A DNA stretch of 64,000 bases from positions 350,953 through 414,952 of the forward strand of contig CAVPIY010000011.1 of the NCBI GenBank assembly GCA_963705125.1, written 5' to 3'. Both the position numbers and the translations under genes were made by a program. How positions within the stretch are numbered: the first letter of the stretch is position 1; each line of letters starts with the position of its first letter. The notes below the pieces were generated by a model. It had not been told where the DNA came from and did not search any database. It saw only the letters and a list, made by a program, of their open reading frames with translations. Below are positions 1 to 64,000 of this stretch, piece after piece. Source of the stretch: an uncultured Bacteroidales bacterium (GTDB taxonomy: Bacteria; Bacteroidota; Bacteroidia; Bacteroidales; UBA10428).

Positions 1-2
1 AA

Positions 3-608
3 CTGATCAACGGTAATTATCAAATTGCCGAGCGATACATTCATGTCCTGAAAAAAACGTTACATTATAAAAAATGGGCCCGAAAATATGAAAAGTTGGC
101 TCATAATCCTGCCTTGATTGCCTCTGACCCTGAGCTGGGGGAGAAAATACGGATGATTCCGGCAAAAGACTTCTTCATCGGAACGAATGACTCACAGAAC
201 ATTGGACTATTGTTGCTGGGGAGCCCGAATAACCGAAGAGCCTTTGAGTATAAAATTGCACGCATGCTGCTTGAGAAAGACTTCATGGCAGTTGTAAATG
301 AAGTAAAAAAAATGAAGGAGATTGGTTACACGTCCATTCCCAGGCATATCGAAGAAGCCATTCTGGCATACATATATTTTACCAAAGAGGTACCCGACCT
401 TGGCGGATTGTATGTCACACCTGAAACTGAGCAGCGCTTCATCCGGTATATTGATGTATACAGAGCAAACAACGGAGATAAATCCCGGATTGAAAAGAAG
501 ATGGGCAAATCTGATAAAAACACATTCTGGTATTATCTTCAATTCAAAACCATAAGCAGTGAGTTTTGGGAAAGTGCGCCTGCTGATAATACGGTCTATG
601 GGTCATAA
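3..608 (+). CDS. 3' part of a gene that begins upstream of the window; function unknown (weak recollection of DUF6057-type Bacteroidota proteins)
   Basis: Frame is open from nt 3 (LINGNYQIAERYIHVLKKTLHYKKWARKYEKL precedes the TTG at 96 used by the ORF track). Stop TAA at 606-608. Confidence 0.5.
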   Translation: MINGNYQIAERYIHVLKKTLHYKKWARKYEKLAHNPALIASDPELGEKIRMIPAKDFFIGTNDSQNIGLLLLGSPNNRRAFEYKIARMLLEKDFMAVVNEVKKMKEIGYTSIPRHIEEAILAYIYFTKEVPDLGGLYVTPETEQRFIRYIDVYRANNGDKSRIEKKMGKSDKNTFWYYLQFKTISSEFWESAPADNTVYGS

Positions 609-625
609 TGAATCAGTAATTATTG

Positions 626-633
626 TATTTTTG
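626..633 (+). promoter_or_regulatory. Candidate Bacteroidota -7 promoter box (TAnnTTTG) for 655..1353
   Basis: TATTTTTG lies 22 nt upstream of the ATG at 655 in an AT-rich gap. Confidence 0.3.
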
Positions 634-654
634 TTTTTTTAATAATTTATTTTC

Positions 655-1353
655 ATGAAAAAAATCGTTATTCTAATTTGCACTCTCCTGACATTAATTA
701 CCTCTTTGTCAGCCCAAAAGGATGATCTTATTACAGTCAGGTCAGGGTCAAGGATTCTGGATTATTTTCCTTTACAGGAAAGGTACAGGTATCCGCAATT
801 TGCTCCGGGAAAAGTCTATTTTAGGAATAACACCTTTTCAGCCTTCAAGATGAATTACAGTTATCTGGTTGGGGAAATGCATTTTATCCAGTCAAAAGAC
901 ACCCTTGTTGTTGTAAATAAGAAGGATATTAAATATATTACAATTGAACAGGATACTTTTTTTTATGATAAAGTCTACATGGAACTCATTTCCCAAAAAG
1001 GACCTGTTATGGTTTCATTGAATGAGTATATTAAGCTCAAGGAAGTCCAGAAAAAGGATCCATACGGTACAGCAAGTTCAGGTTCCTCAACCCAGTCCTA
1101 TGGTTCTCTGCCTACAGATGGTAAATTCTACAAGCTGACTGCCAATGAGGACATGGTTTTTCAGCGTGTCAGGGATTATTATGTATCCACAGCCGCGAGT
1201 GGATTTGAACCCTACAATAAAAAAGGTGTATTTAAGCTCTTCCCGCAAAATGAGGATGAGATTAAAAGCTATCTGAAATCAAACGACATTGATTTTAAAT
1301 CCAGGGAAGATCTGATCAAACTGGCCGGTTATATTCAGACAATTATGAAATAA
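655..1353 (+). CDS. Secreted hypothetical protein
   Basis: Signal peptide MKKIVILICTLLTLITSLSAQ. Clean 232-aa ORF. No family recognised. Confidence 0.6.
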   Translation: MKKIVILICTLLTLITSLSAQKDDLITVRSGSRILDYFPLQERYRYPQFAPGKVYFRNNTFSAFKMNYSYLVGEMHFIQSKDTLVVVNKKDIKYITIEQDTFFYDKVYMELISQKGPVMVSLNEYIKLKEVQKKDPYGTASSGSSTQSYGSLPTDGKFYKLTANEDMVFQRVRDYYVSTAASGFEPYNKKGVFKLFPQNEDEIKSYLKSNDIDFKSREDLIKLAGYIQTIMK

Positions 1354-1384
1354 AGCTTTGAGTCTACTGCAAAAGGTACAATCA

Positions 1385-1599
1385 GTCATTGCGAGGGAGC
1401 AAAGCGACCGAAGTGATCCGTCATTGCGAGGGAGCAAAGCGACCGAAGTGATCCGTCATTGCGAGGGAGCAAAGCGACCGAAGTGATCCGTCATTGCGAG
1501 GGAGCAAAGCGACCGAAGTGATCCGTCATTGCGAGGGAGCAAAGCGACCGAAGCAATCTGTTTCTGATTGGCAGATTGCTTCGCTACGCTCGCAATGAC
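1385..1599 (+). repeat. Family-1 nested-palindrome repeat array (5 x 35 bp, closing into a complete 75-bp hairpin element)
   Basis: GTCATTGCGAGGGAGCAAAGCGACCGAAGTGATCC units start at 1385, 1420, 1455, 1490 and 1525. The last unit continues GAAGCAATCTG-tttctgattgg-CAGATTGCTTC-gctacg-CTCGCAATGAC. The array lies between convergent gene ends. Confidence 0.9.
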
Positions 1600-1607
1600 G
1601 GAAGTTA

Positions 1608-4600
1608 TTATTTGCCCAATGCCTCAATGCTTCTGGCCACTGCTTCACGGGCCATATAAATCGCATCCGGATCTTTCAGGATTTTTGTAGAGTATCTCCC
1701 CATGGCACATGGGATATTGACCAGTTCAAGTGCCTGCTGAAGCGCATCTCTGGCTGTTTTTAAAGCAGGATTTCCGGGATCAGACTTCTCAATCAGATGG
1801 CCAAGAAGTGTGAGATACTCATAATCTTCGGCTCCCTCCCTAACCTGCTTCAGACGTATCGATCCTATCAATCCATCTTCCCCGATAGGCTTTCCCGGAT
1901 AAATTACATATCCGTCACCATTCGGATATCTTTTCCAGGATTCTTCACCTGGAGCCTGACTTTCATAAATATAGCTGTGCCATCCATATTTATAAGGATT
2001 ATAAGTAAGCCAGTTTACACCCCAGAACTCATATGCTTCCGCTCCATATTTATAACCAAACCAGGGTAGCAAACGCTCCACAGCCATATATGGCGTTTCC
2101 GTACAGAAATTACCATCTGTTGTGTACCAGATTCGGCCGCCGGAACGAATAATATGCTGCAGATCTTCTGCCGTTACATAATTACCATAATCTCCTTCAC
2201 CGTTAAAACCCAGCCCCCATACATCAATATAGCCTTGCCATTCAGGTCTGTACCACCAGGTGCTCACATAGACCGGAATTTTCGGGTCTACCTCATGAAC
2301 CATATCACAAAGAGCTTTCATCTGAATATTGATGTTATTGCTCCTGCCATTGTTATTATCTGCTTCATGGGGTTCGTCTGACAGGTAAAGAATGTATCTG
2401 TCAGCCCATCCCTTTTCTTTCAGATGATCCCAGAACGTCTTAAGTACAAGCTGGTAAGCTTTTTTATATTCGGGACGCAGTCTGCTCCTGTCAGCATCTT
2501 TATAGGGATATTCACCCGGATATGGTTTCTCTTTAAATTTTTCAGAAGGAGGGAAGGCCCACCCGAAAAGATAAAAAATGTCAACAGGAAGGTATGCAAA
2601 CGGATTCTTGAGCTCATCAAAATAGATTGCCGCAGCCTTGTCATATTCAGTAAAATCAATAGTAACCCTCCCTTCAGTGTAATTTACTTTAGGAACCGGA
2701 TTTATCTCTCCTGAACTGATCCGGTGTTTTGCCATGAATGACAGATACATATTCCGCAAATCGTTCTCAGGCAGATCATTCCGCACCAGATCAGGCATCC
2801 TGTGAACTGATCTGTAATCGTAAAGAGCCCCGAAGGAATTCCTGTCAGGCAGTGTGAATTTCCAGACATGAACCGTCCAGGGAATTTCTTTTACAAGTGA
2901 ATCACTGTGGAAGATTTTTATCTTACCTGCATAGTCTCCACTCACTGTTCCCTCAGGTACAGCCACGTCAATCCAGATTGGCTGTGTTGTATGTGCTTTT
3001 AAATCAAAAACTTTTGCAGGCAGGAGTGGATCAGGCCAAAACCCGCTCCATCCGTCGCTGCCAATTGGCTCTGCCGGAAATTTCAGATACCAGAAAGGGA
3101 CCTTCCTTTCATAGTAATTTGAAGGGTAATCAATGGGTACATATCCAACCAGACTCACAGATACCTGGTCAAGCATATGCCCTGCTGAATTGACAGGCGG
3201 AGTAACTTCAACTCTCATTCCGGTGTAATCCCGCGGGCTTCTGAGGGCTATTTGCAAAGGTTCTGACTCATTTTTTGCAGCGGAGATTCGCAGAGCCCCA
3301 ATCTGGGATGGAGGAAGATCCTCATGAAACACCTTTACGACCGGATTTACCGGCCATACCGTTAGTTCCTGCAGTTTATCTGCAGCTCTCTGATCAAAAA
3401 ACATACTTCCCGCATATCCTTCAATAACCTCCATCATCAAGATCCCGTTGCACGATGCTGTTCCGGATTCTGCTCCTGATAAGGCAAGGCTCAACAAGGC
3501 TGAATATGCCTTCTCCGGTGCCCGGAAAATACCAGATATAAATGCCCGGTCACGCGTACCTGTGATCTTATCGCTAACAACCCTGCCATTTATTGTGGAA
3601 TCCTTGTCTCCATGAAATCTGATAACAATAGAAATCCCATCTGATATATCTGAACATTTCACCATTGCCCCGAACATATATGTCTTCCCGGACTCAATTG
3701 TTATATCCTGAGTCAATCCGGTCTTATTTATTTCTCCGCTTGCCGGCAGACCGGGAAACAAATTTCTTTTATCGTTGCACAAGTCGCTGAATTCTTTCTG
3801 GCGATCTGTAACATCTTTTTCCTTTCTGTCAAAATAGGCATACGTGGTTTGCTCAGTGCCAGCTGCAACAGGACTTTCAAGCAGCAGGGCATTCTCAAAA
3901 CGGAAATAAGGTCCGTTTCCCTTATTTCCCAGCTGCATCAGGGCATGCTGAATATCTTCATTGTGAAGACGCAGATAAACCTGCTCCATTTTCACATATA
4001 CAGGCAAAGTCTCATTGTTTTTTCTGAAGTTGAAGACTTTAACGGGTACACGGATATTCCATTTTTCGTCACCGGGCCATACTTCATTTCTGCCTTTTTC
4101 AGTTAAGGAGACAGACTCAGAAGTTTCAATTTCAAAGTTCAGCTTTCCTTCCTTTTGCAGAACGGATTGTTTTTCATCCTTGCTTCCATATCTCTTTTCT
4201 TCCAACACTGCTCCCATAGGCCATGCTGCCTTATTGTTGTAATAGATGTAACAGGTCTCAGACTTTCCGGCTTTTAATGAAACAGGTATTATGAACTCGC
4301 AGTTATCGGGAATAGCTCCTTCAGTCACAAGTCCTGCGTCCGGTGATGTGATTCTCCACAATAATTCTGTTCCACCGGAATCGACCAGCCTCAAACCCGT
4401 TGCATCTTCTCCTGCCAGATCAAGGAGACCTTTGCCTTTTCCGATTTTCATCATTACAGTTGAACCGGCAACATCGCGGTTTGAGGAGTTTGTGACTTCA
4501 ACCGGGATACGGGAATGCCAATAGCCCATGTTCGACAGGTACAGGGGATAATGCCATTTATCCGTTGCCTGAGCAACGGTATCAAATTCTTCTGGTACAA

Positions 4601-4640
4601 AGCCCAAAACTATGATAAATAGTAAAATTTTCGTTTTCAC
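1608..4640 (-). CDS. Secreted DUF4091 / GH123-like glycoside-hydrolase-domain protein (1010 aa)
   Basis: Signal peptide. C-terminal block WYTTDGNF...GDGYVIYPG...GSIRLKQVREGAEDYEYL is shared with 19659-21470, 46493-48241 and 51600-54509. GTG start overlaps the upstream TGA (GTGA at 4637-4640). Confidence 0.65.
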   Translation of the reverse strand: MKTKILLFIIVLGFVPEEFDTVAQATDKWHYPLYLSNMGYWHSRIPVEVTNSSNRDVAGSTVMMKIGKGKGLLDLAGEDATGLRLVDSGGTELLWRITSPDAGLVTEGAIPDNCEFIIPVSLKAGKSETCYIYYNNKAAWPMGAVLEEKRYGSKDEKQSVLQKEGKLNFEIETSESVSLTEKGRNEVWPGDEKWNIRVPVKVFNFRKNNETLPVYVKMEQVYLRLHNEDIQHALMQLGNKGNGPYFRFENALLLESPVAAGTEQTTYAYFDRKEKDVTDRQKEFSDLCNDKRNLFPGLPASGEINKTGLTQDITIESGKTYMFGAMVKCSDISDGISIVIRFHGDKDSTINGRVVSDKITGTRDRAFISGIFRAPEKAYSALLSLALSGAESGTASCNGILMMEVIEGYAGSMFFDQRAADKLQELTVWPVNPVVKVFHEDLPPSQIGALRISAAKNESEPLQIALRSPRDYTGMRVEVTPPVNSAGHMLDQVSVSLVGYVPIDYPSNYYERKVPFWYLKFPAEPIGSDGWSGFWPDPLLPAKVFDLKAHTTQPIWIDVAVPEGTVSGDYAGKIKIFHSDSLVKEIPWTVHVWKFTLPDRNSFGALYDYRSVHRMPDLVRNDLPENDLRNMYLSFMAKHRISSGEINPVPKVNYTEGRVTIDFTEYDKAAAIYFDELKNPFAYLPVDIFYLFGWAFPPSEKFKEKPYPGEYPYKDADRSRLRPEYKKAYQLVLKTFWDHLKEKGWADRYILYLSDEPHEADNNNGRSNNINIQMKALCDMVHEVDPKIPVYVSTWWYRPEWQGYIDVWGLGFNGEGDYGNYVTAEDLQHIIRSGGRIWYTTDGNFCTETPYMAVERLLPWFGYKYGAEAYEFWGVNWLTYNPYKYGWHSYIYESQAPGEESWKRYPNGDGYVIYPGKPIGEDGLIGSIRLKQVREGAEDYEYLTLLGHLIEKSDPGNPALKTARDALQQALELVNIPCAMGRYSTKILKDPDAIYMAREAVARSIEALGK

Positions 4641-6814
4641 AGATTTTCAAACCATTTTTCAATTTTTCCAATATACATTTCCTCTGCCTGGATCATCCAG
4701 TCCAGGTTTTCAGTCTGGCTGGCGAAATGGAAATACCGGTCGGGGACATAATTGGCCGGATAGGTCACAAACCGGGTCTTGCCATATACCTGCTTAAGGT
4801 TCTCCCAAGCCAGCTGAAAACCCCGTACAGCCAGCTTTACCTGGTCAATTCCTGCTTTTTGTTGTCCCTTGTCAGCATTGTCACATTGCTTAAGTGCAAG
4901 CAATAAACGGGGTGCAGTGATCTGCAGATCATACAGTGCCATAGAAAGTTCCCAGTAATACCGGTTCCTTTTTGATGCGTCATACAATTCCTGCAAGCGC
5001 AGAGACAGGGCCTTGTAGTTGTCTGTTTCAACCCGTGCTTTTTCCAGGCGGTCATTATATTTCCGCGTCCAGGTACCGGGTGAATTCAGATCAGGCAGCC
5101 CGATAAGTTTGGTTGTATAATCAAACTGCACCTTCTCCTGATCCGCCAGGGGAGGAAGCCAGTGTTCGAGCCTTGAAAAGCTCTGCAACGCATTGTCTTC
5201 ATCCAGGAGGCTTCCCTTTTTAAAGAAGGCCTCATACCAAAAGATCGAACCCCTCCGGAGCTGTTCATTAAAACTTAGAAAGTCCGGTAACGATAAAGCG
5301 AATTCCCTCTGCAACCAGGCTTTATCATATTCTTCCAGGGTGCGTCCGTTTGGGGACCAGCCGTACTCAGCCGATGCAATAAATCCGCGCCAGTAATTCT
5401 CCATGTGGGGCGACTTATCATCCCAGGCAGTGCAGAGCATGCCGCTGATATTTTTTTCAGCGGCCAGCTGCAGAAAGCTTTGTATGGTTATGATACCGTA
5501 TGAGGCCTGACCCTTGTCTCTCTCATCAGCATGAAATAACATGCCTCCTTCTGTATTTGTGGCAGTAGCACCCATGGCTTTCAACCCCCGGCTTTTATAC
5601 CAATCCAGTGCGAGAATATTTCCGGGTTGTCTGGCCATGGTATAATTCCAACGCATGTAAACGCAGTTTTTAGGGAAACCCTCCAGCAGGTTGTCGAGTT
5701 TGGGTGTACCCTCCGCCCAGCGTTTGGCTGCTTCTGTTGCAGTAACATCGTCACTGTATGTAGTTTCGTAAACTCCGGCTTCTTTCAGGGGCATGTCATC
5801 CCAGAAAATGGGTATGCGGTCATTTTCTGCAGCAAATTCACATACTCTTTTTAACCAGTACAGGCTCAGACTCAGCATACCTTCTTTATCAGCCATTGGC
5901 TTGCAGCGGGGGCACATTCCGATATTGCCGATCTCATCTCCCCCGATATGCAGGTACTTTGAACCAGGGGTGGCTTCAATGGCATCCCGGTACAGATCGA
6001 ATAAAACCTGGTACGTTCCCTCATGCAGCGGACAGAAAGCCCATTTGTTCCAGGAAAGTTCGCGCAAATGAGCATATTGCTGGTGTTTGAGAATAAAGGT
6101 GGCATGTCCCAGTCCCTGGACCAGGGGAGTAATCTCGATGTGCCGTTCGCGTGCATAACGCGTCAGGGCAGCCATCTCATCCATGCTGATTGCCTGAGGG
6201 GCTCCGACCAGGGGCTGACGTTGAAACCTAAGCTTATCCTCATACTCGAATACCACGGCATTGATTTTATACCTTGCAAGCCTGTCAATGCTTTCGTAAT
6301 AATAATGCATGTGGTCGAGGTGGTGCTTGACGTCAAACTGAACGGCACGGTATGAAAGCGCAGGATAATCCGTTATTTTGCAGGCAGGGACCGGCTTATT
6401 AAAATCACTTGCGTCTTCCATGAGTTGTTCAAGCGTCTGGCAACCATAGAACAGACCAGCTTCCGCCTTCGCGGTGATTTCTGCCTTATCCGCGCCAATG
6501 GTAAGGATATATCCCTCTTCCGAAGGAAGAACAGCTGCTTTGTCCAGGATCAGGGTCAGCCTGCCGCTGTTTCCGGCCTTCCCGATTGGCAGTCGTGAAA
6601 GATATTTTCCCATGACCGGGCATGAAAAGTCACCTTGCAATACCAACTGTTGCAGCTTACCCGGCACAAGTCCGGATCCCTTTAACAGTATGACATTTTT
6701 TGGCTGAGGGATGACGGTAAAGGGAGAAGGCAGGTTTTCAGTTGAAAAGCTTGGTTCTGACAGGATAGATGTCAATAAAACGGCAAACAGCAAGGAATGA
6801 ATTTTTGGTTTCAT
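4637..6814 (-). CDS. GH20-type beta-N-acetylhexosaminidase
   Basis: Signal peptide. N-terminal GH20b-like region (FTVIPQPKNV). HIGGDE catalytic motif in a TIM-barrel-length domain. Confidence 0.8.
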   Translation of the reverse strand: MKPKIHSLLFAVLLTSILSEPSFSTENLPSPFTVIPQPKNVILLKGSGLVPGKLQQLVLQGDFSCPVMGKYLSRLPIGKAGNSGRLTLILDKAAVLPSEEGYILTIGADKAEITAKAEAGLFYGCQTLEQLMEDASDFNKPVPACKITDYPALSYRAVQFDVKHHLDHMHYYYESIDRLARYKINAVVFEYEDKLRFQRQPLVGAPQAISMDEMAALTRYARERHIEITPLVQGLGHATFILKHQQYAHLRELSWNKWAFCPLHEGTYQVLFDLYRDAIEATPGSKYLHIGGDEIGNIGMCPRCKPMADKEGMLSLSLYWLKRVCEFAAENDRIPIFWDDMPLKEAGVYETTYSDDVTATEAAKRWAEGTPKLDNLLEGFPKNCVYMRWNYTMARQPGNILALDWYKSRGLKAMGATATNTEGGMLFHADERDKGQASYGIITIQSFLQLAAEKNISGMLCTAWDDKSPHMENYWRGFIASAEYGWSPNGRTLEEYDKAWLQREFALSLPDFLSFNEQLRRGSIFWYEAFFKKGSLLDEDNALQSFSRLEHWLPPLADQEKVQFDYTTKLIGLPDLNSPGTWTRKYNDRLEKARVETDNYKALSLRLQELYDASKRNRYYWELSMALYDLQITAPRLLLALKQCDNADKGQQKAGIDQVKLAVRGFQLAWENLKQVYGKTRFVTYPANYVPDRYFHFASQTENLDWMIQAEEMYIGKIEKWFENL

Positions 6815-6846
6815 ATGGGTGTAATTAATGTATTAATCTATATATC

Positions 6847-6967
6847 ACCTCACCCCCTGCCCCCTCTCCTAAAAGAGAGGGGTAAGAAGCTTATGGTGAA
6901 CAAACTACAAAAATATCATCGTTACCCTCTCTCCCCTCTCCCCTGGGAGAGCGGTCAGGGGTGAGGA
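6847..6967. repeat. Family-2 MITE-like element (CCTCACCCCCTGCCCCCTCTCC terminal inverted repeats), copy 1
   Basis: ACCTCACCCCCTGCCCCCTCTCCtaaaagaGAGGGG ... CCCCTCTCCCCTGGGAGAGCGGTCAGGGGTGAGG. Each arm is itself a small hairpin. The element abuts the stop of 6970..8358. Confidence 0.85.
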
Positions 6968-6969
6968 GC

Positions 6970-8358
6970 TTACTGAAACATATCCTCATAATGCTTTGAA
7001 TTCATAAAAATACCGCCACTCCTGGCAAAGTAATCCTCACCCAATTCAAAAACACCCTTTTTTGTGGTGGCCCAGGGCTCATTTTTGCAGGGATAATAAT
7101 CACGCATCTGTTCCCAGTTCTTATAATTCTGATGTCCGTTGGTTTCCAGTAATCCCAGTCCCAGACCCGGAAATGGGGCCAGGCGTGCTGCAACATTCTT
7201 GTTCCATTCCACCAGGATCGGATTTACGGTCAGATCCGCACAAAAACACGGCACGTCATGGTCATGGGCCACCCGGGCAATTTTCAATGTCATGCTCAGA
7301 GTTTTTGCGATCGCTTTTAGTGCAATGGCCTTATATCCCATCTGGATCCGTTTCAGGGCATCTTTTTCGGTATGCGCACTCTCATCTGCGGCAATGCGAA
7401 CCGGAATATCCTGAATATCGATCTCCATGAGTTCGTCGAATGGTTCCTCTATAATTGCGATCTGGTCAAATGCACCTATCTTTTTTGAATGATCAAGGAG
7501 TCGCAGTAAACTCTCCTTTTTTTCATATCTTCCGTTTGCATCAAAATAATAGGGTAATTTACCGTTTTTTGTATAAGGAGTTCTGGCCTCTCCAATTGCC
7601 TTATGTATCTCAGTGAGTCGCGCCATATCCTTTTCAAGCATCTCAGCCTGTGTACCGGGCTGTCCGATTTTTATCTTCATAAAGAAGTATCCCTGGTCAA
7701 CCGCTGCCTTAATTTCGGTTACAGGAATACTATAGGCCATAAGCGGTATGCTTGCCACCTTGTTGTGATGATGCGACAAAGCCGGTTTATAGGCCGCGGG
7801 TATCATGTCATCAAAGGATATGATACCATTTTCAGCGGCATATAAAAGCCAGGCAGCATTGTCGACAGCAACAAGGGCGTTCAGTGCAAAAGTCTGGCGC
7901 AGGTCATCCTTCATGCAAATCTTTTTACCATATTGGTATACCTCAGGCCATAATTCATCAAGCAAATCTACCGGATTGGTAAAGGTTCGTCCTTTCAGTA
8001 ACCTTAATCCATATTCTGTCATGGCATACATCAGGGCATTTCCCCCGCTTTCTGAATGTGAAGCAAATACTTTTGCATCTGACCAAAGGATACTTTGTGA
8101 ACAAGTACCTATTTTCCGGATGCCCGATCCGCCGGTAAGCATGGCCGCGGTCTGCCATATTTCATGCATGTAACCGCCTTTGAAACCAAAGGGACGTATC
8201 AAAGGCTCCCGCTCAAAATTTGAACTGACCTCAGCAATGGTGATGGGTTTCAGGGCTCTTTTTTCAGTGGCAAATCCTGCCAATGGCAAATTGGCGACAA
8301 TACTCCCCCCGGTAACCAGGGCTGAGTTTGTAAGGAAGGTTCTTCTGGATATCGTCAT
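6970..8358 (-). CDS. Enolase-superfamily (MLE-subgroup-like) protein with twin-arginine signal
   Basis: SRRTFL Tat motif at the N-terminus. KxK (MKIKIG), DANGRY, IEEPF and ADES occur in the order expected for mandelate racemase/muconate lactonizing enzyme family members. Confidence 0.6.
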   Translation of the reverse strand: MTISRRTFLTNSALVTGGSIVANLPLAGFATEKRALKPITIAEVSSNFEREPLIRPFGFKGGYMHEIWQTAAMLTGGSGIRKIGTCSQSILWSDAKVFASHSESGGNALMYAMTEYGLRLLKGRTFTNPVDLLDELWPEVYQYGKKICMKDDLRQTFALNALVAVDNAAWLLYAAENGIISFDDMIPAAYKPALSHHHNKVASIPLMAYSIPVTEIKAAVDQGYFFMKIKIGQPGTQAEMLEKDMARLTEIHKAIGEARTPYTKNGKLPYYFDANGRYEKKESLLRLLDHSKKIGAFDQIAIIEEPFDELMEIDIQDIPVRIAADESAHTEKDALKRIQMGYKAIALKAIAKTLSMTLKIARVAHDHDVPCFCADLTVNPILVEWNKNVAARLAPFPGLGLGLLETNGHQNYKNWEQMRDYYPCKNEPWATTKKGVFELGEDYFARSGGIFMNSKHYEDMFQ

Positions 8359-8397
8359 ATTTATGTTATGATTGCTATCGGATTAATATGTATTTTG

Positions 8398-8495
8398 GGC
8401 TAAAGCACGATATTTTTTAAACTTTAATAGCCCCGGCCTTAAGGCCGGGGTGGCCGGGGTTAATGAATACATTTAAAAATCCGGGCTTTAGCCCC
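8398..8495. repeat. Intercistronic palindromic element (single copy in window)
   Basis: GGGCTAAAGC (8398-8407) pairs with GCTTTAGCCC (8486-8495). Central perfect hairpin CCCCGGCC-ttaa-GGCCGGGG at 8432-8451. Confidence 0.7.
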
Positions 8496-8515
8496 TATAT
8501 ATCGAAAACAGCCAA

Positions 8516-9481
8516 TCATGCAAAACCATTCTTTGCCATCATACCCTTCAGCTTGTCGGTATCCCTTTTCAGTATAAACAAGGCCTTCTTCATTTTTTCC
8601 TTTACAGGCAGCTTTTGCTCTTCACCGGACAAGACCGGATATTCGATATGCAAGGTTGTATCGCTTTTAAGCTTCAGTTCTTTCAGCAAGGTAAAATACG
8701 CATCGTAATCGATCTGTCCCTCTCCGAGAGGAACAGCTTCAGGAACCATTTTGCCGTTCTGGTCAAACCAGTCAAAATCCTTGATGCATCGAGTCTTGAT
8801 GTAAGGGCTTAATAACCTTAACCCGTTACCCCATGAACTGTATCCTTCAATTACCGCATGCCAGATATCGTACTGGCAGCTGATCCAGTCCGGATTCAGA
8901 TCTTTCAGTATATACCACAGATCCCAGACAGGACTGCCAATCCGTGGCTGTCCATGATGATTCTGATAGGCTCCGTGAATGCCGGTTTTTTGGTTCAGGG
9001 AGGCCAGCTTATCCAGAATCCGGCGTGCATTGTCCAGATTTTCCGGAATAGGCCTTGAATAGTCGTAGTCAAGATAACCCGTTCGGTAATAGGCTACACC
9101 AAGATCAGCAGCTGTTTTAAGCACTTCCTCATTCAGGGGATTGTCGGCATCGGTAACGGCTGTGGTCATCATATGCACCGCTATCCCGTTACTCCGGGCT
9201 GCAGAAACGGCTTTTGGCAGATCAGTCCTTACATTTTCAGGTTCCACATGCCCACCAGGGCGGACGGTCAGGTCAATGCCATCCAGTCCCGCCGCTGCAT
9301 ATACTTCGGATAGCTGATTGTAATCCAAGAACTGAAACAATTTTGAAAAAGCACAGATCTTGCCTTTATCAGGATTATTGGTAGTGGTTCCCGAAGAACC
9401 CAGGTTTGATATTCCACCCAAGGGCAAAACGATGCCCGCGGCCGCTGCTGATTTTACAAAATTCCTTCTTGATATTGACAT
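8516..9481 (-). CDS. Sugar phosphate isomerase/epimerase-family (xylose-isomerase-like TIM barrel) protein with twin-arginine signal
   Basis: SRRNFVK Tat motif. The 321-aa length and His/Glu/Asp-rich strand ends fit the AP-endonuclease-2/XI-like TIM-barrel family. Confidence 0.7.
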   Translation of the reverse strand: MSISRRNFVKSAAAAGIVLPLGGISNLGSSGTTTNNPDKGKICAFSKLFQFLDYNQLSEVYAAAGLDGIDLTVRPGGHVEPENVRTDLPKAVSAARSNGIAVHMMTTAVTDADNPLNEEVLKTAADLGVAYYRTGYLDYDYSRPIPENLDNARRILDKLASLNQKTGIHGAYQNHHGQPRIGSPVWDLWYILKDLNPDWISCQYDIWHAVIEGYSSWGNGLRLLSPYIKTRCIKDFDWFDQNGKMVPEAVPLGEGQIDYDAYFTLLKELKLKSDTTLHIEYPVLSGEEQKLPVKEKMKKALFILKRDTDKLKGMMAKNGFA

Positions 9482-9527
9482 GATTAACTTTTTTCGAATG
9501 ATTATTATTAAGTAGTATCAATAACTC

Positions 9528-9565
9528 TAAGTACTTTAAGTACTCCAAGTACTCTAAGTACTTAG
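9528..9565. repeat. Family-4 9-bp tandem repeat (TAAGTACTY x4; AGTACT cores 9 bp apart)
   Basis: taagtactt taagtactc caagtactc taagtactt ag. The repeat overlaps the last codons and stop of 9554..10966. Confidence 0.85.
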
Positions 9566-10966
9566 TTTCCAGGGCTTTCTATACTCATAATGCAGCAATT
9601 TGTTCGCCTCTGCACTATTGGTAAACTGCTCCTTATCAGCATCCCACAACAACCGGGTTTTGGTAGCCAGGGCTATATTGGCCAGGTGGGCAAAGCTGGT
9701 TGACCGATGCCCTTCTTCGAGAGGACAAAGCGGTGCCTGCCGGGATTTAATGCAATCCAGGAAATTCCGGATCAGGGTACCCGTGCTGTCTGCGCTGCTG
9801 CCATCGTCAAGGGCCTTGTTCACATTTTGATATTCCTCGGCCTCTATCAGCTTTTCCCAGGTCTGGAACTGGCCTTTCGTGGCCGGGATAATCTTATAGG
9901 CGCTCTCATCCGCCAGCAATGTGCCTTTAGTCCCGCGGAGTTCAATCTCGCCAAAAGAAGCCATGGGTCCGCTGTTTGCTTCGTAATCGCTGAAAAGGAT
10001 CATGGCACCTGAAGCAAATTCAAAAGTCACTTGTAATGTATCCGGTATTGTACTGTCATCATCAAGAATATACTTACCGCCATGCGCACTGATTGCCATG
10101 GGGGCCTTTTCTCCCATCAGCCACCGGATAACGTCCATATAGTGGACACCCCAGTTGCCCATCTGGGAGGAATAGTCGCTCCACCAGCGAAAGGTATAGG
10201 GTGCTATATTATATTTGTAAGGGATATAAGCCCTGGGACCGAGCCAGGTATCCCAGTCAAAACCAGCCGGAGGGGCTTCGGGTTTCATTTTGCCGATGCC
10301 ATCCGGAAACATATTGTTGATATGCGCTGCCCTGCCCACGGTGATCTTGCCTATTTTGCCCGATGGCATTTCTTTGGCCAGTTTCTGATACAGGACATTG
10401 CCCCTCCTGTTCAAACCTACCTGGGCGATCTGCTTGCTCGCTTTCAGTGCATTTACCATACTGCGGCCTTCATGAATGGTAATGGTCATGGGTTTTTCCA
10501 CATACACATCTTTTCCGGCCTTTATAGCATCTGTGGTTTGCAGCGCATGCCAATGATCGGGTGTGGCAATACAAACGGCATCAATGGTTTTATCCTCTAG
10601 CAGTTTGCGGTAATCGGTATACCGGTCAACCTTGTTTGCAAAAGTTTCTCCCATTTTGGGGATGCGCCCTTCTTTTCCCAGGTAACCCGTCGTATATCGC
10701 GGGTCGACTTTCGCATAGTCCCTGGAAAGGTAGGCCTCATAGAGATCGCACAGTGCCGCTACTTCACAGTCGGGTTGAGCCATAAACAGTTTCATCAGCT
10801 GCGTGCCCCGGTTGCCCACCCCGATAAAACCCACACGGATCTTATCGTTGGCGCCAACAAATTGAGATCCTGCGGATGCAATGCCATTCAGGCCAAGTGA
10901 TAATCCGGTTGCTGCCAGGGTTGATTTTGCAATGAATTCTCTACGATTACTTAAAACTCTTTTCAT
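9554..10966 (-). CDS. Gfo/Idh/MocA-family oxidoreductase with twin-arginine signal
   Basis: NRREFIA Tat motif. Rossmann motif GFIGVGNRG. 470 aa. Confidence 0.8.
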   Translation of the reverse strand: MKRVLSNRREFIAKSTLAATGLSLGLNGIASAGSQFVGANDKIRVGFIGVGNRGTQLMKLFMAQPDCEVAALCDLYEAYLSRDYAKVDPRYTTGYLGKEGRIPKMGETFANKVDRYTDYRKLLEDKTIDAVCIATPDHWHALQTTDAIKAGKDVYVEKPMTITIHEGRSMVNALKASKQIAQVGLNRRGNVLYQKLAKEMPSGKIGKITVGRAAHINNMFPDGIGKMKPEAPPAGFDWDTWLGPRAYIPYKYNIAPYTFRWWSDYSSQMGNWGVHYMDVIRWLMGEKAPMAISAHGGKYILDDDSTIPDTLQVTFEFASGAMILFSDYEANSGPMASFGEIELRGTKGTLLADESAYKIIPATKGQFQTWEKLIEAEEYQNVNKALDDGSSADSTGTLIRNFLDCIKSRQAPLCPLEEGHRSTSFAHLANIALATKTRLLWDADKEQFTNSAEANKLLHYEYRKPWKLST

Positions 10967-10975
10967 ATGGCTTTT

Positions 10976-13900
10976 TTATAGTTTAGTAGTCAAGATTAGC
11001 TGTTCGACAATACGGGCATTGACATCTTTTTCTGACTCTTTCAGAACGAAGTTTTTGTCATGCTCAAACATGGCTTTGCTCCACAACAGCAATTTATGAT
11101 CCGGGAAGTACTTTATTTGCCCGTCCAGCCATTGAACCGCTTCATTCCGCCTGTTCAACTTTTCATAGGCCCATGCAGTTACAAGTGCATTAGAAGGGGA
11201 AAAATTCCGGACTGTATTTTCAACACGGGGTTCAAACTGAATGATCTGTTTCAGAAGTTTATCAGCATCTGCTGTTCGCTTCTGCTGAACATAGCACAAA
11301 TAAGTCGTCCAATCCTCTAACCGTGTATCGATATCTTCGGGATAGGGCATGCCCACACCCAGATTTTCAGGCCATAGCCTGGCCTGGTCGATGAGCTTCA
11401 GGGCTGCTTTGGCATTTTTCTTTTGAATGTTCTGGACAGCCTGCATCAGTTTAGCTTCCCGGTATAATTCATGTCCATCAGTTGCTCCTTCATAAGGAAT
11501 AATATTAATCCCAGTCAGAACCTTGTCTGCTTCTACATACTTTTTATTCAGGTTGAGTGTCTTGGCATACAGCATACCCATGATGAAATTCTTTGGTTGC
11601 GTGCGGTAAAATGCCTCAGTAATGAGCAAGGCCTTGTCATTTTGCTGGTGATTGATATAATAATCCGCCAGAAGCCTATGATAACGCCACTGATTATCGA
11701 CTGACAGGGCCTTTTTCAGATCAGCCTCACATTTCGCATCATCAAAACCCCTGAATAATTCCGCACGGCTTGCATAAAAGGGTGCAAAACCCGGTGTATC
11801 ACCGCATGACGAGAACAGTTTGTTGCATTCAGCAACCCGGTTCCTGTCCCTATATATCAGGGCCAGGTGATACTTCAGCAGCCAGTCATCCTGGGTAGAA
11901 AGCAGGTGCTCCAGAACTGAGGCGGTCTCGGAACGGAAAGGAAATGAGAAGGCCGGATCAAGGCCGGAACAATCAACCTTGCTCTGATCTAAAAAAGCCA
12001 TCCAGTAAGCCACCTCCGGTGTTTTTGGAGACAGGGAAAGGACCTTTCGTGCATCAGGAATACTGCCTGCATTGTAATACCATACTGCCAGTTCCATAAG
12101 GGTTTCCTGAGGCAGCTCATTCCGGATAAGCGAAGTAAACTGCAATCTGGTCTCTTCATCCGGTTTTAGCAGGTATTTTTCAAACCGGGCAAAGTGGTTA
12201 ATCGGATCATAAGATGATATACACTTCAATACATCAGCCTCCCCGGAGAGATCATTCTGATAACGGCATATAACAGCCTGCAGTTGGAGGGCATCTATGT
12301 TATATCGGTTGTAATCAACCGCTCTTTTCGCATATCCTAGCGCCTTCTCAAAATTCCTTTCCCTCAGATACATTCTGCTCAGTTCAGTATAAGCAGCGCT
12401 GCGGTAATCGGATGAAAGTGTAGCAATATCAAAGCCGTCTTTGGCATCCACGATATGTCCCAGCCTGGCATTGATCAGTCCATAAAAATAATTGGCACTG
12501 CCATCATGGGTATCAATGCTCAAAGCACGTCTGGCCAATTCAAGGGCTTTTTCGTACTGCATGTTTCGATATTTCAATTCTGCCATTTTTACCAGGGCGG
12601 GCAGGTAGTTATGGTCCTTGTCCAGGGCAGCCTGCAATTTCTCTTCAGCTTCGGGATACATCTTCTGGTCCATGGCCTCTTTTCCCTGTACATATAGACC
12701 ATAGGCGCTGTTCCAGTCAAAATCGTCAGGGGCATTCACCGGCCTGTTCAAAACATAGGCCTGTGGATCAGTGTCATAAATAAGCTTGTTTTCTCCCAGA
12801 GTTACTTTCAAATGCTGTCCGCTTCCGGATAGTTTTATTGAATCAGCGAAAGTTGACAGGGGCTGCAATTGTAAGTCCCTGCTGTAAATGATCTTTTGCC
12901 CATCGGATATGATGAGCTTGTCCCGAATGGACTGTACCGGCGAAAACCACACCTTAAGCCAGCCGTTCTCATTCTTAACATTGAGAGCTCCGTACTCATT
13001 GGCTTCAACAAATCCCCGGGTGCGTAATACGGGATAAAAGTATTCAGTCCAGCTATCCGTTGCATATGGCGCAAAGCTTCTGTGTTTAAAAGGGGTACGG
13101 GTCGCCGTAAAGCCATTTTGATTAAACAGTCTTCCTGATTGCATCTCGACATACTGTCCGTCCGTATCGGTCAGCAGATTTTCCCAAATCATGCCCTGCC
13201 TGGACAAGCCCCAGATCCATATTTTCTTCCCGGCTTTGTCGTCATGTGAACCATACCTTGCCACACCAAAATCGTCATCATGCCAATAGCCACCAAAAAA
13301 ATGGGCATATTTTCCAAATACATGATAGGATTTATACCCACCGAAATTATTGGATTCATAGAACGAAATTTTCTTGCCGTTGCTTTCGTTAACGGGCCAG
13401 TCCGCATACTCTCCTTCATGTCCGATGTATCTGTTACCGGGATAGATGAACTCCAGATTACCGTCCGCTTTGTATCCTCCGTTAAGCCAATGGTAATAGG
13501 GCTGTTCCACGGGCGATGAGTTATACCAGAACGTTCTGGTAATAAAATAAGCCTTATCCTTCGGAAGGGTTACTTCAAGCCGCCAGTTGCTTCTGGAAAT
13601 CAGGTCAAGCACGCCAACAGTGCAGGTAACACTACCATCAGCATTGGTTTGTACAATATAATCCACCGGAGTTGCACAATTGGCTGTATGGCCTATAATG
13701 CCATAGTTAAGCTCCAGTCCGCCACTGGTATATGGACCACGCATGGAAAGATCACGGAACTTTATCGCGTGATTGTAATAAATGAAGGGCCGGTTGGATG
13801 ATTTCTCAATGGCTGTCCAGATTTTACCCCCAACTTCAGGCAAAATCATCACCCGGATAAAATCATTCTCCAGTTCCACGACCTTCCAGGATTTCTGAAC

Positions 13901-14110
13901 CGGTGTATCCGTATAACCATCAAAACGGAAATAAGGATAAACGGATGTAAACAGCGGAATCGGGCTGGGATCGGAATACGGATAAGTCGGGAATACTTGT
14001 TGATATTCCTTTATGGTAGCATCCCGCTGCTGTGACAGGGCAACAGCACAGGTGACAAGCAGGGTAAAGCCAAGGGCGAGTTGCCTGCATTTTAAGAAAC
14101 GAGCATACAT
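10976..14110 (-). CDS. Secreted DUF5107-like N-terminal domain fused to a long TPR-like helical repeat region
   Basis: Signal peptide. The N-terminal ~400 aa resemble DUF5107 as I recall it. The C-terminal ~600 aa show TPR-like A/Y/L periodicity. The stop lies 9 nt before the start of the downstream Gfo/Idh/MocA gene. Confidence 0.5.
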   Translation of the reverse strand: MYARFLKCRQLALGFTLLVTCAVALSQQRDATIKEYQQVFPTYPYSDPSPIPLFTSVYPYFRFDGYTDTPVQKSWKVVELENDFIRVMILPEVGGKIWTAIEKSSNRPFIYYNHAIKFRDLSMRGPYTSGGLELNYGIIGHTANCATPVDYIVQTNADGSVTCTVGVLDLISRSNWRLEVTLPKDKAYFITRTFWYNSSPVEQPYYHWLNGGYKADGNLEFIYPGNRYIGHEGEYADWPVNESNGKKISFYESNNFGGYKSYHVFGKYAHFFGGYWHDDDFGVARYGSHDDKAGKKIWIWGLSRQGMIWENLLTDTDGQYVEMQSGRLFNQNGFTATRTPFKHRSFAPYATDSWTEYFYPVLRTRGFVEANEYGALNVKNENGWLKVWFSPVQSIRDKLIISDGQKIIYSRDLQLQPLSTFADSIKLSGSGQHLKVTLGENKLIYDTDPQAYVLNRPVNAPDDFDWNSAYGLYVQGKEAMDQKMYPEAEEKLQAALDKDHNYLPALVKMAELKYRNMQYEKALELARRALSIDTHDGSANYFYGLINARLGHIVDAKDGFDIATLSSDYRSAAYTELSRMYLRERNFEKALGYAKRAVDYNRYNIDALQLQAVICRYQNDLSGEADVLKCISSYDPINHFARFEKYLLKPDEETRLQFTSLIRNELPQETLMELAVWYYNAGSIPDARKVLSLSPKTPEVAYWMAFLDQSKVDCSGLDPAFSFPFRSETASVLEHLLSTQDDWLLKYHLALIYRDRNRVAECNKLFSSCGDTPGFAPFYASRAELFRGFDDAKCEADLKKALSVDNQWRYHRLLADYYINHQQNDKALLITEAFYRTQPKNFIMGMLYAKTLNLNKKYVEADKVLTGINIIPYEGATDGHELYREAKLMQAVQNIQKKNAKAALKLIDQARLWPENLGVGMPYPEDIDTRLEDWTTYLCYVQQKRTADADKLLKQIIQFEPRVENTVRNFSPSNALVTAWAYEKLNRRNEAVQWLDGQIKYFPDHKLLLWSKAMFEHDKNFVLKESEKDVNARIVEQLILTTKL

Positions 14111-14183
14111 ATTGATTGATTTTTAATAGCGGTTATGAATGAGATCTCCTTAAGCAATAATAATAAAAAAATTATTAATTATC

Positions 14184-16355
14184 TTGAAACCCAAAATTCT
14201 ACGAATGTTTCGTCATGGACTGATCCTGGCTATCTTGCTATATGCTTCTGTTCTGGGGCTATTCTCACAACCCGGGATACAGGTGGTTTTTACTGAGTCG
14301 CAGCCAACCATTGACGGATGGGTCAATGATGAAGTCTGGAATAAAGCCGCCCTGGTAAATGATCTGGTTCAGCGGGAGCCCAGGATTGGCGAACCTGTGT
14401 CAGAGAAAACCGAATTCCTGTTCCTGTGCGACAGGAATAACCTCTATGTTGGGATCCGGTGCGCAGCAGAACCGGGGGGTATAACGGCAAAAGAACTGGC
14501 ACGCGATGTGAGCCTTGGCGATGATGACCGGGTTCAGGTGATCCTGGACACCTACCTGGACGGCAGAAATGGCTACTGGTTCCAGATCGGTCCGCGGGGA
14601 AGCATTGGGGATGCCCTGATCAGTCAGAACGGGAAGGATTTCAATAAATCCTGGGATGGCCTGTGGAATGGTAAGGCAAAGATCACCGCGGAGGGTTGGA
14701 CCGCAGAGATGGTCATTCCATTTAAAACGCTCGCATTCAGAAAGGGACAGGACACCTGGGGACTGAAAATCATACGGCATATCAAAAAGAGATCGGAATC
14801 GTCCTATTGGCCTCCCACCTCCCTGAATGCTGACCGGTTTCAGATATCCGATGCCGGGAGGATTTCCGGGCTTACCAATATCACCCAGGGAATAGGACTT
14901 GATGTTGTACCGTATGTAACAGGAGGCATTTTGAAAAAACCGGAAGAGGATCCTGATCCCTTGCTGGATGCCGGACTGGATGCATTCTACCAGATCACCC
15001 CCTCACTCAAAGCAGCCCTTACCATCAATACAGACTTTGCCCAGACCGAAGTCGATCTGAAACAGATCAATCTTACACGCTTTAGCCTGTTTTTCCCTGA
15101 GAAACGGGATTTTTTTCTTGACGGGGCGAATTATTTCAATTTCGGTATTAATGGAGATGTGGAAGACCCGAAAAATACCAGTCTTATTCCCTATTTCTCC
15201 AGAAGGATTGGCCTGGATCCTGAGGGTAATCCGGTTGCAATCCGGTACGGCGGTAAATTTACGGGACAGGCCGGCAAATGGAACCTCGGTTTTCTTCATG
15301 TCAGGGACGACAATCCATGGGACAATCCTGGATATACAGTTGGCCGGATAACCCGGAATTTTGGCAAACAATCCTCCATTGGTATAATCGGTACATACGG
15401 CAATGCCTTGTCGGAAGAAGATAACGGACTGGCTGGTTTTGATCTCAGGTTAGCCAGTGCGGAGATCAAACAGAACAAAAACATGGTGTTTAGCCTGTAT
15501 GCTTTGAAATCATTTACCACAGATCTGACCGGGAATGATATCTCCCTGGGAACAGAAATCAACTATCCGAATGATTTCATCAATTTCCGGTTTGGATTTT
15601 ATCAGATTGGAGAGAATTTTATTGCAGGACTAGGTTTTGTGCCGCGCAACGATATCCGCGACTATTATGGAAGTTTTCGAGTTGGTCCGCGACCGAAAAA
15701 ATCAAAAGTATTGCAGATCAAATCAGGGTTCGCCTATTCACTGATTACCGGTTTGAAACAGACAGATCTTCAGAGTGTTGATTTTGACATTAATTTTTGC
15801 GAGATCAATTTCCTGAGTGGTGACATAATTATCCTGTCATCACAATATCAATTTGAATCACTTCAAGAGGAGTTCATCTTATTTGATCAATATACAATCC
15901 CGGCAGGTGATTATAATTTCTGGAGTCATTCATTGTCACTTCTTTCGGCAAAACGCCGGAATGTATGGGCCGGAACCCGTGTCAGCAATGGCGGTTTCTA
16001 TTCGGGATCGCGCACCAGCTGGCTCATGCAATTGGGTTATAAGGTTTTCGTCCCAATTTATATAGGCCTTGAATCCGACCTCAATTTTGTGGATCTTCCG
16101 GAAGGATACTTCGAAACAAGGATTTACCGCTTCAATCTGAACCTTTTATTTGGTCCGAATGTGTCGTTGTACAGTTTCGTACAGTATGATAACCAGACCG
16201 AAAGTATGGGCTGGCAGTCCCGGTTTCAATGGATCATCAAACCGGGCAAGGAGGTCTATTTTACCTGGAATGCACCGTATATGGATCCCCTGGAGCGATT
16301 CCGGACTGAAAGTTACGAGGCAAGGGTGAAGGTGAATTATACCATAAGGTTTTAA
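14184..16355 (+). CDS. CBM9-like module plus DUF5916-like domain protein
   Basis: Signal peptide. IDGWVNDEVWNKA...NLYVGIRC is a CBM9/DOMON-like N-terminus. TTG start at 14184; alternative ATG at 14205. Confidence 0.6.
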   Translation: MKPKILRMFRHGLILAILLYASVLGLFSQPGIQVVFTESQPTIDGWVNDEVWNKAALVNDLVQREPRIGEPVSEKTEFLFLCDRNNLYVGIRCAAEPGGITAKELARDVSLGDDDRVQVILDTYLDGRNGYWFQIGPRGSIGDALISQNGKDFNKSWDGLWNGKAKITAEGWTAEMVIPFKTLAFRKGQDTWGLKIIRHIKKRSESSYWPPTSLNADRFQISDAGRISGLTNITQGIGLDVVPYVTGGILKKPEEDPDPLLDAGLDAFYQITPSLKAALTINTDFAQTEVDLKQINLTRFSLFFPEKRDFFLDGANYFNFGINGDVEDPKNTSLIPYFSRRIGLDPEGNPVAIRYGGKFTGQAGKWNLGFLHVRDDNPWDNPGYTVGRITRNFGKQSSIGIIGTYGNALSEEDNGLAGFDLRLASAEIKQNKNMVFSLYALKSFTTDLTGNDISLGTEINYPNDFINFRFGFYQIGENFIAGLGFVPRNDIRDYYGSFRVGPRPKKSKVLQIKSGFAYSLITGLKQTDLQSVDFDINFCEINFLSGDIIILSSQYQFESLQEEFILFDQYTIPAGDYNFWSHSLSLLSAKRRNVWAGTRVSNGGFYSGSRTSWLMQLGYKVFVPIYIGLESDLNFVDLPEGYFETRIYRFNLNLLFGPNVSLYSFVQYDNQTESMGWQSRFQWIIKPGKEVYFTWNAPYMDPLERFRTESYEARVKVNYTIRF

Positions 16356-16356
16356 G

Positions 16357-16401
16357 AAGTGCCTTAAGTACTTAAAGTGCCTAAAGTGTCTAAAGTACTT
16401 G
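16357..16401. repeat. Family-4 9-bp tandem repeat (5 units, AAGTRCYT variants)
   Basis: AAGT cores at 16357, 16366, 16375, 16384 and 16393. The repeat begins 2 nt after the stop of 14184..16355 and supplies the stop of 16390..16602. Confidence 0.8.
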
Positions 16402-16602
16402 GAGACTGCTGAAATCCGCTTTGCTCCGGGCTCGATTTGCTTCCCGGTAATTTGCTCCGATACTGGTGCCTGATTTTGTGATCTGATTTTTAACTACTTT
16501 TCCTTCAGATGTTTCCGGTATTATAGCTGATAACCTTATTATTGTAATGGCAAACTTCCTTGTCCGCATTTCCAACAACTTCCCAAACTCCTTATTATCC
16601 AT
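16390..16602 (-). pseudogene. Truncated four-helix-bundle protein (TIGR02436 / 23S rRNA intervening-sequence protein family)
   Basis: MDNKEFGKLLEMRTRKFAITIIRL...KSGTSIGANYREANRARSKADF matches the family up to about residue 65 of ~120. It then runs into the 9-mer array (SSLQVL*). The ORF-track N-terminal extension overlaps a repeat. Confidence 0.6.
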
Positions 16603-16658
16603 TGTTTCTGATGCGTAAAAGAATAAGTTTGTATTGGACTCAACATAATCGGTTTTGA

Positions 16659-16858
16659 AGCCACGGAGTGGCATCATTTCAATAACCGTGGGTGATAACC
16701 CACGGATATATACAGAATATAGTCTCTCAGCCCTGAAAGAGTTGAATAACAGGTGGTAATGCCTATCGGTTCAACCCCTCCGGGGCTGAATGGTGATGCC
16801 GGTCTTTTCTGCCGTGGGTTTACACCCACGGCTATTTATATTCAACTCCTTCGGGGTC
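16659..16858. repeat. Family-3 composite palindromic (MITE-like) element, copy 1
   Basis: agCCACGGAGTGG...caatAACCGTGGGTgataACCCACGG ... TTCAACCCCTCCGGGGCTGAA ... GCCGTGGGTttacACCCACGGC. Colinear with 49341-49527. Confidence 0.75.
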
Positions 16859-16996
16859 AAAAATCAAATCATAATATCATAGAACGTTTATATTATATTT
16901 AATATCAATAATATACAAACAAATTTTGAAAGTTAACACATCACCACTAATTATCCATAACTTTTTATTTAAATGACTATTACACTTAACACAATC

Positions 16997-17045
16997 CAAG
17001 TACTTTAAGTATTCTAAGTACTCTAATTAGTTAAGGCACTTTAAT
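16997..17045. repeat. Family-4 9-bp tandem repeat (3 good units plus degenerate units)
   Basis: ccaagtact ttaagtatt ctaagtact ctaattagt taaggcact tta. The repeat overlaps the stop of 17031..18392. Confidence 0.7.
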
Positions 17046-18392
17046 TCCTCCTACTACATACCACCCGTCCTCTAACCTTCCTTTGTTCGCGATGGGAATG
17101 GTATGTTCTATTGAACTGTGAAAAACCACGCCCATTTCAAGGTTGTAATCGCCGGCCGGCAAATCATCCGGCAATTTGTAATTAACGGAAACGCTCTTGT
17201 CACCTGGAAGCCATCCCTGAATCGACAGGTCAGTAATGGTTACAGCTTTGTTTATCCCGTTTTTATCCTTCAGTCTGAATGCCAGGCGATGATCCCGGTA
17301 AGGCGGGGCAAGGCCCAGGTTTTCCCATCTCATGCTTATTTCCATCTCTGAACCGGCAGCAACCACATCATTATAATCCATCACCCGAAGTACCAGCCTG
17401 AATCCCAGTTTCATCACCAGGCGTTCGATATCCGATATCCAACCAGCCGGAATATAGTGTGATTTATTCTGCACAAAGGTTGCATGCCATTTTATGGCAT
17501 CATCCACTACTTCATCCGGGGGTGTGGGAAAGCCACCAAAGGTACCGCATGGTTCCAGTGCGACAGTCCCGGTTTTCCAGCCATCCGGCATCAGATTGAC
17601 CATCGGCCAGTAGGAATCCTCATGATGATTCCATCCTACACCCGGTGCATCCCCGTTACCCCAGCAATCCCCCCGCCAGCCCGAGCGCCCCTTTGAGTTG
17701 GCATACAATACATTGTCTCTGTCGTCAACCAATGCTGTCAGGGGTGTATTGGGGAATACTTCATAATACAGGTCAATGATGGCTTTACGTGCTGCATCAC
17801 TGGGCATAAGAACCGGATCACAGTAATTATGCCATTCACCCCATAACCCCACTGATCCGATATCAACCAGGGCAAGGTCGGGATGCCCATCGTAACGCTC
17901 TCCCAGGGCCCTGATCAGTTTCTCATGATATTGCTGAACAACCGGCTCTTCCAGGTCGACCTCATAATGTGCTCCTTCCTCAGGACATTCCGAAAAGGTG
18001 TACTTAATTCCTTTATCCAGAAGCCATTGCGGGATGGTGTTCTCATAGCCGGGCCAGGAAAGCATGACGCGAAAAGCCAGGGCCTGATTAGCCTGGCGGC
18101 ACCGGCTCAGCCATTCGTCGATCATGTCAAAGGCATACTGACCTTCCTCCGGCTCCAGGTCGCCCCAGGTCCACCGCATATAGGCACAGCCTGATTTAAA
18201 CCGAAGCCCGGTCAGGGTCGGATCGTCATGGGCAGTCCGGAAGAAAGTCTGCCACCCGATGCCGGGAATCTGCAGGAAGCCTTCATCCTCCTGAAGTATG
18301 CTCTGCTTTGTCTTTTCAGAGCTTGCACAGGCTAGTACTAATCCTGTCACCAAAATTATCCATATCACTGGCAAACTGCTTGTTCGATTCAT
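17031..18392 (-). CDS. Clan GH-A-like glycoside hydrolase (DUF4874/DUF4832-type) lipoprotein
   Basis: Lipoprotein-type signal (LVLACASS) from the ATG at 18392 (ORF track uses TTG at 18419). GLWGEWH motif. Confidence 0.5.
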   Translation of the reverse strand: MNRTSSLPVIWIILVTGLVLACASSEKTKQSILQEDEGFLQIPGIGWQTFFRTAHDDPTLTGLRFKSGCAYMRWTWGDLEPEEGQYAFDMIDEWLSRCRQANQALAFRVMLSWPGYENTIPQWLLDKGIKYTFSECPEEGAHYEVDLEEPVVQQYHEKLIRALGERYDGHPDLALVDIGSVGLWGEWHNYCDPVLMPSDAARKAIIDLYYEVFPNTPLTALVDDRDNVLYANSKGRSGWRGDCWGNGDAPGVGWNHHEDSYWPMVNLMPDGWKTGTVALEPCGTFGGFPTPPDEVVDDAIKWHATFVQNKSHYIPAGWISDIERLVMKLGFRLVLRVMDYNDVVAAGSEMEISMRWENLGLAPPYRDHRLAFRLKDKNGINKAVTITDLSIQGWLPGDKSVSVNYKLPDDLPAGDYNLEMGVVFHSSIEHTIPIANKGRLEDGWYVVGGIKVP

Positions 18393-18422
18393 ATTTATAC
18401 TTGTATAAACCAATCTCAACTT

Positions 18423-18449
18423 TAAGTACTCTAAGTACTTTAAGTACTT
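18423..18449. repeat. Family-4 9-bp tandem repeat (3 units)
   Basis: taagtactc taagtactt taagtactt. Lies between the stop of 18440..19486 and the start of 17031..18392. Confidence 0.8.
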
Positions 18450-19486
18450 GCTTTCTTTAACACCTCATCCACCGGTACAGCCTGGCCGCCCCTTCGTTTG
18501 CTCTCATCTGCCGCTTCCATAAAAGCATATATTTCCAGGGTTTCAACAGCATCAACCGGTGAAACCCCGCTTTTAAAGAATTCACCGATCTTTACCACAA
18601 GGGCCTCATAGCCTTCAAATGGACCAAGGGTGAGGTTTGCATCTGTCCCGAATGCGATTCCTCCATAGTCATGGGTGCCGCTCCGGGTACCCCGGAATGT
18701 ACCGATACGACCATCCTTCCATTTCCCGACAACAACATCCGTATCCGGTGTCTGGAACCGCGTTACAGTTTCGCAACCGGTGCCCATAACCGTAAACAAA
18801 ATTTCAACACCATGTATGCCATACCAGAACAGGTCGGGATGAGTCGGTTCCAGGCTGGCAGGGCTAAAGGTATCCGCACCAACCACCTTACCGATCTTAT
18901 TATTATATCGTACATCCTGCGCATTTTTCAGATAGCGCAGGGATGAGGCTGAAAACACGGCAACATTTTTATCGGCTGCTTCCCGGTAGATTTTTACAGC
19001 GTCTGTAAGTGAACCTGCCACAGGTTTGTCAATAAAAACCGTTTTGCCTGCCCTGATGACCTGGCGCGCTTGTTCCAGGTGCGGACGACCGTCATTGGTT
19101 TCTAGCAGGACAGCATCAACCTTGCTGAGCAGCTTTTTTATGGAGTCCACAATTTCCACACCCATTTGTTTTACCTGCTCGGTATACTTGGGAATCGTAT
19201 CCACACTTGATTTGATGTCGGCACTGCCCAGGGGATAGGCAGCCACCACCCTGAATCCTGCCAATCCGGGTCAGGGATTCTCGGAATTGAATAACTCCGT
19301 AAAGGCCGGTGAATGGGAAGTGTCCAAGCCAATGATACCGACCCGAATCACATCGCTGCCTGGTTTGGCCAGCAGCCGGAACGGAACGGACTGCAATCCC
19401 ATAACCGCCCCGGCCATGGTTGCATGTTTGATGAATGTTCTGCGGGTTGTTTTCATGTGATTGGTTTTTCTTCTGTTATATTGCAA
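18440..19486 (-). pseudogene. Gfo/Idh/MocA-family oxidoreductase with Tat signal, interrupted by one in-frame TGA
   Basis: ORFs 19271-19486 (TRRTFIK Tat motif, IGLDTSH Rossmann start) and 18440-19264 are in the same frame. They are separated only by TGA at 19271-19273 (..FNSENP*PGLAGFRVVAAYP..). Confidence 0.75.
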
Positions 19487-19529
19487 TCATCAAATAATTA
19501 GGTCAAAACATAATCATTTCTTCCTTTCA

Positions 19530-19639
19530 ACCTCACCCCCTGCCCCCTCTCCTAAAGGCGAGGGGTAGGAAGTAAAATTGTAGACATTTTTATCTCTTAT
19601 GGTCTTCACCCTCTCCTTGAGGAGAGGGCAGGGTGAGGT
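19530..19639. repeat. Family-2 MITE-like element, copy 2
   Basis: ACCTCACCCCCTGCCCCCTCTCCtaaaggcGAGGGG ... CACCCTCTCCTTGAGGAGAGGGCAGGGTGAGGT. Confidence 0.85.
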
Positions 19640-19658
19640 ATAACGGATGACGCGTACC

Positions 19659-21470
19659 TCAATTCTTACTCAACCTCACAATCTCCGCTGCCATAGCAGC
19701 ACGTGTATCCAGAATCAGCATCGGATCTTCAGATGTTGCCCACCAGTTCGGAGCTACAGCGGAAACGAATTTCATCAAAGCATCCTTGCCTCCGCGTTCT
19801 TCGAGCAGCGCAAAATATTCGTAGTCCTCCATGCCATCACGCAGGTTTTTCAGCCGGATGCAGCCGACAGGCCCGTCTATGCCACAGGGAACACCCGGGT
19901 ATAACAGGTAACCTCCGGCGTTGAACTGAGATTCTGATTCTGAGAACGCAGGCAGCAGCCAGGGATCCATGACACCTGTATGCATACTGCTGATGGTTAC
20001 GATCGACCAGTATAAAAGACCGTTGATATTATACTGCCTGTTGAGCCAGGTAGGCGTCCGGTATGAGGTCAGGAGGGCATCCAGATGCCAGTAAGGGGAA
20101 TCATAATCCTTGACTTCGTTGTATTTTGGATGATATTCGGGGGCTCTTTGTGACAATGCTGTATATGACCATACCTCATCACCGTGTGATATTTTTTCAT
20201 CAATGGTTTCACGGTCAATAAAGGCAAAAAGCGGGCACCAGATATCGATGGCCGGATCCATATCGGGCCAGGAAGGATCCTGCTTGTATGTCTGTTCCAC
20301 TACCAGGCAACGCAATTCAGGCGCAGCTTCATGCACCAGTGCACCGAGTGCAATAACCTCTTCATAATTATCCTTGAGGTTAGGCTCATCCAGCATATAC
20401 ACATAGGCACGTTTGTCCCATCCGTTCTCTTTCACATACTTATGGATATCCGAATAGTAACGCAGTGCCTTGCTCCGGTTTGTCGTGGTCATATCCTGAA
20501 AAGGTGCACGCGGGATATCAAAATCCGTCACATGCAGATCCTGGATGTATTTTTTCAGTGCCTCATGACGTTCGGGAATAATTTTGAGTGATCCATCAGG
20601 ATTAACTTCCGGCATAAGACTTTCAGGAATCGGCGGATTGATTCGATGATCAGCCATCATCTGGCAATAACGCATTTCAATTTCCCGGCACCTGTCTGAG
20701 TTCGCATTCAGCCTCGAACAATCGCGGGATCTGCCCTCCACACTTCCAAAGTGGTTCCGGTGTGTAGGACCTTCCGGCAGGGTGAAATCCCATACGGTCA
20801 ATGTTACCGGAACAGAAATGCTTTTCGTCTGCACGCTGTCCGAAACAGGACCAAAAAGCTCAGGCATATCATCCAGGGTGACCGTGAATGTTCCTTTATA
20901 TTCGCCCGGGGCTGCGCCGGCAGGTACATATACATCCACCCAGATGGGCTGGTTTTGTCCCTTCCATACATCAAATGGCAAAGCGTACATCTCATAGCCG
21001 CTGGAAATAAAGGGTGTTCCCCATTTGACACGGTATTGGTGAAAGGGCTCGATCGGCTTGCCGGTAAGGGGATTGATAAAGGGTACCAGCGGATCGGCAT
21101 ACAAACCGGGAGGCAACTGGGCACGGGGAGAAGACCGCCTCACCCGGGCATATTCTTCGCGGAAAAGTGAGATATTCTCTTTTCCAATGGTCCCGGCGCT
21201 GCCCGTAAGATCTGAAATTTCCGCACCCACGACGCGGATGTTCTTCTGAATGGCACCAACAACCACCTGGAAAGATTCCACCTCGTTTTTGGCGGCTGAA
21301 ATGGATGCCTGATCTGCACCAAAAAGTATCTGGTCCTGACCGATACGCTCCATGCTGTTCAGTACGGTCAGTTTCACCTCAGCGTTCTCAGGGCCTTTCG
21401 AACAGGAACCGCAAAAAATTGCCGCATAGACTGCAATGATGATGAATCCGAAAAAGTGAATACGTCTCAT
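19659..21470 (-). CDS. DUF4091 / GH123-like lipoprotein (603 aa)
   Basis: Lipoprotein signal (IFCGSCSKG). C-terminal GCIRLKNLRDGMEDYEYF block. GGAGG 7 nt upstream of the ATG. Confidence 0.65.
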   Translation of the reverse strand: MRRIHFFGFIIIAVYAAIFCGSCSKGPENAEVKLTVLNSMERIGQDQILFGADQASISAAKNEVESFQVVVGAIQKNIRVVGAEISDLTGSAGTIGKENISLFREEYARVRRSSPRAQLPPGLYADPLVPFINPLTGKPIEPFHQYRVKWGTPFISSGYEMYALPFDVWKGQNQPIWVDVYVPAGAAPGEYKGTFTVTLDDMPELFGPVSDSVQTKSISVPVTLTVWDFTLPEGPTHRNHFGSVEGRSRDCSRLNANSDRCREIEMRYCQMMADHRINPPIPESLMPEVNPDGSLKIIPERHEALKKYIQDLHVTDFDIPRAPFQDMTTTNRSKALRYYSDIHKYVKENGWDKRAYVYMLDEPNLKDNYEEVIALGALVHEAAPELRCLVVEQTYKQDPSWPDMDPAIDIWCPLFAFIDRETIDEKISHGDEVWSYTALSQRAPEYHPKYNEVKDYDSPYWHLDALLTSYRTPTWLNRQYNINGLLYWSIVTISSMHTGVMDPWLLPAFSESESQFNAGGYLLYPGVPCGIDGPVGCIRLKNLRDGMEDYEYFALLEERGGKDALMKFVSAVAPNWWATSEDPMLILDTRAAMAAEIVRLSKN

Positions 21471-21554
21471 AGTTTGTCCTCCTATAGTTTATATAAGTAC
21501 TGATTATGTATGCAAATTAAGGGTTAAAATGATGAGTCTCCGAAAAGTTCAAAC

Positions 21555-21639
21555 GTCATTGCGAAGGACCCGATAGTTATCGGGGGACTGAAGCAATCTA
21601 CTGCAAATGAAAAGATTGCTTCGCTACGCTTACAATGAC
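21555..21639 (+). repeat. Family-1 nested-palindrome element, solitary degenerate copy
   Basis: GTCATTGCGAAGgaCCCGATAgtTATCGGGggactGAAGCAATCTactgcaaatgaaaAGATTGCTTCgctacgCTTACAATGAC. Confidence 0.8.
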
Positions 21640-21809
21640 GCTATGCCTTGTAGCCTTTTCGTATTGACTCAATGATCGATTATTAAAAGTACAATAAATT
21701 TATTTAGATCCATCATGCTTTAAAAATATACTCTTTCAACTCTTAATTCGCATTATTAATTATCTTAGTATTTATATCTGATTAATAATTCACAAAAAAG
21801 GAGGTAATT

Positions 21810-22994
21810 ATGCCAGGACCTGGTGCTTATTGGTTCGGAAAAGAAGAACTCGACGCGGTAAGGGAAGTGGTGGAATCGGGCTATCTATTCCGTTACGGAA
21901 ATGATAAGGATCCGAAATTTCTTCATAAGGTTTCGAATCTGGAAAAAGAATTTGCCAATTACTGTGGGACGAAATATGCCCTGGCAACTTCATCGGGAAC
22001 ATCTTCCCTGTTGTGTTCGTTAATCGCACTTGGATTGAAACCGGGTGATGAGATAATAGTGCCTGCCTATACATTCGTGGCAAGCTATTCATCTGTCATA
22101 TTCGCAGGACTTATTCCGGTGCTGGCTGAGATCGATGAAAGCCTGACCCTGGATCCGGAGGATATTGAGCGGAGGATAACATCCAGAACAAAAGCCATCA
22201 TGCCGGTGCATATGCTGGGTAATCCCTGCGATATGGACAGAATAATGAAGCTTGCCAATAAGCACGGATTGCTTGTACTGGAAGATTGCTGCCAGGCTGC
22301 AGGTGCTTCCTACAAAGGGAAGAAAGTGGGTACGATAGGCCATATCGGTGCATTTTCCCTCAACATATTTAAAACGATCAACAGCGGTGATGGCGGCCTG
22401 GTTGTTACAAATGACCAGAACCTGTATGAAACAGCTTTCTCAGTGCATGACCAGGGGCACAAACCCATGCGGTTTGGCGTTGAGGTGGGTTCACGCAACA
22501 TACTCGGATTGAATTTCAGGATGAATGAAATAACGGCAGCGGTGGGATCTGCCCAATTGGCCAAGATTGATCGCATTGTGACGACCCTCCGGCAAAAGAG
22601 AGCCAAATTCAAAAAACTGATCTCTGCGGCCCAGGGGTTTAAATTCAGGATATTAAACGATCCGGACGGGGATTGTGCCACGATTTGTACGGTTATTTTT
22701 GACAGCCGTGAGCAAGCTGCAAAAGTGGCCGGCATCCTGGGATCAAAAACTGTTGATCAGAGCGGATGGCATGTATATGCCAACATGGAACATGTGTTGC
22801 ACCATCTGAAACAGGTGGGACAGCCACACATGAAGGGTGCTTATCCAAAAACAGATGATATCCTCAGCAGGTCGGTCAACATCAGTGTGGGAGTTGTGGA
22901 CGGAGGCCTGGGTGCCGGCTGGGGCATCAATATCAACTCAACTGATGCCGAAATTGAAGCTGCAGCAGGGCAGTTTACAGATGCCTGCAAGTAA
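21810..22994 (+). CDS. DegT/DnrJ/EryC1/StrS-family PLP-dependent sugar aminotransferase
   Basis: N-terminal WFGKEELDAVREVVESGYL...ATSSGTSSL pattern and 394-aa length. Perfect Shine-Dalgarno AAGGAGGT at 21798-21805. Confidence 0.8.
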   Translation: MPGPGAYWFGKEELDAVREVVESGYLFRYGNDKDPKFLHKVSNLEKEFANYCGTKYALATSSGTSSLLCSLIALGLKPGDEIIVPAYTFVASYSSVIFAGLIPVLAEIDESLTLDPEDIERRITSRTKAIMPVHMLGNPCDMDRIMKLANKHGLLVLEDCCQAAGASYKGKKVGTIGHIGAFSLNIFKTINSGDGGLVVTNDQNLYETAFSVHDQGHKPMRFGVEVGSRNILGLNFRMNEITAAVGSAQLAKIDRIVTTLRQKRAKFKKLISAAQGFKFRILNDPDGDCATICTVIFDSREQAAKVAGILGSKTVDQSGWHVYANMEHVLHHLKQVGQPHMKGAYPKTDDILSRSVNISVGVVDGGLGAGWGININSTDAEIEAAAGQFTDACK

Positions 22995-23017
22995 TCTTGT
23001 TTTAAAAACATAAAATT

Positions 23018-24052
23018 ATGGCTGGTGTATTCAGATTTTCCTTTGGCCCCTGGAATATTCATGAGGGGGCGGATTCCTTTGGTCCCGCTGTCAGAAAAAG
23101 CATTGACTTCGGGAAAAAACTGGATTTCTATAAATCACTTGGTTTCGATGGCGTGCAGCTGCATGACGACGATGCTGTACCGGATATGAATAAACTTAAA
23201 CCGCAACAGATCAATACAAAAGCAAAAGAACTTAAGAAAGTATTGGATGATCGCGGATTGGCTGCTGAATTTGTGGCCCCCCGGCTATGGGAAGATGAGC
23301 GGACTGTGGATGGCGGTTATACATCGAACGATCCGGATTGCAGAAAATATGCCATTGAACGGAGCAAACGTGCGATTGATATAGCGAATGCACTGGGAAT
23401 CGATCTGCTGGTATTGTGGCTTGCCCGTGAGGGCACGTATATTCGTGAGGCAAAAGACAGCAGGACTGCGACAGAAAGAATTGTGCATGCCATTAACCAG
23501 ATGCTTGCCTATGATCCGCAAATCAGGGTTTGTATTGAGCCAAAACCGAACGAACCGATGGATCATGCCTATATTCCGACGGCGGGACATGCCATAGCCT
23601 TGTCGCAATTGTGCCATGATCCGAAACGTGTTGGGGTGAATATCGAAAGCGCGCATGCCATCCTGGCCGGTCTTGATCCGTCAGATGAAATGGGTTATTC
23701 ACTGGCATTCGGCAAATTGTGGACGGTCCATCTGAACGATCAAAACGGATTGAAGTTTGATCAGGACAAAACATTTGGCTCAGTGGATTTGCGCCGGGCA
23801 TTCAACCAGGTTCGCATCCTGGATAAAAATGACTATGGTACACATGGTGAATGGGTTGGCCTTGATGTCAAGGCAATGAGAACCCAAAAGGATGACCGGG
23901 CAACACGGCATTTAAGCAACAGCAGGACGATATTCCTGAAACTCCTGGAAATCTCAAGAAATCTGGATGAAACATTTATCACCAAGTGCCAGGTGGAGCG
24001 CGATTATGAAGAACTGGATCTTTATATCATGAAAGCTTTGCTGGGAGGATAA
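23018..24052 (+). CDS. Xylose-isomerase-like TIM-barrel protein (class-I XI-like)
   Basis: FSFGPWN...LHDDDAVP parallels FTFGLWTV...FHDDDL of actinobacterial xylose isomerases. 344 aa. Confidence 0.65.
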   Translation: MAGVFRFSFGPWNIHEGADSFGPAVRKSIDFGKKLDFYKSLGFDGVQLHDDDAVPDMNKLKPQQINTKAKELKKVLDDRGLAAEFVAPRLWEDERTVDGGYTSNDPDCRKYAIERSKRAIDIANALGIDLLVLWLAREGTYIREAKDSRTATERIVHAINQMLAYDPQIRVCIEPKPNEPMDHAYIPTAGHAIALSQLCHDPKRVGVNIESAHAILAGLDPSDEMGYSLAFGKLWTVHLNDQNGLKFDQDKTFGSVDLRRAFNQVRILDKNDYGTHGEWVGLDVKAMRTQKDDRATRHLSNSRTIFLKLLEISRNLDETFITKCQVERDYEELDLYIMKALLGG

Positions 24053-24128
24053 AATCTGATTAATAAGGCAAACGAAAATTACCTATAAAATATCTTTAAT
24101 AAGTATTAGGTTATTTTATTTTATTTGT

Positions 24129-24136
24129 TATATTTG
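24129..24136 (+). promoter_or_regulatory. Candidate -7 promoter box (TAnnTTTG) upstream of the SusC-1 pseudogene
   Basis: TATATTTG lies 31 nt upstream of the ATG at 24167. Confidence 0.3.
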
Positions 24137-24166
24137 ATTAAGATTAACCTTAAACCTAGAAAAGAC

Positions 24167-27100
24167 ATGATTATGAAACTACGACTGCAAGAAAATGGTA
24201 AGACAATTCTGTTTGTTTTGCTGAGTATTTTATTTCTCGATGTGAGCTTGTTTGCAGGCCATTCTTCCGTTCCTGCGGATGAATCCGCTGCAAAGGCTGT
24301 CACTGTCAACGGTCGGGTTACCGATGCAGATGGTGTTCCGCTTGCCGGAGCTGCTATTCAGGTCAAGGGTACCACTTCGGGAACTGTTACGGATGCCGAC
24401 GGATATTTCAGGCTATCGGTTCCTGACGGCGCTACCCTAGTATTTTCCTATGTGGGTTATATCACGCAGGAAGTCCCGGTTGGTTCTCTATCCGAGATAA
24501 ATGTAACTTTGGAAGCTGATGTGGCCGAACTCGGAGAAGTGGTCGTTGTGGGTTATGGTACCGTTAGGAAAAGTGATCTCACGGGATCCATCAGTTCCAT
24601 CAAACCTGCCGAAATCACCCAGCTGCCCACCCAGCGGGTTGACCAGGCTTTGCAGGGCCGTACGTCGGGTGTATTGATCCTGAATACGGACGGTTCCCCC
24701 GGTGGCAATACCATGATCCGTATCCGCGGTCTCAACTCAATCAATGGCGGAAATGAACCCTTGATTGTCATTGACGGACTTCAGGGCGGACATATCAATT
24801 CAGTGAACCCCATGGATATCGCCTCAATAGAGATCTTAAAGGATGCCTCAGCGACAGCCATTTATGGTTCACGTGGTGCCAATGGTGTGGTTCTGATCAC
24901 CACAAAGCTGGGCCAGAAGGGTAAACCGGTTATCGATGCATCCTATAATCTGGGCTTCCAGAACCTTTCACGTAAATTACCGGTGATGGCTGCCGGAGAC
25001 TATTGCAAAATGGTCAATCTGATCCGGTCAAAAGATACAGGTCAGGGGCATGTTCCGACAATCCCGTTTACTGATGAACAGATTGCGTACTATGAACAGA
25101 ACGGCGGAACCGACTGGCAGGATGTGGTTTATGAAACAGGAATGATCAACAACGGCAACCTTGCCATCAGCGGAGCAACCGACAGGCTAAAATACATGGT
25201 ATCCGGTAATTATCTGAATCACCAGGGGATATTGGTCAATTCCAAATATGATCGTGCATCCTTACGGGCCAACCTGTCTGCAGATGTAACAGATTGGGTC
25301 GATTTCGGGTTGAATTATTCCTATATCAAGGAGACCTATAAATCACCCTCTTTCAAGGATGAAGTAGGCTTTGTTTCTCAGGTAGTCAACAACGCCCCCC
25401 GATGGGCCCCGACTGAACCGGTATATGATGCGGATGGAAGTTACCATAAACACAATGGCGAGTATGGTCCCAGTGATACCTGGAATCCCTTTGGCATCAG
25501 CCAAAGAGCCAATGATTGATCATCCGACTTACCGGAACAATGCTAACCTTTCCCTGAATTTTAAACCCCTGAAAGGATTGAGTCTCAGAATTACAGGTGG
25601 TTTACAGTTTGTAAATGAGTATTACGCTGATTACTATAATCATAATACCTTGTCTGGAATTCAGAACAATGGTTATGGAAATGTCAGGGAGTCGGTTTTT
25701 GAAAGGTATCAGAACTCCAATATTCTCACCTATGACCGGACCTTTGGCAATCATCACCTGACATTTACGGGTGTTATAGAACAAATCTATGAAGAAGGGA
25801 GTGGCCAAAGTACTGAAGCAAAGAACTTCCTGGTTGACCAGTTGAATTTCGACAACCTCGGTGGTGCCAAATCTATCTCTACAAGCTCCTTTCACAACGA
25901 GAGGGCCCTGCTTTCATACCTGGGCCGGGTTAATTATGTCTTTTAAAGACAAGTACCTGGCCACGATCAGTTACCGGGCCGATGGTTCCTCTGTTTTCGG
26001 CAAAAATAATAAATGGGGTTACTTCCCCTCCGGCTCGCTCGCCTGGAGGATATCCGAAGAAGAATTCCTGAAAAACTCCACGCTTATCAATGACCTGAAA
26101 TTAAGAGGAAGCTATGGCGTGACCGGCAACCAGGGTATCAGTCCTTATCAATCCCTGGCCAGCCTGGGCTCAGGTATATGGTATAGTTATCCCTGGAATG
26201 GCCAGGGTGCTACCGATATTGGTTTTGGGATATCGGGTATTGCCAATCCGGAATTAAGGTGGGAATCCACTTCACAGACGGACCTGGGAATTGACGTATC
26301 ATTATTTAAAGGCAGATTGACCTCAACCATTGACGTGTATAGAAAGGTTACTGAGGATCTGTTAATGCCCAGGGAATTACCGGGTTATGTCGGGGTAAGC
26401 AGTGTTCTGGATAACATCGGTTCCATAGAAAATAAAGGGCTGGAGATCATGGTCGGAGGCGATCCTTTGGTTGGAACAGTGAGGTGGAATACTTCATTTA
26501 ACTTCACCATGAACCGGAATGAAGTGCTTGACCTCGGGCCGGATGACCGCATCGGCTTCAGTTCATCAACCGGGGGATATAGCCTGAATGAGGATTTTAT
26601 GTTTCTCGAAGTCGGTGAATCCTATGGTCTGATGAACGGCTGGAAATGGTTGGGTTATTGGGGCGCTGACGAGGAAGCCGAGGCACGAAAATATGGCCAG
26701 CTTCCCGGTATGAATAAATACTGGGATAAGGACGGGGATTATGATGTCGATTCTGATGACAGAACAACCATAGGACACGGATATCCTAAATTTACCTGGG
26801 GATGGACAAACCAGGTCATATACAAGAATGTTGAATTATCATTCCTGTTTATAGGTTATCATGGGAATGACCTGTTCAATACACTGCGGATTCGCAGGGA
26901 AGTTAACTATGAGGGAAACGATCCGAAAATGCTGGATTACTGGACTCCCGATAACCAGGATGCCACACATGAAGCATTATATGATGGCAAATATGTCGAA
27001 GACCAGAACCTGGTCAATACATATTACATTTATAACAGCAATGGTTCTAACGCCACATCCGAGTGGGTGGAAGATGCTTCCTTTATCCGGTTAAAGTCCC

Positions 27101-27324
27101 TTATGCTTGCCTACTCATTTGATCAGAAGCTGCTGAAGAAAATCGGATTTCAGAAAGCAAGAGTCTATGTTAGCGCCACCAACCTGTTCACGATAACCGA
27201 TTATACCGGTTATGACCCTGAAGTTGCGGCTTTCGCCAACTGGGGTGATGCCGTGATCGGGGTTGATTTGAGTGCTTACCCTCCGGCAAAGACCTATACA
27301 TTTGGTGTTGAGATGACCTTCTGA
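24167..27324 (+). pseudogene. susC: SusC-type TonB-dependent transporter (paralogue 1) broken by two +1 frameshifts
   Basis: ORFs 24125-25519, 25425-25946 and 25861-27324 are colinear with the intact paralogue 33857-37012. The frame goes 2 to 0 to 1. Shifts lie near 25490-25500 (CCCTTTGG) and at the T4 run 25941-25944. Confidence 0.85.
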
Positions 27325-27346
27325 TAACAATCAAAAAAAAGATATC

Positions 27347-28804
27347 ATGAAAAGAAGAATATTGAATATTTTTAATATGTCCTTGATCTCGGGAATTTTC
27401 CTGTTGCTGACACCCAGCTGCGTAGACCTTGATGAGAAACCCCTCGATTTTACAGGACCTGATAACTTCTACCAGGATGTTGCACAGATAGAGGCTGCAT
27501 TTTCAAGTTCAATGCAGCGGCTTTACAGTGAATGGAGTGCATATTCCTATACCTATTATAATTTTAACAACGATGACCAGTACCGTGATGGCGATCTGGT
27601 AATCGGTGATAACCATGGCTCTGATCTCTGGTCAGCACATTATGCCTCCATTGCAGACGTTAATCCTGCCATTCAGGCATTAAATGAAGATAAGCTGGGA
27701 ACTACGGCTTCCCAGGATGTGAAAGACGAGCTGATGGCACAGGCAAAGTTTATCAGGGCTTGGAATTATTTTTCCCTGGTCAGATTATGGGGAGATGTAC
27801 CCCTGATCACGGAAACAACCGATTTGGTTACCGGTGAAATTTCCCGCACGCCTACCCGGGAAGTTTATGCATTGATCGAAGAAGACCTGAAGGTTGCCAT
27901 TGCAAATCTCCCGGATACCTGGCCCCCTGAGAAACGCGGAAGGCCGTCAAAGGCTGCAGCAAAGACCTTGCTGGCCAAGGTGTATATCACCATGGCCACT
28001 GCACCATTGAATGATGTTACTTACTATGTTAAAGCCAGAGACATGGCTGCCGATGTATTGGACGACGGCACCTATCAACTTGTTCCAAATGTGGATGAGG
28101 TTTTCGCACTGAGTAATGCCTATGGACCTGAGGTCATGTGGAGCTTCAATGCTTCCGAGGATGACAATTCCACACCACCCCAAATCTATCTGCCTGGTTC
28201 CATGGCCGACGGATGGGGCGACATTGGTGCTGACATTACCTGGGGTGAAGCATACCCCGAGCAGCCCCGCAAACATGCTTATCTATTGCTCGAAGACTGG
28301 GATGGCGAGCCTTATACAACTTTCTGGTGGGGCGGTCCGGGTCTTAAGAAATTCCTGTATGACACAAGGGATAATATGGAAAGATACCGGTCGGTTCAGA
28401 ATTATCCCCTGATCCGGTATGCCGATGCCTTGCTGCTTTTTGCAGAAGCAGAGAACCAGGTGAACGGAGGTCCTAACCAGGCTGCTGTTGACAGGGTCAA
28501 TGAGGTTATCGACCGGGCAAACGGTTATGTTGATAATCCCGCCTATCCGAAGTTAACGACATCCATGACAAAGGATGAATTTGACATGGCTGTTATTCAG
28601 GAACGGAATCTGGAGTTATGCTTTGAATATGACCGCTGGTATGACCTGATCCGGAAAAGGATCCTTTGCGATAAGACTCTTCCGGTCTGGCAGCAGAATT
28701 GTAATGAGAACGATTATCTCTGGCCTATACCCCTGAGTGATTTAAGGCTTAATCCGCTGTTAACGCAAAACCAGGGTTATGCCTCAGCAGTAGGTGGTAA
28801 ATAG
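27347..28804 (+). CDS. susD: SusD/RagB-family outer-membrane lipoprotein (paralogue 1)
   Basis: Lipoprotein signal (LLTPSC). Lies directly after SusC. C-terminal NLELCFEYDRWYDLIR block. Confidence 0.85.
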   Translation: MKRRILNIFNMSLISGIFLLLTPSCVDLDEKPLDFTGPDNFYQDVAQIEAAFSSSMQRLYSEWSAYSYTYYNFNNDDQYRDGDLVIGDNHGSDLWSAHYASIADVNPAIQALNEDKLGTTASQDVKDELMAQAKFIRAWNYFSLVRLWGDVPLITETTDLVTGEISRTPTREVYALIEEDLKVAIANLPDTWPPEKRGRPSKAAAKTLLAKVYITMATAPLNDVTYYVKARDMAADVLDDGTYQLVPNVDEVFALSNAYGPEVMWSFNASEDDNSTPPQIYLPGSMADGWGDIGADITWGEAYPEQPRKHAYLLLEDWDGEPYTTFWWGGPGLKKFLYDTRDNMERYRSVQNYPLIRYADALLLFAEAENQVNGGPNQAAVDRVNEVIDRANGYVDNPAYPKLTTSMTKDEFDMAVIQERNLELCFEYDRWYDLIRKRILCDKTLPVWQQNCNENDYLWPIPLSDLRLNPLLTQNQGYASAVGGK

Positions 28805-28840
28805 GATTCACAGGTTCGTAATATCTCATGTATCTGATAT

Positions 28841-28871
28841 AACCGCCGGATAATTACCGGCGGTTTTATTT
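28841..28871 (+). terminator. Rho-independent terminator after SusD-1
   Basis: AACCGCCGG-ataatta-CCGGCGGTT followed by TTTTATTT. Confidence 0.7.
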
Positions 28872-28886
28872 ATCTCACCACTGACG

Positions 28887-29007
28887 ACCTCACCCCCTGC
28901 CCCCTCTCCCAGGGGAGAGGGGTAAGAAGGTATTTATATTTTTTGTAATTTTAACACCAATCGCCCCTCTTCCCCCTCTCCCTTGGGAGAGGGGCCGGGG
29001 GTGAGGT
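28887..29007. repeat. Family-2 MITE-like element, copy 3
   Basis: ACCTCACCCCCTGCCCCCTCTCCcaGGGGAGAGGGG ... CCCCTCTCCCTTGGGAGAGGGGCCGGGGGTGAGGT. Ends 19 nt before the ATG at 29026. Confidence 0.85.
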
Positions 29008-29025
29008 GTTACAAAAAAACAACTT

Positions 29026-32000
29026 ATGCATTATTCCTCCCCCTCCAGACTCCCCTTCCTGCTCCTCCTCACAACCATCACCCTTTCCAACTGCCGCCAC
29101 GAAGATCATCAGAAGGCATCAAACCCTGACGCCTTGTTCCGCATGATCCCACCCGAACAAAGTGGGATTCTATTCGCCAATACACTACAGGAAACAGACA
29201 GCTTCAATACCATATTCTACGAGTATTATTATAACGGATCAGGACTGGCCATCGGGGATGTGAACAATGACGGCTTCAGTGACATTTTTTTCGGGGCCAA
29301 CATGTCACAAAGCAAACTGTACCTGAATAAGGGCGGTCTGTCATTCGTGGATATCACGGAAAAATCCGGCATCAATACGTCAGGTAAATGGATCACCGGA
29401 GTCAGTTTTGTTGATCTGAACCAGGATGGATGGCTGGATATATATCTATGTGCGGGCGGGAATATTCACCAGGATTACCATAACCTTTTATATATCAGCA
29501 ACGGGAATAAGGAACAATTGACCTTTACCGAATGTGCGGCCCTGGTGGGACTTGATGATGACCGATATTCGACACAGGCAGAATTCTTTGATTATGACCG
29601 GGATGGTGACCTGGATGTGTATATCGTCACGTCAGCCATGAGCTTGCCCAATAAAAATGCTTTGCGCCTTCGAAAAAATGATGGGTCGATCATCAATACC
29701 GACCAGTTATACCGAAATGAAGGAACTGACCCGGAAAGCAAATTGCCTCATTTCCGGAATGTGTCGCGCGAGGCCTGCATTAACTGGGACGGATTCGGTC
29801 TTGGAAGTTGCGTTTGTGACATCAACCGGGATGGGTGGCCCGATATATATGTGTGCAACGATTATATTACCAATGACCTGTTGTACATTAATCAGCATGA
29901 CGGCACATTCAAAGAAATGATTAAAAACTACCTTAAACATATCAGCTACAGTACAATGGGTATGGATATAGCCGATTTCAATAACGATGGACTCATCGAT
30001 ATTTTTACGTTGGATATGCAGCCCGAGGATTATTACCGCAAAAGGATCATGGCCATGAATATGCGCAATTACGAAAGGTATTCGAAAGAACTGGATCTGG
30101 GTTACTCACCACAATACGTCCGTAACATGCTTCAGCTAAATAATGGAGAAATAGCCGGTGAATATTCCTTCAGCGAAATAGGTCAGCTGGCCGGTGTTTT
30201 TGAAACTGACTGGAGCTGGGCCCCGCTGTTCGCAGATTTTGATAATGACGGATACAAGGATCTATTCATTGGGAATGGCATACCGATTGACATGACCAAT
30301 ATGGACATTTCCGCACTACGACAAACGAAGCTAAAACAGAATCCTGAGATTGAATTCGGTGTACTGTATGAATTATTAATGAATTCTCTGGATAAGCAAG
30401 GAAATGTAAAAAAGCCAAATGTCATCTTTCGCAATTCGGGCGGACTGATATTTGAGAATAGAACTTCAGCCTGGGGTTTGGACCAGCCTTTGTACTCCAC
30501 CGGATCTGCCTTTTCAGACCTGGATAACGATGGTGACCTCGACCTGGTGCTGAACAATTTATACGATCCGGCCTCAATATATGAAAACACGGTAATCTCC
30601 AGGGATTCGGCAAGAAAAAACAGTCATTTTCTCTCTATTCAACTCCTTGGTTCGAAAACAAACAATGGGGGCATCGGCACAAAAATCAGTATTTACTGCA
30701 AGGGCAAGCTTCAGTATTACGAACATTTTCCCATCCGGGGATTTCAATCCATGGTCGATCCGCGGATCCATTTCGGACTCGGGGCAGATACACTGGTTGA
30801 TTCTTTGAAAATAAGCTGGCCTGATGGGAAAGAGCAAAAGATGGGCAAGCTGCATGTGGATCAGTTTTTATCCCTGAATTATTCAGATGCCTCATCTACA
30901 GTGAAGCCCGGAATTATTCAGCAAAAAAGTACTACAGCCTTCACAAACATCACCGGCACTAACAAATTGGAATACAGGCATCGTGAACAGCAGTTTATCG
31001 ATTTTGATATACAGCCCCTTATCCCGCATCAATTTTCAAGGGAAGGACCGGGCCTTACCGTGGGGGATATTAATTCCGATGGACTGGAGGATGTTTATAT
31101 AGGTGGATCAACCGGATACCCGGGCAGAATATTTATTCAGGAAAGGGCTGGCAATTTCATAACCTACGTCTTGCCTGGTAAGAGTGATTTTGAAGATATG
31201 GGTGTATTGTTATTTGATGCCGATACCGATGGCGATCAGGATCTTTACCTGGCCAGCGGCGGAACTGGTTTAACTCCCGATAATCCGATGTATGCCGACC
31301 GGCTATTTATTAATACCGGACAGGGTAAATTTGTAAGCAGTCAGAATGCCTTGCCCGATATCCGGGTATGCAATTCACAGGTTACAGCAGCTGATTTTGA
31401 CAGGGACGGAGACCTGGATCTTTTTGTATGTGGCCGTGTTGATTTTGAGAAGTACCCCTTACCTCCGCGAAGTTATTTGTTGCGCAATGACAGCCAGGGT
31501 TCCGCTGTTCAATTTACAGATGTTACCAGTCAGGTCTGCAGGGACCTGGAACGGCCGGGGCTGGTTGCCGCGGCCCTGTGGACCGACTTTTACCAGGATG
31601 GCTGGCCCGACCTGATCCTGGCCGGTGAGTGGATGCCACTTACCTTCTTCCGGAACAACCAGGGTAAGCTCACCAATGTTACCGCATCAACCGGACTGGA
31701 AAATTATACCGGCTGGTGGAACAGCCTCACCGCTGCAGACTTCGATAAGGACGGCGATATAGATTATGCCGCCGGGAACTTCGGGTTGAATACCCATTAC
31801 AAAGTCTCCCAGGAACAGCCCATGCGGATCACCGCCCTGGATTTCGACAGGAACGGGACGCTCGATCCGGTTTGCAGCTATTATGTGCAGGGGAAAAGCT
31901 ATCCCATTTATCACCGGAATTTGCTGCTGGAGCAGATCCCCTCCCTGAAGAACAGATTCAAAACCTATGAGGCTTATGCCCGGGCCGCCCTGGAGGACAT

Positions 32001-32628
32001 CTTCCCTGAGAACACGCTGAAGGATGCCTATATCCGCGACAGCCGGTTCTTTGAATCGGCCTGGATCGAAAACCTGGGCAAGGGATCCTTCCGGATGCAT
32101 GCCCTCCCGGTTGAGGCACAGATCGCTCCTGTTTTCGGCATGCTGGCCAATGATTATGATGCGGATGGGAATACTGATCTGTTGCTGACGGGCAATTCCT
32201 ATTCATTCAATGTGTATGACGGACAGCAGGATGCCTTTATTGGCCTGTGGCTGAAAGGGGACGGCAAGGGCGGATTTACTCCGGTCCAGGGGCGGGAAAG
32301 CGGTTTTTTTGTCGACGGGGATGCAAAAGCACTGGCTGAACTGGTGCTGGGCAATGGCAGTTCTCTGATCCTGGCAGCGCAGAACTCCGGCTACCTGAAG
32401 GTATTTAAAGTTGCCGGATCAAACGCCAAGGTAATCAGGCTCCAAAAGGACGATGTCAGTGCCGAGCTGAGCTATGAAAACGGCCGGAAGGAATACCGGG
32501 AGTTCTACTACGGCAGCGGCTATTTGTCCCAGTCATCACGGGTGATCAAAGTACCCAAAGAGGTAACATCAGTGAATATAGTTAATTACAAAGGAGAAAC
32601 CAGAAAAATTACCGTTCATAATCAATGA
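29026..32628 (+). CDS. VCBS/FG-GAP repeat plus ASPIC/UnbV-type lipoprotein (CRTAC1-like), paralogue 1
   Basis: Lipoprotein signal (TLSNC). Reiterated GDVNNDG/DFDNDG/DLDNDGD calcium-binding FG-GAP motifs. Central HFLSIQL...GIGTKISIY module. Confidence 0.8.
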   Translation: MHYSSPSRLPFLLLLTTITLSNCRHEDHQKASNPDALFRMIPPEQSGILFANTLQETDSFNTIFYEYYYNGSGLAIGDVNNDGFSDIFFGANMSQSKLYLNKGGLSFVDITEKSGINTSGKWITGVSFVDLNQDGWLDIYLCAGGNIHQDYHNLLYISNGNKEQLTFTECAALVGLDDDRYSTQAEFFDYDRDGDLDVYIVTSAMSLPNKNALRLRKNDGSIINTDQLYRNEGTDPESKLPHFRNVSREACINWDGFGLGSCVCDINRDGWPDIYVCNDYITNDLLYINQHDGTFKEMIKNYLKHISYSTMGMDIADFNNDGLIDIFTLDMQPEDYYRKRIMAMNMRNYERYSKELDLGYSPQYVRNMLQLNNGEIAGEYSFSEIGQLAGVFETDWSWAPLFADFDNDGYKDLFIGNGIPIDMTNMDISALRQTKLKQNPEIEFGVLYELLMNSLDKQGNVKKPNVIFRNSGGLIFENRTSAWGLDQPLYSTGSAFSDLDNDGDLDLVLNNLYDPASIYENTVISRDSARKNSHFLSIQLLGSKTNNGGIGTKISIYCKGKLQYYEHFPIRGFQSMVDPRIHFGLGADTLVDSLKISWPDGKEQKMGKLHVDQFLSLNYSDASSTVKPGIIQQKSTTAFTNITGTNKLEYRHREQQFIDFDIQPLIPHQFSREGPGLTVGDINSDGLEDVYIGGSTGYPGRIFIQERAGNFITYVLPGKSDFEDMGVLLFDADTDGDQDLYLASGGTGLTPDNPMYADRLFINTGQGKFVSSQNALPDIRVCNSQVTAADFDRDGDLDLFVCGRVDFEKYPLPPRSYLLRNDSQGSAVQFTDVTSQVCRDLERPGLVAAALWTDFYQDGWPDLILAGEWMPLTFFRNNQGKLTNVTASTGLENYTGWWNSLTAADFDKDGDIDYAAGNFGLNTHYKVSQEQPMRITALDFDRNGTLDPVCSYYVQGKSYPIYHRNLLLEQIPSLKNRFKTYEAYARAALEDIFPENTLKDAYIRDSRFFESAWIENLGKGSFRMHALPVEAQIAPVFGMLANDYDADGNTDLLLTGNSYSFNVYDGQQDAFIGLWLKGDGKGGFTPVQGRESGFFVDGDAKALAELVLGNGSSLILAAQNSGYLKVFKVAGSNAKVIRLQKDDVSAELSYENGRKEYREFYYGSGYLSQSSRVIKVPKEVTSVNIVNYKGETRKITVHNQ

Positions 32629-32657
32629 AACAGGAGTTAGATCCAAAAAGTCCATCC

Positions 32658-32961
32658 GTCACGGCGAGGGAGCGAAGCGACCGAAGCGTCATTGCGAGCG
32701 CAGCGAAGCGAGTCAACGTCATTGCGAGGGAGCGAAGCGACCGAAGCGTCATTGCGAGCGCAGCGAAGCGAGTCAACGTCATTGCGAGGGAGCGAAGCGA
32801 CCGAAGCAATCTGCATCTGGTTGGCAGATTGCTTCGTCGTGTTGTGCGTCATTGCGAGGGAGCGAAGCGACCGAAGCAATCTGCATCTGGTTGGCAGATT
32901 GCTTCGTCGGCATGTAATATTATATTAAAAAAAGTCATTCTGCTCGCCTCCTCGCAATGAC
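32658..32961 (+). repeat. Family-1 repeat array (alternating 30-bp variants, then two hairpin elements)
   Basis: Cores at 32658 (degenerate), 32688, 32718, 32748, 32778 and 32848. Closes with CCTCCTCGCAATGAC at 32961. Confidence 0.9.
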
Positions 32962-32971
32962 GATTCCCTTC

Positions 32972-33488
32972 GTCATTGCGAGGAGACATGATACTGGTCT
33001 CTGCCTTGCAAAATGAAATTGTCGACGAAGCAATCTATTTGATTTATACATATTTTTTCGATACATTAGACATATTGAAAAATAGTTAACGGGTATTGTT
33101 ATTTACATGCAAAGAGGTGGTTGTGTTTATATTATGACCAATAATAACAACACAGTTCTTTATACTGGAGTTACAAGCAATCTGAGTAAAAGAGTTTCAG
33201 AACATAAGGAACGATTACATCCTGAATCCTTTACAGCTAAATACAATGTTGTCAAACTTGTTTATTATGAAGGATTTGATCATATCGAAGAAGCTATTGC
33301 ACGGGAAAAGCAGATTAAGGGAGGATCCCGAAAGGATAAGATCCGATTGATAATACAGATGAATCCGGAATGGGAGGATTTATATGACAGAATATGTGGA
33401 TTTTGATGATGTGCAAGGATTCAGATTGCTTCTTCAGCGCAATGCGTTTTGCTAAACTGAATAATACTATTCGCTTCCTCGCAATGAC
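32972..33488 (+). mobile_element. Putative autonomous family-1 unit: nested-palindrome ends enclosing a GIY-YIG gene (copy 1)
   Basis: Left end GTCATTGCGAGGAGAC (32972) with GAAGCAATCT at 33027-33036. Right side CAGATTGCTTC (33422-33432) with CTTCCTCGCAATGAC ending at 33488. Homologous over its whole length to 55763-56277. Confidence 0.45.
33107..33406 (+). CDS. Stand-alone GIY-YIG nuclease-domain protein (COG2827/YhbQ-like), 99 aa
   Basis: GCVYIMTN..VLYTGVTSNLSKRVSEH...YYE...EEAIAREKQIKG matches the GIY-YIG motif order. Confidence 0.8.
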   Translation: MQRGGCVYIMTNNNNTVLYTGVTSNLSKRVSEHKERLHPESFTAKYNVVKLVYYEGFDHIEEAIAREKQIKGGSRKDKIRLIIQMNPEWEDLYDRICGF

Positions 33489-33856
33489 GCCTGATTTGCT
33501 CGCCTCCTCGCAATGAAGTATCATTAAATCATCATACCTGCCCGGCCTGCAGGAAGGTCATTAAATAAACAAATGCCGAATTATGAATATTAGTATTAGA
33601 AATTTAAATATTAGTATTATATCCGAATAATCCTTTTCAGTATGTTTAATTACGATTTTATTCTGATTTTTATCATGTAATTTAAAAATATTTAAATCTG
33701 ATTTACATTCTTTTATACTTAAATTTTTCGCGGATAATAATAGTATGATTTACTATTCTGGTTATGTTATAATTTATCCGGAATAAAAATATTGTTGTTA
33801 GACTTTTTTTTAATTATTTTTAGTGGAGTTTTCTTAACCCTAAACCTTGAAAACAA

Positions 33857-36800
33857 ATGATTATGAAACAAAGACTGCAAAAAAAGGGTAAAACAATCCT
33901 GTTTGTTTTACTGAGTATTCTGTTCCTTGATGTCAGTCTGTTTGCAGGCATTTCTTCCCTTCCTCCGGAAGAATCCGCTGCAAAGGCTGTCACCATCAAC
34001 GGCCGGATTGTCGATACGGATGGCGTTCCCCTGGCTGGCGCTACCATTCAGGTCAAGGGAACTACTTCAGGAACCGTAACGGATGCCGAAGGTTACTTCA
34101 GGCTGTCGGTTCCGGAAGGTGCTACCCTGGTTATTTCCTTTGTCGGTTACATCACCCAGGAAGTGGCGGTGGGTAATCTTACTGAGATCAATGTGACAAT
34201 GGATGCTGAAGTGTCCGAGCTGGGCGAGGTGGTTGTTGTGGGGTATGGTACGGTAAAGAAAAGCGACCTTACGGGATCCATAAGTTCCATTAAACCCTCC
34301 GAGATCACATCATTGCCGACACAGCGTGTGGACCAGGCCCTGCAGGGACGCAGCTCGGGTGTGTTTGTCATGAACACCGACGGTTCACCGGGTGGTAATA
34401 CCATCATCCGCATCCGGGGTCTGAACTCCATCCAGGGGGGAAATGAGCCTCTGGTTGTTGTGGACGGCCTCCAGGGTGCTGACATCGACCAGATCAACCC
34501 GAACGATATCTCGTCCATGGAAATCCTGAAGGACGCCTCGGCCACCGCCATTTATGGATCACGCGGAGCCAACGGGGTAATCCTGATCACCACCAAACTG
34601 GGAAGGGAAGGGAAACCCGTTATCGATGCCGGTTACAGCATCGGTATTCAGAATCTTGCCCGCAAACTGCCCACGATGACAGCTGCCGAGTTTGCCGATT
34701 ATAATAATTACCAAAACCAGTTTAACAATGCCAACGGCGCAATACCAAAAAAATATTTTACGGATGAAGATATTGCCCGGTATGAGCGGGAAGGCGGCAC
34801 CGACTGGCAGGATGAGGTATACGGCACCGGTGTGATGCAAAATGCCAACCTGGCCATCAGCGGGGCCACCAACAGGCTCAAATACATGGTTTCATCCAGC
34901 TACCTCGATCACGAAGGTATCATGCTAAACTCCAAGTATACCAGGATATCCATGCGGGCTAATCTGGCAGCTGATATCACAGACTGGGTTGACTTCGGTT
35001 TGAATTATTCATACACCCGGGAAACATACAAATCACCCCCTTTCAGCGAGGGAGATGCCCTGTTCCAGGTGGTGAACAATGCCGTAAGGTGGGCACCCAC
35101 GGAACCGGTATATGATGAGAACGGCAATTACTGGAGACACACCCCGGGATATGCAGCCTATGATACCTGGAACCCGGTTGCCACGGCATGGGAAACAAAG
35201 ATTGACAACCCGGTCTACACGAACAATGCCAACCTGTTCCTGAATTTTAAGATCATGAAGGGTTTGACGTTCAAGGTTATGGGTGGAGGAACTTTTAATA
35301 ATTACTATAACAGCAACTACCAGAACACCAAAACCCGGAACGGCTACGCCATGAACGGCGTTGGATATATTGAAGAAAACGTCAGCAACCGGTTCCAGAA
35401 TACCAACATCCTGACCTACGATAATACTTTCGGGGCTCATCACCTTACCGTTACCTGGGTTCTTGAGAACATATTCAGTAATTCAAAGGGAAGCCGGATG
35501 GATGGTCAGGATTTTCTGGTCGACGAGCTGAATTTCAACAACATGGACGGGGCCAAATCCGTTTCTGTTGACTCTTACACCAGTGAAAGGGCCCTGATAT
35601 CTTTTATGGGGCGCATCAATTATGGATTCAAGGACAGGTACCTGGCCACATTCAGTTACAGGGCGGATGGATCCTCTGTATTCGGAGCGGATAACAAGTG
35701 GGGTTATTTCCCGTCAGGCTCTTTGGCCTGGAGAATTTCCGAGGAGGAGTTCCTGAAAAACTCGGGCCTGATCAATGATTTAAAACTGAGGGTAAGTTAT
35801 GGTATCACCGGTAACCAGGGCATCAGTCCCTATGGTTCACTGGCACGGCTCGGTTCAGGAAGCTGGTTGAGATACCCATACATCAACGGACAAAATCTGG
35901 ATATCGGTTTTGGTATATCCGATATTGCCAATCCGGGACTGAAGTGGGAAACCACCACACAATCCGACATTGGTGTAGATTTCTCCCTTTTCAAGGGCAG
36001 ACTTACTTCCACCATTGATGTATATAAAAAAGTCACGGATGACTTGCTGATGTCGAGGCAGTTGCCCGGTTACGTGGGCGTTGAATCGGTTCTCGACAAT
36101 ATCGGTTCAATTGAGAACAAGGGTCTGGAGATCATGATAGGCGGAGATCCGCTGACAGGCAAACTGAAGTGGAATACGTCCATGAACTTTACCATGAACC
36201 GGAACAAGGTACTCGACCTCGGGCCGGGTGTGGACCGTCTCGGATATCAGCCCACCTCCGGCGGTTACGGCCTGTTAAATGATTATATGTTCCTCGAAGT
36301 GGGTCAGCCCTTTGGTCTCATAAAGGGATGGAGATGGGACGGACTATGGGGGGCTGACGAGGAGGCAGAAGCACTCACCTATGGCCAGCTTCCCGGATGG
36401 GACAAATTAGCCGACATCAGCGGCCCGGATGATGTACCCGACGGACAGGTGGATTCAGACGACATGGTAAATATAGGCAATGGATATCCGAAATTCACCT
36501 GGGGATGGACAAACCAGTTCAACTACATGGGCTTTGAGCTGGCGTTCCTCTTTATTGGTTCGCAGGGCAACGACCTGTTCAATACCATCCGGATCCGCAG
36601 GCAATCATCATGGGAGGGAGTAGATCCGATACTATTTGATGAATGGACAGAGGAAAACCAGGGTACAAGCATACCAAAGTTGTATTACGGCGCCGACGTT
36701 GAAGCTATGAACCTGGAAAATAAATATTATGTTGAAACCAATAACACATCCAAATGGGTGGAAGATGCTTCCTTTATCCGGTTGAAAACCCTTACCCTGG

Positions 36801-37012
36801 GTTACTATGTTCCCATGAACATCTTGAAGAAGGTCGGCTTTAACAAAGCCAGGGTATATGTAAGCGGAACCAACCTGTTTACCATCACCGATTATACAGG
36901 CTATGATCCTGAGATTGCGGCTTACCCAAGCAATGATGCCACCATCGGGGTAGATCTGAGCGTTTACCCGCCGGCCAAGACCTATACTTTTGGCGTTGAG
37001 TTAACTTTCTGA
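33857..37012 (+). CDS. susC: SusC-type TonB-dependent transporter (paralogue 2, intact)
   Basis: CarboxypepD_reg-like N-terminus (INGRIVDTDGVPLAGATIQVKGT), plug region (IRIRGLNSI), 1051 aa ending TYTFGVELTF. Confidence 0.9.
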   Translation: MIMKQRLQKKGKTILFVLLSILFLDVSLFAGISSLPPEESAAKAVTINGRIVDTDGVPLAGATIQVKGTTSGTVTDAEGYFRLSVPEGATLVISFVGYITQEVAVGNLTEINVTMDAEVSELGEVVVVGYGTVKKSDLTGSISSIKPSEITSLPTQRVDQALQGRSSGVFVMNTDGSPGGNTIIRIRGLNSIQGGNEPLVVVDGLQGADIDQINPNDISSMEILKDASATAIYGSRGANGVILITTKLGREGKPVIDAGYSIGIQNLARKLPTMTAAEFADYNNYQNQFNNANGAIPKKYFTDEDIARYEREGGTDWQDEVYGTGVMQNANLAISGATNRLKYMVSSSYLDHEGIMLNSKYTRISMRANLAADITDWVDFGLNYSYTRETYKSPPFSEGDALFQVVNNAVRWAPTEPVYDENGNYWRHTPGYAAYDTWNPVATAWETKIDNPVYTNNANLFLNFKIMKGLTFKVMGGGTFNNYYNSNYQNTKTRNGYAMNGVGYIEENVSNRFQNTNILTYDNTFGAHHLTVTWVLENIFSNSKGSRMDGQDFLVDELNFNNMDGAKSVSVDSYTSERALISFMGRINYGFKDRYLATFSYRADGSSVFGADNKWGYFPSGSLAWRISEEEFLKNSGLINDLKLRVSYGITGNQGISPYGSLARLGSGSWLRYPYINGQNLDIGFGISDIANPGLKWETTTQSDIGVDFSLFKGRLTSTIDVYKKVTDDLLMSRQLPGYVGVESVLDNIGSIENKGLEIMIGGDPLTGKLKWNTSMNFTMNRNKVLDLGPGVDRLGYQPTSGGYGLLNDYMFLEVGQPFGLIKGWRWDGLWGADEEAEALTYGQLPGWDKLADISGPDDVPDGQVDSDDMVNIGNGYPKFTWGWTNQFNYMGFELAFLFIGSQGNDLFNTIRIRRQSSWEGVDPILFDEWTEENQGTSIPKLYYGADVEAMNLENKYYVETNNTSKWVEDASFIRLKTLTLGYYVPMNILKKVGFNKARVYVSGTNLFTITDYTGYDPEIAAYPSNDATIGVDLSVYPPAKTYTFGVELTF

Positions 37013-37036
37013 TAATAACAATTAAATTATATAACC

Positions 37037-38497
37037 ATGAATAAAAGAATCGCGACAATACTCAATCTGGTAATGCTGTCAGGACTGTTGCTCCTTCTGA
37101 TTACCAGGTGTTCGAAGCTGGATGAGGAGCCCAAGGATTTTGTCGGTCCGGATAATTTCTACAATACAACGTCACAGGTTGAAGCTGCTTTTGTTGCCTC
37201 CATGCAAAGGTTATGGGGTGGCTGGCAGTTCTATGACTGGGCCGGCTATGCCGAATATCCCTACCAGGATGATCAATATTACGGAGGTGATCTGGTTATT
37301 GATGACTATACGGCTAATGGTGTCTGGAGTACTCATTATCAGTCAATTGCAGATCTTAATCCCGCCATCAAAGCCATTGATGAGGGCAGGCTGACCGGTG
37401 TATCGGAGGAAGTGAAAAACCGATTAAAGGCAGAGGCCTTATTCCTCAGGTCGTGGAATTATTTCACACTGGTTCGCTTGTATGGCGACATACCCCTGAT
37501 CCTCGAAACAACTGACCTGGCTAACGATGAGATCACCAGGCTCCCGGTTGCCGATGTATATGCCAAGATCGTTGAGGACCTGATCTTTGCTACACAATAT
37601 CTTCCTCTTACCTGGGATGCCTCAAATGTGGCCCGTCCCACCAGTGATGTCGCCAAGACCTTGCTGGCCAAAGTGTATATCACCATGGCCACTGCGCCCC
37701 TGAATGATGCCAGTAAATATGCCAGTGCCCGGGATATGGCCAAGCAGGTTATGGATGGCGGCAGGTACTCGCTCGTAACCCCGGTTGAGGATGTATTCAA
37801 GATGGAAAACGAATTTGGTCCTGAATTTATGTGGAGTTTCCATAACTCGGAGGAAGAGTATGTGATAGAACCGCAGATATGGCTTCCGGGTGAGATGGCT
37901 GGCGGCTGGGGTGACCTGACTGCTGAAAAGATCTGGGGAGAAGCTTATCCTGATGAGCCCCGCAGAGATGCCTATCTTCTGCTTTACGATCCCTGGTTTG
38001 GCACCGGCACAACCTACATTGACTGGTATAAATCAGCTCCATACATCAGGAAATTCCTGTATGATACCCCGGAAAATATGGAAAAGAATGTTTCCTATCA
38101 GGCATTTCCGATATTCAGGTATGCTGATGTCCTGTTGCTTTTTGCCGAAGCGGAGAATATGGTCAACGGTCCCACACAGGCCGCCTGCGATGCTGTGAAC
38201 CAGATCGTGGACCGGGCTACCGGTGGTGTGGATAACCCGGCAGATCCCCGTTTCACTACATCCATGACAAAAGCGGATTTTGATGCGGCTGTCATTCAAC
38301 AGAGAAGCCTGGAACTTTGCTTCGAATATGACCGGTGGTTTGACATCTGCCGGAAGCGGATCCTGGACAAGGTGACCGATCCGGATTATGTACAGAATTT
38401 CACTCCGGATGATTACCTGTTAGCCATCCCGCAGCGGGATCTGATGCTTAATCCGCTCTTAACCCAGAACCCGGGTTATACAACTCCGGCACAATAA
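37037..38497 (+). CDS. susD: SusD/RagB-family outer-membrane lipoprotein (paralogue 2)
   Basis: Lipoprotein signal (LLITRC). SLELCFEYDRWFDICR block. Lies directly after SusC-2. Confidence 0.85.
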   Translation: MNKRIATILNLVMLSGLLLLLITRCSKLDEEPKDFVGPDNFYNTTSQVEAAFVASMQRLWGGWQFYDWAGYAEYPYQDDQYYGGDLVIDDYTANGVWSTHYQSIADLNPAIKAIDEGRLTGVSEEVKNRLKAEALFLRSWNYFTLVRLYGDIPLILETTDLANDEITRLPVADVYAKIVEDLIFATQYLPLTWDASNVARPTSDVAKTLLAKVYITMATAPLNDASKYASARDMAKQVMDGGRYSLVTPVEDVFKMENEFGPEFMWSFHNSEEEYVIEPQIWLPGEMAGGWGDLTAEKIWGEAYPDEPRRDAYLLLYDPWFGTGTTYIDWYKSAPYIRKFLYDTPENMEKNVSYQAFPIFRYADVLLLFAEAENMVNGPTQAACDAVNQIVDRATGGVDNPADPRFTTSMTKADFDAAVIQQRSLELCFEYDRWFDICRKRILDKVTDPDYVQNFTPDDYLLAIPQRDLMLNPLLTQNPGYTTPAQ

Positions 38498-38522
38498 GAT
38501 TGTTTATTCTTACTTTTACCAG

Positions 38523-38558
38523 AAAAAGCCACCGGACTTAAACCGGTGGCTTTTTTTT
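38523..38558. terminator. Bidirectional rho-independent terminator after SusD-2
   Basis: AAAAA-GCCACCGG-acttaaa-CCGGTGGC-TTTTTTTT. Confidence 0.75.
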
Positions 38559-38580
38559 AATGAATAGTTAATTCCATTTA

Positions 38581-38999
38581 TATCTGGTTGGCAGATTGCT
38601 TCGTCGTGTTACGCGTCATTGCGAGGGAGCGAAGCGACCGAAGCAATCTGTCCACCCCGTCATTGCGAGTCCCGTTCACGGGACGAAGCAATCTGTCCAC
38701 CCCGTCATTGCGAGTCCCGTTTACGGGACGAAGCAATCTGTCCACCCCGTCATTGCGAGTCCCGTTCACGGGACGAAGCAATCTGTCCACCCCGTCATTG
38801 CGAGTCCCGTTCACGGGACGAAGCAATCTGTCCACCCCGTCATTGCGAGTCCCGTTCACGGGACGAAGCAATCTGTCCACCTCCGTCATTGCGAGTCCCG
38901 TTCACGGGACGAAGCAATCTGTATCAGGATAACAGATTGCTTCGTCTGCATGTAGTATTATTCTATATAGATTCATTCTGCCTGCCTCCTCGCAATGAC
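38581..38999 (+). repeat. Family-1 repeat array (1 x 44 bp plus 6 x 45 bp units with a private GC hairpin, closing into a complete element)
   Basis: Cores at 38615, 38659, 38704, 38749, 38794, 38839 and 38885. Unit is GTCATTGCGA-GTCCCG-ttca-CGGGAC-GAAGCAATCTGTCCACCCC. Ends CCTCCTCGCAATGAC at 38999. Confidence 0.9.
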
Positions 39000-41900
39000 G
39001 TTTAATGCCAACTTATAAATCCTCACCGAATCATTATTCAGTGCAAAAACCAGGATGTCTTTTCCGATTGCCGACCTGATATGGGCAATGTCCCTTACTT
39101 CGCCATTTACATGTAACCCACTTTGAATATCGTTCATCACAGCAAAATCCCCTTTCCCGTTCCCGGTAAGTAACAATCCTTTATTGGCATCATATTCTCC
39201 GAATCTGAGCCGGGTACCAAAGAAATTGCCTGCCAGGATCAAATCCACATTGCCATCCTGATTGTAGTCCCCGGCCTGTATGGCATAAACTGGAGAGAAC
39301 TGGGTGACAGGGGGAAGAGGAGAAAGGGAGAACTGATCGTTCCCCTTGTTTTCAAGATAACAACTGGCAAAGACAAAGGCTTTGAGAACCAGAGCGTCCT
39401 TTAATTCTTCCGGTGAAAACATGTCAGTAATCGTCTGACTGGCATAGGACTCATAGGTAGGATATTTCTTTTCAAGGATGGGCAATTGTCGCTGCAGATC
39501 ATCTTTTGGGTAAATTGGGTAGCATTTTCCCTGGATGTAAGAGCACATCACCGCATCGATCGATCCATTGTTATCAAAATCTTTGGCATACAGGGTGACC
39601 GGTTCAGTAACGGATGTCTTTAAGCGGGAATTCAAGCCCAGGTTCCCGACAACGTAGTCCTGATCACCATCGTTGTCAAAATCTGCTGCTGAAATGGAAT
39701 TCCACCAGCCTGCTGAATTTTTCAGGCCACAATTGTCAGTGATTTCAGTTAGACGCTTGCCGGTATGCATAAAAATCCGTATGCTCATCCATTCCCCCAC
39801 GATAATAATATCCAGCTGCCTATCTCCGTTGATATCGGTCCATAACGCATCCGTTACCATACCCGGATTCATCAGGGACTTATTATAGTTCTCAGTTACA
39901 TCTTTGAAATATCCCTTACCATTATTTTCCAGCAGATAGCTTCTCGGTATCAAGGGGTAAGATCCAGGCACCAGCCTGCCCCCAACAAAAAGATCCAGGT
40001 CACCGTCATTATCTACATCGCCTGCCCTGACACAAGAACCGCTGGTCAGCATCACGGGAAGCTGATCAGCTGATTTTGTAAAAAGCCCCTTCCCGTTATT
40101 GAGGTATAATCGATCCTGCAGTTCAGGGGCATCCTTCGGAAATTCATTTCCTCCGCTGACTACATATAAATCCGGATCAGTATCCCCGTCAGCATCAAAA
40201 AATACGGCTCCTATATCCTCACAACCTTTGTCTTCTTCAAAGCAAGACTGTATCTGCAAGCCAAAAGATCCGTCCTTTTTCTGAATATACAGGCTGCCCG
40301 GACTATCCCTGGCACCACTGAAATACAAATCCTCCAGACCGTCTTTGTTTATGTCTCCTTTAGCAATGTGTGGTCCCTGGGTGGAAAGAAGATGATGCAA
40401 AAGAATTTGTTTCCTGAAATCGACATATTCATTTTCAACATGCTTATAGTCAAGTATCTTACTATTCAAAGGAACAAAAACGGGTCGATATGATTGGACT
40501 GTTACCTCTTTGAGCGGATGTGCATTCTTTTGATGAAGAATAAGGGTTTGATCTGCAACGACCTTTTTAAATACCTCTTCAAGCAAATCAGGCCAGATCA
40601 CCTTCAGTGAATCAACTTGGGTTGATTTGCCCAGGCCAAAAATCAGCTCGTGATTCACGGAGGACATGTATCCCCGTGAAGGCATGAATTCCTGTATATA
40701 AATCTGATCTTTGCAAAAAACTTCCACCTTAGCGCCGATTCCACCCCGGTTCAAACCTGATCCATCGAACCTGATTTTTAAGAAGTGATTCAGGTTGCGT
40801 TTGCTTGCGTTATTCCGGTAAATAAAGGCATAAGAATTGACATTGTTGGTTACTATATCCATATCCCCGTCATCATCCAGATCGGCATAGGCAGCTCCGT
40901 TGGAAAATGACAGGATCTCTTCTCCCCACTCCTCAGTCACATTGGTAAAAGTCAGGTCTCCGTTATTCCGGTAAATATAGTTTTTCAATACAGTGGGGGG
41001 GATTTTTTCGATCAGCTCCAATTTGGTCATGGTATGTCTGCCGGTACGCCTCCTGTCTTCCTCCAATGCAACAAGCCTGATAAAATCCAGGTTGGTATTG
41101 TTCTTCCAGAATCCGGTGGTAACATACAGATCCTTGTATCCGTCATTGTCAAAGTCACAGAAGAGAGGCCCCCAGCTCCAGTTGGTGGCGAAAATCCCCG
41201 AGTATTGCCCGATCTCTGTAAAATATTCTCCGAGGTTATTCACATGCAACATGTTACGGGTAACCTGGCCCTGAAACACCTTATTCTTAAGCATAAAATA
41301 ATTACCCGGATTATCCGGCCGGGCTACCAGCTTCTGTTCATAATTATCCTCCGGAAGCATGTCCGGGGTCATCAGATCAATGTACCCGTCATTGTTAAAG
41401 TCAGCCGCATCATTGCCCATGGATGCAAAAGGGGTATGTTCAAAAAAGGCATCCAGCTCATCCCTGAAAGTGCCGTCTTTTTGGTTGATATACAGACGGT
41501 CTTTCACAAAATAATCCTGGCAGACATAAATATCCGGCCAGTTGTCCTGGTTAAAATCGGCTATGGCCAGTCCCAGTCCGTAATACGTTGAACTGGGGAT
41601 CATTCCTGCTTCCCTGGAAACATTGACAAACCTCTCACCGGTGTTCTTGTACAATTGCTCCCCGAATCTTCTGCTGGTCCCGGTCATCATGCTCATCCGG
41701 TTTATCAGGGGCCCTTCAGCGATGTGATTCAGAACAAGCAGGTCAAGGTCACCGTCTTTATCATAATCAAAAAAAGCACTGTGTGTGGAATGAAAGGGAT
41801 CGTCGATACCATATTTTGCAGCACATTCTGTAAAAGTAAGGTCCCCTTCATTGATGAAGAGCTGATTTCTTCTTTTTTCGGGATTGCCTGAGGCAGCATG

Positions 41901-42296
41901 GCAAACATAGATGTCGAGAAATCCGTCTCCATTGATGTCCGCCATGATAACACCGGTATTCCACCTGTCTCCGCAGTTTACCCCAGCTTTATCCGTGATA
42001 TCCTCAAATCTGAATTTGCCCTTGTTCAGATACAGTTTGTTTCCAGTGAGGTTCCCACTAAAGAAGATTTCCGGCAAACCGTCATTGTTAAGATCACCAA
42101 CAGCCACCCCCCCTCCGTTATAGAAATAGGCATAGTCAAGCACATTGAATTTTTCACTGTCCTTGACCATATTTTTGAAATCGATCCCTGTTCTCAGGTG
42201 TGAGAGCGATGTGAATAGCTTGCCCTTATCCTGTTTACAGCAAGGAGAAATTAATATTATCAATAGAATAATATAACCAATTGGGATACGCTTCAT
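38973..42296 (-). CDS. VCBS/FG-GAP repeat plus ASPIC/UnbV-type lipoprotein, paralogue 2 (inverted)
   Basis: Lipoprotein signal (LISPCC). The same FG-GAP motif series and HFLKIRF...GIGAKVEVF module. The last 9 codons lie in the family-1 right arm. Confidence 0.8.
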   Translation of the reverse strand: MKRIPIGYIILLIILISPCCKQDKGKLFTSLSHLRTGIDFKNMVKDSEKFNVLDYAYFYNGGGVAVGDLNNDGLPEIFFSGNLTGNKLYLNKGKFRFEDITDKAGVNCGDRWNTGVIMADINGDGFLDIYVCHAASGNPEKRRNQLFINEGDLTFTECAAKYGIDDPFHSTHSAFFDYDKDGDLDLLVLNHIAEGPLINRMSMMTGTSRRFGEQLYKNTGERFVNVSREAGMIPSSTYYGLGLAIADFNQDNWPDIYVCQDYFVKDRLYINQKDGTFRDELDAFFEHTPFASMGNDAADFNNDGYIDLMTPDMLPEDNYEQKLVARPDNPGNYFMLKNKVFQGQVTRNMLHVNNLGEYFTEIGQYSGIFATNWSWGPLFCDFDNDGYKDLYVTTGFWKNNTNLDFIRLVALEEDRRRTGRHTMTKLELIEKIPPTVLKNYIYRNNGDLTFTNVTEEWGEEILSFSNGAAYADLDDDGDMDIVTNNVNSYAFIYRNNASKRNLNHFLKIRFDGSGLNRGGIGAKVEVFCKDQIYIQEFMPSRGYMSSVNHELIFGLGKSTQVDSLKVIWPDLLEEVFKKVVADQTLILHQKNAHPLKEVTVQSYRPVFVPLNSKILDYKHVENEYVDFRKQILLHHLLSTQGPHIAKGDINKDGLEDLYFSGARDSPGSLYIQKKDGSFGLQIQSCFEEDKGCEDIGAVFFDADGDTDPDLYVVSGGNEFPKDAPELQDRLYLNNGKGLFTKSADQLPVMLTSGSCVRAGDVDNDGDLDLFVGGRLVPGSYPLIPRSYLLENNGKGYFKDVTENYNKSLMNPGMVTDALWTDINGDRQLDIIIVGEWMSIRIFMHTGKRLTEITDNCGLKNSAGWWNSISAADFDNDGDQDYVVGNLGLNSRLKTSVTEPVTLYAKDFDNNGSIDAVMCSYIQGKCYPIYPKDDLQRQLPILEKKYPTYESYASQTITDMFSPEELKDALVLKAFVFASCYLENKGNDQFSLSPLPPVTQFSPVYAIQAGDYNQDGNVDLILAGNFFGTRLRFGEYDANKGLLLTGNGKGDFAVMNDIQSGLHVNGEVRDIAHIRSAIGKDILVFALNNDSVRIYKLALNVIARRQAE

Positions 42297-42434
42297 AGGT
42301 CAGGAATTGATTTTGGTAACACAAAAAAATACGTTTTCTGATGTATATCTTTAGACGAATATATTTATAATTTTTAGTAATATTAGGGTAGATAATAAAT
42401 AAGCGTGTTGGACAGTTCTTAGCCTTCATTGAAT

Positions 42435-42588
42435 ACCTCACCCCTGCCAGACGGCAAGAAGATACTGCCTGTCTCCACCTCACCCCCTGCCCCCTCTCCT
42501 AAAGGCGAGGGTTGTGAGGTTATCGTTGACATGGTTGATTCCATTGACGTTTTCCCCCTCTCCTCAAGGAGAGGGGCAGGGGTGAGGT
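42435..42588. repeat. Family-2 MITE-like element, copy 4, with an extra partial left arm
   Basis: A partial ACCTCACCCCTGCC at 42435, then the full element CCACCTCACCCCCTGCCCCCTCTCCtaaaggcGAGGG ... CCCCCTCTCCTCAAGGAGAGGGGCAGGGGTGAGGT. Confidence 0.8.
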
Positions 42589-42649
42589 GGAGAGGAGCAG
42601 GATTGAATTTATAAAGGCCCTTCTGACATTTCTAAAAAGCTTGCACAAA

Positions 42650-45600
42650 ATGCAAATTGCCAACTTTTTCAGGATTTTCGCGATGATGTTATTCACAGGA
42701 ATCCTCCTATTAAACTGCCATCAGCAAAATCATCAAAGCGAATCTCAAAAAGCCACCCTGTTCCGTGAGGTCTCCCCAAAGGAAAGCGGCATCCGGTTTG
42801 CAAACCAGTTGCAGGAAACAGACACCGCCAATTCGATCTTTTATGAATATTACTACAACGGGGCCGGACTGGCCATCGGAGATGTCAACAATGACGGCCT
42901 GAGCGATTTATTCTTCGGGGCAAACATGACGGAAAGCAGGTTGTACCTGAACAGGGGAAATTTATCCTTCTCCGATATCACGGAGGAATGTAGTATCAAC
43001 ACTTCCGGAAAGTGGGTCACCGGTGTCAGCCTGGTGGATATCAACCAGGATGGATGGCTGGATATATACCTGTGCTGTGCCGGCAATATTGATTATGATT
43101 ACCATAATCTCCTGTATATCAGCAATGGTGACAGGGATCACCTGGTATTCTACGAACAGGCTGCTGCGGTGGGTCTGGATGACGACGGATACTCTACACA
43201 GGCAGAATTCTTTGATTATGACCGGGATGGTGACCTCGATGCCTATATTGTTACTGCAGCCCTGACCATTCCAAATAAAAACGCCCTGCGGATGCGCAAA
43301 AGCGACGGATCGATGATCAACACCGATCGCCTGTTCAGGAATGAAGGGATTAACCCAAAAACCAAACTGCCTGTTTTCAGGAATGTATCAAAGGAGGCCG
43401 GCATCACCTGGGACGGGTTTGGCCTTGGCGCAAGTGTCTGTGACATCAACCGGGACGGATGGCCGGATATCTATGTGGGTAATGATTATATTTCAAATGA
43501 TCTTCTGTATGTAAACCAGGGTGATGGCACCTTTAGGGAAATGGTGAAAAACTACACCAAACACATCACCAACAGTACAATGGGCGTTGACATTGCTGAT
43601 ATCAATAACGATGGGCTGGTGGATATACTGACCCTGGATATGCAACCCGAAGATTATTTCAGAAAAAGGACAATGGCCCTGACCATGCGCACTTACGACC
43701 GCTATATGAAGGAGCTGGATGCAGGTTACTCGCCCCAGTATATCCGGAATATGCTGCAAATGAATAACGGAGAGATAGAAGGACAGGTTACTTTCAGTGA
43801 TATCGGACAACTGGCAGGTGTTTTCGAGACTGACTGGAGCTGGGCTCCCCTGCTGGCTGACTTTGACAACGACGGAAACAGGGACCTGTTTATCGGCAAT
43901 GGCATTCAGCACGATATGACCAATATGGACTTTTCAGAGTTCTGGATGAAAAAAGTCAGGGAGAATCGCGGAATGGAATGGAGTGTGCTGTATAAAATAT
44001 TAAAGACTGAACTGGATAAAAAAGGCAATGTTAAAAAGCCGAATGTCATCTTCCGGAATTCAGGCGGTCTTGTATTTGAGAATAAGACCATCGAATGGGG
44101 CATGAGCAGGCCTGCGTATTCAACCGGCTCTGCTTTTTCAGACCTGGACAATGATGGTGACCTTGATCTGGTATTGAACAACATCAATGATCCGGCATTG
44201 GTTTATGAGAATACCCTGATCAATGCGGACTCTGTAAACCGCAGTCATCATTTTCTTTCCATCCAACTGATGGGGGATTCATTAAATCCGGATGGCATCG
44301 GTGCAAAGATCAGTATATTCTGTGGAAAACAGCTGCAGTACTATGAACATTTCCCCATCCGGGGATTTCAATCCATGGTTGATCCGAAAATTCACTTCGG
44401 GTTGGGAGAGATCACCCTGATTGATTCGCTGTTGATCTGGTGGCCGGACGGAAAGGAGCAGCATTTATATAAGTTGACCAGTGATCAGCTTTTATCGCTC
44501 CACCATGATCAGGCATCCCTTATCACCAAACAAAAAACTGTGAAGGATAGCAAAAACAAGATCTTTACCTCCCTGACCGGTAAAACAAGAATAGAATACA
44601 AGCATCGGGAAAAACAATTTGTCGATTTTGAAATTCAACCCCTGGTCCCGCATCAATATTCCCGGGAAGGACCGGGCCTTGCAGTGGGAGATATTAATTC
44701 CGACGGCCTGGATGATTTCTTTGTGGGAGGATCAACCGGCTTTCCGGGAATAATATTTCTTCAGGATAAAACAGGCAGCTTTGCTTCTTCCCCTTTGCCC
44801 GGTAATAGTAATTATGAAGATATGGGTTCGCTGTTCTTTGATGCGGATGGTGACGGCGATCAGGACCTGTATGTGGTAAGCGGTGGTTCCGGATTACAGC
44901 CCGGCAATCAGTTCTATGCCGACAGACTGTATATCAACAACGGCAAGGGTCAGTTTACCATGCACAATATTGCACTGCCTGATTTCCGGGTGTGTGGTTC
45001 ACAGGTTACCGCTGCAGATTACGACAAGGATGGAGATCTGGATCTGTTTGTCTGTGGCAGGGTTGACCTGGAGAAATATCCGATGCCACCCAGAAGCTTC
45101 CTGCTCAGAAACGACACCAAAGGTTCGATCATTCGTTTTCTCGACGTTACCAGTCAGGTCTGCAGGGACCTGGAACGGCCGGGGCTGGTTGCCGCGGCCC
45201 TGTGGACCGACTTTTACCAGGATGGCTGGCCCGACCTGATCCTGGCCGGTGAGTGGATGCCACTGACCTTATTCAGGAACAACCAGGGTAAGATGGAAAA
45301 TGTGACCTCGTCCACCGGACTGGAAAATTATACCGGATGGTGGAACAGCCTCACCGCTGCAGACTTCGACAAGGACGGCGATATAGATTATGCCGCCGGG
45401 AACCTGGGATTGAACACCCAGTATAAAGTATCGCAGGAACAGCCCATGCGGATCACAGCAAAGGATTTCGACAGGAACGGGACGCTGGATCCGGTTTGCA
45501 GCTATTATGTGCAGGGGAAAAGCTATCCCATCTATCACCGGAATTTGCTGTTGCAGCAAATCCCATCCCTGAAAAATAAATATAAAACATATGAAGATTA

Positions 45601-46252
45601 TGCCCGGGCAACCATGGATGACATCTTCCCTGTAAATACACTGAAGGATGCCTATATCCGCGACAGCCGGTTCTTTGAATCGGCCTGGATCGAAAACCTG
45701 GGCAAGGGATCCTTCCGGATGCATGCCCTCCCGGTTGAGGCACAGACCGCTCCGGTATTTGGCATGCTTGCAAATGATTATGATGCGGACGGGAATATAG
45801 ACCTTCTGTTGACGGGCAATTCCTATTCATTCAATGTGTATGACGGACAGCAGGATGCCTTTATTGGCCTGTGGCTGAAAGGGGACGGCAAGGGCGGATT
45901 TACTCCGGTCCAGGGGCAGGAAAGCGGTTTTTTTGTCGACGGGGATGCAAAAGCACTGGCAGAACTGGTGCTGGGCAATGGCAGTTCGCTGATCCTGGCA
46001 GCGCAGAACTCCGGCTACCTGAAGGTATTTAAAGTTGCCGGATCAGATGCAAAGATAATCAGGCTCCGCAATGATGATGTCATTGCAGTGCTGACCTATG
46101 AAAACGGCCGGAAGGAATACCGGGAGTTCTACTACGGAAGCGGCTATTTGTCCCAGTCATCACGGGTGATCAAAGTACCCAAAGAGGTAACATCAGTGAA
46201 TATAGTTAATTACAAAGGAGAAACCAGAAAAATTACCGTTCATAATCAATGA
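42650..46252 (+). CDS. VCBS/FG-GAP repeat plus ASPIC/UnbV-type lipoprotein, paralogue 3
   Basis: The ATG at 42650 gives signal MQIANFFRIFAMMLFTGILLLNC. The ORF-track start at 42587 lies inside the MITE. The 3' 1.1 kb is nearly identical to paralogue 1. Confidence 0.8.
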   Translation: MQIANFFRIFAMMLFTGILLLNCHQQNHQSESQKATLFREVSPKESGIRFANQLQETDTANSIFYEYYYNGAGLAIGDVNNDGLSDLFFGANMTESRLYLNRGNLSFSDITEECSINTSGKWVTGVSLVDINQDGWLDIYLCCAGNIDYDYHNLLYISNGDRDHLVFYEQAAAVGLDDDGYSTQAEFFDYDRDGDLDAYIVTAALTIPNKNALRMRKSDGSMINTDRLFRNEGINPKTKLPVFRNVSKEAGITWDGFGLGASVCDINRDGWPDIYVGNDYISNDLLYVNQGDGTFREMVKNYTKHITNSTMGVDIADINNDGLVDILTLDMQPEDYFRKRTMALTMRTYDRYMKELDAGYSPQYIRNMLQMNNGEIEGQVTFSDIGQLAGVFETDWSWAPLLADFDNDGNRDLFIGNGIQHDMTNMDFSEFWMKKVRENRGMEWSVLYKILKTELDKKGNVKKPNVIFRNSGGLVFENKTIEWGMSRPAYSTGSAFSDLDNDGDLDLVLNNINDPALVYENTLINADSVNRSHHFLSIQLMGDSLNPDGIGAKISIFCGKQLQYYEHFPIRGFQSMVDPKIHFGLGEITLIDSLLIWWPDGKEQHLYKLTSDQLLSLHHDQASLITKQKTVKDSKNKIFTSLTGKTRIEYKHREKQFVDFEIQPLVPHQYSREGPGLAVGDINSDGLDDFFVGGSTGFPGIIFLQDKTGSFASSPLPGNSNYEDMGSLFFDADGDGDQDLYVVSGGSGLQPGNQFYADRLYINNGKGQFTMHNIALPDFRVCGSQVTAADYDKDGDLDLFVCGRVDLEKYPMPPRSFLLRNDTKGSIIRFLDVTSQVCRDLERPGLVAAALWTDFYQDGWPDLILAGEWMPLTLFRNNQGKMENVTSSTGLENYTGWWNSLTAADFDKDGDIDYAAGNLGLNTQYKVSQEQPMRITAKDFDRNGTLDPVCSYYVQGKSYPIYHRNLLLQQIPSLKNKYKTYEDYARATMDDIFPVNTLKDAYIRDSRFFESAWIENLGKGSFRMHALPVEAQTAPVFGMLANDYDADGNIDLLLTGNSYSFNVYDGQQDAFIGLWLKGDGKGGFTPVQGQESGFFVDGDAKALAELVLGNGSSLILAAQNSGYLKVFKVAGSDAKIIRLRNDDVIAVLTYENGRKEYREFYYGSGYLSQSSRVIKVPKEVTSVNIVNYKGETRKITVHNQ

Positions 46253-46281
46253 AACAGAAGTTAGATCCAAAAAGTCCATCC

Positions 46282-46446
46282 GTCATTGCGAGGGAGCGAA
46301 GCGACCGAAACGTCATTGCGAGGGAGCGAAGCGACCGAAACGTCATTGCGAGGGAGCGAAGCGACCGAAACGTCATTGCGAGGGAGCGAAGCGACCGAAA
46401 CAATCTGCCTCTGGATAGCAGATTGCTTCACTTCGCTCGCAATGGC
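46282..46446 (+). repeat. Family-1 repeat array (4 x 30 bp, closing into a 75-bp element)
   Basis: GTCATTGCGAGGGAGCGAAGCGACCGAAAC at 46282, 46312, 46342 and 46372. Then CAATCTGcctctggatagCAGATTGcttcacttcgCTCGCAATGGC. Confidence 0.9.
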
Positions 46447-46448
46447 GT

Positions 46449-46480
46449 ATCATCAAATCATCAAATCATCAAATCAATAA
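46449..46480 (+). repeat. 8-bp microsatellite (ATCATCAA x3 plus ATCAATAA) just upstream of a start codon
   Basis: Units at 46449, 46457, 46465 and 46473. The array ends 12 nt before the ATG at 46493. Confidence 0.8.
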
Positions 46481-46492
46481 ATAGACCACCCC

Positions 46493-48241
46493 ATGAAAAA
46501 CCTACTACTCCTGACAATCCTTCTGTCTGGCATCACCCTGTTTGCCCAGGACCTCAGCTTCAGCAAACCGGGTAATAACATTTACCAGGAATTGCCCAAC
46601 CCGGCTAAAACGTCAATTGAAGCATGGTCAAAAGTTACGGATGACATCAATGTAAGCTTTGCCAGTGACAATATCCGGTATCCAAAAGAAAAGGTGCCTC
46701 AGGTGTCTTCCAAAACCTGGAATGCAACAGCCTGGAAAGGAGAAAAAATTCACACACAGATATTGGTATGGACAAAGAAGAATATCCCGGAAGTCAGTTT
46801 CACTACAGGTGACCTGGTAAATGAAAAAGGCGACCGCATCAGCAGTACAAGTATCCGGGCAGCCTTTGTACGGTATGTCATGACGGATGAGTTTGGAGAA
46901 GGCTGCGATGAACGGTCTCCTGAAAAATACGATTCATCTCTTGTTGAGGATCCGATCGACATCATTGACAGATTGCCGGTTCAGGCAAATACCGTGCAGC
47001 CGGTCTGGTTATCCATTCAGTTGCCCGGCAATATACCGGCCGGAAAATATTCCGGGACAATTTCAATCCATGCAACAAAAAAGTTTGATCTGAACATCAG
47101 CCTGAATGTATTGAACCATGTTTTACCACCTCCGGCTGAGTGGAAATTCGACCTGGATCTCTGGCAAAATCCCGACCCGGTTGCCAAGGTACATGGTGTA
47201 ACATTATGGAGTGAAGAACATTTCAGCCTGATGAAAGCCTACTACACCATGCTGGCCAATGCCGGACAAAAGAGTATAACTGCCTTCATCATTGACCAGC
47301 CCTGGGGACCGGATCATGTTTATTACAGGGATCCGACGCTGATTAAATGGTCCAGAAAAAAAGACGGAAGCTGGAACTATGACTATTCCGTTTTTGACCG
47401 ATATATTGAGTTTGTAATGAGTTGCGGTATTGACCAGCGGATAAATTGTTATTCGATGGTTACCTGGAATCTTTCATTCATATATTATGATGATGCCAAA
47501 GGAGATACTGTATCAGTTACTGCCAAACCGGGATCTAAGGAATACAATGATCTCTGGGAGCCCATGATGAAAGATTTTACGGCTCATCTTAAGTCAAGGG
47601 GGTGGTTTGGCAAAACAACCATTGCGATGGACGAGCGGGATATGGAGAGTATGCTGGCAGTAATGGCCCTTCTCAGAAAAATAGATCCGGAATGGAAGAC
47701 AGCCCTGGCCGGCAATTATCATGCTGAAATTGCAAATGATATTTTCGACTATTGCATCATTATTCATGACAAGTTTGATCCGGATGTCCTGAAGGAACGG
47801 AAGTCTTCCGGCAAGCCCAGTACCTATTATACCGCCTGCGGAGAGGAACGCCCAAATGGATTCTCCTATTCACCTCCGGCCGAGAATACCTGGATCAGCT
47901 GGTACGCTGCTGCTGAAGGATTTACCGGATATCTGCGCTGGGCCTATAACAACTGGACTGAGGCCACTCTTCAGGAAACCCGTTACAAAACCTGGCCGGC
48001 CGGTGATTGTTACCAGATCTATCCGGGACCCCGGACCTCCATCCGTTTCGAAAAACTGATCGAAGGCATTCAGGACTTTGAAAAGATCCGGCTATTAAAA
48101 GAGCAGTTTACCAGGGAAGGAAAGACTGATCAGCTGAAAGAACTAAACAAGATCCTGGCCACCTTTACTGAAGAGAACCTGCAGGCCATACCGGCAGCGG
48201 ATATGGTAAGCAGGGGCAGGGAAGTCCTAAACAGATATTAG
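46493..48241 (+). CDS. GH123-like / DUF4091 secreted glycoside hydrolase (582 aa)
   Basis: Signal peptide. PVWLSIQLPGNIPAGKYSG beta-sandwich block. C-terminal SIRFEKLIEGIQDFEKI block. Confidence 0.65.
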   Translation: MKNLLLLTILLSGITLFAQDLSFSKPGNNIYQELPNPAKTSIEAWSKVTDDINVSFASDNIRYPKEKVPQVSSKTWNATAWKGEKIHTQILVWTKKNIPEVSFTTGDLVNEKGDRISSTSIRAAFVRYVMTDEFGEGCDERSPEKYDSSLVEDPIDIIDRLPVQANTVQPVWLSIQLPGNIPAGKYSGTISIHATKKFDLNISLNVLNHVLPPPAEWKFDLDLWQNPDPVAKVHGVTLWSEEHFSLMKAYYTMLANAGQKSITAFIIDQPWGPDHVYYRDPTLIKWSRKKDGSWNYDYSVFDRYIEFVMSCGIDQRINCYSMVTWNLSFIYYDDAKGDTVSVTAKPGSKEYNDLWEPMMKDFTAHLKSRGWFGKTTIAMDERDMESMLAVMALLRKIDPEWKTALAGNYHAEIANDIFDYCIIIHDKFDPDVLKERKSSGKPSTYYTACGEERPNGFSYSPPAENTWISWYAAAEGFTGYLRWAYNNWTEATLQETRYKTWPAGDCYQIYPGPRTSIRFEKLIEGIQDFEKIRLLKEQFTREGKTDQLKELNKILATFTEENLQAIPAADMVSRGREVLNRY

Positions 48242-48242
48242 T

Positions 48243-49292
48243 ATGGCAACAAGGCTTCTTATCGACCTGCGCAGCGACACTGTTACAAAACCATCGCCGG
48301 ACATGCTTCACGCCATGATGACCGCTGAAACGGGTGATGATGTTTTTGGCGAAGATCCAACGGTAATTGCGCTGGAAAACAAAGCTGCCGGTATTTTTCG
48401 TAAGGAGGCAGGCCTTTTCTGTCCATCAGGGACCATGACAAACCAGATCGCCATCAATGTGCATGTTAAGCCTGGCGATGAGGTTATTTGTGACAGGACT
48501 GCGCATATCTATAATTTTGAGGGAGGGGGTATAGCCCGAAACTCGCTTGCATCGGTCAGGCTTTTATCAGGTGACCGGGGAAGGTTCACCGCCGTAAATG
48601 TGCAGGAAAACATAAATCCCGATGACGATCACTATCCGAGAACCAGTCTGGTGGCAATAGAGAACACCGTAAACAAGGGTGGCGGCAGTGTCTGGGATAT
48701 CCGGGAAATCCGTAGGATCAAGGAACTCGTCATGCGGCACAGGTTGAAAATGCACCTGGATGGCGCCAGGTTCTTTAATGCAGTTGCTGAAACCCGCGAA
48801 GATCCAAAAGAATATGGTAAATTGTTTGATTCTGTTTCCATCTGCCTTTCCAAGGGACTGGGGGCACCGGTCGGTTCTGTTCTCCTGGGAGACACAGAAT
48901 TCATCAAGGAAGCCAGGCGTGCACGGAAAGTATTTGGCGGCGGAATGAGACAGGCCGGATATATCGCAGCGGCAGGGCTCTATGCATTGGAAAATAACAT
49001 ATCCAGGCTTCAGGATGATCACAAAAGAGCTCACTTAATCAGTTCGGTTTTATCTGAACATTCTTATGTGGAGGAGGTATTGCCGGTAATGACGAATATC
49101 ATCGTTTTCAGGCTTGCATCGGATGTCCGCCTGAATGATTTTATCCAATACCTGAAGGACCGCGACATCTTGTGTCTTGCGTTCGGGAATCAGATGGTAA
49201 GGATGGTTACACATCTTGATTTTACAGATGAGATGCTGGAAAGAGTGGTTGCTGCATTGAAGAAGTTTAAAATTATGAAGAGTACAAATTAA
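48243..49292 (+). CDS. ltaE: Low-specificity L-threonine aldolase (beta-eliminating lyase fold)
   Basis: DLRSDTVTKP...GDDVFGEDPT...SGTMTNQ N-terminal signature. 349 aa. The start lies 1 nt after the upstream stop. Confidence 0.85.
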   Translation: MATRLLIDLRSDTVTKPSPDMLHAMMTAETGDDVFGEDPTVIALENKAAGIFRKEAGLFCPSGTMTNQIAINVHVKPGDEVICDRTAHIYNFEGGGIARNSLASVRLLSGDRGRFTAVNVQENINPDDDHYPRTSLVAIENTVNKGGGSVWDIREIRRIKELVMRHRLKMHLDGARFFNAVAETREDPKEYGKLFDSVSICLSKGLGAPVGSVLLGDTEFIKEARRARKVFGGGMRQAGYIAAAGLYALENNISRLQDDHKRAHLISSVLSEHSYVEEVLPVMTNIIVFRLASDVRLNDFIQYLKDRDILCLAFGNQMVRMVTHLDFTDEMLERVVAALKKFKIMKSTN

Positions 49293-49340
49293 AAGTTGAG
49301 AATTGTAGTATATACATGAATTAAAGGTAAATCCGAATTA

Positions 49341-49527
49341 CCACGAAGTGGTTGAATATCAATAACCGTGGGTGTTAACCCACGGAAAGTACTACGAAAG
49401 TATATCAGCCACGAAGTGGTTGAACATTTGAGATTTTAGTTCAGCCCACGTTGGGGCTGATGTTTAGTTCGGCACTTTTTCCGTGGGCTTCACCCACGGT
49501 TATTCAGATTTAGCCCTTTCAGGGTTC
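49341..49527. repeat. Family-3 composite palindromic (MITE-like) element, copy 2
   Basis: CCACGAAGTGG...caatAACCGTGGGTgttaACCCACGG ... CAGCCCACGTTGGGGCTGA ... CCGTGGGCttcACCCACGG. Confidence 0.75.
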
Positions 49528-49574
49528 TTCTATCTGCAAAATATTAGTAATTTAAATCATAATTTGTAAAAAAC

Positions 49575-51584
49575 ATGAAAAAAACATTCCATTTTATCCT
49601 GGTTTCCCTGATTGCAGTATGCATCTCCTGCAGCAATCCGTCTTTTGTGATTAACAAAAATGAAATACCTTCAATTGCCATCATCCTGCCGGATTCGGCA
49701 AACAGTATACAACTGTTTGCAGCTGAAGAATTAAAAAAACATATAAAACTGATCTTTGATGAAGACATGACCATAGCGTCGTTGAAAAATAAGGATCAGT
49801 ATAAGAAACATATCTTTTTGGGGATCAGACCCAGGGGTTTCGACAGGGAATTGAAGCCCGAGGAGGCTGTATATGTTGTCGGGAAGAAATCAATACACCT
49901 GTTCGGTAATGACGAGATCAACAGGACCTGGTCAGATGAAAATCCGGGTGACTTAAAAAATAAAATAAATAGCGAAGTTTTAGATCTTTCAAACAATCGC
50001 ACCGGAACCCTGTTTGCGGTGTATACCTTTCTTGAGAAGGAAGCCGGCATTACCTGGATAAAGCCCGGTGATGCGGGAATTTTCTTCACCAAAATGAACT
50101 CTCTTGTCATTCCTGTCAGGGAAGCAGCCTGGAATCCGCAACTCATTCAAAGAAATATCAGGGCCGGCGCTTTTACATTCAGGAGTCAGCTGATGTATGG
50201 ACAGTATGCTCCAAAAGAATTTAGCCTATCCGAAGAAGAGTCCCTTGAAAAGGAACAGGATCTGTTAATATGGATGAGGCGCATGCGTTTGGGAAGAAAT
50301 GAAAATTACCGGTTTGGACATGCGTTTGGTTCCTACTGGGAAAAATACAAGGATACGAATCCTGACATATTTGCCCTTACTGTGAAAGGTAACAGAAAAG
50401 CCATGGGCCGGATTGAAAGGGTGAAAATGTGCCCGTCAAACCCCGATTTACCTAAGATTATTGTTAAGGAATGGAAAGATAACCGGCAAAAGTCTCCTCA
50501 CCAGAAGAGCAAATCTATTTCCGGTTGTGAAAATGATTCAGATGGATTAGGCAGTGATGACTGGTGTCATTGTGATGCATGCAATGCACTGGATGCCCGT
50601 GAACCGGGTGAAGATCTGGTTGATTATGTAACTGACAGATATGTATATTTGTGGAATGCCATACTGAAAGAAGCAAGGAAATACCAGGATGACATCATGG
50701 TGACAGGCTATGCATATGAAAATATGCTGCAGCCCCCCAGAAAAGAGAAGCTTGATGATGGTCTGCTAATTGAATTCGTACCCCGCATGGGAGGGGACTT
50801 CGAAATAACGGAGAAATTATATGAAGGATGGGAAAAGGCAGGTATGAAAAAAATGATGTACCGTCCGAATGACATGAACTGGGAAATTGGAATTCCCATG
50901 GGACAGGAGGAACGGATTTTCAACAATTTTAAACTGGCCATTAAGCATAACGCCATTGGAACTGACTTCGACTCCATGCTTGGTTTCTGGGAAGGCATCT
51001 CAGATCTGACTTATTATACATTAGCCAGGGGGCAAGCTGATCCACAGGCATCTTTTGAAAAACTGGAGGGTGAGTTTCTGGCTGTCTTCGGTGATGCACG
51101 AAAAGATATTTCCCAATATTACCGGCATTGGAGAAATATATTCAACAATAAAATCCTGAAAGAGGAACTCAGCTTAAATGACGGGATCAATACCTAGTTT
51201 CTTGAGTGGGCATTGCTTTACAAGCTAACTGCGCGGATTGATGAGTTTTACAGTCTCGCGGATTTTGATACCACCGATTCCTATCTCGAAAAGGCCCTTC
51301 AAAAGGAAATTTCTGATCAGACCAGAAACTATATTCAAAGGATGCAGATCGCCAATCAGCATTCCAGGCTAACCTATATCAGTTTTATGGCCGGTAAGGG
51401 AGGTGACAGGGCTGATATGATAAAAAAGGCAAATGATCTGATCGATTTCAGGATCCGGAATAAAAACAGGATAGATATTAACTGGAATGTACTATTCCAA
51501 TGCCAGCATTACCAGATGAGAGATCAGATCGGTACAAGATATCTTGGATTTTTACCAGAAGACCTTGACGCCAGTGAATTCTAA
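49575..51584 (+). pseudogene. DUF4838-type glycoside-hydrolase-like lipoprotein interrupted by one in-frame TAG
   Basis: ORFs 49575-51197 and 51213-51584 share a frame (both starts divisible by 3). They are separated by a single TAG at 51195-51197 (..LNDGINT*FLEWALLYKLTARIDEF..). TGTLFAVYTFLEKEAGITWIKPG motif. Lipoprotein signal (CISC). Confidence 0.65.
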
Positions 51585-51599
51585 ATAAACCATATCAAA

Positions 51600-54509
51600 A
51601 TGAAAGCCAATTATCGATTATTCAGGTTGTTGTTGTCAGTATCCTGTATATTGATGCTGCCATGTCAATTGAACCGGGCAGGGATCCAGCAGCCCATGCT
51701 GCAGATACCGGCCATCAAAACGCCTCCCGTCATTGACGGCAAGTTAAACGATGCTGCCTGGCAAAAAAGCGTCGAAATATCCGAATACATTATCTGGACA
51801 TTGGATACCTACGTTAAGGACTCCCTGGCCGCATGGATCTGTTATGATGACAAAAACCTGTACGTGGCCTTCCGCAATATAGACGCGGCTGCAGGTAAAC
51901 TTCAAAAATCCCCGGAAGGTAAGGATTCCTGGGATACCTTTCTGTGGGGGAGGAATTATAATATGGTCCAGGTTGGTTACCAGGGAGTGGATATCCAACT
52001 CATGGCCGATCCGAAAGGAACCCAGACCGACTATAAAAACGGTGATATCAGCTGGAACGGAAAATGGAAATATGCGGCTTCCGTAAACCTGAAAGACTGG
52101 ACAGCGGAATTCAGCATCCCGCTGAGCGATGCCGGACTTGAAGGGACGGCCGCCAATAAAGAAATCAGCATGGGCATTTCCAGAAGCTTCCCTTTAGGGG
52201 AATCATCGAATTGGGATGGCAAATGTTTACTTGCCGGTCCTGCTGTTGCAACCTATCAGTATGGCAGATGGCCTGAACCGGCCCCGGGTAAGAACTTTGT
52301 TCCCTTTGTTGCACAAAACTTTGGCACGGATAAGCTGAATGTAGTGTGTGAACTGGAACTGATCCCGCTGAATGACAAGCCTGAATTCATCCACCAGGAG
52401 GGTCAGGGACCATCTTCAGAACTGCAGCTTTATGTAAGCAAAGAACCTCTGCGCTTCACTTATTCCTTTTCAATACCGGCAGGCGGAACCCTGAATGAAA
52501 AGGTGCTATATGAATTACCCGATGAAGGCAGCTATTATGCCAACGCTACGATTAAATCGGCAGACGGATCGCTTATCCGGCGCAACAGTGATTTCTGGTT
52601 CACGATCGAGCCCAACCGGAAAAAAATCAAAGCCCTCAAAGAAAGACTCGGGGAAAGTCAGGCTTCCATGACGCGAATATCAAATCCCGTTGCTGACCGT
52701 TTGCGTAATGAAGCCGGTGCTGTTGAAAAGGACCTGCAAAAGCTGGAATCTTTTGCTGAAATTGCATGGAAGTCCGGACAATGGGATGAGCTCACCTCCC
52801 AGGTGAATAAGATGGATGGTCAGATTTCCAGACTTCTTCATAAGGTGAAATGGACAGCCTTGCATAAGTGGCAGGCTGAAGATGAATTTGCGATCGCATG
52901 CACCCATTCCGTGGTCAAACTCCGGAGAGATGCTATATTCCCTTTCCCCATAAGTGAGAAGATAGATTTATCTCAGGCACGGAATGAATATGAATCCGTG
53001 CAGTTGGCCATACTGCCTTTTGGCAAAGACCTGAACCAGGTTACCTTGGAAGCAAGCGATTTAAAAGGCAGCGATGGAAATACTATTCCAAAAAGCAATA
53101 TTGAAATGTCGCTGGTGGATTATAATAAAATTGACTGGCAGGCCTCCTATGTGACTGCTTATAAGGGTTGGCATCCCGATCCCTTAATTCCGTTGAAATC
53201 TGCCATAAACATCAGTGGAAGTGAGGTATGCCGCCCGGTGTGGATCACGGTGTATGCACCTCCGGGAACTGCTGCCGGTGAATATACCGGTACGATCACG
53301 GTGAGTGCAGCCGGAACAAAGAAACTAACCGCTTTAGTAAAGTGCAGAGTGTGGGACTTTGAACTGCCGGTTTCGGGCCACCTGGTAACCCATACCTGGG
53401 ATGATTTAGACATGTTGTGTGATTTTTACAACCTGGAAGAGTATCCTGTTGACTGGTACCAGAAATTTTGCGGGTTGCTGTTAAAGAACAGAATGAATCC
53501 GGGCTTTGCCGGTGTAAATTACGTGGATCAGTTGCCGGATAAATCCGGTACTTATAATTTCAGCAAGGTGGAGAAAGTGCTGGATTATTGCATTGACCGC
53601 GGATTGAACCGATTTTCGATTATACAGATGAAGAAGGGGGCCTATACACCCGAAGAGGCCGAAATTGCCTATAAATTTACGGCAGCCTATGCCAGGTTTT
53701 TGCGTGAAAAGGGCTGGCTTGACAAAGCATTGGTTGAACTGTGGGATGAACCTACTGACCTGGAGTGGCCCGGAATCAAGGAACGGGCAGAACGGCTGAA
53801 ACAGATCGATCCGGGATTGCGCCTGCAATTGTTTGCCGAGGGCGGACCTTACAACTTCTGGGATAAGAGCACGGACAAATATGGTTTGAATAATCTGGTG
53901 GATATCTGGGCACCGATAAATCCGATTGAATCTCCCGAAATCCAGGCCAAGGGAGGAGAGATCTGGGCGTACTTCTGCACACTGACCCGGGAAAGTGCTC
54001 CGAATTTCTTCATCGACTGCCCGGCCATTTACCAGCGAAGCATTGCCTGGTATTGCTGGATGTATGGTCTGGATGGATTTGAGCACTGGAGCACGACTTA
54101 CTTCTGGAGAAATACACATGCCGGAAAACCCATGGATCAAAAATGGCCGAATGTACCCTGGGATTCACGCACATATCACTATTTTAATGGAGAAGGGCAG
54201 CTGATTTACCCGGGCCCGGATGGAAATCCATATTCATCCATTCGTCTTGAAAACTTCCGCGACGGGATGGAAGATTACGAATATCTATACAGGCTGAAAG
54301 AGCTCCTTTCAGAATATGACAAGGACACAAAGGATCCGGCAATAAATGCATACAGACAACTTCTGAATGCAGAAGACTATCTGTTGTACAAGTATCCGAA
54401 AAATATCAAGGCCACATTGGAAAATACATTGCGATACCCCGATCAGCCCGAGTTGTTTATAGAGTCACGCAATAAGATAGCCAGGGCAATTGAGGATTTA
54501 CAAAAATGA
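51600..54509 (+). CDS. CBM9-like module plus DUF4091 / GH123-like domain protein (969 aa)
   Basis: Signal peptide. IDGKLNDAAWQKS...NLYVAFRN N-terminal module. C-terminal SSIRLENFRDGMEDYEYL block. Confidence 0.65.
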   Translation: MKANYRLFRLLLSVSCILMLPCQLNRAGIQQPMLQIPAIKTPPVIDGKLNDAAWQKSVEISEYIIWTLDTYVKDSLAAWICYDDKNLYVAFRNIDAAAGKLQKSPEGKDSWDTFLWGRNYNMVQVGYQGVDIQLMADPKGTQTDYKNGDISWNGKWKYAASVNLKDWTAEFSIPLSDAGLEGTAANKEISMGISRSFPLGESSNWDGKCLLAGPAVATYQYGRWPEPAPGKNFVPFVAQNFGTDKLNVVCELELIPLNDKPEFIHQEGQGPSSELQLYVSKEPLRFTYSFSIPAGGTLNEKVLYELPDEGSYYANATIKSADGSLIRRNSDFWFTIEPNRKKIKALKERLGESQASMTRISNPVADRLRNEAGAVEKDLQKLESFAEIAWKSGQWDELTSQVNKMDGQISRLLHKVKWTALHKWQAEDEFAIACTHSVVKLRRDAIFPFPISEKIDLSQARNEYESVQLAILPFGKDLNQVTLEASDLKGSDGNTIPKSNIEMSLVDYNKIDWQASYVTAYKGWHPDPLIPLKSAINISGSEVCRPVWITVYAPPGTAAGEYTGTITVSAAGTKKLTALVKCRVWDFELPVSGHLVTHTWDDLDMLCDFYNLEEYPVDWYQKFCGLLLKNRMNPGFAGVNYVDQLPDKSGTYNFSKVEKVLDYCIDRGLNRFSIIQMKKGAYTPEEAEIAYKFTAAYARFLREKGWLDKALVELWDEPTDLEWPGIKERAERLKQIDPGLRLQLFAEGGPYNFWDKSTDKYGLNNLVDIWAPINPIESPEIQAKGGEIWAYFCTLTRESAPNFFIDCPAIYQRSIAWYCWMYGLDGFEHWSTTYFWRNTHAGKPMDQKWPNVPWDSRTYHYFNGEGQLIYPGPDGNPYSSIRLENFRDGMEDYEYLYRLKELLSEYDKDTKDPAINAYRQLLNAEDYLLYKYPKNIKATLENTLRYPDQPELFIESRNKIARAIEDLQK

Positions 54510-54510
54510 C

Positions 54511-55279
54511 ATGAATTACGGAAGAACAAAAGTAGTTCTCTGCAAGGATGCAGCGGAACTCGGGAAGCAAGCAGCTTCTGATGTAGGCAACAAGATCAGG
54601 GAACTGCTCGGTCATCAGGAAGAAATCAGAATCATCTTTGCGGCAGGTGAAAGTCAAATTACTTTCCTTGATGCGCTGGCAAAGGAAAAGAACATCGACT
54701 GGAAGAGAATTATCTGCTTCAACATGGACGATTTCTATGATACAAAGATACCTGAGGAGTATACATGCGGATCATCAAACTAAAAGGCAATTATACGACA
54801 AAATCAATCCCAGGCGGATATATCTTGTGAGATATAATGCCCCTGACCCGTATGAAGAAGCCAGACGTTTTGAAGCGGTTATGCGCGACGAAGGAGAATT
54901 TGACATTCTTTGTCAGGGAATAGGCACTTCAGGCCATTTGGCCCTTAACGAACCCTTTGATACCGATTTTAAAGATCAGACCTGGGTCAGGGTCGTGAAC
55001 CTGGCGGAGCAGTCCATTATGCAGCTGAGGGAAGATCCTAATTTCAAAGCGCTCGGCTATATCCCTGCAAAAGGCATTACTATGACCATTCCGGCCTTAC
55101 TATCTGCAAAGAACATATACACCATGGTTCCTTTGGCGCTAAAGCGGCCCATACTTGAAAAGCTTTTCGTTGTGAAAACACCCACGACGGAACTTCCCGC
55201 ATCGGTTTTGCTGCAGGTTGATAGTACCCTTTATCTTGACAGAGATTCATGCCCGCAGGGGTTGATTTCTAAATTCTGA
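54511..55279 (+). pseudogene. NagB/6-phosphogluconolactonase-family (glucosamine-6-phosphate deaminase-like) gene with a +1 frameshift
   Basis: The N-terminal half (frame 1, ..IIFAAGESQ..FNMDDF..) stops at 54781-54783. The C-terminal half (frame 2, ..ILCQGIGTSGHLALNEP..) continues to 55279. Removing one base in GGATCATCAA (54770-54778) restores CGYQTKRQLYDKI. Confidence 0.7.
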
Positions 55280-55286
55280 GACCATC

Positions 55287-55762
55287 GTCATCGCGAGGAG
55301 ACGTTTCCCCGTCATTGCGAGGAGACGTTTCCCCGTCATTGCGAGGAGACGGGATAATTCTCTCTGCATTGTAAATTGATAACGTCGACGAAGCAATCTT
55401 TATCTGGTTAACAGATTGCTTCGTCAGCGTATAGTATTTTGCCTTACTGAATAATATAACTCGCTTCCTCGCAATGACGATTCTCTCCGTCATTGCGAGG
55501 AGACGTTTCCCCGTCATTGCGAGGAGACGTTTCCCCGTCATCGCGAGGAGACGGGATAATTCTCTCTGCATTGTAAATTGATAACGTCGACGAAGCAATC
55601 TTTATCTGGTTAACAGATTGCTTCGTCAGCGTAAAGTATTTTGCCCTACTGAATAATATAACTCGCTTCCTCGCAATGACGATTCTCTCCGTCATTGCGA
55701 GGAGACGTTTCCCCGTCATCGCGAGGAGACGTTTCCCCGTCATTGCGAGGAGACGTTTCCCC
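55287..55762 (+). repeat. Family-1 higher-order array: 24-bp left-arm stutter plus two 144-bp gene-less elements (202-bp period)
   Basis: Cores at 55287, 55311, 55335, 55489, 55513, 55537, 55691, 55715 and 55739. Gene-less elements at 55335-55478 and 55537-55680. Confidence 0.9.
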
Positions 55763-56277
55763 GTCATTGCGAGGAGACGGGATAATTCTCTCTGCATTGT
55801 AAATTGATAACGTCGACGAAGCAATCTGTTTGATTATTACATAATTTTTTATAAATTAGGCATATCGAAAAATCGTTATATGCAATCTTTAATTATATGC
55901 AAAGAGGTGGTTGTGTATACATTATGACCAATAAGAACAACACTGTTCTGTATACCGGCGTTACAAGCAATCTTAGTAAGCGGATTTCAGAACATATGGA
56001 ACGATTTCACCCTGAGTCATTTACAGCTAAATACAATGTTGTCAAACTTGTGTATTATGAAGGATTTGATCATATCGAAGAGGCTATAGCACGGGAAAAG
56101 CAGATAAAGGGAGGATCCCGAAATGATAAGATCGATTAATAACCCAAATGAATCCTGATTGGGAGGATTTGTATGACAGGATCTGTGGATTTTGATGCTG
56201 TTGGGTGATACAGATTGCTTCGTCAGCTTGTGGCAATTTGCTTAACTCAATAATTCTATTCGCTTCCTCGCAATGAC
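55763..56277 (+). mobile_element. Putative autonomous family-1 unit enclosing a (frameshifted) GIY-YIG gene (copy 2)
   Basis: GTCATTGCGAGGAGACGGG... at 55763, then GACGAAGCAATCT, the ORF, ACAGATTGCTTC, and CTTCCTCGCAATGAC ending at 56277. Confidence 0.45.
55897..56195 (+). pseudogene. GIY-YIG nuclease-domain gene with a 1-nt deletion near its 3' end
   Basis: 80 codons match 33107-33406. GATAAGATC-GATT replaces GATAAGATCCGATT, giving TAA at 56137-56139. NPDWEDLYDRICGF* is still readable in the -1 frame up to 56195. Confidence 0.7.
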
Positions 56278-56308
56278 GTCTGGTCTGCATGCAGGCTCGC
56301 AATTAGGG

Positions 56309-57493
56309 TTAGTACTTCCCGCATTCCTGCAATGCATCCCACATGGCCCAGAAGTTCTCCGGGGGGACATCGTCCTGAATGTTGTGAACCGGGGCAAAAA
56401 CAAAACCGCCTCCGGGTGCTAGGATATCCAGGATTCTTTTTACTTCCTCTTTAACCTGTTGCGGTGTTCCTTTGTTCAGGGTTGACTGGGTGTCAACACC
56501 CCCACCCCAGAATGTAATAACATCACCGAAGTCCCTTTTCAGTTCCCTGAGATCCATTCCTGCTGCTGTGAACTGGACCGGATTCAGGATATCCATTCCC
56601 GCATCGATCAGGTCTGGGATCAGGTTCCGGATGGCACCGCAGCTGTGCATAAAGATCTTTATATGGGGCAACCGTTTCCGGATATGGGTAAACAGGATCT
56701 TCAACCGGGGAATAACCATTTGCCGAAGCAACATTGGATCCAGAATGGTTGTGCTTTGCGAACCGAGATCGTCACATTCCGAAATCACATGGATCTTTTC
56801 AGCATTGCCGGTTCCAACTGCCCAATCGATAACGGCATCCCAGTAACGGATCTTATCCTCAAGTACAATATCCAGCAAGGCTTCAACTCCGGAAGGATCC
56901 AGCACCGTATCCATGAACCAGTTCTCATATCCCCTGATCCGGAGGCTGTTCTCCGTAAGGCCTGCCGTGTTCCGGTCTGCAATACAGCAGAAATCGCCCA
57001 CCCGCTTAATCTGTTCGTCCAGATGCCGGTGCAACACCGGAACATATTCATGCCAATCAATCCGTTTCAGCTTATGCAAGGACTCGGACAATAGTTCATA
57101 TTCCCTGAGCGGATAAGTTGCCTGGTTGAAATACAGATCTTTTTCAGGATCGAGTCGCCAGTCACAACCATAAAAATCCGTTACTTCAATGAATCTGTCA
57201 CTCAGTCTTTTTTTATGCCGGTAATCAAAAATGCGGTGTGCACCAATTCTGCGTGTATCAGCATGCAGGAATACCAGGTTTTCCTCATCGGGTGTAATGA
57301 TCTGCTGTATGGGATCCACTTCATCATTGCCGATTGTCTCCGGGAGTCCGCGAAACCGCATAGCCCTGATATAGGCATTTCTGGTAATGGCAGTCACCGT
57401 TGTCCCGGCCAGATCGTAGGGTACACGATCCGGCTCTGTATGGTTGACGGCACATAATACTCTCTCTTTTCCGTTCATTTCACCTAATTTCAA
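56309..57493 (-). CDS. Uroporphyrinogen-decarboxylase (URO-D / MtaA-CmuA-like) family protein
   Basis: N-terminal ERVLCAVNHTEPDRVPYDL and 394-aa length are typical of the family. The start overlaps the MFS gene stop by 14 nt. Confidence 0.6.
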   Translation of the reverse strand: MKLGEMNGKERVLCAVNHTEPDRVPYDLAGTTVTAITRNAYIRAMRFRGLPETIGNDEVDPIQQIITPDEENLVFLHADTRRIGAHRIFDYRHKKRLSDRFIEVTDFYGCDWRLDPEKDLYFNQATYPLREYELLSESLHKLKRIDWHEYVPVLHRHLDEQIKRVGDFCCIADRNTAGLTENSLRIRGYENWFMDTVLDPSGVEALLDIVLEDKIRYWDAVIDWAVGTGNAEKIHVISECDDLGSQSTTILDPMLLRQMVIPRLKILFTHIRKRLPHIKIFMHSCGAIRNLIPDLIDAGMDILNPVQFTAAGMDLRELKRDFGDVITFWGGGVDTQSTLNKGTPQQVKEEVKRILDILAPGGGFVFAPVHNIQDDVPPENFWAMWDALQECGKY

Positions 57494-58745
57494 TCATTCT
57501 TATCCGGGGCACCAGCATATGAACTACCAATAAGGCAATCAGATATCCACTACCTGCAACCGCAAAAGGAATGGTGTATCCATCTGTTCCCAGGTTCTGC
57601 AGGACATGTCCAACCGTAACGGCCGCCAAGGCACCACCAATCGCACCAGCAAAGCCACCAAATCCGGCAATGGTGGCAGTGGCTTTCCTGGGGAACACAT
57701 CGGACATCAGGCTGAAGACATTGGCTGACCATCCACAATGTCCTCCGGCAGCAAGTGCAATGAGTGCTACCGCAAACCAGATATTATCTGTATGCGGAAC
57801 AAACACAACAGGTAGGGCTACCATGCCACAGATGAGCATGCTTATCTTCCGGCCCTTATTTATCCCCCACCCCATTTTCAAAAAACGCGATGAAAGCCAG
57901 CCCAGCGCGATACCCATGAGCCAGGAAACAGCATAAATGGTAAAAAAGGGCAGGCCTATTTCCCTGAGATTGATCCCGAATTTTGCATACAGGTATTTGG
58001 CTCCCCAAAACAGGTAAAACCACCAGATCGGGTCCGCAATGAACTTGGCAATGGCAATGGCCCATGTCTGACGATAAGCCACAATATCTTTCCAATCCGG
58101 TTTTTCAGCCGGTTCTTCAATATTATCACTTTGTATATGAATAAGTTCCAATTTTGAAACCCTGGGGTGAATTTCGGGCTTCCTGTACGATTTGAACCAG
58201 ATTATGGCCCATATCAGGCTTATGGGAAAGGTCCACAAAAAGCCAAGTCGCCAGTCGTTCCATGACAGTACGAGGGTTGGGATGATCAAGGGAGCAAGAA
58301 CCGTACCCATATTGGCACCGCCATTAAAAAGGCCGATCGCCAGGGCGCGTTCCTTTTTGGGAAACCACTCTGCTACCGCCTTGATCGCAGAAGGGAAGTT
58401 ACCGGACTGACCAATGGCCAGGGCAAACCTTGAAAAGGCAAAACCCACCCAGGTTCTTGCCAGGGCGTGAGCCAGGGTGGCAAGGCTCCAGATGCTGATG
58501 GATAACAGGTACCCTTTCCGCGTACCCATCCGGTCAACCAGGCTTCCCATAATCAGGAAACAAACGGCATAGGAAAGCATAAAAACACTGTTGATGATGC
58601 CGTATTGCTGCTCGGTCCAGCCAATCTCTGCCTGCAAATGGGGTGCGAGTATGCCCAGAGCTGACCGGTCAATATACAGGATTGTCGTTGCGACGAAAAG
58701 TAATCCCAGAATAACCCACCTGAAATGGGATTGCTTTTCTTTCAT
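57480..58745 (-). CDS. MFS permease (ACS/ExuT-like sugar-acid transporter type)
   Basis: Multi-TM hydrophobic profile. DRMGTRKG loop motif. 421 aa. Confidence 0.8.
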   Translation of the reverse strand: MKEKQSHFRWVILGLLFVATTILYIDRSALGILAPHLQAEIGWTEQQYGIINSVFMLSYAVCFLIMGSLVDRMGTRKGYLLSISIWSLATLAHALARTWVGFAFSRFALAIGQSGNFPSAIKAVAEWFPKKERALAIGLFNGGANMGTVLAPLIIPTLVLSWNDWRLGFLWTFPISLIWAIIWFKSYRKPEIHPRVSKLELIHIQSDNIEEPAEKPDWKDIVAYRQTWAIAIAKFIADPIWWFYLFWGAKYLYAKFGINLREIGLPFFTIYAVSWLMGIALGWLSSRFLKMGWGINKGRKISMLICGMVALPVVFVPHTDNIWFAVALIALAAGGHCGWSANVFSLMSDVFPRKATATIAGFGGFAGAIGGALAAVTVGHVLQNLGTDGYTIPFAVAGSGYLIALLVVHMLVPRIRMIEIR

Positions 58746-59818
58746 TTCACATTATCACTGAATTCTTTCCATTCCTTTTCAATATCAGACGCGGTAAAGC
58801 TGTTTCCCGACTTGATATACAATCTGTGTCTAAACGTAACTGATTCACCCTGCTTCAGTTTAAAATTCAATTCCTCCTTTCCCTGCGTGAAATCCTTTAC
58901 ACCAAAAGGATTTGCTGAAAAGAGTCCATAGTCACGTGCATGCCAGTAAGTAGGATAATTCAGGTTTGAAGGATGGTCCATAAACACTATGGATACTGTA
59001 TCTGCTCCGGATATCCCATATAGCTTCATCCACCTGGCTCTGGTGCCCCATACGCCTGCTCCTTCAACCCCTTCACTGCTCAGATAATTGCCATTCACGC
59101 CTTCATTGTTCATGACAGGGATTTTGGTGGCCATTCCATGAGCATCTGTGAATATCTTCGGTTCTTTTGCAGGGAATTCAAGAAATCTGGCTACCCGGAT
59201 GGCAAAGGCACCTTCTTTTGTGTCGGCAAAAGCAACATCCGGCACCTGTGCGGTAAGTGTTGTTACATGGTCAATGATCCGAAAATCCTTTCCCGCACGA
59301 AAGATATAGGTGGTGTTCTCGGTGATCGGAACAGAACCGTCCGGCCCTACCCATTCCTGATTGACAACGAGGATCCCTTTATCGGGAAGACTTGCCGTAC
59401 TGTCGATGTTCTTAAACCGGATAATTCCGCATTTTGTTCTCATTTCAGCCGGCAGCCATTTGCTGTTTCCCCAGAAATCAATTCCATTCACATTGCCATA
59501 ATTGAACCAGTAACCGGTATGATGCGGATGGTCAATGACCTCACCCTCGCGCGGCGCAATGGGGAATCCCCTTGTTACGGTAATCCCGTCTGCCGCAACT
59601 ATAGGAAACAGGAAGGGCTTTTCAAATGTATCTGCATACATGTACGAAGTGAACAATGCATTCCCGGCCATCACGTCAACTTTCTTCATATCCGCAACAG
59701 GCTGGACTATTATCGGGATGGATTCAGTCTCATTTTGCACTTGTTTTGTATTGGATGCACAAGCCAGCGAAAGGATCACGATTACACACAGGCCAATCTT
59801 AACCAGTATTCTATTCAT
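58742..59818 (-). CDS. DUF6807-like (PmoA-family annotation) lipoprotein
   Basis: Lipoprotein signal (LSLACAS). VIDHPHHTGYWFNYGNVNG motif. ATGA overlap with the MFS start. Confidence 0.55.
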   Translation of the reverse strand: MNRILVKIGLCVIVILSLACASNTKQVQNETESIPIIVQPVADMKKVDVMAGNALFTSYMYADTFEKPFLFPIVAADGITVTRGFPIAPREGEVIDHPHHTGYWFNYGNVNGIDFWGNSKWLPAEMRTKCGIIRFKNIDSTASLPDKGILVVNQEWVGPDGSVPITENTTYIFRAGKDFRIIDHVTTLTAQVPDVAFADTKEGAFAIRVARFLEFPAKEPKIFTDAHGMATKIPVMNNEGVNGNYLSSEGVEGAGVWGTRARWMKLYGISGADTVSIVFMDHPSNLNYPTYWHARDYGLFSANPFGVKDFTQGKEELNFKLKQGESVTFRHRLYIKSGNSFTASDIEKEWKEFSDNVK

Positions 59819-59854
59819 GGTATTATTTTTTTAAATTATTAAATAATCTAACAA

Positions 59855-61237
59855 TCACACATTTTCAGGCAGAACAAAGGGTTTCCGGTATTCCTTGGTC
59901 AGCATCCTGCCGGCGTCGGGATCGTTAATTACCTGCATGGTTTTGGGATCAAATTCGAAAGATCTTCCCAGCTTGTAAGATATATTGCCAAGATGAACCA
60001 GGGCACAGCTATAAAAGCCTTCTTCGATGGGAGCGGTCAGCAAAGCCGGATCATTTGCCCGGATAGCATCGGTAAAATTCTGGTAGTGATTCCCGATTCC
60101 CATGCCTGATTCACCGGGTACACGCTCCTTACCCATAAAGGTTTGCCAGTGGCTGACATCCTTCTGCATATAACCCTTGGAACCATAAAAGATATTCCCG
60201 ACCACATTTGCCGAACTGGTCATATAGGTATTCGTTTTGCTTTCTTCCAGCCCCAGATGATCCCCTTCGGGATTTGTCATCCAATGGCGGGTTTCAAATT
60301 CTAGTATTTTCTTTTTATCACCCGCTCCGTCCGGATTTGAAAATTCAAATACGGCCATGAGGGTATTGGGTGTTTCCTGGGCATCCTTGAACATGAAGTG
60401 TCCTCCCATTGCAGTTATCCTGGTTGGTAACTGTACCCCCAGACCCCAGCGTGCAATATCCATTTCATGTACACCCTGATTGCCCATGTCGCCATTTCCA
60501 TAATCCCAGTGCCAATGCCAGTTGTAATGAAAGCGGTTGATGTTGAAGGGCCTCTCGGGTGCAGGTCCGAGCCAAAGATCATAATCCACTTTTCGCATGT
60601 ACTCCTGTGTATAAGGTTCCCTGGGACCATCAGGGAACTGTCCGATTGTATCCCGCCATTTGTAGCAAACTCCTTTGGCAAGATATACCTCCCCGAGTTT
60701 TCCGTCGGACATGAATTTTACAGCCGATTGGGAACAGGGATTGCTGCGTTGCTCCGCTCCATCCTGCACCACTTTTTTGTATTTCCGGGCAGCTTCGACA
60801 AGTTTTTTCCCTTCGTGAAAGGTATGACAGCAGGGTTTTTCCACGCTGACATGTTTGCCGGCCTGAATAGCCCAGATCGATGCCAGTGCATGCCAGTGGT
60901 TGGGTGTGGCAATGGATACCGCATCAATATCCTTGTTCTCGATCAGTCTTCTCAAATCGGCGAACAGAAGCGGCTGACGCAGTCCTTTATCTGCATACTG
61001 GCTCTTCAGACGCTCAGCAAAAAGGTTTTCATCTACATCACACAGTGCAACCACTTCCACATCCTTCAATGCCTGGTACTCGGCAATGTGCCCCAGTCCC
61101 TGCCCCCGGATGCCTATTACAGCAATATTAATCCGGTCATTTGCACCTTTCCAGCCCGAACCGGGCAGAATTATTGGAGCTGCTCCAATGGCTACTGAGC
61201 TCTTGGCGGATATTTCCAGGAATTTTCTTCGTTTCAT
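59855..61237 (-). CDS. Gfo/Idh/MocA-family oxidoreductase with twin-arginine signal
   Basis: KRRKFLE Tat motif. Rossmann motif IAVIGIRGQG. 460 aa. Confidence 0.8.
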   Translation of the reverse strand: MKRRKFLEISAKSSVAIGAAPIILPGSGWKGANDRINIAVIGIRGQGLGHIAEYQALKDVEVVALCDVDENLFAERLKSQYADKGLRQPLLFADLRRLIENKDIDAVSIATPNHWHALASIWAIQAGKHVSVEKPCCHTFHEGKKLVEAARKYKKVVQDGAEQRSNPCSQSAVKFMSDGKLGEVYLAKGVCYKWRDTIGQFPDGPREPYTQEYMRKVDYDLWLGPAPERPFNINRFHYNWHWHWDYGNGDMGNQGVHEMDIARWGLGVQLPTRITAMGGHFMFKDAQETPNTLMAVFEFSNPDGAGDKKKILEFETRHWMTNPEGDHLGLEESKTNTYMTSSANVVGNIFYGSKGYMQKDVSHWQTFMGKERVPGESGMGIGNHYQNFTDAIRANDPALLTAPIEEGFYSCALVHLGNISYKLGRSFEFDPKTMQVINDPDAGRMLTKEYRKPFVLPENV

Positions 61238-61248
61238 GGTTGATGGTT

Positions 61249-63651
61249 TTATTGCTTTGGTAAAAAATGCTTACGCTTCACTACTTTACTGATTCCCGCA
61301 AGCATAATTGCATTGCTTTGCATCGGTGCAGAGACAACAACGCCATAGTCCTGTTGCTGAGCCTGATAATGCAGTGAACCCTGAAGATTAACCTCCTTTA
61401 TCCTTTTACCAAATCTGGGATTCACCCATTCAAAGGCGAAGAAGGTTACCGGATTCTTTTGCTCTTCAGGAGAGCATCTGATCGGGTCAGCCATATAGCA
61501 ATAGGCATTCTGGGCTGAACCGGTATCTCCTTCACGCGTATCCAGGCTCTTTTCTCCTCCCGGGTTCCACTCCAGAATATTTACACCATATTGAATGGGA
61601 ACAATTACCTTATATCCATCCTCATAAATGATTTCATACCAACCCAGAAGATCAGATGAATCGAAGAAATTCGGAATATTGAAATAGGCTTTCTGATTTC
61701 CGGCAGGCATGGCGCAGGCTTGAAGAAATATCAGGCTGCTTACATCCTCATTGACCACTATACTGCTGACCTTACCCGGAATCTGAACCTTGTCAGTGCC
61801 TTCAGAACCTACCGCGATCAAAGAGTTTCCGGAAGTTTTTGCAGGATTGACCAGATCAAACAGCATAGACCTGTTTCTAACCTGTCCTGACTTAAGGGTG
61901 CCCAGGTCCATATTGAAAACGCCTGAATTTGCCTTCAGATTAACATAGGGAGAAATATTCACCGGTATAACAGGATCACCATCCCCGCTTGGTATTCTTC
62001 CGCCATGCAAAGCAGAGCGGACGTTGTACATGGATTCCCTGACTATCTCTCCCAATTCGAGTTGGTTGATTGTATGTGTTGACCACAACAGGTTTGAACA
62101 ACCCAGATAATCCAGTATCAGATCTTTGCCAAAATTGAATTCATTTGTGGATGCCCATGCGGAAGGAGCACCCCCCGTTATCCTGACTCTCTTGATTCGC
62201 TCGTCCCAGTTGCTGATCGTCGGGGTAAAGTTCCCATATATCTGTGTAAATCCGAAATTATGGAGATCCATTTCCTTTACCTCATCATCCCAGAACCAAT
62301 TAAAAATCAAAATATCTTTGGGTATAGATTCCCTGACTACCTCAGGCCGCACTGCCCCGGGAGTCTGGTATTTCTTTCCCAGTGAAGATATCCTGTTCTG
62401 AACCAGTGTATCACGCACGCTTTCAAGCAAATAATCACCCCACATGGCAATCTTGATACCCTTATCGGCAAAATACCGGTGTATTTTATTCACATCCCCG
62501 GCAAACAGAAGTGAATGATCCTTGCCTTTGCAGCGCGGACATACACCGATTGGTGCACCCCACCACTCATCATGTCCGATGTGGACCATTTTTGGCTTGA
62601 TAACATCCATGTATTCATCATATACATCAAACATCAGATCATAGGAAGCCGGATTTGACGGACAATAGGTATCCGGCCAAATATCACGGGGGTATTCGGC
62701 CAGTTCAGGGTGCCGTGTGAGCAAATAATATCCGTGTGTAAGGGAAGGGATTTCAGGAATAACCTCAATGAAATTCTGGTTAGCATATTGTACAATATCC
62801 CGTACATCATCCTTTTCGATGATATAACCATCGCCGGCATCATAATGGCTGGAGTTCTTTTCTTCGCCATGCAAACCCAAAGTTGAATTTGACCGGGAAT
62901 ACTGCATGTATTTTGAAAACTCAATCCACCCGGCATTGACCTCCGGATGTTTGTCAAGCCGCATGCAGTTCACTTCCATGATCACCTTGTTATACTTGTA
63001 AAGTGCCATAAAATCCTTCAGGAACCGCTTGAAAAAGGCAATATTTTCCGGGCCGGGAACATAGAGCCTGATTCCCCGGAAAGGCATATTTGGCCAGTCC
63101 CTTAATTTTACCCCTTGCACAGTCCTGCCATTGCCGTGCTGAATAAGTTGCCGCAGGCTTTGCAATCCGAAGAATGCACCGGGATCATCCCATCCGCCAA
63201 TGATGATCTGATTTCCACTGACCTGCATGATGTATCCCTCTGGACCGGGACTCTTTGCCGTGATTTCGAGGTTATTATCCAGACAATATTGCTTAATCAG
63301 CGGATTACCTGCAGAACCCATTACGATGATTTTTTTACTTTTTGGTATAACCGAGCCTGTTTCAATCGGCAATGCCAGACTGTACTTTGCGCTCAGCTCT
63401 CCGACCAGAAAACGGGCAAGCGCCATGTCCTTCTCACTGGCATTTTCAGGTACAAGAATGGTTACTTTTTCGTCCAGAGAAAATACATCTTTCGTAACCT
63501 GCATTTCCTGCGGAATGGGAAATATCAAGGTTTCGGATACCCTTATCTGAGCAGAGCCCGTACCTGAGATCCCGGATAGGATCGCAAATAAAATCATATT
63601 GAATCCATTCATTCTTCTTTTCATGTTTATATATTTTATAGTTAATTTCAT
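61249..63651 (-). CDS. GH20-like glycoside hydrolase (800 aa)
   Basis: Signal peptide. GH20b-like N-terminus. HIGHDE followed by CPRCKGK, parallel to HIGGDE...CPRCK in 4637-6814. The ATG at 63624 may be the true start. Confidence 0.6.
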   Translation of the reverse strand: MKLTIKYINMKRRMNGFNMILFAILSGISGTGSAQIRVSETLIFPIPQEMQVTKDVFSLDEKVTILVPENASEKDMALARFLVGELSAKYSLALPIETGSVIPKSKKIIVMGSAGNPLIKQYCLDNNLEITAKSPGPEGYIMQVSGNQIIIGGWDDPGAFFGLQSLRQLIQHGNGRTVQGVKLRDWPNMPFRGIRLYVPGPENIAFFKRFLKDFMALYKYNKVIMEVNCMRLDKHPEVNAGWIEFSKYMQYSRSNSTLGLHGEEKNSSHYDAGDGYIIEKDDVRDIVQYANQNFIEVIPEIPSLTHGYYLLTRHPELAEYPRDIWPDTYCPSNPASYDLMFDVYDEYMDVIKPKMVHIGHDEWWGAPIGVCPRCKGKDHSLLFAGDVNKIHRYFADKGIKIAMWGDYLLESVRDTLVQNRISSLGKKYQTPGAVRPEVVRESIPKDILIFNWFWDDEVKEMDLHNFGFTQIYGNFTPTISNWDERIKRVRITGGAPSAWASTNEFNFGKDLILDYLGCSNLLWSTHTINQLELGEIVRESMYNVRSALHGGRIPSGDGDPVIPVNISPYVNLKANSGVFNMDLGTLKSGQVRNRSMLFDLVNPAKTSGNSLIAVGSEGTDKVQIPGKVSSIVVNEDVSSLIFLQACAMPAGNQKAYFNIPNFFDSSDLLGWYEIIYEDGYKVIVPIQYGVNILEWNPGGEKSLDTREGDTGSAQNAYCYMADPIRCSPEEQKNPVTFFAFEWVNPRFGKRIKEVNLQGSLHYQAQQQDYGVVVSAPMQSNAIMLAGISKVVKRKHFLPKQ

Positions 63652-63743
63652 TTAATGCTTATTCTGATTCCAATTCCCTTACAGAATCTTCCTTCAGCAT
63701 CAGAATTATTCTTCCTCTTATCTTCCTTCTTGAATCTACCTTC

Positions 63744-64000
63744 TTAAATCTTTCTGTACCAGGGTAAGCGTTCGATGGGTACTTCAATTTTAACCTTGAC
63801 AGGGCCTGTGACTATACTGCCATCATCACCCTGCCATTTGCCTCCGGGAATGACGACTTCCCTGGACCTTTGGCCCTTCACTACAACCGGTGCAACCAAG
63901 ATCTTATTGCCAAGCAGGAACTGATCCTTAATTCCAGCATATCCCTGACCCGGATATTCATATTCCAGGTTACGTACCATGGGCTCTCCTGAAACAGCAC
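63744..64000 (-). CDS. GH31-family glycoside hydrolase, C-terminal part only (5' end beyond the window)
   Basis: SGEPMVRNLEYEYPGQ...FLLGNKILVAPVV pattern is typical of GH31. The frame is open to the window edge. Confidence 0.65.
   Translation of the reverse strand, partial: AVSGEPMVRNLEYEYPGQGYAGIKDQFLLGNKILVAPVVVKGQRSREVVIPGGKWQGDDGSIVTGPVKVKIEVPIERLPWYRKI

What the first reader, a model, noticed from the sequence alone, without database searches (positions are those of the whole stretch)
1385..56277. Strand-polar stutter of only the left arm, with a different period at every family-1 locus
The core GTCAT(T/C)GCGAG is reiterated in tandem before each element closes. The arrays are 5 x 35 bp (1385-1559), alternating 30-bp variants (32658-32807), 1 x 44 plus 6 x 45 bp (38615-38929), 4 x 30 bp (46282-46401), and 2-3 x 24 bp (from 55287, 55489 and 55691). 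By my count there are 34 forward cores and about 11 reverse (right-arm) cores. All six loci and both GIY-YIG genes have the same orientation on the + strand. One-sided amplification and uniform polarity across 55 kb suggest a directional process, either replication-fork-linked or ssDNA-linked. This is comparable to the strand bias of IS200/IS605 and REP elements, and differs from symmetric unequal crossing-over. Six loci is a small sample.
Basis: partly seen in the sequence, partly recalled or inferred. Interest (0 to 1): 0.6.

Follow-up and report, generated by a model that had tools for sequence, protein, structure and literature searches.

The report
Tandem arrays of Ssn target motifs
The "stuttered left arms" are real tandem copies of the front half of a hairpin DNA motif that belongs to a small single-strand-DNA nuclease family (Ssn, described in 2025), but their one-sidedness is a local quirk of this genome and not a replication-linked rule.

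Summary
All five arrays sit at the stated coordinates with the stated periods, and I count about 33-34 forward and 10-11 reverse cores, all on the + strand.

The "family-1 element" is a convergent pair of Ssn-related motifs (SRM). Each motif is CGTC-ATTGC...GCAAT-C, the same layout as the Neisseria NTS. Two copies carry a 99-aa single-domain GIY-YIG gene between the motifs. Homologues of this protein in other genomes are flanked by the canonical NTS front half, GTCATTCCCGCG. This places the system in the Ssn/SRM family (Chenal 2025), as a motif class that the published search pattern misses.

The arrays are tandem copies of the motif's 5' half, or sometimes the whole motif, ending in one complete motif. 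In 45 of 81 homogeneous arrays from many phyla the periodic region starts within 2 nt of GTCATT (10% expected). This is close to where Ssn enzymes cut.

- Relative to the nuclease gene, both arms are amplified equally (109 vs 107 cores).
- Arrays lie on both strands, interleaved, in complete chromosomes.
- Single elements here show no link to GC skew.

The same-strand pattern in this genome rests on about 5 independent events. Verdict: a new member of a known kind, of modest interest.

The parts
1385..1559 (+). Array 1: 5 x 35-bp units. Each unit is a whole type-A SRM whose 3' half is mutated (GAAGTGATC instead of GAAGCAATC). The last unit is the intact motif.
1525..1600 (.). Closing convergent SRM pair: + motif CGTCATTGCGAG..GAAGCAATCTG, an 11-nt loop, then the - motif CAGATTGCTTCG..CTCGCAATGACG. 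As ssDNA it folds into one long hairpin (-26.8 kcal/mol, z -7.2).
21555..21639 (.). Degenerate solo element with cores GTCATTGCGAA (+) and GTCATTGTAAG (-).
32658..32807 (+). Array 2: five 30-bp half-motif units in two alternating variants (a 60-bp super-period).
32777..32909 (+). A 70-bp unit x 1.9: whole + motif, loop, inner box of the - motif, and spacer. The outer - core is missing from the first copy.
32972..33517 (+). Gene-bearing element: + SRM front half at 32972, GAAGCAATC at 33027, the ssn-like gene, CAGATTGCTTC at 33424, the - core at 33478, and a degenerate second - core at 33507.
33107..33406 (+). Intact 99-aa single-domain GIY-YIG (Ssn-like) gene.
   Evidence: PF01541, E 1.6e-17, residues 5-77
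38580..38614 (+). Orphan loop plus inner - box plus spacer (ATCTGGTTGGCAGATTGCTTCGTCGTGTTACG). It is nearly identical to the 70-bp unit of locus 2.
38615..38929 (+). Array 3: one type-A whole motif (44 bp) followed by six 45-bp whole type-B motifs. Each type-B unit is CGTC-ATTGC-GAG-TCCCG TTCA CGGGA-CGAA-GCAAT-CTG plus TCCACCC. As ssDNA each unit folds with CGTC unpaired (-9 kcal/mol, z -2.8).
38885..38999 (.). Closing pair of locus 3. The - core at 38989-38999 lies inside the last codons of the - strand ORF 38973-42296.
46282..46401 (+). Array 4: 4 x 30-bp half-motif units, 100% identical. This is a plain duplication with no filler, with the junction at CCGAAA|C.
46372..46446 (.). Closing pair of locus 4, with a degenerate - core (GCCATTGCGAG).
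55287..55779 (+). Three 24-bp half-motif arrays of 3, 3 and 4 cores (unit CGTCATTGCGAGGAGACG plus TTTCCC). Each array heads one copy of a 202-bp tandem repeat of the whole gene-less pair.
55763..56306 (+). Second gene-bearing element, with the - core at 56267 and a degenerate second - core at 56296.
55897..56198 (+). Frameshifted ssn-like gene, 93% identical to the intact copy over residues 1-79. The remaining residues are in another frame.

Best explanation
What the elements are. Each 'family-1 element' is a convergent pair of Ssn-related motifs (SRM). One oriented hairpin motif, (C)GTC-ATTGC...GCAAT-C, lies on the + strand. A second copy lies on the - strand. In two copies a 99-aa single-domain GIY-YIG nuclease gene of the Ssn family sits between them.

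What the arrays are. They are minisatellite-type local amplifications of that 5' module plus a few extra bases, or in loci 1 and 3 of the whole motif. Each array ends in one complete motif.

How the arrays most likely arise (inferred). A first duplication, or an adjacent second motif copy, arises right at the 5' edge of a motif. This is the position where Ssn enzymes nick ssDNA. Replication slippage or unequal exchange between the directly repeated cores then expands the unit. This gives near-identical units within a locus and a different period at each locus.

What the polarity means. The polarity is intrinsic to the oriented motif: arrays grow on the 5' side of a motif on that motif's own strand. 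It is not tied to the chromosome's replication direction or to one fixed arm of the element. That all arrays in this genome lie on one strand is a small-sample and local-history effect.

Shown versus inferred. Shown: family membership by homology and architecture, the anchoring of arrays at the 5' edge, the equality of the two arms across loci, and the lack of a replichore or transcription rule. Inferred: slippage as the amplifier, and the Ssn nick as the seed.
For: - Protein: PF01541 only, 99 aa.
- Homologues in 66/301 Burkholderiales-order genomes. Those 56-62% identical are flanked by GTCATTGCGAG. Those 43-52% identical are flanked by the canonical NTS front half GTCATTCCCGCG (L201, L203, L204, L211, L217). 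Others are flanked by further GTCAT variants. This is protein/motif co-variation as described for Ssn/SRM (PMC11893778).
- Predicted ssDNA folds of the units leave CGTC unpaired and pair ATTGC with GCAAT followed by C, the same dot-bracket layout as the NTS control.
- Gene architecture is motif -> gene <- motif.
- Arrays of 3 or more cores occur in at least 120 loci from many phyla.
- In 81 homogeneous arrays the periodic region starts 0-2 nt upstream of GTCATT in 45 cases, against 10% expected (p=2e-23). In 64/81 the last copy runs on into a 3' half.
- The same design, half motif plus short filler repeated n times and then a complete motif, is seen for other specificity classes, including the canonical NTS type (L203, L189, L216).
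- Units within an array are 96-100% identical, while periods differ between loci.
- Arrays are found only in genomes with an ssn homologue: 3/83 vs 0/277, excluding seed genomes (p=0.012).
- In this genome 5 of 7 array loci lie in the 55 kb that holds the only two ssn copies (p=3e-6, or 3e-4 on a conservative count).
Against: - No biochemical data exist for this enzyme or motif. The cut site is extrapolated from Neisseria and Wolbachia homologues.
- The motif does not match the published degenerate SRM pattern.
- Type-A hairpins are weak: -2.7 to -3.4 kcal/mol, no better than shuffled sequence.
- In most arrays the unit carries a tail of 2-32 nt, mostly 6-14 (the 'filler'), that is absent both upstream of the first unit and after the last core. 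Simple slippage does not create such a tail, so the first duplication event is not explained.
- 5'-edge anchoring would also follow from slippage between two independently inserted neighbouring motifs, with no nuclease nick involved.
- 7/7 same-strand arrays in this genome (nominal p=0.016) could still hide a weak local directional effect. A draft MAG with weak GC skew cannot exclude this.
Confidence: 0.6

Rival explanations
1. Replication-fork-linked polar amplification. Only the arm exposed on one template strand stutters, so array strand follows the replichore, as IS200/IS605 orientation does.
For: All 7 arrays of 3 or more cores in this genome are on the + strand of contigs C11 and C12, and both contigs have negative mean GC skew. 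Ssn enzymes act only on ssDNA.
Against: In complete chromosomes, arrays on the two strands are interleaved within 220 kb. Short elements in this genome are 34 forward to 27 reverse with no link to skew (p=0.29). The two arms are equal relative to the gene (109 vs 107). There are only about 5 independent events here (p about 0.06). GC skew in the two complete chromosomes was too noisy for a formal replichore test.
Confidence: 0.07
2. The arrays are relics of nested insertions. Elements repeatedly insert into the loop of a resident hairpin element, giving L L L ... R R R, and the matching right arms are later lost.
For: Nested forms with complementary spacers on the two arms exist (G040/L183; L094). 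At locus 3 a type-A unit precedes the type-B units.
Against: The window arrays are homogeneous (96-100% identical units, including filler). There are no complementary right-arm partners. Many units lack the motif's 3' half. Nesting would give heterogeneous units and mirrored arms.
Confidence: 0.1
3. The arrays are selected functional devices: multi-site ssDNA cleavage or decoy tracts that modulate recombination or transformation of neighbouring genes (as NTS clusters and NIME arrays do), or 3'-UTR RNA or terminator elements.
For: All 7 arrays of this genome start 28-60 bp after the stop codon of a gene on the same strand. NTS clusters flank particular genes in Neisseria and lower transformation. 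NIME arrays are dynamic and associated with variable genes (PMC1797815).
Against: Across 120 loci there is no sense/antisense bias in co-directional gene contexts (29 vs 22, p=0.40; 21 vs 16, p=0.51). Half-motif units lack the 3' stem and the C that the Neisseria enzyme needs for binding. Locus 3 has its own canonical terminator upstream. There is no Rfam match.
Confidence: 0.15
4. Assembly artefact: short-read MAG assembly created or inflated the tandem copies.
For: The genome is a MAG (93.9% complete, 14 contigs). In a relative, arrays sit at contig ends (G049). Reads could not be checked.
Against: The same kind of array occurs inside long contigs and in complete long-read chromosomes of unrelated phyla. 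The window arrays are internal to a 927-kb contig and have unique flanks.
Confidence: 0.03

Closest known systems
Ssn nucleases with NTS / Ssn-related motifs (SRM), Chenal et al. 2025, Nat Commun 16:2388 (PMC11893778)
   Same: The nuclease is a single-domain GIY-YIG protein of about 95-100 aa. Its gene is bracketed by inverted copies of an oriented hairpin motif with a 5' (C)GTC tag, a stem that begins ATT and ends AAT, and a C right after the stem. Motif copies are dispersed in the dozens and are mostly intergenic. Protein and motif co-vary. Homologues of the window protein are flanked by the canonical NTS front half.
   Different: The stem is ATTGC/GCAAT, with long and variable inserts in the loop, so the published degenerate pattern does not find it. 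The motifs are arranged as convergent pairs that form one long palindrome, and the gene can sit in its loop. Tandem arrays of the 5' half are not mentioned in the paper's main text (the word 'tandem' occurs 0 times). The host is an uncultured bacterium and no biochemistry has been done.
Neisserial intergenic mosaic elements (NIME): arrays of dRS3/NTS separated by RS elements (Bentley et al. 2007, PMC1797815)
   Same: These are arrays of direct copies of the same motif superfamily, in intergenic positions next to genes. Their repeat number is dynamic between strains.
   Different: NIME spacers (RS elements) are 19-214 bp and belong to over 100 different families. Here the units are 18-46 bp, nearly identical within an array, and often contain only the 5' half of the motif.
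REP/BIME elements with RAYT (REPtrons) and IS200/IS605
   Same: Hairpin motifs are recognised as ssDNA in a strand-specific way. A small nuclease gene is flanked by its own repeats. Gene-less copies are dispersed and clustered.
   Different: Those enzymes are HUH/Y1 transposases that form covalent intermediates. The enzyme here is a GIY-YIG hydrolytic nuclease. The replication-strand bias known for IS200/IS605 was looked for here and not found.
Free-standing and intron-borne GIY-YIG homing endonucleases (I-TevI, Seg proteins)
   Same: They share the GIY-YIG catalytic domain, and the gene behaves as part of a selfish or mobile unit.
   Different: Homing enzymes carry an extra DNA-binding domain and cut dsDNA. 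This protein is the bare 99-aa domain.

Membership tests
Ssn / SRM system (Chenal 2025) | Single-domain GIY-YIG protein of about 94-100 aa | tested here: met
   PF01541 covers residues 5-77 of 99 aa with no other domain. There is no closer NCBIfam model or PDB relative.
Ssn / SRM system (Chenal 2025) | Homology to proteins whose genes are flanked by NTS-type motifs | tested here: met
   Homologues with E 1e-21 to 1e-24 and 45-52% identity are flanked by GTCATTCCCGCG (L201, L203, L204, L211, L217). L203 ends in a full NTS, GTCATTCCCGcgaaggcgggaatccag.
Ssn / SRM system (Chenal 2025) | [quoted passage not shown] | not testable with these tools
   No CDD library was available.
Ssn / SRM system (Chenal 2025) | Gene flanked on both sides by the motif | tested here: met
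   This holds for both window copies. In 52 loci there are 109 upstream sense cores and 107 downstream antisense cores.
Ssn / SRM system (Chenal 2025) | Oriented motif: unpaired 5' (C)GTC tag, hairpin stem, C immediately 3' of the stem | tested here: met
   The sequence is CGTC-ATTGC...GCAAT-C. DNA folds give '....(((((..)))))....', as for the NTS control. Type-B units are stable (-9 kcal/mol) and type-A units are weak.
Ssn / SRM system (Chenal 2025) | Match to the published degenerate SRM search pattern HGTCWYN(0-2)YYVSBRHN(0-5)WNVSBRGN(0-2)RNCYNB | tested here: not met
   The pattern matches both NTS controls but none of four variants of this motif, and it has 0 hits in the window. It is a search heuristic, not a functional definition.
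Ssn / SRM system (Chenal 2025) | Binds and cuts only ssDNA, only one strand, a few nt 5' of the motif | not testable with these tools
   This needs biochemistry. Indirect support: arrays are anchored 0-2 nt 5' of the core in 45/81 cases.
IS200/IS605 and REP-RAYT | HUH/Y1 transposase | tested here: not met
   The only gene inside the elements is GIY-YIG.
IS200/IS605 and REP-RAYT | Orientation bias with respect to the replication direction | tested here: not met
   There is no link to GC skew in the window's own genome (p=0.29). Strands are interleaved in complete chromosomes. Skew in those chromosomes was too noisy for a formal replichore test.
NIME arrays | Motif copies separated by heterogeneous RS spacer families of 19-214 bp | tested here: not met
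   Units are 24-45 bp and 96-100% identical within an array.
GIY-YIG homing endonucleases | Additional DNA-binding domain and a dsDNA target | tested here: not met
   The protein is 99 aa with the catalytic domain only. The TIGR01453 score of 23.6 is far below its cut-off of 56.

The most novel reading that the evidence does not exclude
The half-motif arrays are footprints of how Ssn-related motifs multiply. An Ssn nick just 5' of a motif in ssDNA would seed a short duplication or insertion that starts at the cut. The regular design 'n x (5' half + short filler) + one complete motif' is seen across specificity classes and phyla. On this reading it would be the first sequence-level trace of the unknown propagation mechanism of this repeat family.
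Probability: 0.25. Interest if true: 0.6.

Novelty: new member of a known kind. Interest (0 to 1): 0.3.

Why it matters
The finding places a conspicuous repeat family of an uncultured bacterium, and of many other phyla, into the recently described Ssn/SRM system. It shows that the published search pattern misses a major motif class, GTCATTGCGAG. It also documents a regularity not mentioned in the paper's main text: tandem arrays of the motif's 5' half, anchored at the edge where the nuclease is expected to cut. That regularity gives a concrete and testable handle on how these repeats spread. The replication-polarity idea, which would have been the more surprising result, is not supported.

Tried and rejected
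1. Structured RNA or ribozyme. Rfam gave no match at gathering thresholds, and only chance-level hits in a sensitive search. The boxes are conserved in sequence on both sides of the helices, which fits protein or ssDNA recognition.

2. Replichore test. GC skew of the window's own contigs is weak, and element orientation is unlinked to it. I sampled skew in two complete Dehalococcoidia chromosomes and located dnaA. The skew was too noisy to define replichores, so only the interleaving argument is used.

3. Transcription-sense bias. A first crude count suggested one (27 vs 13). It vanished after masking ORFs created by the arrays themselves (29 vs 22 and 21 vs 16).

4. Pyrimidine-rich filler as a general rule. 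It is striking in some genomes, but overall filler composition is only mildly C-rich (C 34%, T 23%).

5. Strain comparison and empty sites. No relative shares orthologous DNA at locus 3.

7. Literature search by sequence found nothing relevant. The paper's supplements are not held.

8. Coding potential of the arrays is rejected: periods of 35, 34, 28 and 25 bp are not multiples of 3.

Full report
**Observation**

Tandem Repeats Finder reports:
- 1381-1553: 35 bp x 4.9.
- 32657-32807: 30-bp units, or 60 bp as two alternating variants.
- 38639-38922: 45 bp x 6.3.
- 46281-46401: 30 bp x 4.
- 55286-55779: three 24-bp arrays nested in a 202-bp repeat.

The exact core GTCATYGCGAG occurs 30 times on + and 9 times on -, against 0.02 expected. 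With degenerate copies there are 33-34 forward and 10-11 reverse cores. Both GIY-YIG ORFs are on the + strand. One is intact at 99 aa and one is frameshifted.

Both gene-bearing copies also carry a second, degenerate right-arm core 29 bp further out (33507 and 56296). So 'only the left arm' is slightly too strong.

**Anatomy**

Every element reads: CGTCATTGCGAG, a variable insert, CGAAGCAATCTG, a loop, CAGATTGCTTCG, a variable insert, then CTCGCAATGACG. About 85-90 such elements are scattered over the 5.55-Mb draft genome. The only two copies of the nuclease gene are both in this window.

**Identification**

A note from an earlier session pointed to the Ssn/NTS literature. I read the paper, Chenal et al. 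2025, PMC11893778. What it reports:
- SsnA is a 94-aa single-domain GIY-YIG protein.
- It binds the hairpin motif NTS (CGTCATTCCCGCGMAVGCGGGAATCYRG) only as ssDNA and only on one strand.
- It cuts a few nt upstream of the motif.
- The GTC before the stem is needed for cutting, and the C after the stem is needed for binding.
- Genes of the family are typically bracketed by their own 'Ssn-related motifs' (SRM).

The left half of the window's element has exactly this layout: CGTC-ATTGC...GCAAT-C. The right half is the same motif on the other strand. Predicted ssDNA folds leave CGTC unpaired and pair ATTGC with GCAAT, as in the NTS control. The 45-nt type-B unit is a stable hairpin and the type-A units are weak. 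The whole pair can alternatively fold into one long hairpin.

The direct test was as follows. In 301 genomes of the order that contains Rhodocyclus (Burkholderiales in GTDB), 66 have homologues of the window protein.
- The closest homologues (56-62% identity) are flanked by GTCATTGCGAG.
- Those at 43-52% identity are flanked by the canonical NTS front half GTCATTCCCGCG.
- Others are flanked by further GTCAT variants.

So the window's system is a member of the Ssn/SRM family with its own motif class. The published degenerate SRM pattern does not detect this class.

**What the arrays are**

- In loci 1 and 3 each unit is a whole motif.
- In loci 2, 4 and 5 each unit is the 5' half plus a few bases.
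- Every array ends in one complete motif.

The same thing is found far beyond this genome. The loci come from Firmicutes, Chloroflexi, Proteobacteria, Spirochaetes, Cyanobacteria, CPR, Bacteroidota and others.

In 81 homogeneous arrays the periods range from 18 to 46 bp.
- The periodic region begins 0-2 nt upstream of GTCATT in 45 cases, against 10% expected for a random phase (p=2e-23).
- In 64 of them the last copy runs on into a 3' half.
- Most units carry a tail of 2-32 nt, mostly 6-14, that is absent upstream of the first unit and after the last core. The origin of this filler is unexplained.

Other specificity classes show the same design. One example is a canonical NTS-type array, (GTCATTCCCG + 8 nt) x 4 followed by a full NTS (L203).

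**Polarity**

At the level of the boxes, an array on the right arm is simply the mirror image of one on the left arm. So 'left' only has meaning relative to the gene, the strand, or an intrinsic asymmetry of the element.

- Relative to the nuclease gene. In 52 loci there are 109 sense cores upstream and 107 antisense cores downstream within 600 bp. Long arrays occur on either side. A sister genome has arrays on both arms of one element, with complementary spacers.
- Relative to replication. In two complete chromosomes, arrays on the two strands are interleaved over short distances: 11 + vs 16 -, and 9 + vs 7 -. In the window's own genome, short elements are 34 forward and 27 reverse, with no link to local GC skew (p=0.29).
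- Relative to transcription. All seven arrays of this genome follow a same-strand gene's stop codon. Across 120 loci, however, there is no sense bias.
- Independence. The 7/7 same-strand arrays here are not seven independent events. Loci 2 and 4 follow paralogous gene ends, and loci 2 and 3 share a 70-bp composite segment. With about five independent events, p is about 0.06.

**Link to the nuclease**

Arrays of this core were found only in genomes that have an ssn homologue: 3/83 vs 0/277, excluding the seed genomes (p=0.012). Within this genome, 5 of 7 array loci lie in the 55 kb that holds both ssn copies (p between 3e-6 and 3e-4).

Together with the 5'-edge anchoring, this fits, but does not prove, a model with two steps:
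1. A nick by the nuclease just upstream of a motif seeds the first duplication.
2. Ordinary slippage or unequal exchange between the repeated cores then expands it.

Slippage between two independently inserted neighbouring motifs would give the same anchoring without any nick.

**Comparison with known systems**

- Closest: the Ssn/SRM system itself.
- For arrays: the Neisseria NIME arrays of dRS3/NTS, which are long and strain-variable but have heterogeneous spacers (PMC1797815).
- REP/RAYT and IS200/IS605 are functional analogies only, since the enzyme here is not an HUH transposase.

**Verdict and limits**

This is a real and well-described feature, and a new member of a known kind. The half-motif arrays and the unrecognised motif class are modestly new details. 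The replication-polarity interpretation is not supported.

Limits of this work:
- No close relatives share the locus for an empty-site comparison.
- The genome is a MAG.
- No biochemistry exists for this enzyme or motif.

Noticed in passing
window 38973-38999: The minus-strand motif core (38989-38999) lies inside the last codons of the minus-strand ORF 38973-42296. The repeat therefore seems to supply that gene's C-terminal residues and sits just before its stop codon.
   Followed up: no
window 33478-33517 and 56267-56306: Both gene-bearing elements have a second, degenerate right-arm core exactly 29 bp beyond the first (TTCATTGCGAG and CTAATTGCGAG on the minus strand). Similar 2-copy right-arm duplicates occur at other elements of the genome (C11:245095, C11:284776, C8:874004).
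   Followed up: partly
window 32813-32885 vs 38580-38650: A roughly 70-bp composite segment (loop, inner minus box, spacer TCGTGTT(G/A)(T/C)G, then a whole type-A motif) is shared almost identically between loci 2 and 3. This suggests that composite pieces, not single motifs, are copied between nearby loci.
   Followed up: partly
genome contigs C7:131500, C10:202687, C12:783542 (outside the window): Larger elements of 190-200 bp have different inserts between the outer and inner boxes, and each insert forms its own stem (for example GGACTCC..GGAGTCC on the left and GCCAC..GTGG on the right). This gives a four-way-junction-like fold with apparent covariation.
   Followed up: no
L203 (Burkholderiales-order genome G184), downstream of its ssn homologue: A canonical NTS-type half-motif array, (GTCATTCCCG + 8 nt pyrimidine-rich filler) x 4, followed by a complete NTS. 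The half-motif stutter is therefore not specific to the GTCATTGCGAG class.
   Followed up: partly
G001 and G003 (complete Dehalococcoidia chromosomes; L061, L065, L075, L080): There are dozens of arrays per chromosome. The 22-27-bp units consist of the core plus a C/T-rich spacer that differs slightly from unit to unit. These arrays look older or differently maintained than the homogeneous ones in the window.
   Followed up: no
window 55287-55779: Two adjacent 24-bp units can pair with each other through the quasi-palindrome GGAGACGTTTCC (-8 kcal/mol, z -3.0). The 'filler' TTTCCC may therefore be partly complementary to the start of the unit.
   Followed up: no
window 9524-9562, 16357-16398, 16998-17026, 18419-18449: Short 9-bp tandem arrays (TAAGTACTY-like) at several gene boundaries, unrelated to the Ssn motifs.
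   Followed up: no

Follow-up and report, generated by a model that had tools for sequence, protein, structure and literature searches.

A small open reading frame in an uncultured Bacteroidales bacterium very probably encodes a nuclease of the Ssn family, and the inverted arms that bracket it are, with the same likelihood, its cognate recognition repeats in a divergent, bipartite form. Homology, architecture, conservation, co-variation of protein and repeat, and insertion polymorphism all support this reading, in which cleavage and mobilisation of the arms are putative. The locus lies in a stretch of 64,000 nucleotides (contig CAVPIY010000011.1), called the window hereafter, and is a new, somewhat divergent example of a published nuclease-repeat pairing, not a new kind of system.

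The Ssn family (Chenal et al., Nat Commun 2025, PMC11893778) consists of single-domain GIY-YIG nucleases of about 94 amino acids, equivalent to CDD cd10448 (GIY-YIG_unchar_3). The family includes SsnA of Neisseria meningitidis. Its enzymes recognise and bind a hairpin repeat with a CGTC tag (NTS/SRM) in ssDNA and cut a few nt upstream of it, leaving dsDNA, RNA and the reverse strand uncut, and the genes are typically arranged as SRM-ssn-SRM, SRM standing for 'Ssn-related motifs'. The authors likened this arrangement to REPtrons and pointed out its IS-like architecture. The sole role demonstrated is the modulation of natural transformation in Neisseria (PMC11893778), and NTS clusters adjoin membrane-protein genes.

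Anatomy of the gene-bearing unit and its gene-less counterparts

The initial annotation had described a nuclease gene flanked by inverted arms, accompanied by seven gene-less hairpins with equal arms. This anatomy proved right: the coordinates of the unit, the cores and the ORF were all confirmed (Table 1), and the seven hairpins are all present, with loops of 13 nt between their inner cores. The outer core GTCATTGCGAG, allowing at most one mismatch, occurs 42 times in the window where 1.08 copies were expected, and the inner core GAAGCAATCT 26 times where 0.22 were expected; no shuffle reached either count. The array upstream of the gene unit starts at 32657, not 32688, and the hairpin that follows it is connected to the unit by a 10-nt linker, GATTCCCTTC. 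A second gene-bearing unit and the tandem left-arm arrays had been absent from the earlier description.

Table 1. Arms, genes, hairpins and arrays in the window
Feature	Position	Strand	Remarks
Left arm of gene-bearing unit	32972-33036	+	outer core GTCATTGCGAG 32972-32982 (+), with tag (C)GTCATTGCGAG; inner core GAAGCAATCT 33027-33036 (+); 44-nt interior between the two
GIY-YIG nuclease gene, intact, 99 aa	33107-33406	+	probable Ssn family, single-domain
Right arm of gene-bearing unit	33422-33488	-	inner core 33423-33432 (-), outer core 33478-33488 (-)
Additional degenerate right outer core TTCATTGCGAG	33507-33517	-	counterpart after second unit, ~56296-56306
Tandem array of left-type arms	32657-32847	+	30/60-bp period; last is a hairpin copy, 32778-32847, without right outer core
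Gene-less inverted dimer (hairpin)	32848-32961	+	13-nt loop between a short left and a long right arm; ssDNA fold -35.6 kcal/mol, z -8.9
Second gene-bearing unit, arms as in first	55763-56277	+	ssn pseudogene 55897-56195
Four tandem complete arms, then gene-less hairpin 1525-1599	1385-1599	+	35-bp period; fold z -7.2; flanking genes convergent
Lone degenerate gene-less hairpin	21555-21639	+	fold z -5.9; flanking genes divergent
Loop/right-arm fragment, seven tandem arms, gene-less hairpin 38885-38999	38583-38999	+	first arm in short form, remaining six are 45-bp units; fold z -7.7
Three tandem 30-bp arms, then gene-less hairpin 46372-46446	46282-46446	+	fold z -4.8
Two 202-bp repeats and a 24-bp array at 55691-55762	55287-55762	+	each repeat has 24-bp arm arrays and a long-arm gene-less hairpin (55335-55478, fold z -8.4; 55537-55680, fold z -5.3); four-way junctions predicted

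Seven intergenic sites in the window contain gene-less hairpins and arrays of arms in one orientation. A tandem left-arm array lies 5' of every gene-less hairpin except the lone one at 21555-21639, with periods of 24, 30/60, 35 and 45 bp. As ssDNA, the gene-less hairpins are predicted to fold much more strongly than shuffles (z -4.8 to -8.9). The repeats are strictly intergenic, often lie right after stop codons, and cluster beside surface and polysaccharide-utilisation genes. The two gene units, found at unrelated loci, are 84.5% identical across 517 bp with the non-coding parts included; one is dead, a 1-nt deletion in the second ssn causing a frameshift and a stop after 80 codons. The 13-nt loops of the gene-less copies are alike one another and unlike the ends of the gene cassette, and their derivation from the cassette ends was rejected because no convincing match was found.

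No Rfam family passed the gathering threshold anywhere in the window, and a miRNA match around the unit (E 0.78) was attributable to chance. The arm sequences, used as text strings in the literature, matched only unrelated primers, and exact-protein look-ups gave no record identical to the SusC of the window or to the 99-aa ORF. GC skew in the window tracks gene orientation and is uninformative on the replication strand.

Kinship of the protein and its arms with published systems

Pfam GIY-YIG matched residues 5-77 of the 99-aa protein (E 1.6e-17) with no second domain; from Pfam and NCBIfam together only this generic domain was obtained, and the AlphaFold2 model forms one compact domain (pLDDT 93.5). 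The nearest solved structures are those of UPF0213/YhbQ (PDB 1zg2, 1ywl) and the Slx1 domain, which share the minimal GIY-YIG core (1zg2, profile E 1e-6 and Foldseek E 5e-4; Slx1, fold-search probability 0.97-1.0) and differ in having only about 20-26% sequence identity to the window protein. The earlier label 'YhbQ-like' is imprecise, as UPF0213 proteins are distant relatives only. We know of no repeat association for UPF0213/YhbQ or Slx1; Slx1, moreover, cleaves branched dsDNA and depends on Slx4 and a RING domain. The fold search placed I-TevI below UPF0213, Slx1 and UvrC. GIY-YIG homing endonucleases (I-TevI, Seg proteins) are encoded in introns or between phage genes and cleave dsDNA, and the window protein differs from them in having no attached DNA-binding domain. 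An I-TevI-like CNNNG cleavage motif was considered and dropped, its chance frequency being too high. PADLOC defence models gave no match for the protein and it matched no PHROGs family, so the gene is not catalogued as a defence or phage gene; one weak match among 50,697 phage records indicates that the family is nearly missing from phages.

In a tblastn search the protein matched the N. gonorrhoeae chromosome with an E value of 6e-16, below the tblastn cut-off (E < 1e-10) by which homologues were recognised in PMC11893778. The matched locus contains a 94-aa ORF with Y6, Y17 and E64, the SsnA residues mutated in that study, and nine canonical NTS repeats within 3.2 kb. BLASTP of the window protein against this gonococcal SsnA orthologue gave 45% identity (E 2e-25), with Y8, Y19 and E67 aligned to Y6, Y17 and E64. 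These three residues, together with R29, H33 and N86, are invariant across 28 homologues, and the N-terminal motif M[KEQ][RK]GGx[VI]YI is conserved from the ATG of the window ORF. Metagenomic homologues flanked by NTS-like REPs share 55-60% identity with the window protein. The initial annotation had stated that no repeat role was established for this nuclease family, which is outdated, since Ssn enzymes bind and cut ssDNA beside their flanking hairpins (PMC11893778).

The arms have the pattern 5'-(C)GTC/ATTGC-GAG ... CGAA-GCAAT/C(T), slashes marking the borders of tag, hairpin and trailing base, and the Neisseria NTS has CGTC/ATTCCCGCG..GCGGGAAT/C. The logic is the same in both, so the 'outer' and 'inner' cores can be read as the two feet of one hairpin. 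In a profile of 202 arms, conservation ended sharply at the tag (C 72%, G 100%, T 100%, C 100%), and the C following GCAAT was conserved at 91%. The likeness to the Ssn system thus extends from a protein of 99 as against 94 aa, with a single GIY-YIG domain and equal catalytic residues, to its placement between inverted hairpin-forming repeats in which a (C)GTC tag precedes an ATT...AAT palindrome with a C after it, to the many surplus repeat copies and clusters in intergenic DNA, and to the co-variation of repeat sequence with enzyme.

There are also differences. Whereas the compact NTS has an 8-bp stem and a 4-nt loop, the window-type arm is bipartite, with a 5-bp ATTGC/GCAAT closing stem and an interior of 6-93 nt (median 16.5). 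Its left arm is complementary to its right arm, and the two would form a single long nested hairpin; a single arm, with its 5-bp closing stem, folds weakly, and the two-arm hairpin is the predicted stable form. In the latter the tag is base-paired, unlike in the NTS, so recognition may differ in detail. At residues 71-78 the window protein reads KGGSRKDK, thus carrying KGGSR where SsnA has KKWNRAWK, and its host belongs to the Bacteroidota, whereas the transformation role was reported for Neisseria. The published SRM search string, HGTCWYN(0-2)YYVSBRHN(0-5)WNVSBRGN(0-2)RNCYNB, had no match in the window (shuffles average 0.27) or in 80 genome loci and matched 3 of 80 metagenome loci, while the identical script gave 9 matches at the gonococcal locus. 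As the string is a search tool and not a definition of the family, Ssn membership is still assigned.

Whether most homologues carry the arms was examined in 80 homologous genome loci from about 10 phyla. Both 11-mer arms were present within 400 bp of the gene in 58 loci and at least one in 68, against a background of 0.11 per kb. At 111 of 148 loci (75%) the gene lay between exactly matching inverted sequences of 10 nt or more, compared with 9 of 87 far flanks (10%), and the commonest outer terminus of the bracketing matches was CGTCA. In many genomes, the arms found within 10 kb were just the bracketing pair. The proteins of KGGSR type included 103 with ATTGCGAG arms and none with REP-type arms alone; those of KxWxRxWK type included 24 with compact REP hairpins and none with ATTGCGAG arms. 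The proposed association of gene and repeat is therefore strong across phyla. On PLSDB plasmid records, arms and gene seldom occurred together, which carries no information on the association, since the gene may be chromosomal.

Two further repeat systems bear comparison. CGTC-tagged REPs (Di Nocera et al., BMC Genomics 2013, PMC3733652) have a terminal CGTC/TGTC tag and a palindrome beginning with AT, occur mostly as head-to-head dimers or clusters in Bacteroidetes, Chlorobi, Proteobacteria and other phyla, and were said to be without a dedicated transposase, no associated enzyme being named. By this verbal definition, on which our comparison is based instead of consensus sequences, the window arms resemble CGTC REPs in their terminal CGTC tag but differ in being without the defining compact stem of 8-9 bp and loop of 4-5 nt. 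The compact feature is found in the arms flanking homologues at seven other loci (L091, L097, L098, L103, L117, L148 and L163), and textbook CGTC REPs, such as CGTCATTCCTGCGCAGGCAGGAATCT, flank homologues of the window gene. We infer from this that the arms of the Ssn family and the REPs of 2013 are linked; PMC11893778 does not cite PMC3733652.

The REPtron parallel drawn in the initial annotation is apt, and the Ssn authors made the same comparison (PMC11893778). Like RAYT (TnpA-REP) genes in REPtrons and REPINs, the nuclease gene lies between inverted copies of the dominant hairpin repeat of the genome, gene-less inverted dimers occur, a conserved tetranucleotide tag marks the hairpin foot, and the gene is often single-copy, syntenic and vertically inherited; ssDNA activity, predicted by homology for the window protein, is a further common trait. 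The likeness is in architecture only, for the window enzyme is a GIY-YIG hydrolase with a CGTC tag, as against an HUH/Y1 transposase with a covalent intermediate and a GTAG tag.

Persistence, turnover and alternative explanations

Syntenic orthologues showed dN/dS values of 0.03-0.16, indicating purifying selection, and the arms were nearly invariant amid diverging flanks. The gene has persisted in synteny for long in Flavobacterium, Chryseobacterium and Nostoc, which fits a domesticated host function and a selfish one equally. Turnover was also evident. Locus L011 contains a 647-bp unit that is missing from the syntenic locus L059, and the ancestral copy has decayed to a pseudogene; the insertion is clean, with inverted termini and no target duplication longer than about 1 nt. 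A hairpin in L065 is absent from L071 and L067, and a related organism (L081) has a gene-bearing unit at the site orthologous to the gene-less 38583-38999 of the window. Filled and empty sites, proposed as a check on mobility, thus both exist among relatives, and most homologues have the arms, so that the initial idea withstood both of these refuting tests.

The initial annotation read the locus as an 'autonomous element plus MITE derivatives', a stronger claim than that of an Ssn enzyme with cognate repeats. The unit would then be a fully autonomous selfish transposable element whose nuclease acts as a 'transposase', moving gene-less hairpins in trans in a MITE- or REPIN-like manner. We give this somewhat less than an even chance. 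The IS-like architecture, remarked on in PMC11893778 as well, agrees with it, as do the complete arm-gene-arm insertion at a site empty in a syntenic relative, the occurrence of one unit type in unrelated contexts, the existence of pseudogene copies, the many homologues on very short contigs (typical of multi-copy repeats), and the mutual likeness of the gene-less loops in the window, which suggests propagation as gene-less units. However, neither a transposition event nor an intermediate has been observed anywhere, the L011/L059 insertion shows no target-site duplication, and the enzyme falls outside the recognised transposase classes. GIY-YIG enzymes act by hydrolysis and are not known to carry out strand transfer or joining, so a nicking hydrolase of this kind offers no ready model for a 'paste' step. 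The single-copy, syntenic and strongly constrained genes of several genera look domesticated, and ordinary recombination between direct arms explains the indels in the arrays.

Such constraint, together with long syntenic retention, would be expected of a domesticated system for ssDNA restriction or recombination control, which cuts incoming repeat-bearing ssDNA during transformation or conjugation. We consider this rather unlikely, and find it similarly doubtful that the genomic repeats mark exchange-limited regions with the gene between them as a relic or regulatory feature. Natural transformation is, to our knowledge, not general in Bacteroidota, and no PADLOC defence model fits the protein. 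The role in Neisseria is the only one shown experimentally for the family (PMC11893778), and the intergenic repeats beside surface and polysaccharide-utilisation genes resemble the NTS clusters by membrane-protein genes. Domestication nevertheless leaves unexplained how the cognate repeats increase in number and change together with the enzyme, why units appear at new sites and why copies decay to pseudogenes.

The gene is always found between two arms, and the GIY-YIG fold is classically that of homing endonucleases. The enzyme might accordingly be a homing-endonuclease-like selfish one that cuts the empty hairpin and is copied in by repair, the repeats being target and not passenger; the orthologous site that has a gene in L081 but none in the window, and the long-arm gene-less hairpins at 55335-55680 that share their arms with the neighbouring gene unit, would suit such a scheme. 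It is nonetheless improbable. The protein is without the DNA-binding domains of homing enzymes and is closest in fold to UPF0213 and Slx1, not I-TevI; family members spare dsDNA (PMC11893778); the arms of L011 came together with the gene, the L059 site having no hairpin; many genomes have just the gene-bracketing arm pair within 10 kb; and the family is almost missing from phages. Finally, the chance that ordinary terminator-like or REP-like intergenic repeats surround a small ORF by accident is negligible, since, although the hairpins are intergenic and often right after stop codons, this reading is refuted by equal arms bracketing homologues in some 10 phyla (both arms at 58 of 80 loci), often as the sole two copies within 10 kb, by the far-flank control and by the perfect partition of repeat type by protein motif.

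Proposed mechanism and significance

For the favoured pairing of an Ssn enzyme with cognate arms, the unit can be pictured as an inverted arm pair, tags outward, around the gene (SRM-ssn-SRM), of which the short hairpins would be the gene-less version, while the same-orientation arrays would consist of single arms. By homology, the protein would bind an arm solely in ssDNA and nick the tag-bearing strand only, a few nt 5' of the GTC tag; with the tags outward, such cuts would lie on opposite strands, immediately beyond the unit. Comparison of loci suggests that the whole arm-gene-arm module may act as a compact IS-like or REPtron-like element, which would appear at new sites and decay to pseudogenes, or persist at one locus under purifying selection. 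The spread and turnover of gene-less arms would most likely proceed via such nicks and host repair or recombination.

These findings extend Ssn nuclease-repeat pairs to a large clade centred on Bacteroidota, whose recognition repeat is longer, bipartite and missed by the published search motif, so motif-based surveys undercount the family. They add comparative data beyond PMC11893778, namely units at sites empty in relatives, decay of old copies and a protein segment that tracks repeat type, and they open a testable route to whether Ssn enzymes spread their own repeats. The KGGSR/KxWxRxWK segment is a candidate specificity determinant for engineered ssDNA cutters, and, for annotation, many 'hypothetical proteins' over such arrays are translated repeats.

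We tentatively suggest, as a possibility with somewhat more against it than for it, that SRM-ssn-SRM is a mobile element of a new enzymatic class, that CGTC REPs are its non-autonomous progeny and that residues 71-78 are its specificity switch. If so, a GIY-YIG single-strand nickase would take the place of the HUH enzyme in REPtrons; the question left in 2013 of what propagates CGTC REPs would be answered, the nested palindromes of the window's Bacteroidota host included; and residues 71-78 (KGGSR versus KxWxRxWK) would let enzyme and repeat co-diverge.

Gene-bearing units and gene-less hairpins in the window

The initial annotation had described a GIY-YIG gene enclosed by nested inverted arms at 32972-33488 (unit 1), with gene-less copies elsewhere in the window. 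Inspection located the cores, arms and ORF of unit 1 exactly where it had placed them, and in the gene-less copies only a 13-nt loop separates these two arms. The outer core was present in 42 copies in the window against 1.08 expected, and the inner core in 26 against 0.22. The second gene-bearing unit, whose ORF is broken by a 1-nt deletion, lies at a locus unrelated to that of unit 1, and the neighbours of both are ordinary polysaccharide-utilisation genes (SusC/SusD, FG-GAP/ASPIC, GH123, URO-D).

Positions of the arm-bearing elements and their parts in the window
Feature	Position	Remarks
Outer cores of unit 1	32972; 33478	GTCATTGCGAG; CTCGCAATGAC
Inner cores of unit 1	33027; 33423	GAAGCAATCT; AGATTGCTTC
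Intact 99-aa ORF, GIY-YIG domain	33107-33406	Between inner cores; Pfam E 1.6e-17
Unit 2	55763-56277	84.5% identical to unit 1 end to end, arms and non-coding spacers included
Gene-less hairpins	1525-1599; 21555-21639; 32848-32961; 38885-38999; 46372-46446; 55335-55478; 55537-55680	

Folded as single-stranded DNA, the gene-less hairpins gave z scores of -4.8 to -8.9, and a tandem array of like-oriented left arms stands ahead of each of them except one. The tag, (C)GTC, lies on the + strand in five of five arrays (starts 1385, 32657, 38583, 46282 and 55287), each beginning 8-86 nt past the stop codon of a gene on that strand; GC skew in the window tracks gene orientation and is therefore uninformative on replication-strand bias of the arrays. 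For the long-arm gene-less hairpins (55334-55479, 55536-55681) the predicted fold is a four-way junction, in which two side hairpins branch off between an outer and an inner stem; Slx1, the closest characterised fold of the ORF protein, cuts branched DNA.

The repeat also touches coding sequence. The minus-strand FG-GAP/ASPIC gene at 38973-42296 runs into the right arm of the gene-less hairpin at 38885-38999 and terminates there, and repeat sequence (38973-38999) supplies its stop and last ~9 codons. Two paralogous FG-GAP/ASPIC genes (29026-32628, 42587-46252) have near-identical 3' ends and a common ~30-nt spacer (32580-32690, 46200-46282), and both abut an array directly; either the array was copied along in the duplication, or the insertion point was identical in each. 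ORFs of 43-126 aa called across the arrays (32625-32960; 32609-32879, minus strand; 55444-55824, minus strand; 55676-55807), with peptides such as VIARERSDRS... and LLAMTGKR..., were rejected as genes and are translated repeats, as are the 40-80-residue N-terminal extensions on many database entries of the nuclease family (e.g. the homologue P0028). The 9-bp tandem repeats ACTCTAAGT and ACTTTAAGT, in 3-4 copies at two gene boundaries (9524-9562, 18419-18449), showed no relation to the palindrome family.

Relationship to the Ssn nucleases and their repeats

SsnA of Neisseria meningitidis is a 94-aa single-domain GIY-YIG protein (CDD cd10448) that binds its hairpin repeat, NTS (CGTCATTCCCGCGMAVGCGGGAATCYRG), in single-stranded DNA only and cuts only the NTS strand, a few nucleotides upstream of the repeat (Chenal et al. 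2025, PMC11893778). The 3 nt ahead of the palindrome are most important for cutting, and the C directly past it for binding. Three more homologues each cleave their own repeat, and in Neisseria the enzyme reduces transformation by repeat-carrying DNA. Across phyla, 71% of Ssn homologues have the repeat motif SRM on one or both sides, 42% of them on both counted over all homologues, and ssn is present in 81% of SRM-rich genomes. The authors likened NTS-ssnA-NTS to an insertion sequence and to RAYT/REP; mobility was not shown there (PMC11893778).

The window ORF matched a Neisseria gonorrhoeae chromosome in PLSDB (E 6e-16). NZ_CP119140.1 and NZ_CP119142.1 (L168) are 2.17-Mb gonococcal chromosomes listed as plasmids and almost unannotated; these mislabelled records supplied the SsnA orthologue for the membership test. 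The gonococcal locus has a 94-aa ORF with Y6, Y17 and E64, the SsnA residues mutated in published work (PMC11893778), and nine canonical NTS repeats within 3.2 kb. The two ORFs share 45% identity (E 2e-25), with Y8/Y19/E67 corresponding to Y6/Y17/E64. In the fold ranking for the window ORF (AlphaFold2 model, pLDDT 93.5), UPF0213 BH0048 was closest, followed by the Slx1 nuclease domain, with UvrC and I-TevI lower.

The published SRM search string recovered nine of nine gonococcal repeats and had no match in the window or in 80 genome loci. A profile of 202 arms demonstrated an abrupt onset of conservation at C(72%)-G-T-C(100%), followed by ATTGCGAG, an interior of median 16.5 nt, CGAAGCAAT and a C conserved at 91%. 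In each arm, then, the outer and the inner core form the two feet of a single hairpin, a register in which short arms fold exactly, if weakly. Two such arms, joined as an inverted dimer, make up the element. The window arm therefore follows the logic of NTS, although its repeat is divergent, bipartite and missed by the SRM string. On the basis of SsnA homology and this arm logic, we file the element as Ssn/SRM-type with a divergent, bipartite repeat.

Association and co-variation of gene and arms

Homologues are very numerous: a word-indexed search gave at least 8,000 candidates, and a full HMMER scan 18,542 clusters (50% identity) at E <= 1e-3 and 6,763 at E <= 1e-10. Bracketing of homologues by inverted arms, a check named by the initial annotation, was assessed in 80 loci at 53-71% identity, on contigs from one genome per species (Bacteroidota, Chlorobiota, Omnitrophota, Chloroflexota, Cyanobacteria, Melainabacteria, CPR, Planctomycetota and Proteobacteria). 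The window's 11-mer occurred within 400 bp of the gene on both sides, correctly oriented, in 58 loci and on at least one side in 68, against 0.11 per kb beyond 1 kb from the gene; in many loci the bracketing cores are the sole two copies in 10 kb. A search open to inverted matches of any sequence spanning the gene was positive in 111 of 148 loci versus 9 of 87 far flanks, CGTCA being the commonest outer terminus. Loci lacking canonical arms had variants that retain the CGTCA...TGACG tag, and a metagenome scan seeded with variants yielded loci between compact hairpins (e.g. CGTCATTCCTGCGCAGGCAGGAATCT, TGTCATTCCCGCGAAAGCGGGAATCCA, CGTCACCCTGAATTTATTTCAGGGTCTT). The gene-arm link is general, extending beyond the window.

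Protein and repeat also co-vary. Where residues 71-75 read K[GASN]G[SN]R, 103 proteins have ATTGCGAG-type arms and none has only compact REP-type arms. Among KxWxRxWK proteins, gonococcal SsnA included, 24 have compact REP hairpins and none has ATTGCGAG arms. These counts are not independent events, because the protein types are clades. KKYRREKK proteins pair with GTCACTTCGAA arms. The segment is even so a good candidate specificity determinant. Nostoc arms (L066 4598-5755, L076 4681-5750) read GTCATTGCGATCGC, in which the cyanobacterial HIP1 palindrome GCGATCGC is fused into the arm.

Turnover, constraint and a possible mechanism

Insertion polymorphism among relatives, likewise proposed as a check, was found. 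Locus L011 has an intact unit, its right end duplicated in tandem over 129 bp, where the syntenic L059 site is empty; the junctions are the outer arm ends, no clear target duplication was seen in this comparison, and the ancestral gene copy of L011 is a pseudogene. An 85-bp gene-less hairpin in L065 has no counterpart in the orthologous spacers in L071 and L067. L081, from a relative of the window organism and 79% identical across SusC/SusD, carries a gene-bearing unit in place of the window's array and gene-less hairpin. Upstream arm numbers vary among contigs encoding an identical protein, and two Nostoc strains differ by indels flanked by direct arms. Plasmid pOB3b1 of Methylosinus trichosporium OB3b (L169 599-683) has a gene-less inverted dimer between convergent genes, its arm identical at 33 of 33 positions to a Chryseobacterium-type arm; this alphaproteobacterial plasmid and Bacteroidota chromosomes share a common element, almost base for base. 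On contigs encoding the homologue P0003 (L082-L087), the unit, ordered left arm, gene, left arm, loop, right arm, immediately follows a tRNA gene with terminator and precedes a phage-integrase gene fragment; in L085 the upstream context differs from the gene's promoter region onward.

The units present in several copies, the pseudogenes and the new insertions speak for mobility. Syntenic orthologues in Flavobacterium, Chryseobacterium, Nostoc and Pedobacter gave dN/dS of 0.03-0.16, with arms near invariant beside diverged intergenic DNA, and such lasting synteny under constraint speaks for a host role. The sequence data are compatible with a selfish module, a domesticated one or both.

Ssn homologues recognize the hairpin in single-stranded DNA and nick just 5' of the tag (PMC11893778). 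With the tags pointing away from the gene, nicking would be expected immediately beyond each end of the unit, on opposite strands, and the flanking 3' ends might prime repair synthesis into the arm. Such priming, a conjecture, would explain arrays that invariably start at the tag, duplicated ends and copy-in at homologous arms. CGTC-tagged REPs, of which CGTC-1 was equated with Neisseria dRS3, were described with no dedicated transposase found (Di Nocera et al. 2013, PMC3733652), a study uncited in the Ssn paper (PMC11893778); their tag, dimer arrangement and phylum range agree with the arms studied here, and we infer that Ssn is their missing partner. The interpretation in the initial annotation is partly supported, its anatomy and gene-arm link standing, and was largely anticipated by the 2025 paper (PMC11893778). 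What remains new is modest: a divergent repeat, a candidate specificity segment and evidence for mobility.

Follow-up and report, generated by a model that had tools for sequence, protein, structure and literature searches.

The spacer between a NagB-like and a URO-D-like gene in the 64-kb window analysed here (the whole stretch of 64,000 nucleotides from an uncultured Bacteroidales bacterium) is filled by short tandem units with nested inverted repeats, the last of which carries a small GIY-YIG nuclease gene. This raises the question whether the locus is a DNA transposon lying beside its own miniature derivatives (MITEs), as had been proposed in an earlier note on the sequence, or an element of another kind. 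The locus (55286-56308) consists of two 202-bp units that are 97-98% identical, followed by a 517-bp unit with the GIY-YIG gene. Tandem Repeats Finder reported a period of 202 at 55286-55755 (2.3 copies, 97% matches, score 905) and 24-nt arrays at 55286-55351, 55487-55553 and 55689-55779, and thus the 202-bp tandem array and its 24-nt stutters lie within 1 nt of the coordinates given in the earlier note. The boundaries need one correction, as the conserved repeat starts one base earlier, with the C of the CGTC tag. Gene-less and gene-bearing units do stand in tandem with the same nested inverted repeats, and the gene-less 144-bp elements (55335-55478 and 55537-55680) are colinear with the 515-bp gene-bearing element (55763-56277).

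The arms of these units are hairpin repeats with a CGTC tag, set in opposite orientations; they are REP-like and belong to the Ssn-related-motif (SRM) kind. An inverted SRM dimer makes up each 144-bp "MITE", the 515-bp "parent" corresponds to the known SRM-ssn-SRM cassette, and the 24-nt stutters are 5' partial SRMs, i.e., heads without tails. In order of position the locus contains:

55286..55333, plus strand: two 24-nt head-only partial SRMs, CGTCAT[C/T]GCGAGGAGACG + TTTCCC, beginning 7 nt past the stop of the NagB-like gene
55334..55399, plus strand: complete SRM A1 with tag CGTC, head ATTGCGAG, a 45-nt interior and tail GAAGCAATC(T), 66/66 identical to A3
55400..55412, no strand: loop of gene-less dimer 1, TTATCTGGTTAAC, between two inward-facing tails
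55413..55479, minus strand: complete SRM B1 in opposite orientation, which together with A1 and the loop makes up the 144-bp "MITE" of the earlier note
55480..55487, no strand: 8-nt head-to-head spacer ATTCTCTC
55488..55689, plus strand: second 202-bp unit with two head-only units, SRM A2, loop, SRM B2 and spacer, identical to unit 1 at 198/202 positions
55536-55601: SRM A2, within the second 202-bp unit
55615-55681, minus strand: SRM B2, within the second 202-bp unit
55690..55761, plus strand: a run of three 24-nt head-only partial SRMs, compared with two in each of units 1 and 2
55762..55827, plus strand: SRM A3, left boundary of the ssn cassette
55897..56195, plus strand: ssn gene, GIY-YIG, Ssn family
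56212..56278, minus strand: SRM B3, right boundary of the ssn cassette
56279..56308, minus strand: degenerate head-only relic (CCCTAATTGCGAGCCTGCATGCAGACCAGA; extra head CCCTAATTGCGAG), starting 1 nt past the stop of the URO-D-like gene

The degenerate head at the right end extends the locus to the stop of the next gene and corresponds in position to an SRM head in the relative L157. A spacer like the one between units 1 and 2, ATTCCCTT, precedes the 33-kb cassette at 32963-32970. Head-to-head spacers measured 6-11 nt in 13 of 24 cases, a descriptive count for which no null was computed.

The ssn product is a 99-aa single-domain GIY-YIG protein (PF01541 at residues 5-77, E 1.6e-17, no other domain), in agreement with the earlier nuclease assignment. 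As gonococcal SsnA reference we took the 94-aa N. gonorrhoeae ORF that has Tyr6, Tyr17 and Glu64 as published and lies amid 16 NTS repeats. BLASTP against this ORF gave 45% identity over 88 aa (E 2e-25), Y8/Y19/E67 of the window protein align with the gonococcal Y6/Y17/E64, and a C-terminal N..W.DL motif is common to both. SsnA is the site-specific ssDNA nuclease of Neisseria that Chenal et al. (Nat Commun 2025, PMC11893778) described together with its NTS/SRM repeats, and its family corresponds to the CDD model cd10448. The characterised enzyme binds the CGTC-tagged hairpin repeat only as ssDNA and nicks it a few nucleotides upstream of the tag; it makes ssDNA nicks and no double-strand breaks, and dsDNA is left untouched (PMC11893778). 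By homology, the window gene encodes a putative Ssn-family ssDNA nuclease that may bind and cleave its SRMs. Both window cassettes, and likewise most of the 80 homologous loci, have oppositely oriented SRMs on each side of ssn, and the gene always lies between the two SRM tails. The locus therefore resembles Ssn/SsnA in its single-domain GIY-YIG protein of about 94-99 aa with aligned catalytic Tyr/Tyr/Glu, in the position of the gene between oppositely oriented CGTC-tagged hairpin repeats and in the extra repeats clustered around it.

Homing endonucleases of the I-TevI type and UPF0213/YhbQ proteins have the catalytic fold in common with the window protein, which, unlike the homing endonucleases, has no DNA-binding domain and no intron or intein context. 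Against TIGR01453 the ssn product scored 23.6 bits (cut-off 56.05), and the UPF0213 structure 1zg2 (BH0048), the best real relative among solved structures, where no Ssn structure was found, matched at E 0.03 only versus 2e-25 for SsnA. A literature search for COG2827/YhbQ/UPF0213 returned nothing useful. PADLOC and PHROGs gave no match for the nuclease, and so no defence-system or phage affiliation is indicated. In exact-protein look-ups the URO-D-like protein and both ssn products were not on record.

In a repeat-rich region the tandem structure, the frameshift in the resident ssn copy, or both, might be artefacts of assembly, and taken together we regard this as somewhat likely; an artefact is a strong explanation of the 1-nt deletion but a weak one of the array. 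The resident ORF is identical to the copy at 33107-33406 at 268/299 positions (89.6%), close to the nine in ten estimated by eye before. One C is missing after 56133 (GATCCGATT becomes GATCGATT), which creates the TAA at 56137-56139 and an 80-aa reading, and the former C-terminus ...RLITQMNPDWEDLYDRICGF* can still be read without interruption in the other frame as far as the TGA at 56193-56195, much as the earlier note had read it. Further 1-nt frameshifts, at least three in all, affect ordinary genes of the window: the NagB-like gene 500 bp upstream has one (54767), and a SusC-like gene has two (about 25490 and about 25935). These sit at A3/T4 runs, or create or adjoin GATC, and the ssn deletion adjoins GATC too. 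The corrected ssn ORF shows no decay: purifying selection on it is strong (dN/dS 0.05-0.13; about 0.1 for the shifted copy), and past the shift the constraint is the same. Because of the other frameshifts in the window and the constraint retained past the shift, the deletion probably arose in assembly and would, as a genuine mutation, have to be very recent. The "frameshifted resident copy" of the earlier note, like the other frameshifts in this window, should thus not be taken as biology.

For the array itself, it fits an artefact that related contigs break at these repeats, with L083 ending inside an SRM. However, units 1 and 2 differ at four positions and the T/C head variant has a different rank in each, which argues against identical collapsed copies. 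Moreover, similar arrays recur in independent assemblies. Next to ssn in unrelated genomes there are higher-order periods of 153, 193 and 209 nt, and head-only arrays of 24-26 nt are present in an isolate genome, that of Flavihumibacter soli. Tandem arrays are a family trait of Ssn/SRM loci. A nested-insertion model for the stutters was rejected, as there is no matching stack of orphan tails.

The repeat has the form YGTC-ATTGCGAG-(variable interior of 4-45 nt, often a hairpin)-GAAGCAAT-C, and its forward sequence can be written as CGTCATTGCGAG...GAAGCAATC. A C/T-GTC tag, a stem opening with ATT and C-Y after the stem are found as in NTS, and 52% of units open the tag with C and 36% with T. 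The basal stem has only 5 bp (ATTGC/GCAAT) and is followed by a conserved purine-rich internal loop and the distal insert. The interiors vary in sequence and often form hairpins (z below -2 in 25 of 65 dereplicated interiors); single units whose interior is short form weak folds as naked ssDNA (-2.7 to -3.4 kcal/mol, no better than shuffled sequences), and the A1-loop-B1 dimer as ssDNA gives a long branched hairpin (dG -33.7 kcal/mol, z -9.3). The bases 5' of the tag show no more than a weak bias towards pyrimidines (about 0.6), and a conserved cleavage-site motif there was rejected for this reason.

The repeat also marks the differences from Ssn/SsnA: it is ATTGCGAG...GAAGCAAT here versus ATTCCCGCG...CGCGGGAAT there, with the 5-bp basal stem, purine-rich internal loop and 4-45-nt distal insert just described, and head-only partial repeats in arrays of 24-35 nt are prominent. 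The published degenerate SRM pattern HGTCWYN(0-2)YYVSBRHN(0-5)WNVSBRGN(0-2)RNCYNB had no match in the window and one in the 80 loci, and the same regular expression found 9 sites in the gonococcal locus as a control. Rfam had no family for the whole window at the gathering threshold, nor for 55200-56400 at E up to 1; sub-threshold matches to mir-280 and a group II intron domain are due to chance. A literature search for the exact motif led only to unrelated primers.

CGTC-tagged REP families have been reported in Bacteroidetes, Chlorobi and Proteobacteria (Di Nocera et al., BMC Genomics 2013, PMC3733652). The published families (CGTC-1 to CGTC-4) have 8-9-bp stems, 4-5-nt loops and a CCA-like tail, and are described as lacking a dedicated enzyme (PMC3733652). 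The repeats of the window share with them the unpaired CGTC/TGTC tag, the stem beginning with AT, the high extragenic copy number, and the arrangement in head-outward dimers and clusters, mostly downstream of genes between convergent or co-directional ORFs. In contrast to the published families, the stem here is interrupted, with 5 bp at its base instead of a continuous 8-9 bp, and the dimer encloses an enzyme gene.

The 64-kb window contains 42 copies of the core GTCATTGCGAG, compared with 1.08 expected from shuffles. Complete units number 23 in the window and 191 in 61 of the 80 loci encoding homologues, compared with 4 in 503 kb of control loci; the 80 loci span Bacteroidota, Chloroflexota, Proteobacteria, Spirochaetota, Patescibacteria, Bacillota and others. 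The SRM copies are all confined to intergenic DNA, apart from overlaps with the final codons of a gene. GC skew in the window tracks gene orientation and is uninformative on the replication strand. The SRM loci of the window, seven in number, include besides the array at 55286-56308:

1384..1600, plus strand: five 35-nt SRM units, the last one complete, and one opposed SRM
21554..21641, plus strand: isolated SRM dimer in a divergent intergenic region
32657..33517, plus strand: second locus, with a head-only array, two gene-less dimers and the cassette 32971-33489
33107-33406: intact ssn of 99 aa in the cassette 32971-33489
38583..39000, plus strand: orphan tail, followed by seven complete SRMs in head-to-tail order (one of 44 nt and from there a period of 45-46), closed by an opposed SRM; without ssn
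46281..46446, plus strand: three 30-nt head-only units, then a gene-less dimer

Relatives from sediment metagenomes were compared at the URO-D/NagB junction. The flanks of L156 are 94.6-95.1% identical to those of L157 and L083 on both sides of this site, at which L157 and L083 have a single 479-bp cassette; in L156 the site is empty, with the two gene stops 2 nt apart and no SRM dimer. Between the window and L157, the dS of ssn is 0.285, whereas the flanking genes reach 1.5 (URO-D-like) and 0.89 (NagB-like), so that the cassette value is 3-5 times lower. From this difference in dS together with the empty and filled site it follows that close relatives gain or lose whole cassettes, whose ends coincide exactly with the two CGTC heads. 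The empty/filled polymorphism fits insertion and hairpin-mediated excision alike. In the relative L162 an ssn cassette lies at the site orthologous to the 38.6-kb array of the window, where the window has a gene-less dimer only; this is compatible with a loss of ssn, and gene-less forms may plausibly descend from gene-bearing ones.

These presence/absence patterns would also be expected of a classical cut-and-paste DNA transposon, in which a GIY-YIG transposase acts on dsDNA terminal inverted repeats (TIRs) and the 144-bp units are internal-deletion MITEs of the adjacent parent. Nested inverted repeats common to both colinear forms agree with it, as do the 95%-identical relatives that differ by a whole cassette and the orthologous site that is taken by an ssn cassette in one genome and by a gene-less dimer in another. 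Nevertheless, we consider this explanation improbable. Inverted ends are present, but neither the L157 nor the window junctions show a flanking target-site duplication when compared with the empty sites in L156 and L081, the protein has 99 aa, no more than a catalytic domain, and its homologue is an enzyme that leaves dsDNA untouched, and the repeat is also found as singletons and as one-strand head-to-tail arrays, which a TIR model does not predict. With CGTC-tagged hairpin repeats as arms, an Ssn-family gene and no target-site duplication, the identification as transposon and MITEs could not be maintained. The earlier note had further derived the 144-bp form from its neighbour by a clean internal deletion, colinear with both flanks. 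This colinearity is borne out by the left arm, which is identical at 66/66 positions between the 144-bp units and the neighbouring cassette, but less so by the right arm, which matches at only 55/67 (82%) and is thus 18% diverged. The right arm of the 33-kb cassette also matches at 55/67, so the resident cassette is no closer, and the loop of the gene-less 144-bp dimers (about 12 nt) resembles the loops of gene-less dimers at other loci, which speaks against descent from the adjacent copy.

The identity of the left SRMs of both dimers with that of the cassette, which the right SRMs do not share, would fit recent conversion, and one could imagine a homing process in which Ssn nicks near SRMs and repair from a cassette copy via the SRM arms brings ssn into dimer loops. 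The position of ssn always between two tails, the orthologous site shared by cassette and gene-less dimer, and the fact that GIY-YIG enzymes are classic homing nucleases are in line with this. However, the homology arms measure only about 65 bp, the characterised Ssn does not make double-strand breaks, the empty site of L156 is without any SRM dimer, which leaves the gain there unexplained, and deletion of ssn fits the same data equally well. We therefore regard homing as quite unlikely.

It seems somewhat less remote, although still rather doubtful, that Ssn and its SRMs form a domesticated, immobile host system and that the arrays are a by-product of recombination at repeats. Such a system might restrict or shape the way in which incoming or exposed ssDNA recombines, a function proposed in Neisseria, where a role of Ssn in transformation has been shown (Chenal et al., PMC11893778), or the SRMs might terminate transcription or stabilise mRNAs where two genes converge. 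Species of Chryseobacterium have the cassette in synteny, and its identity there tracks that of the flanks, so that it looks like a stable resident and not like an active mobile element. The low dN/dS of ssn points in the same direction, as do four of the seven SRM loci in the window, which fill 3' intergenic spacers and even provide stop codons, and a gene-conversion tract between two paralogues that ends at an SRM array. On the other hand, immobility is at odds with a site that is empty in one relative and filled in another 95% identical to it and with a cassette dS 3-5 times below that of the flanks. One SRM dimer lies in a divergent promoter region and not at a 3' end, and near-identical repeat ends across many phyla argue for horizontal spread.

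Taken together, we are fairly confident that the locus is a Bacteroidota member of the Ssn/SRM system whose cassettes behave as REP/RAYT-like elements. The 517-bp cassette, with ssn between two SRM tails, would then represent the known NTS-ssnA-NTS layout, and the gene-less 144-bp units would be two SRMs facing each other, tails inward and CGTC heads outward. The system as a whole may be selfish or semi-domesticated in the manner of REP/RAYT elements, with the short spacers at gene ends as the places where it settles. As in REP/REPIN/RAYT and IS200/IS605 systems, a small nuclease gene lies between inverted hairpin repeats with an ssDNA hairpin as the predicted substrate, the gene-less doublets resemble REPINs, target-site duplications are absent and extragenic spacers are occupied; unlike in REP/REPIN/RAYT, the enzyme is of the GIY-YIG type instead of an HUH Y1 transposase, and the tag is CGTC instead of GTAG. 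To our knowledge, no strand-transfer chemistry is known for Ssn. We infer that the 202-bp period is most likely local in origin; it might, as a conjecture, have arisen when the heads of a dimer recombined out of register with those of the cassette next to it, or when replication slipped between the two sets of heads.

A more far-reaching possibility, which we put forward only tentatively, is that SRM-ssn-SRM cassettes are autonomous mobile elements of a class hitherto undemonstrated, driven by a GIY-YIG ssDNA nickase. This nickase would take the place of an HUH or DDE transposase and would allow the cassettes to enter and leave tiny gene-end spacers without target-site duplication. Gene-less SRM dimers would be REPIN-like non-autonomous offspring, and head-only arrays would be scars of repeated nick-and-repair. 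Mobility of Ssn was raised merely as a hypothesis by Chenal et al. (PMC11893778). If this possibility holds true, the empty and filled alleles and the 3-5-fold lower cassette dS would be the first comparative evidence of mobility; in any case, these alleles and the divergence of cassettes versus flanks give a testable handle on the mobility of Ssn cassettes.

For genome annotation, small "GIY-YIG nuclease family protein" genes accompanied by CGTCATTGCGAG...GAAGCAATC repeats in Bacteroidota and many other phyla can be assigned to Ssn/SRM, whereas at present the SRM repeats yield spurious ORFs such as ...VIARRR... and are easily taken for MITEs. Furthermore, the repeats described here point to a second, widespread and sharply conserved SRM specificity class, in which head and tail are constant and the distal hairpin varies freely. 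This class is missed by the published search pattern, which is relevant to the mining of Ssn enzymes as ssDNA tools.

The nuclease and repeats analyzed here belong to the Ssn/SRM system, which was published in 2025 and has its roots in the CGTC REPs reported in 2013. In Neisseria meningitidis, the 94-aa protein SsnA consists of a single GIY-YIG domain; it binds the hairpin repeat NTS (CGTCATTCCCGCG...GCGGGAATC) as ssDNA only, cuts a few nucleotides upstream and leaves dsDNA, RNA and the reverse strand untouched, and Ssn-related motifs (SRMs) typically lie on both sides of ssn homologues (Chenal et al., 2025, PMC11893778). An earlier catalogue lists such repeats as CGTC-tagged REPs “without a dedicated transposase” (PMC3733652). 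The intact ssn gene of the window (33107-33406, 99 aa) encodes a bare GIY-YIG domain (PF01541, E 1.6e-17), and homologues of about 99 aa number in the thousands across many phyla. As Neisseria reference we used a gonococcal chromosome filed as a plasmid in PLSDB and found by tblastn. Its 94-aa ORF carries Tyr6, Tyr17 and Glu64, the very positions that were mutated in PMC11893778, and is located amid 16 NTS repeats. The window Ssn is 45% identical to this ORF over 88 residues (E 2e-25), all three catalytic residues align and a C-terminal N..W.DL motif is common to both. The source records of the gonococcal ssnA locus, NZ_CP119140.1 and NZ_CP119142.1, are two 2.17-Mb Neisseria gonorrhoeae chromosomes labelled “plasmids” and almost unannotated. 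Two other assignments fit far less well: UPF0213, of which structure 1zg2 matches only at E 0.03 versus 2e-25 for the gonococcal protein, and a group-I-intron endonuclease, with a model score far under the cut-off.

Seven loci in the window are assembled from the same parts, with the 55-kb locus counted as two dimers (opposed SRMs without a gene) and one cassette (SRM-ssn-SRM):

1384-1600, SRM locus
21554-21641, SRM locus
32657-33517, SRM locus
38583-39000, SRM locus
46281-46446, SRM locus
55286-56308, two dimers and one cassette

From the window and from 80 loci of other genomes encoding a nuclease homologue, we took every stretch running from NGTCATTGCGAN to GAAGCAATC; the resulting 202 SRM units have a common plan: [C/T]GTC, ATTGCGAG, an interior that varies from 4 to 45 nt, GAAGCAAT and C. 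The interior is unconstrained in sequence, yet often a perfect small hairpin (for example TCCCG-TTCA-CGGGA, CCGC-GAA-GCGG or CTCCGATG-TA-CATCGGAG), and 25 of the 65 dereplicated interiors have a folding z < -2 against shuffles. At the 5' end of the fold stands an unpaired tag; the basal stem (ATTGC/GCAAT) is 5 bp long, the internal loop is purine-rich and conserved, and the distal hairpin varies. Because of this common plan and the interiors that often fold, the SRM is a stem-loop on one strand. What the earlier note took for a 144-bp MITE is a pair of SRMs face to face, tails (3' parts) inward and CGTC heads (5' parts) outward, and its 515-bp parent is the same opposed pair, its tails enclosing the gene; the wording is a fair analogy drawn from the wrong family. 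The 24-bp repeats described as a left-arm stutter do exist, but they are a run of SRM heads without tails. Where heads stand back to back at both ssn loci, the 8-nt spacers are alike (ATTCCCTT / ATTCTCTC; 32963-32970, 55480-55487, 55682-55689), and in other genomes 13 of 24 head-to-head spacers measure 6-11 nt, a purely descriptive count. Head-only or head-to-tail expansions are far commoner on the + strand side (five window loci), and the - side of each ssn cassette has one extra degenerate head only (33507-33517; 56296-56307).

The array at 55 kb consists of real sequence features. Tandem Repeats Finder detected a period of 202 nt at 55286-55755 (2.3 copies, 97% matches, score 905), as had been claimed, and the 24-nt arrays within every unit; a second repeat finder gave the same picture and listed nested inverted repeats. 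The 11-mer GTCATTGCGAG, with one mismatch allowed, occurs 42 times in the window versus 1.08 expected from shuffles. Units 1 and 2 differ at four positions, and a T/C head variant has a different rank in each unit. Dimer arrays of higher order also adjoin ssn in unrelated assemblies, with periods of 153, 209 plus 193, and 93 (L026, L074 and L067, respectively), and the isolate genome of Flavihumibacter soli contains head-only arrays of 24-26 nt. Arrays of this type thus characterise the family and are unlikely to be an artefact of this one assembly. The proposed bounds needed only a small correction, as the elements are present but the conserved repeat begins one base earlier, at CGTC. Alignment confirmed that the 144-bp form is colinear with the gene-bearing units (55763-56277, 32972-33488), but the match is lopsided: the left SRM of the cassette equals that of both dimers (66/66), whereas the right arm of the dimers agrees with the neighbouring cassette at only 55/67 positions (18% diverged), and the other cassette at 33 kb is no farther away. 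Simple deletion within the resident parent thus fits less well, and we assume that the array may have arisen when the repeated heads recombined out of register or slipped, or by conversion of the left arms.

The second ssn copy (55897-56195) had been described as frameshifted, roughly nine in ten positions matching the intact gene. The identity is 89.6%, and the alignment shows that one C has been lost, so that TAA appears at 56137-56139 and the old C-terminus stays intact in another frame. This deletion lies directly 3' of a GATC. The NagB-like (Glucosamine_iso) gene immediately upstream (54490-55279) is likewise in two frames, owing to a 1-nt insertion at ~54767 (GGATCATC) that creates GGATC, where the orthologues in L156 and L157 read GGTCATC. 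Furthermore, a SusC-like TonB-dependent receptor gene (24125-27324) is split into three colinear ORFs corresponding to residues 1-440, 440-591 and 591-1051 of the paralogue at 33857-37012, with shifts in an AAA run (~25490) and a TTTTAAA run (~25935). Taken together, these three cases suggest indel errors of the assembly. With the C restored, the 55-kb ssn gene has a dN/dS of 0.05-0.13 versus two other copies, and the codons after the shift are equally constrained. The 80-aa product would be devoid of L81, N86, W89, D91 and L92, each at least 90% conserved. The simplest reading is an indel error left over in a long-read assembly; the deletion could also be a real, very recent mutation. In view of the other 1-nt shifts and the dN/dS, the claim of a pseudogene is probably wrong.

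Several neighbouring genes are in contact with the repeats. A pair of 1200-aa paralogues with FG-GAP/VCBS-like repeats (29026..32628, 42587..46252) shares 70-75% identity in the first 2.5 kb and 86-99% in the last 1.1 kb (31576-32700 vs 45200-46324), with 99% across stop codon, spacer and the first SRM heads. The pattern resembles a gene-conversion tract whose end lies in the SRM array; it is reminiscent of the part in recombination that has been proposed for the dRS3/NTS repeats of Neisseria. A 1107-aa gene on the - strand has its C-terminus (...VIARRQAE*) within an SRM head (38973-39000), and in L157 the NagB-like gene terminates (...PRHCEET*) within a cassette head (1405-1440); the repeats are thus able to provide genes with their last codons and their stop. 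Spurious long ORFs with reiterated VIARRRFP, LLAMTGKR and SLRSLAMT also arise from the arrays (55247-55824 on both strands; 32609-32989; 38619-39005), one of them 126 aa long (55444..55824, - strand), and gene callers will label them as hypothetical proteins.

A metagenome scan at protein level with the neighbouring URO-D-like gene gave syntenic loci where this gene converges on the NagB-like gene:

L156, empty site, stop codons 2 nt apart
L081, empty site, 26-nt spacer
L157 and L083 (99% identical to L157), one 479-bp SRM-ssn-SRM cassette in window orientation, beginning 1 nt past the URO-D stop

As both flanks of the empty L156 and the filled L157 are 94.6-95.1% identical, the whole cassette, with limits exactly at the two CGTC heads, has been gained or lost recently; at the compared junctions no target-site duplication is visible. 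Between the window and L157, dS is 0.285 for ssn and 1.5 and 0.89 for the flanking genes, so that the cassettes postdate the split of the hosts; acquisition is therefore favoured rather than ancient orthology. At a second site, 3' of a SusD-like gene, the relative L162 carries an ssn cassette together with an orphan tail and one 24-nt head-only unit, and in the window the orphan tail is accompanied by seven SRMs and a dimer without a gene. In Chryseobacterium (L016-L064), 13 species have a single SRM-ssn-SRM cassette at one of two conserved chromosomal positions. It is syntenic within two species groups, and its divergence in step with the flanks indicates vertical inheritance of a long-term resident. 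With gain or loss at the URO-D/NagB site and residence in Chryseobacterium, the family shows both turnover and long residence.

The published degenerate SRM search sequence, recast as a regular expression, matched 9 times in the gonococcal control locus of 3.3 kb, once in the 80 homologue loci and never in the 64 kb of the window. For the ATTGCGAG...GAAGCAATC unit the counts are 23 in the window, 191 in the 80 homologue loci and four in 503 kb of unrelated control loci. The grammar is that of the published system (PMC11893778): in the units collected here, GTC is preceded by C (52%) or T (36%), ATT begins the stem, and behind the stem stands a C and then, in 97%, a pyrimidine. Upstream of the tag these SRMs show no conservation, which agrees with the cut position of the characterised Ssn enzymes. 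Because the published pattern fails while the grammar stays the same, the window repeats would represent, as judged from sequence, a specificity class of their own within a known system, with nucleotide-level conservation across phyla. New here are this divergent repeat class, which had not been captured before, and useful comparative evidence for cassette turnover.
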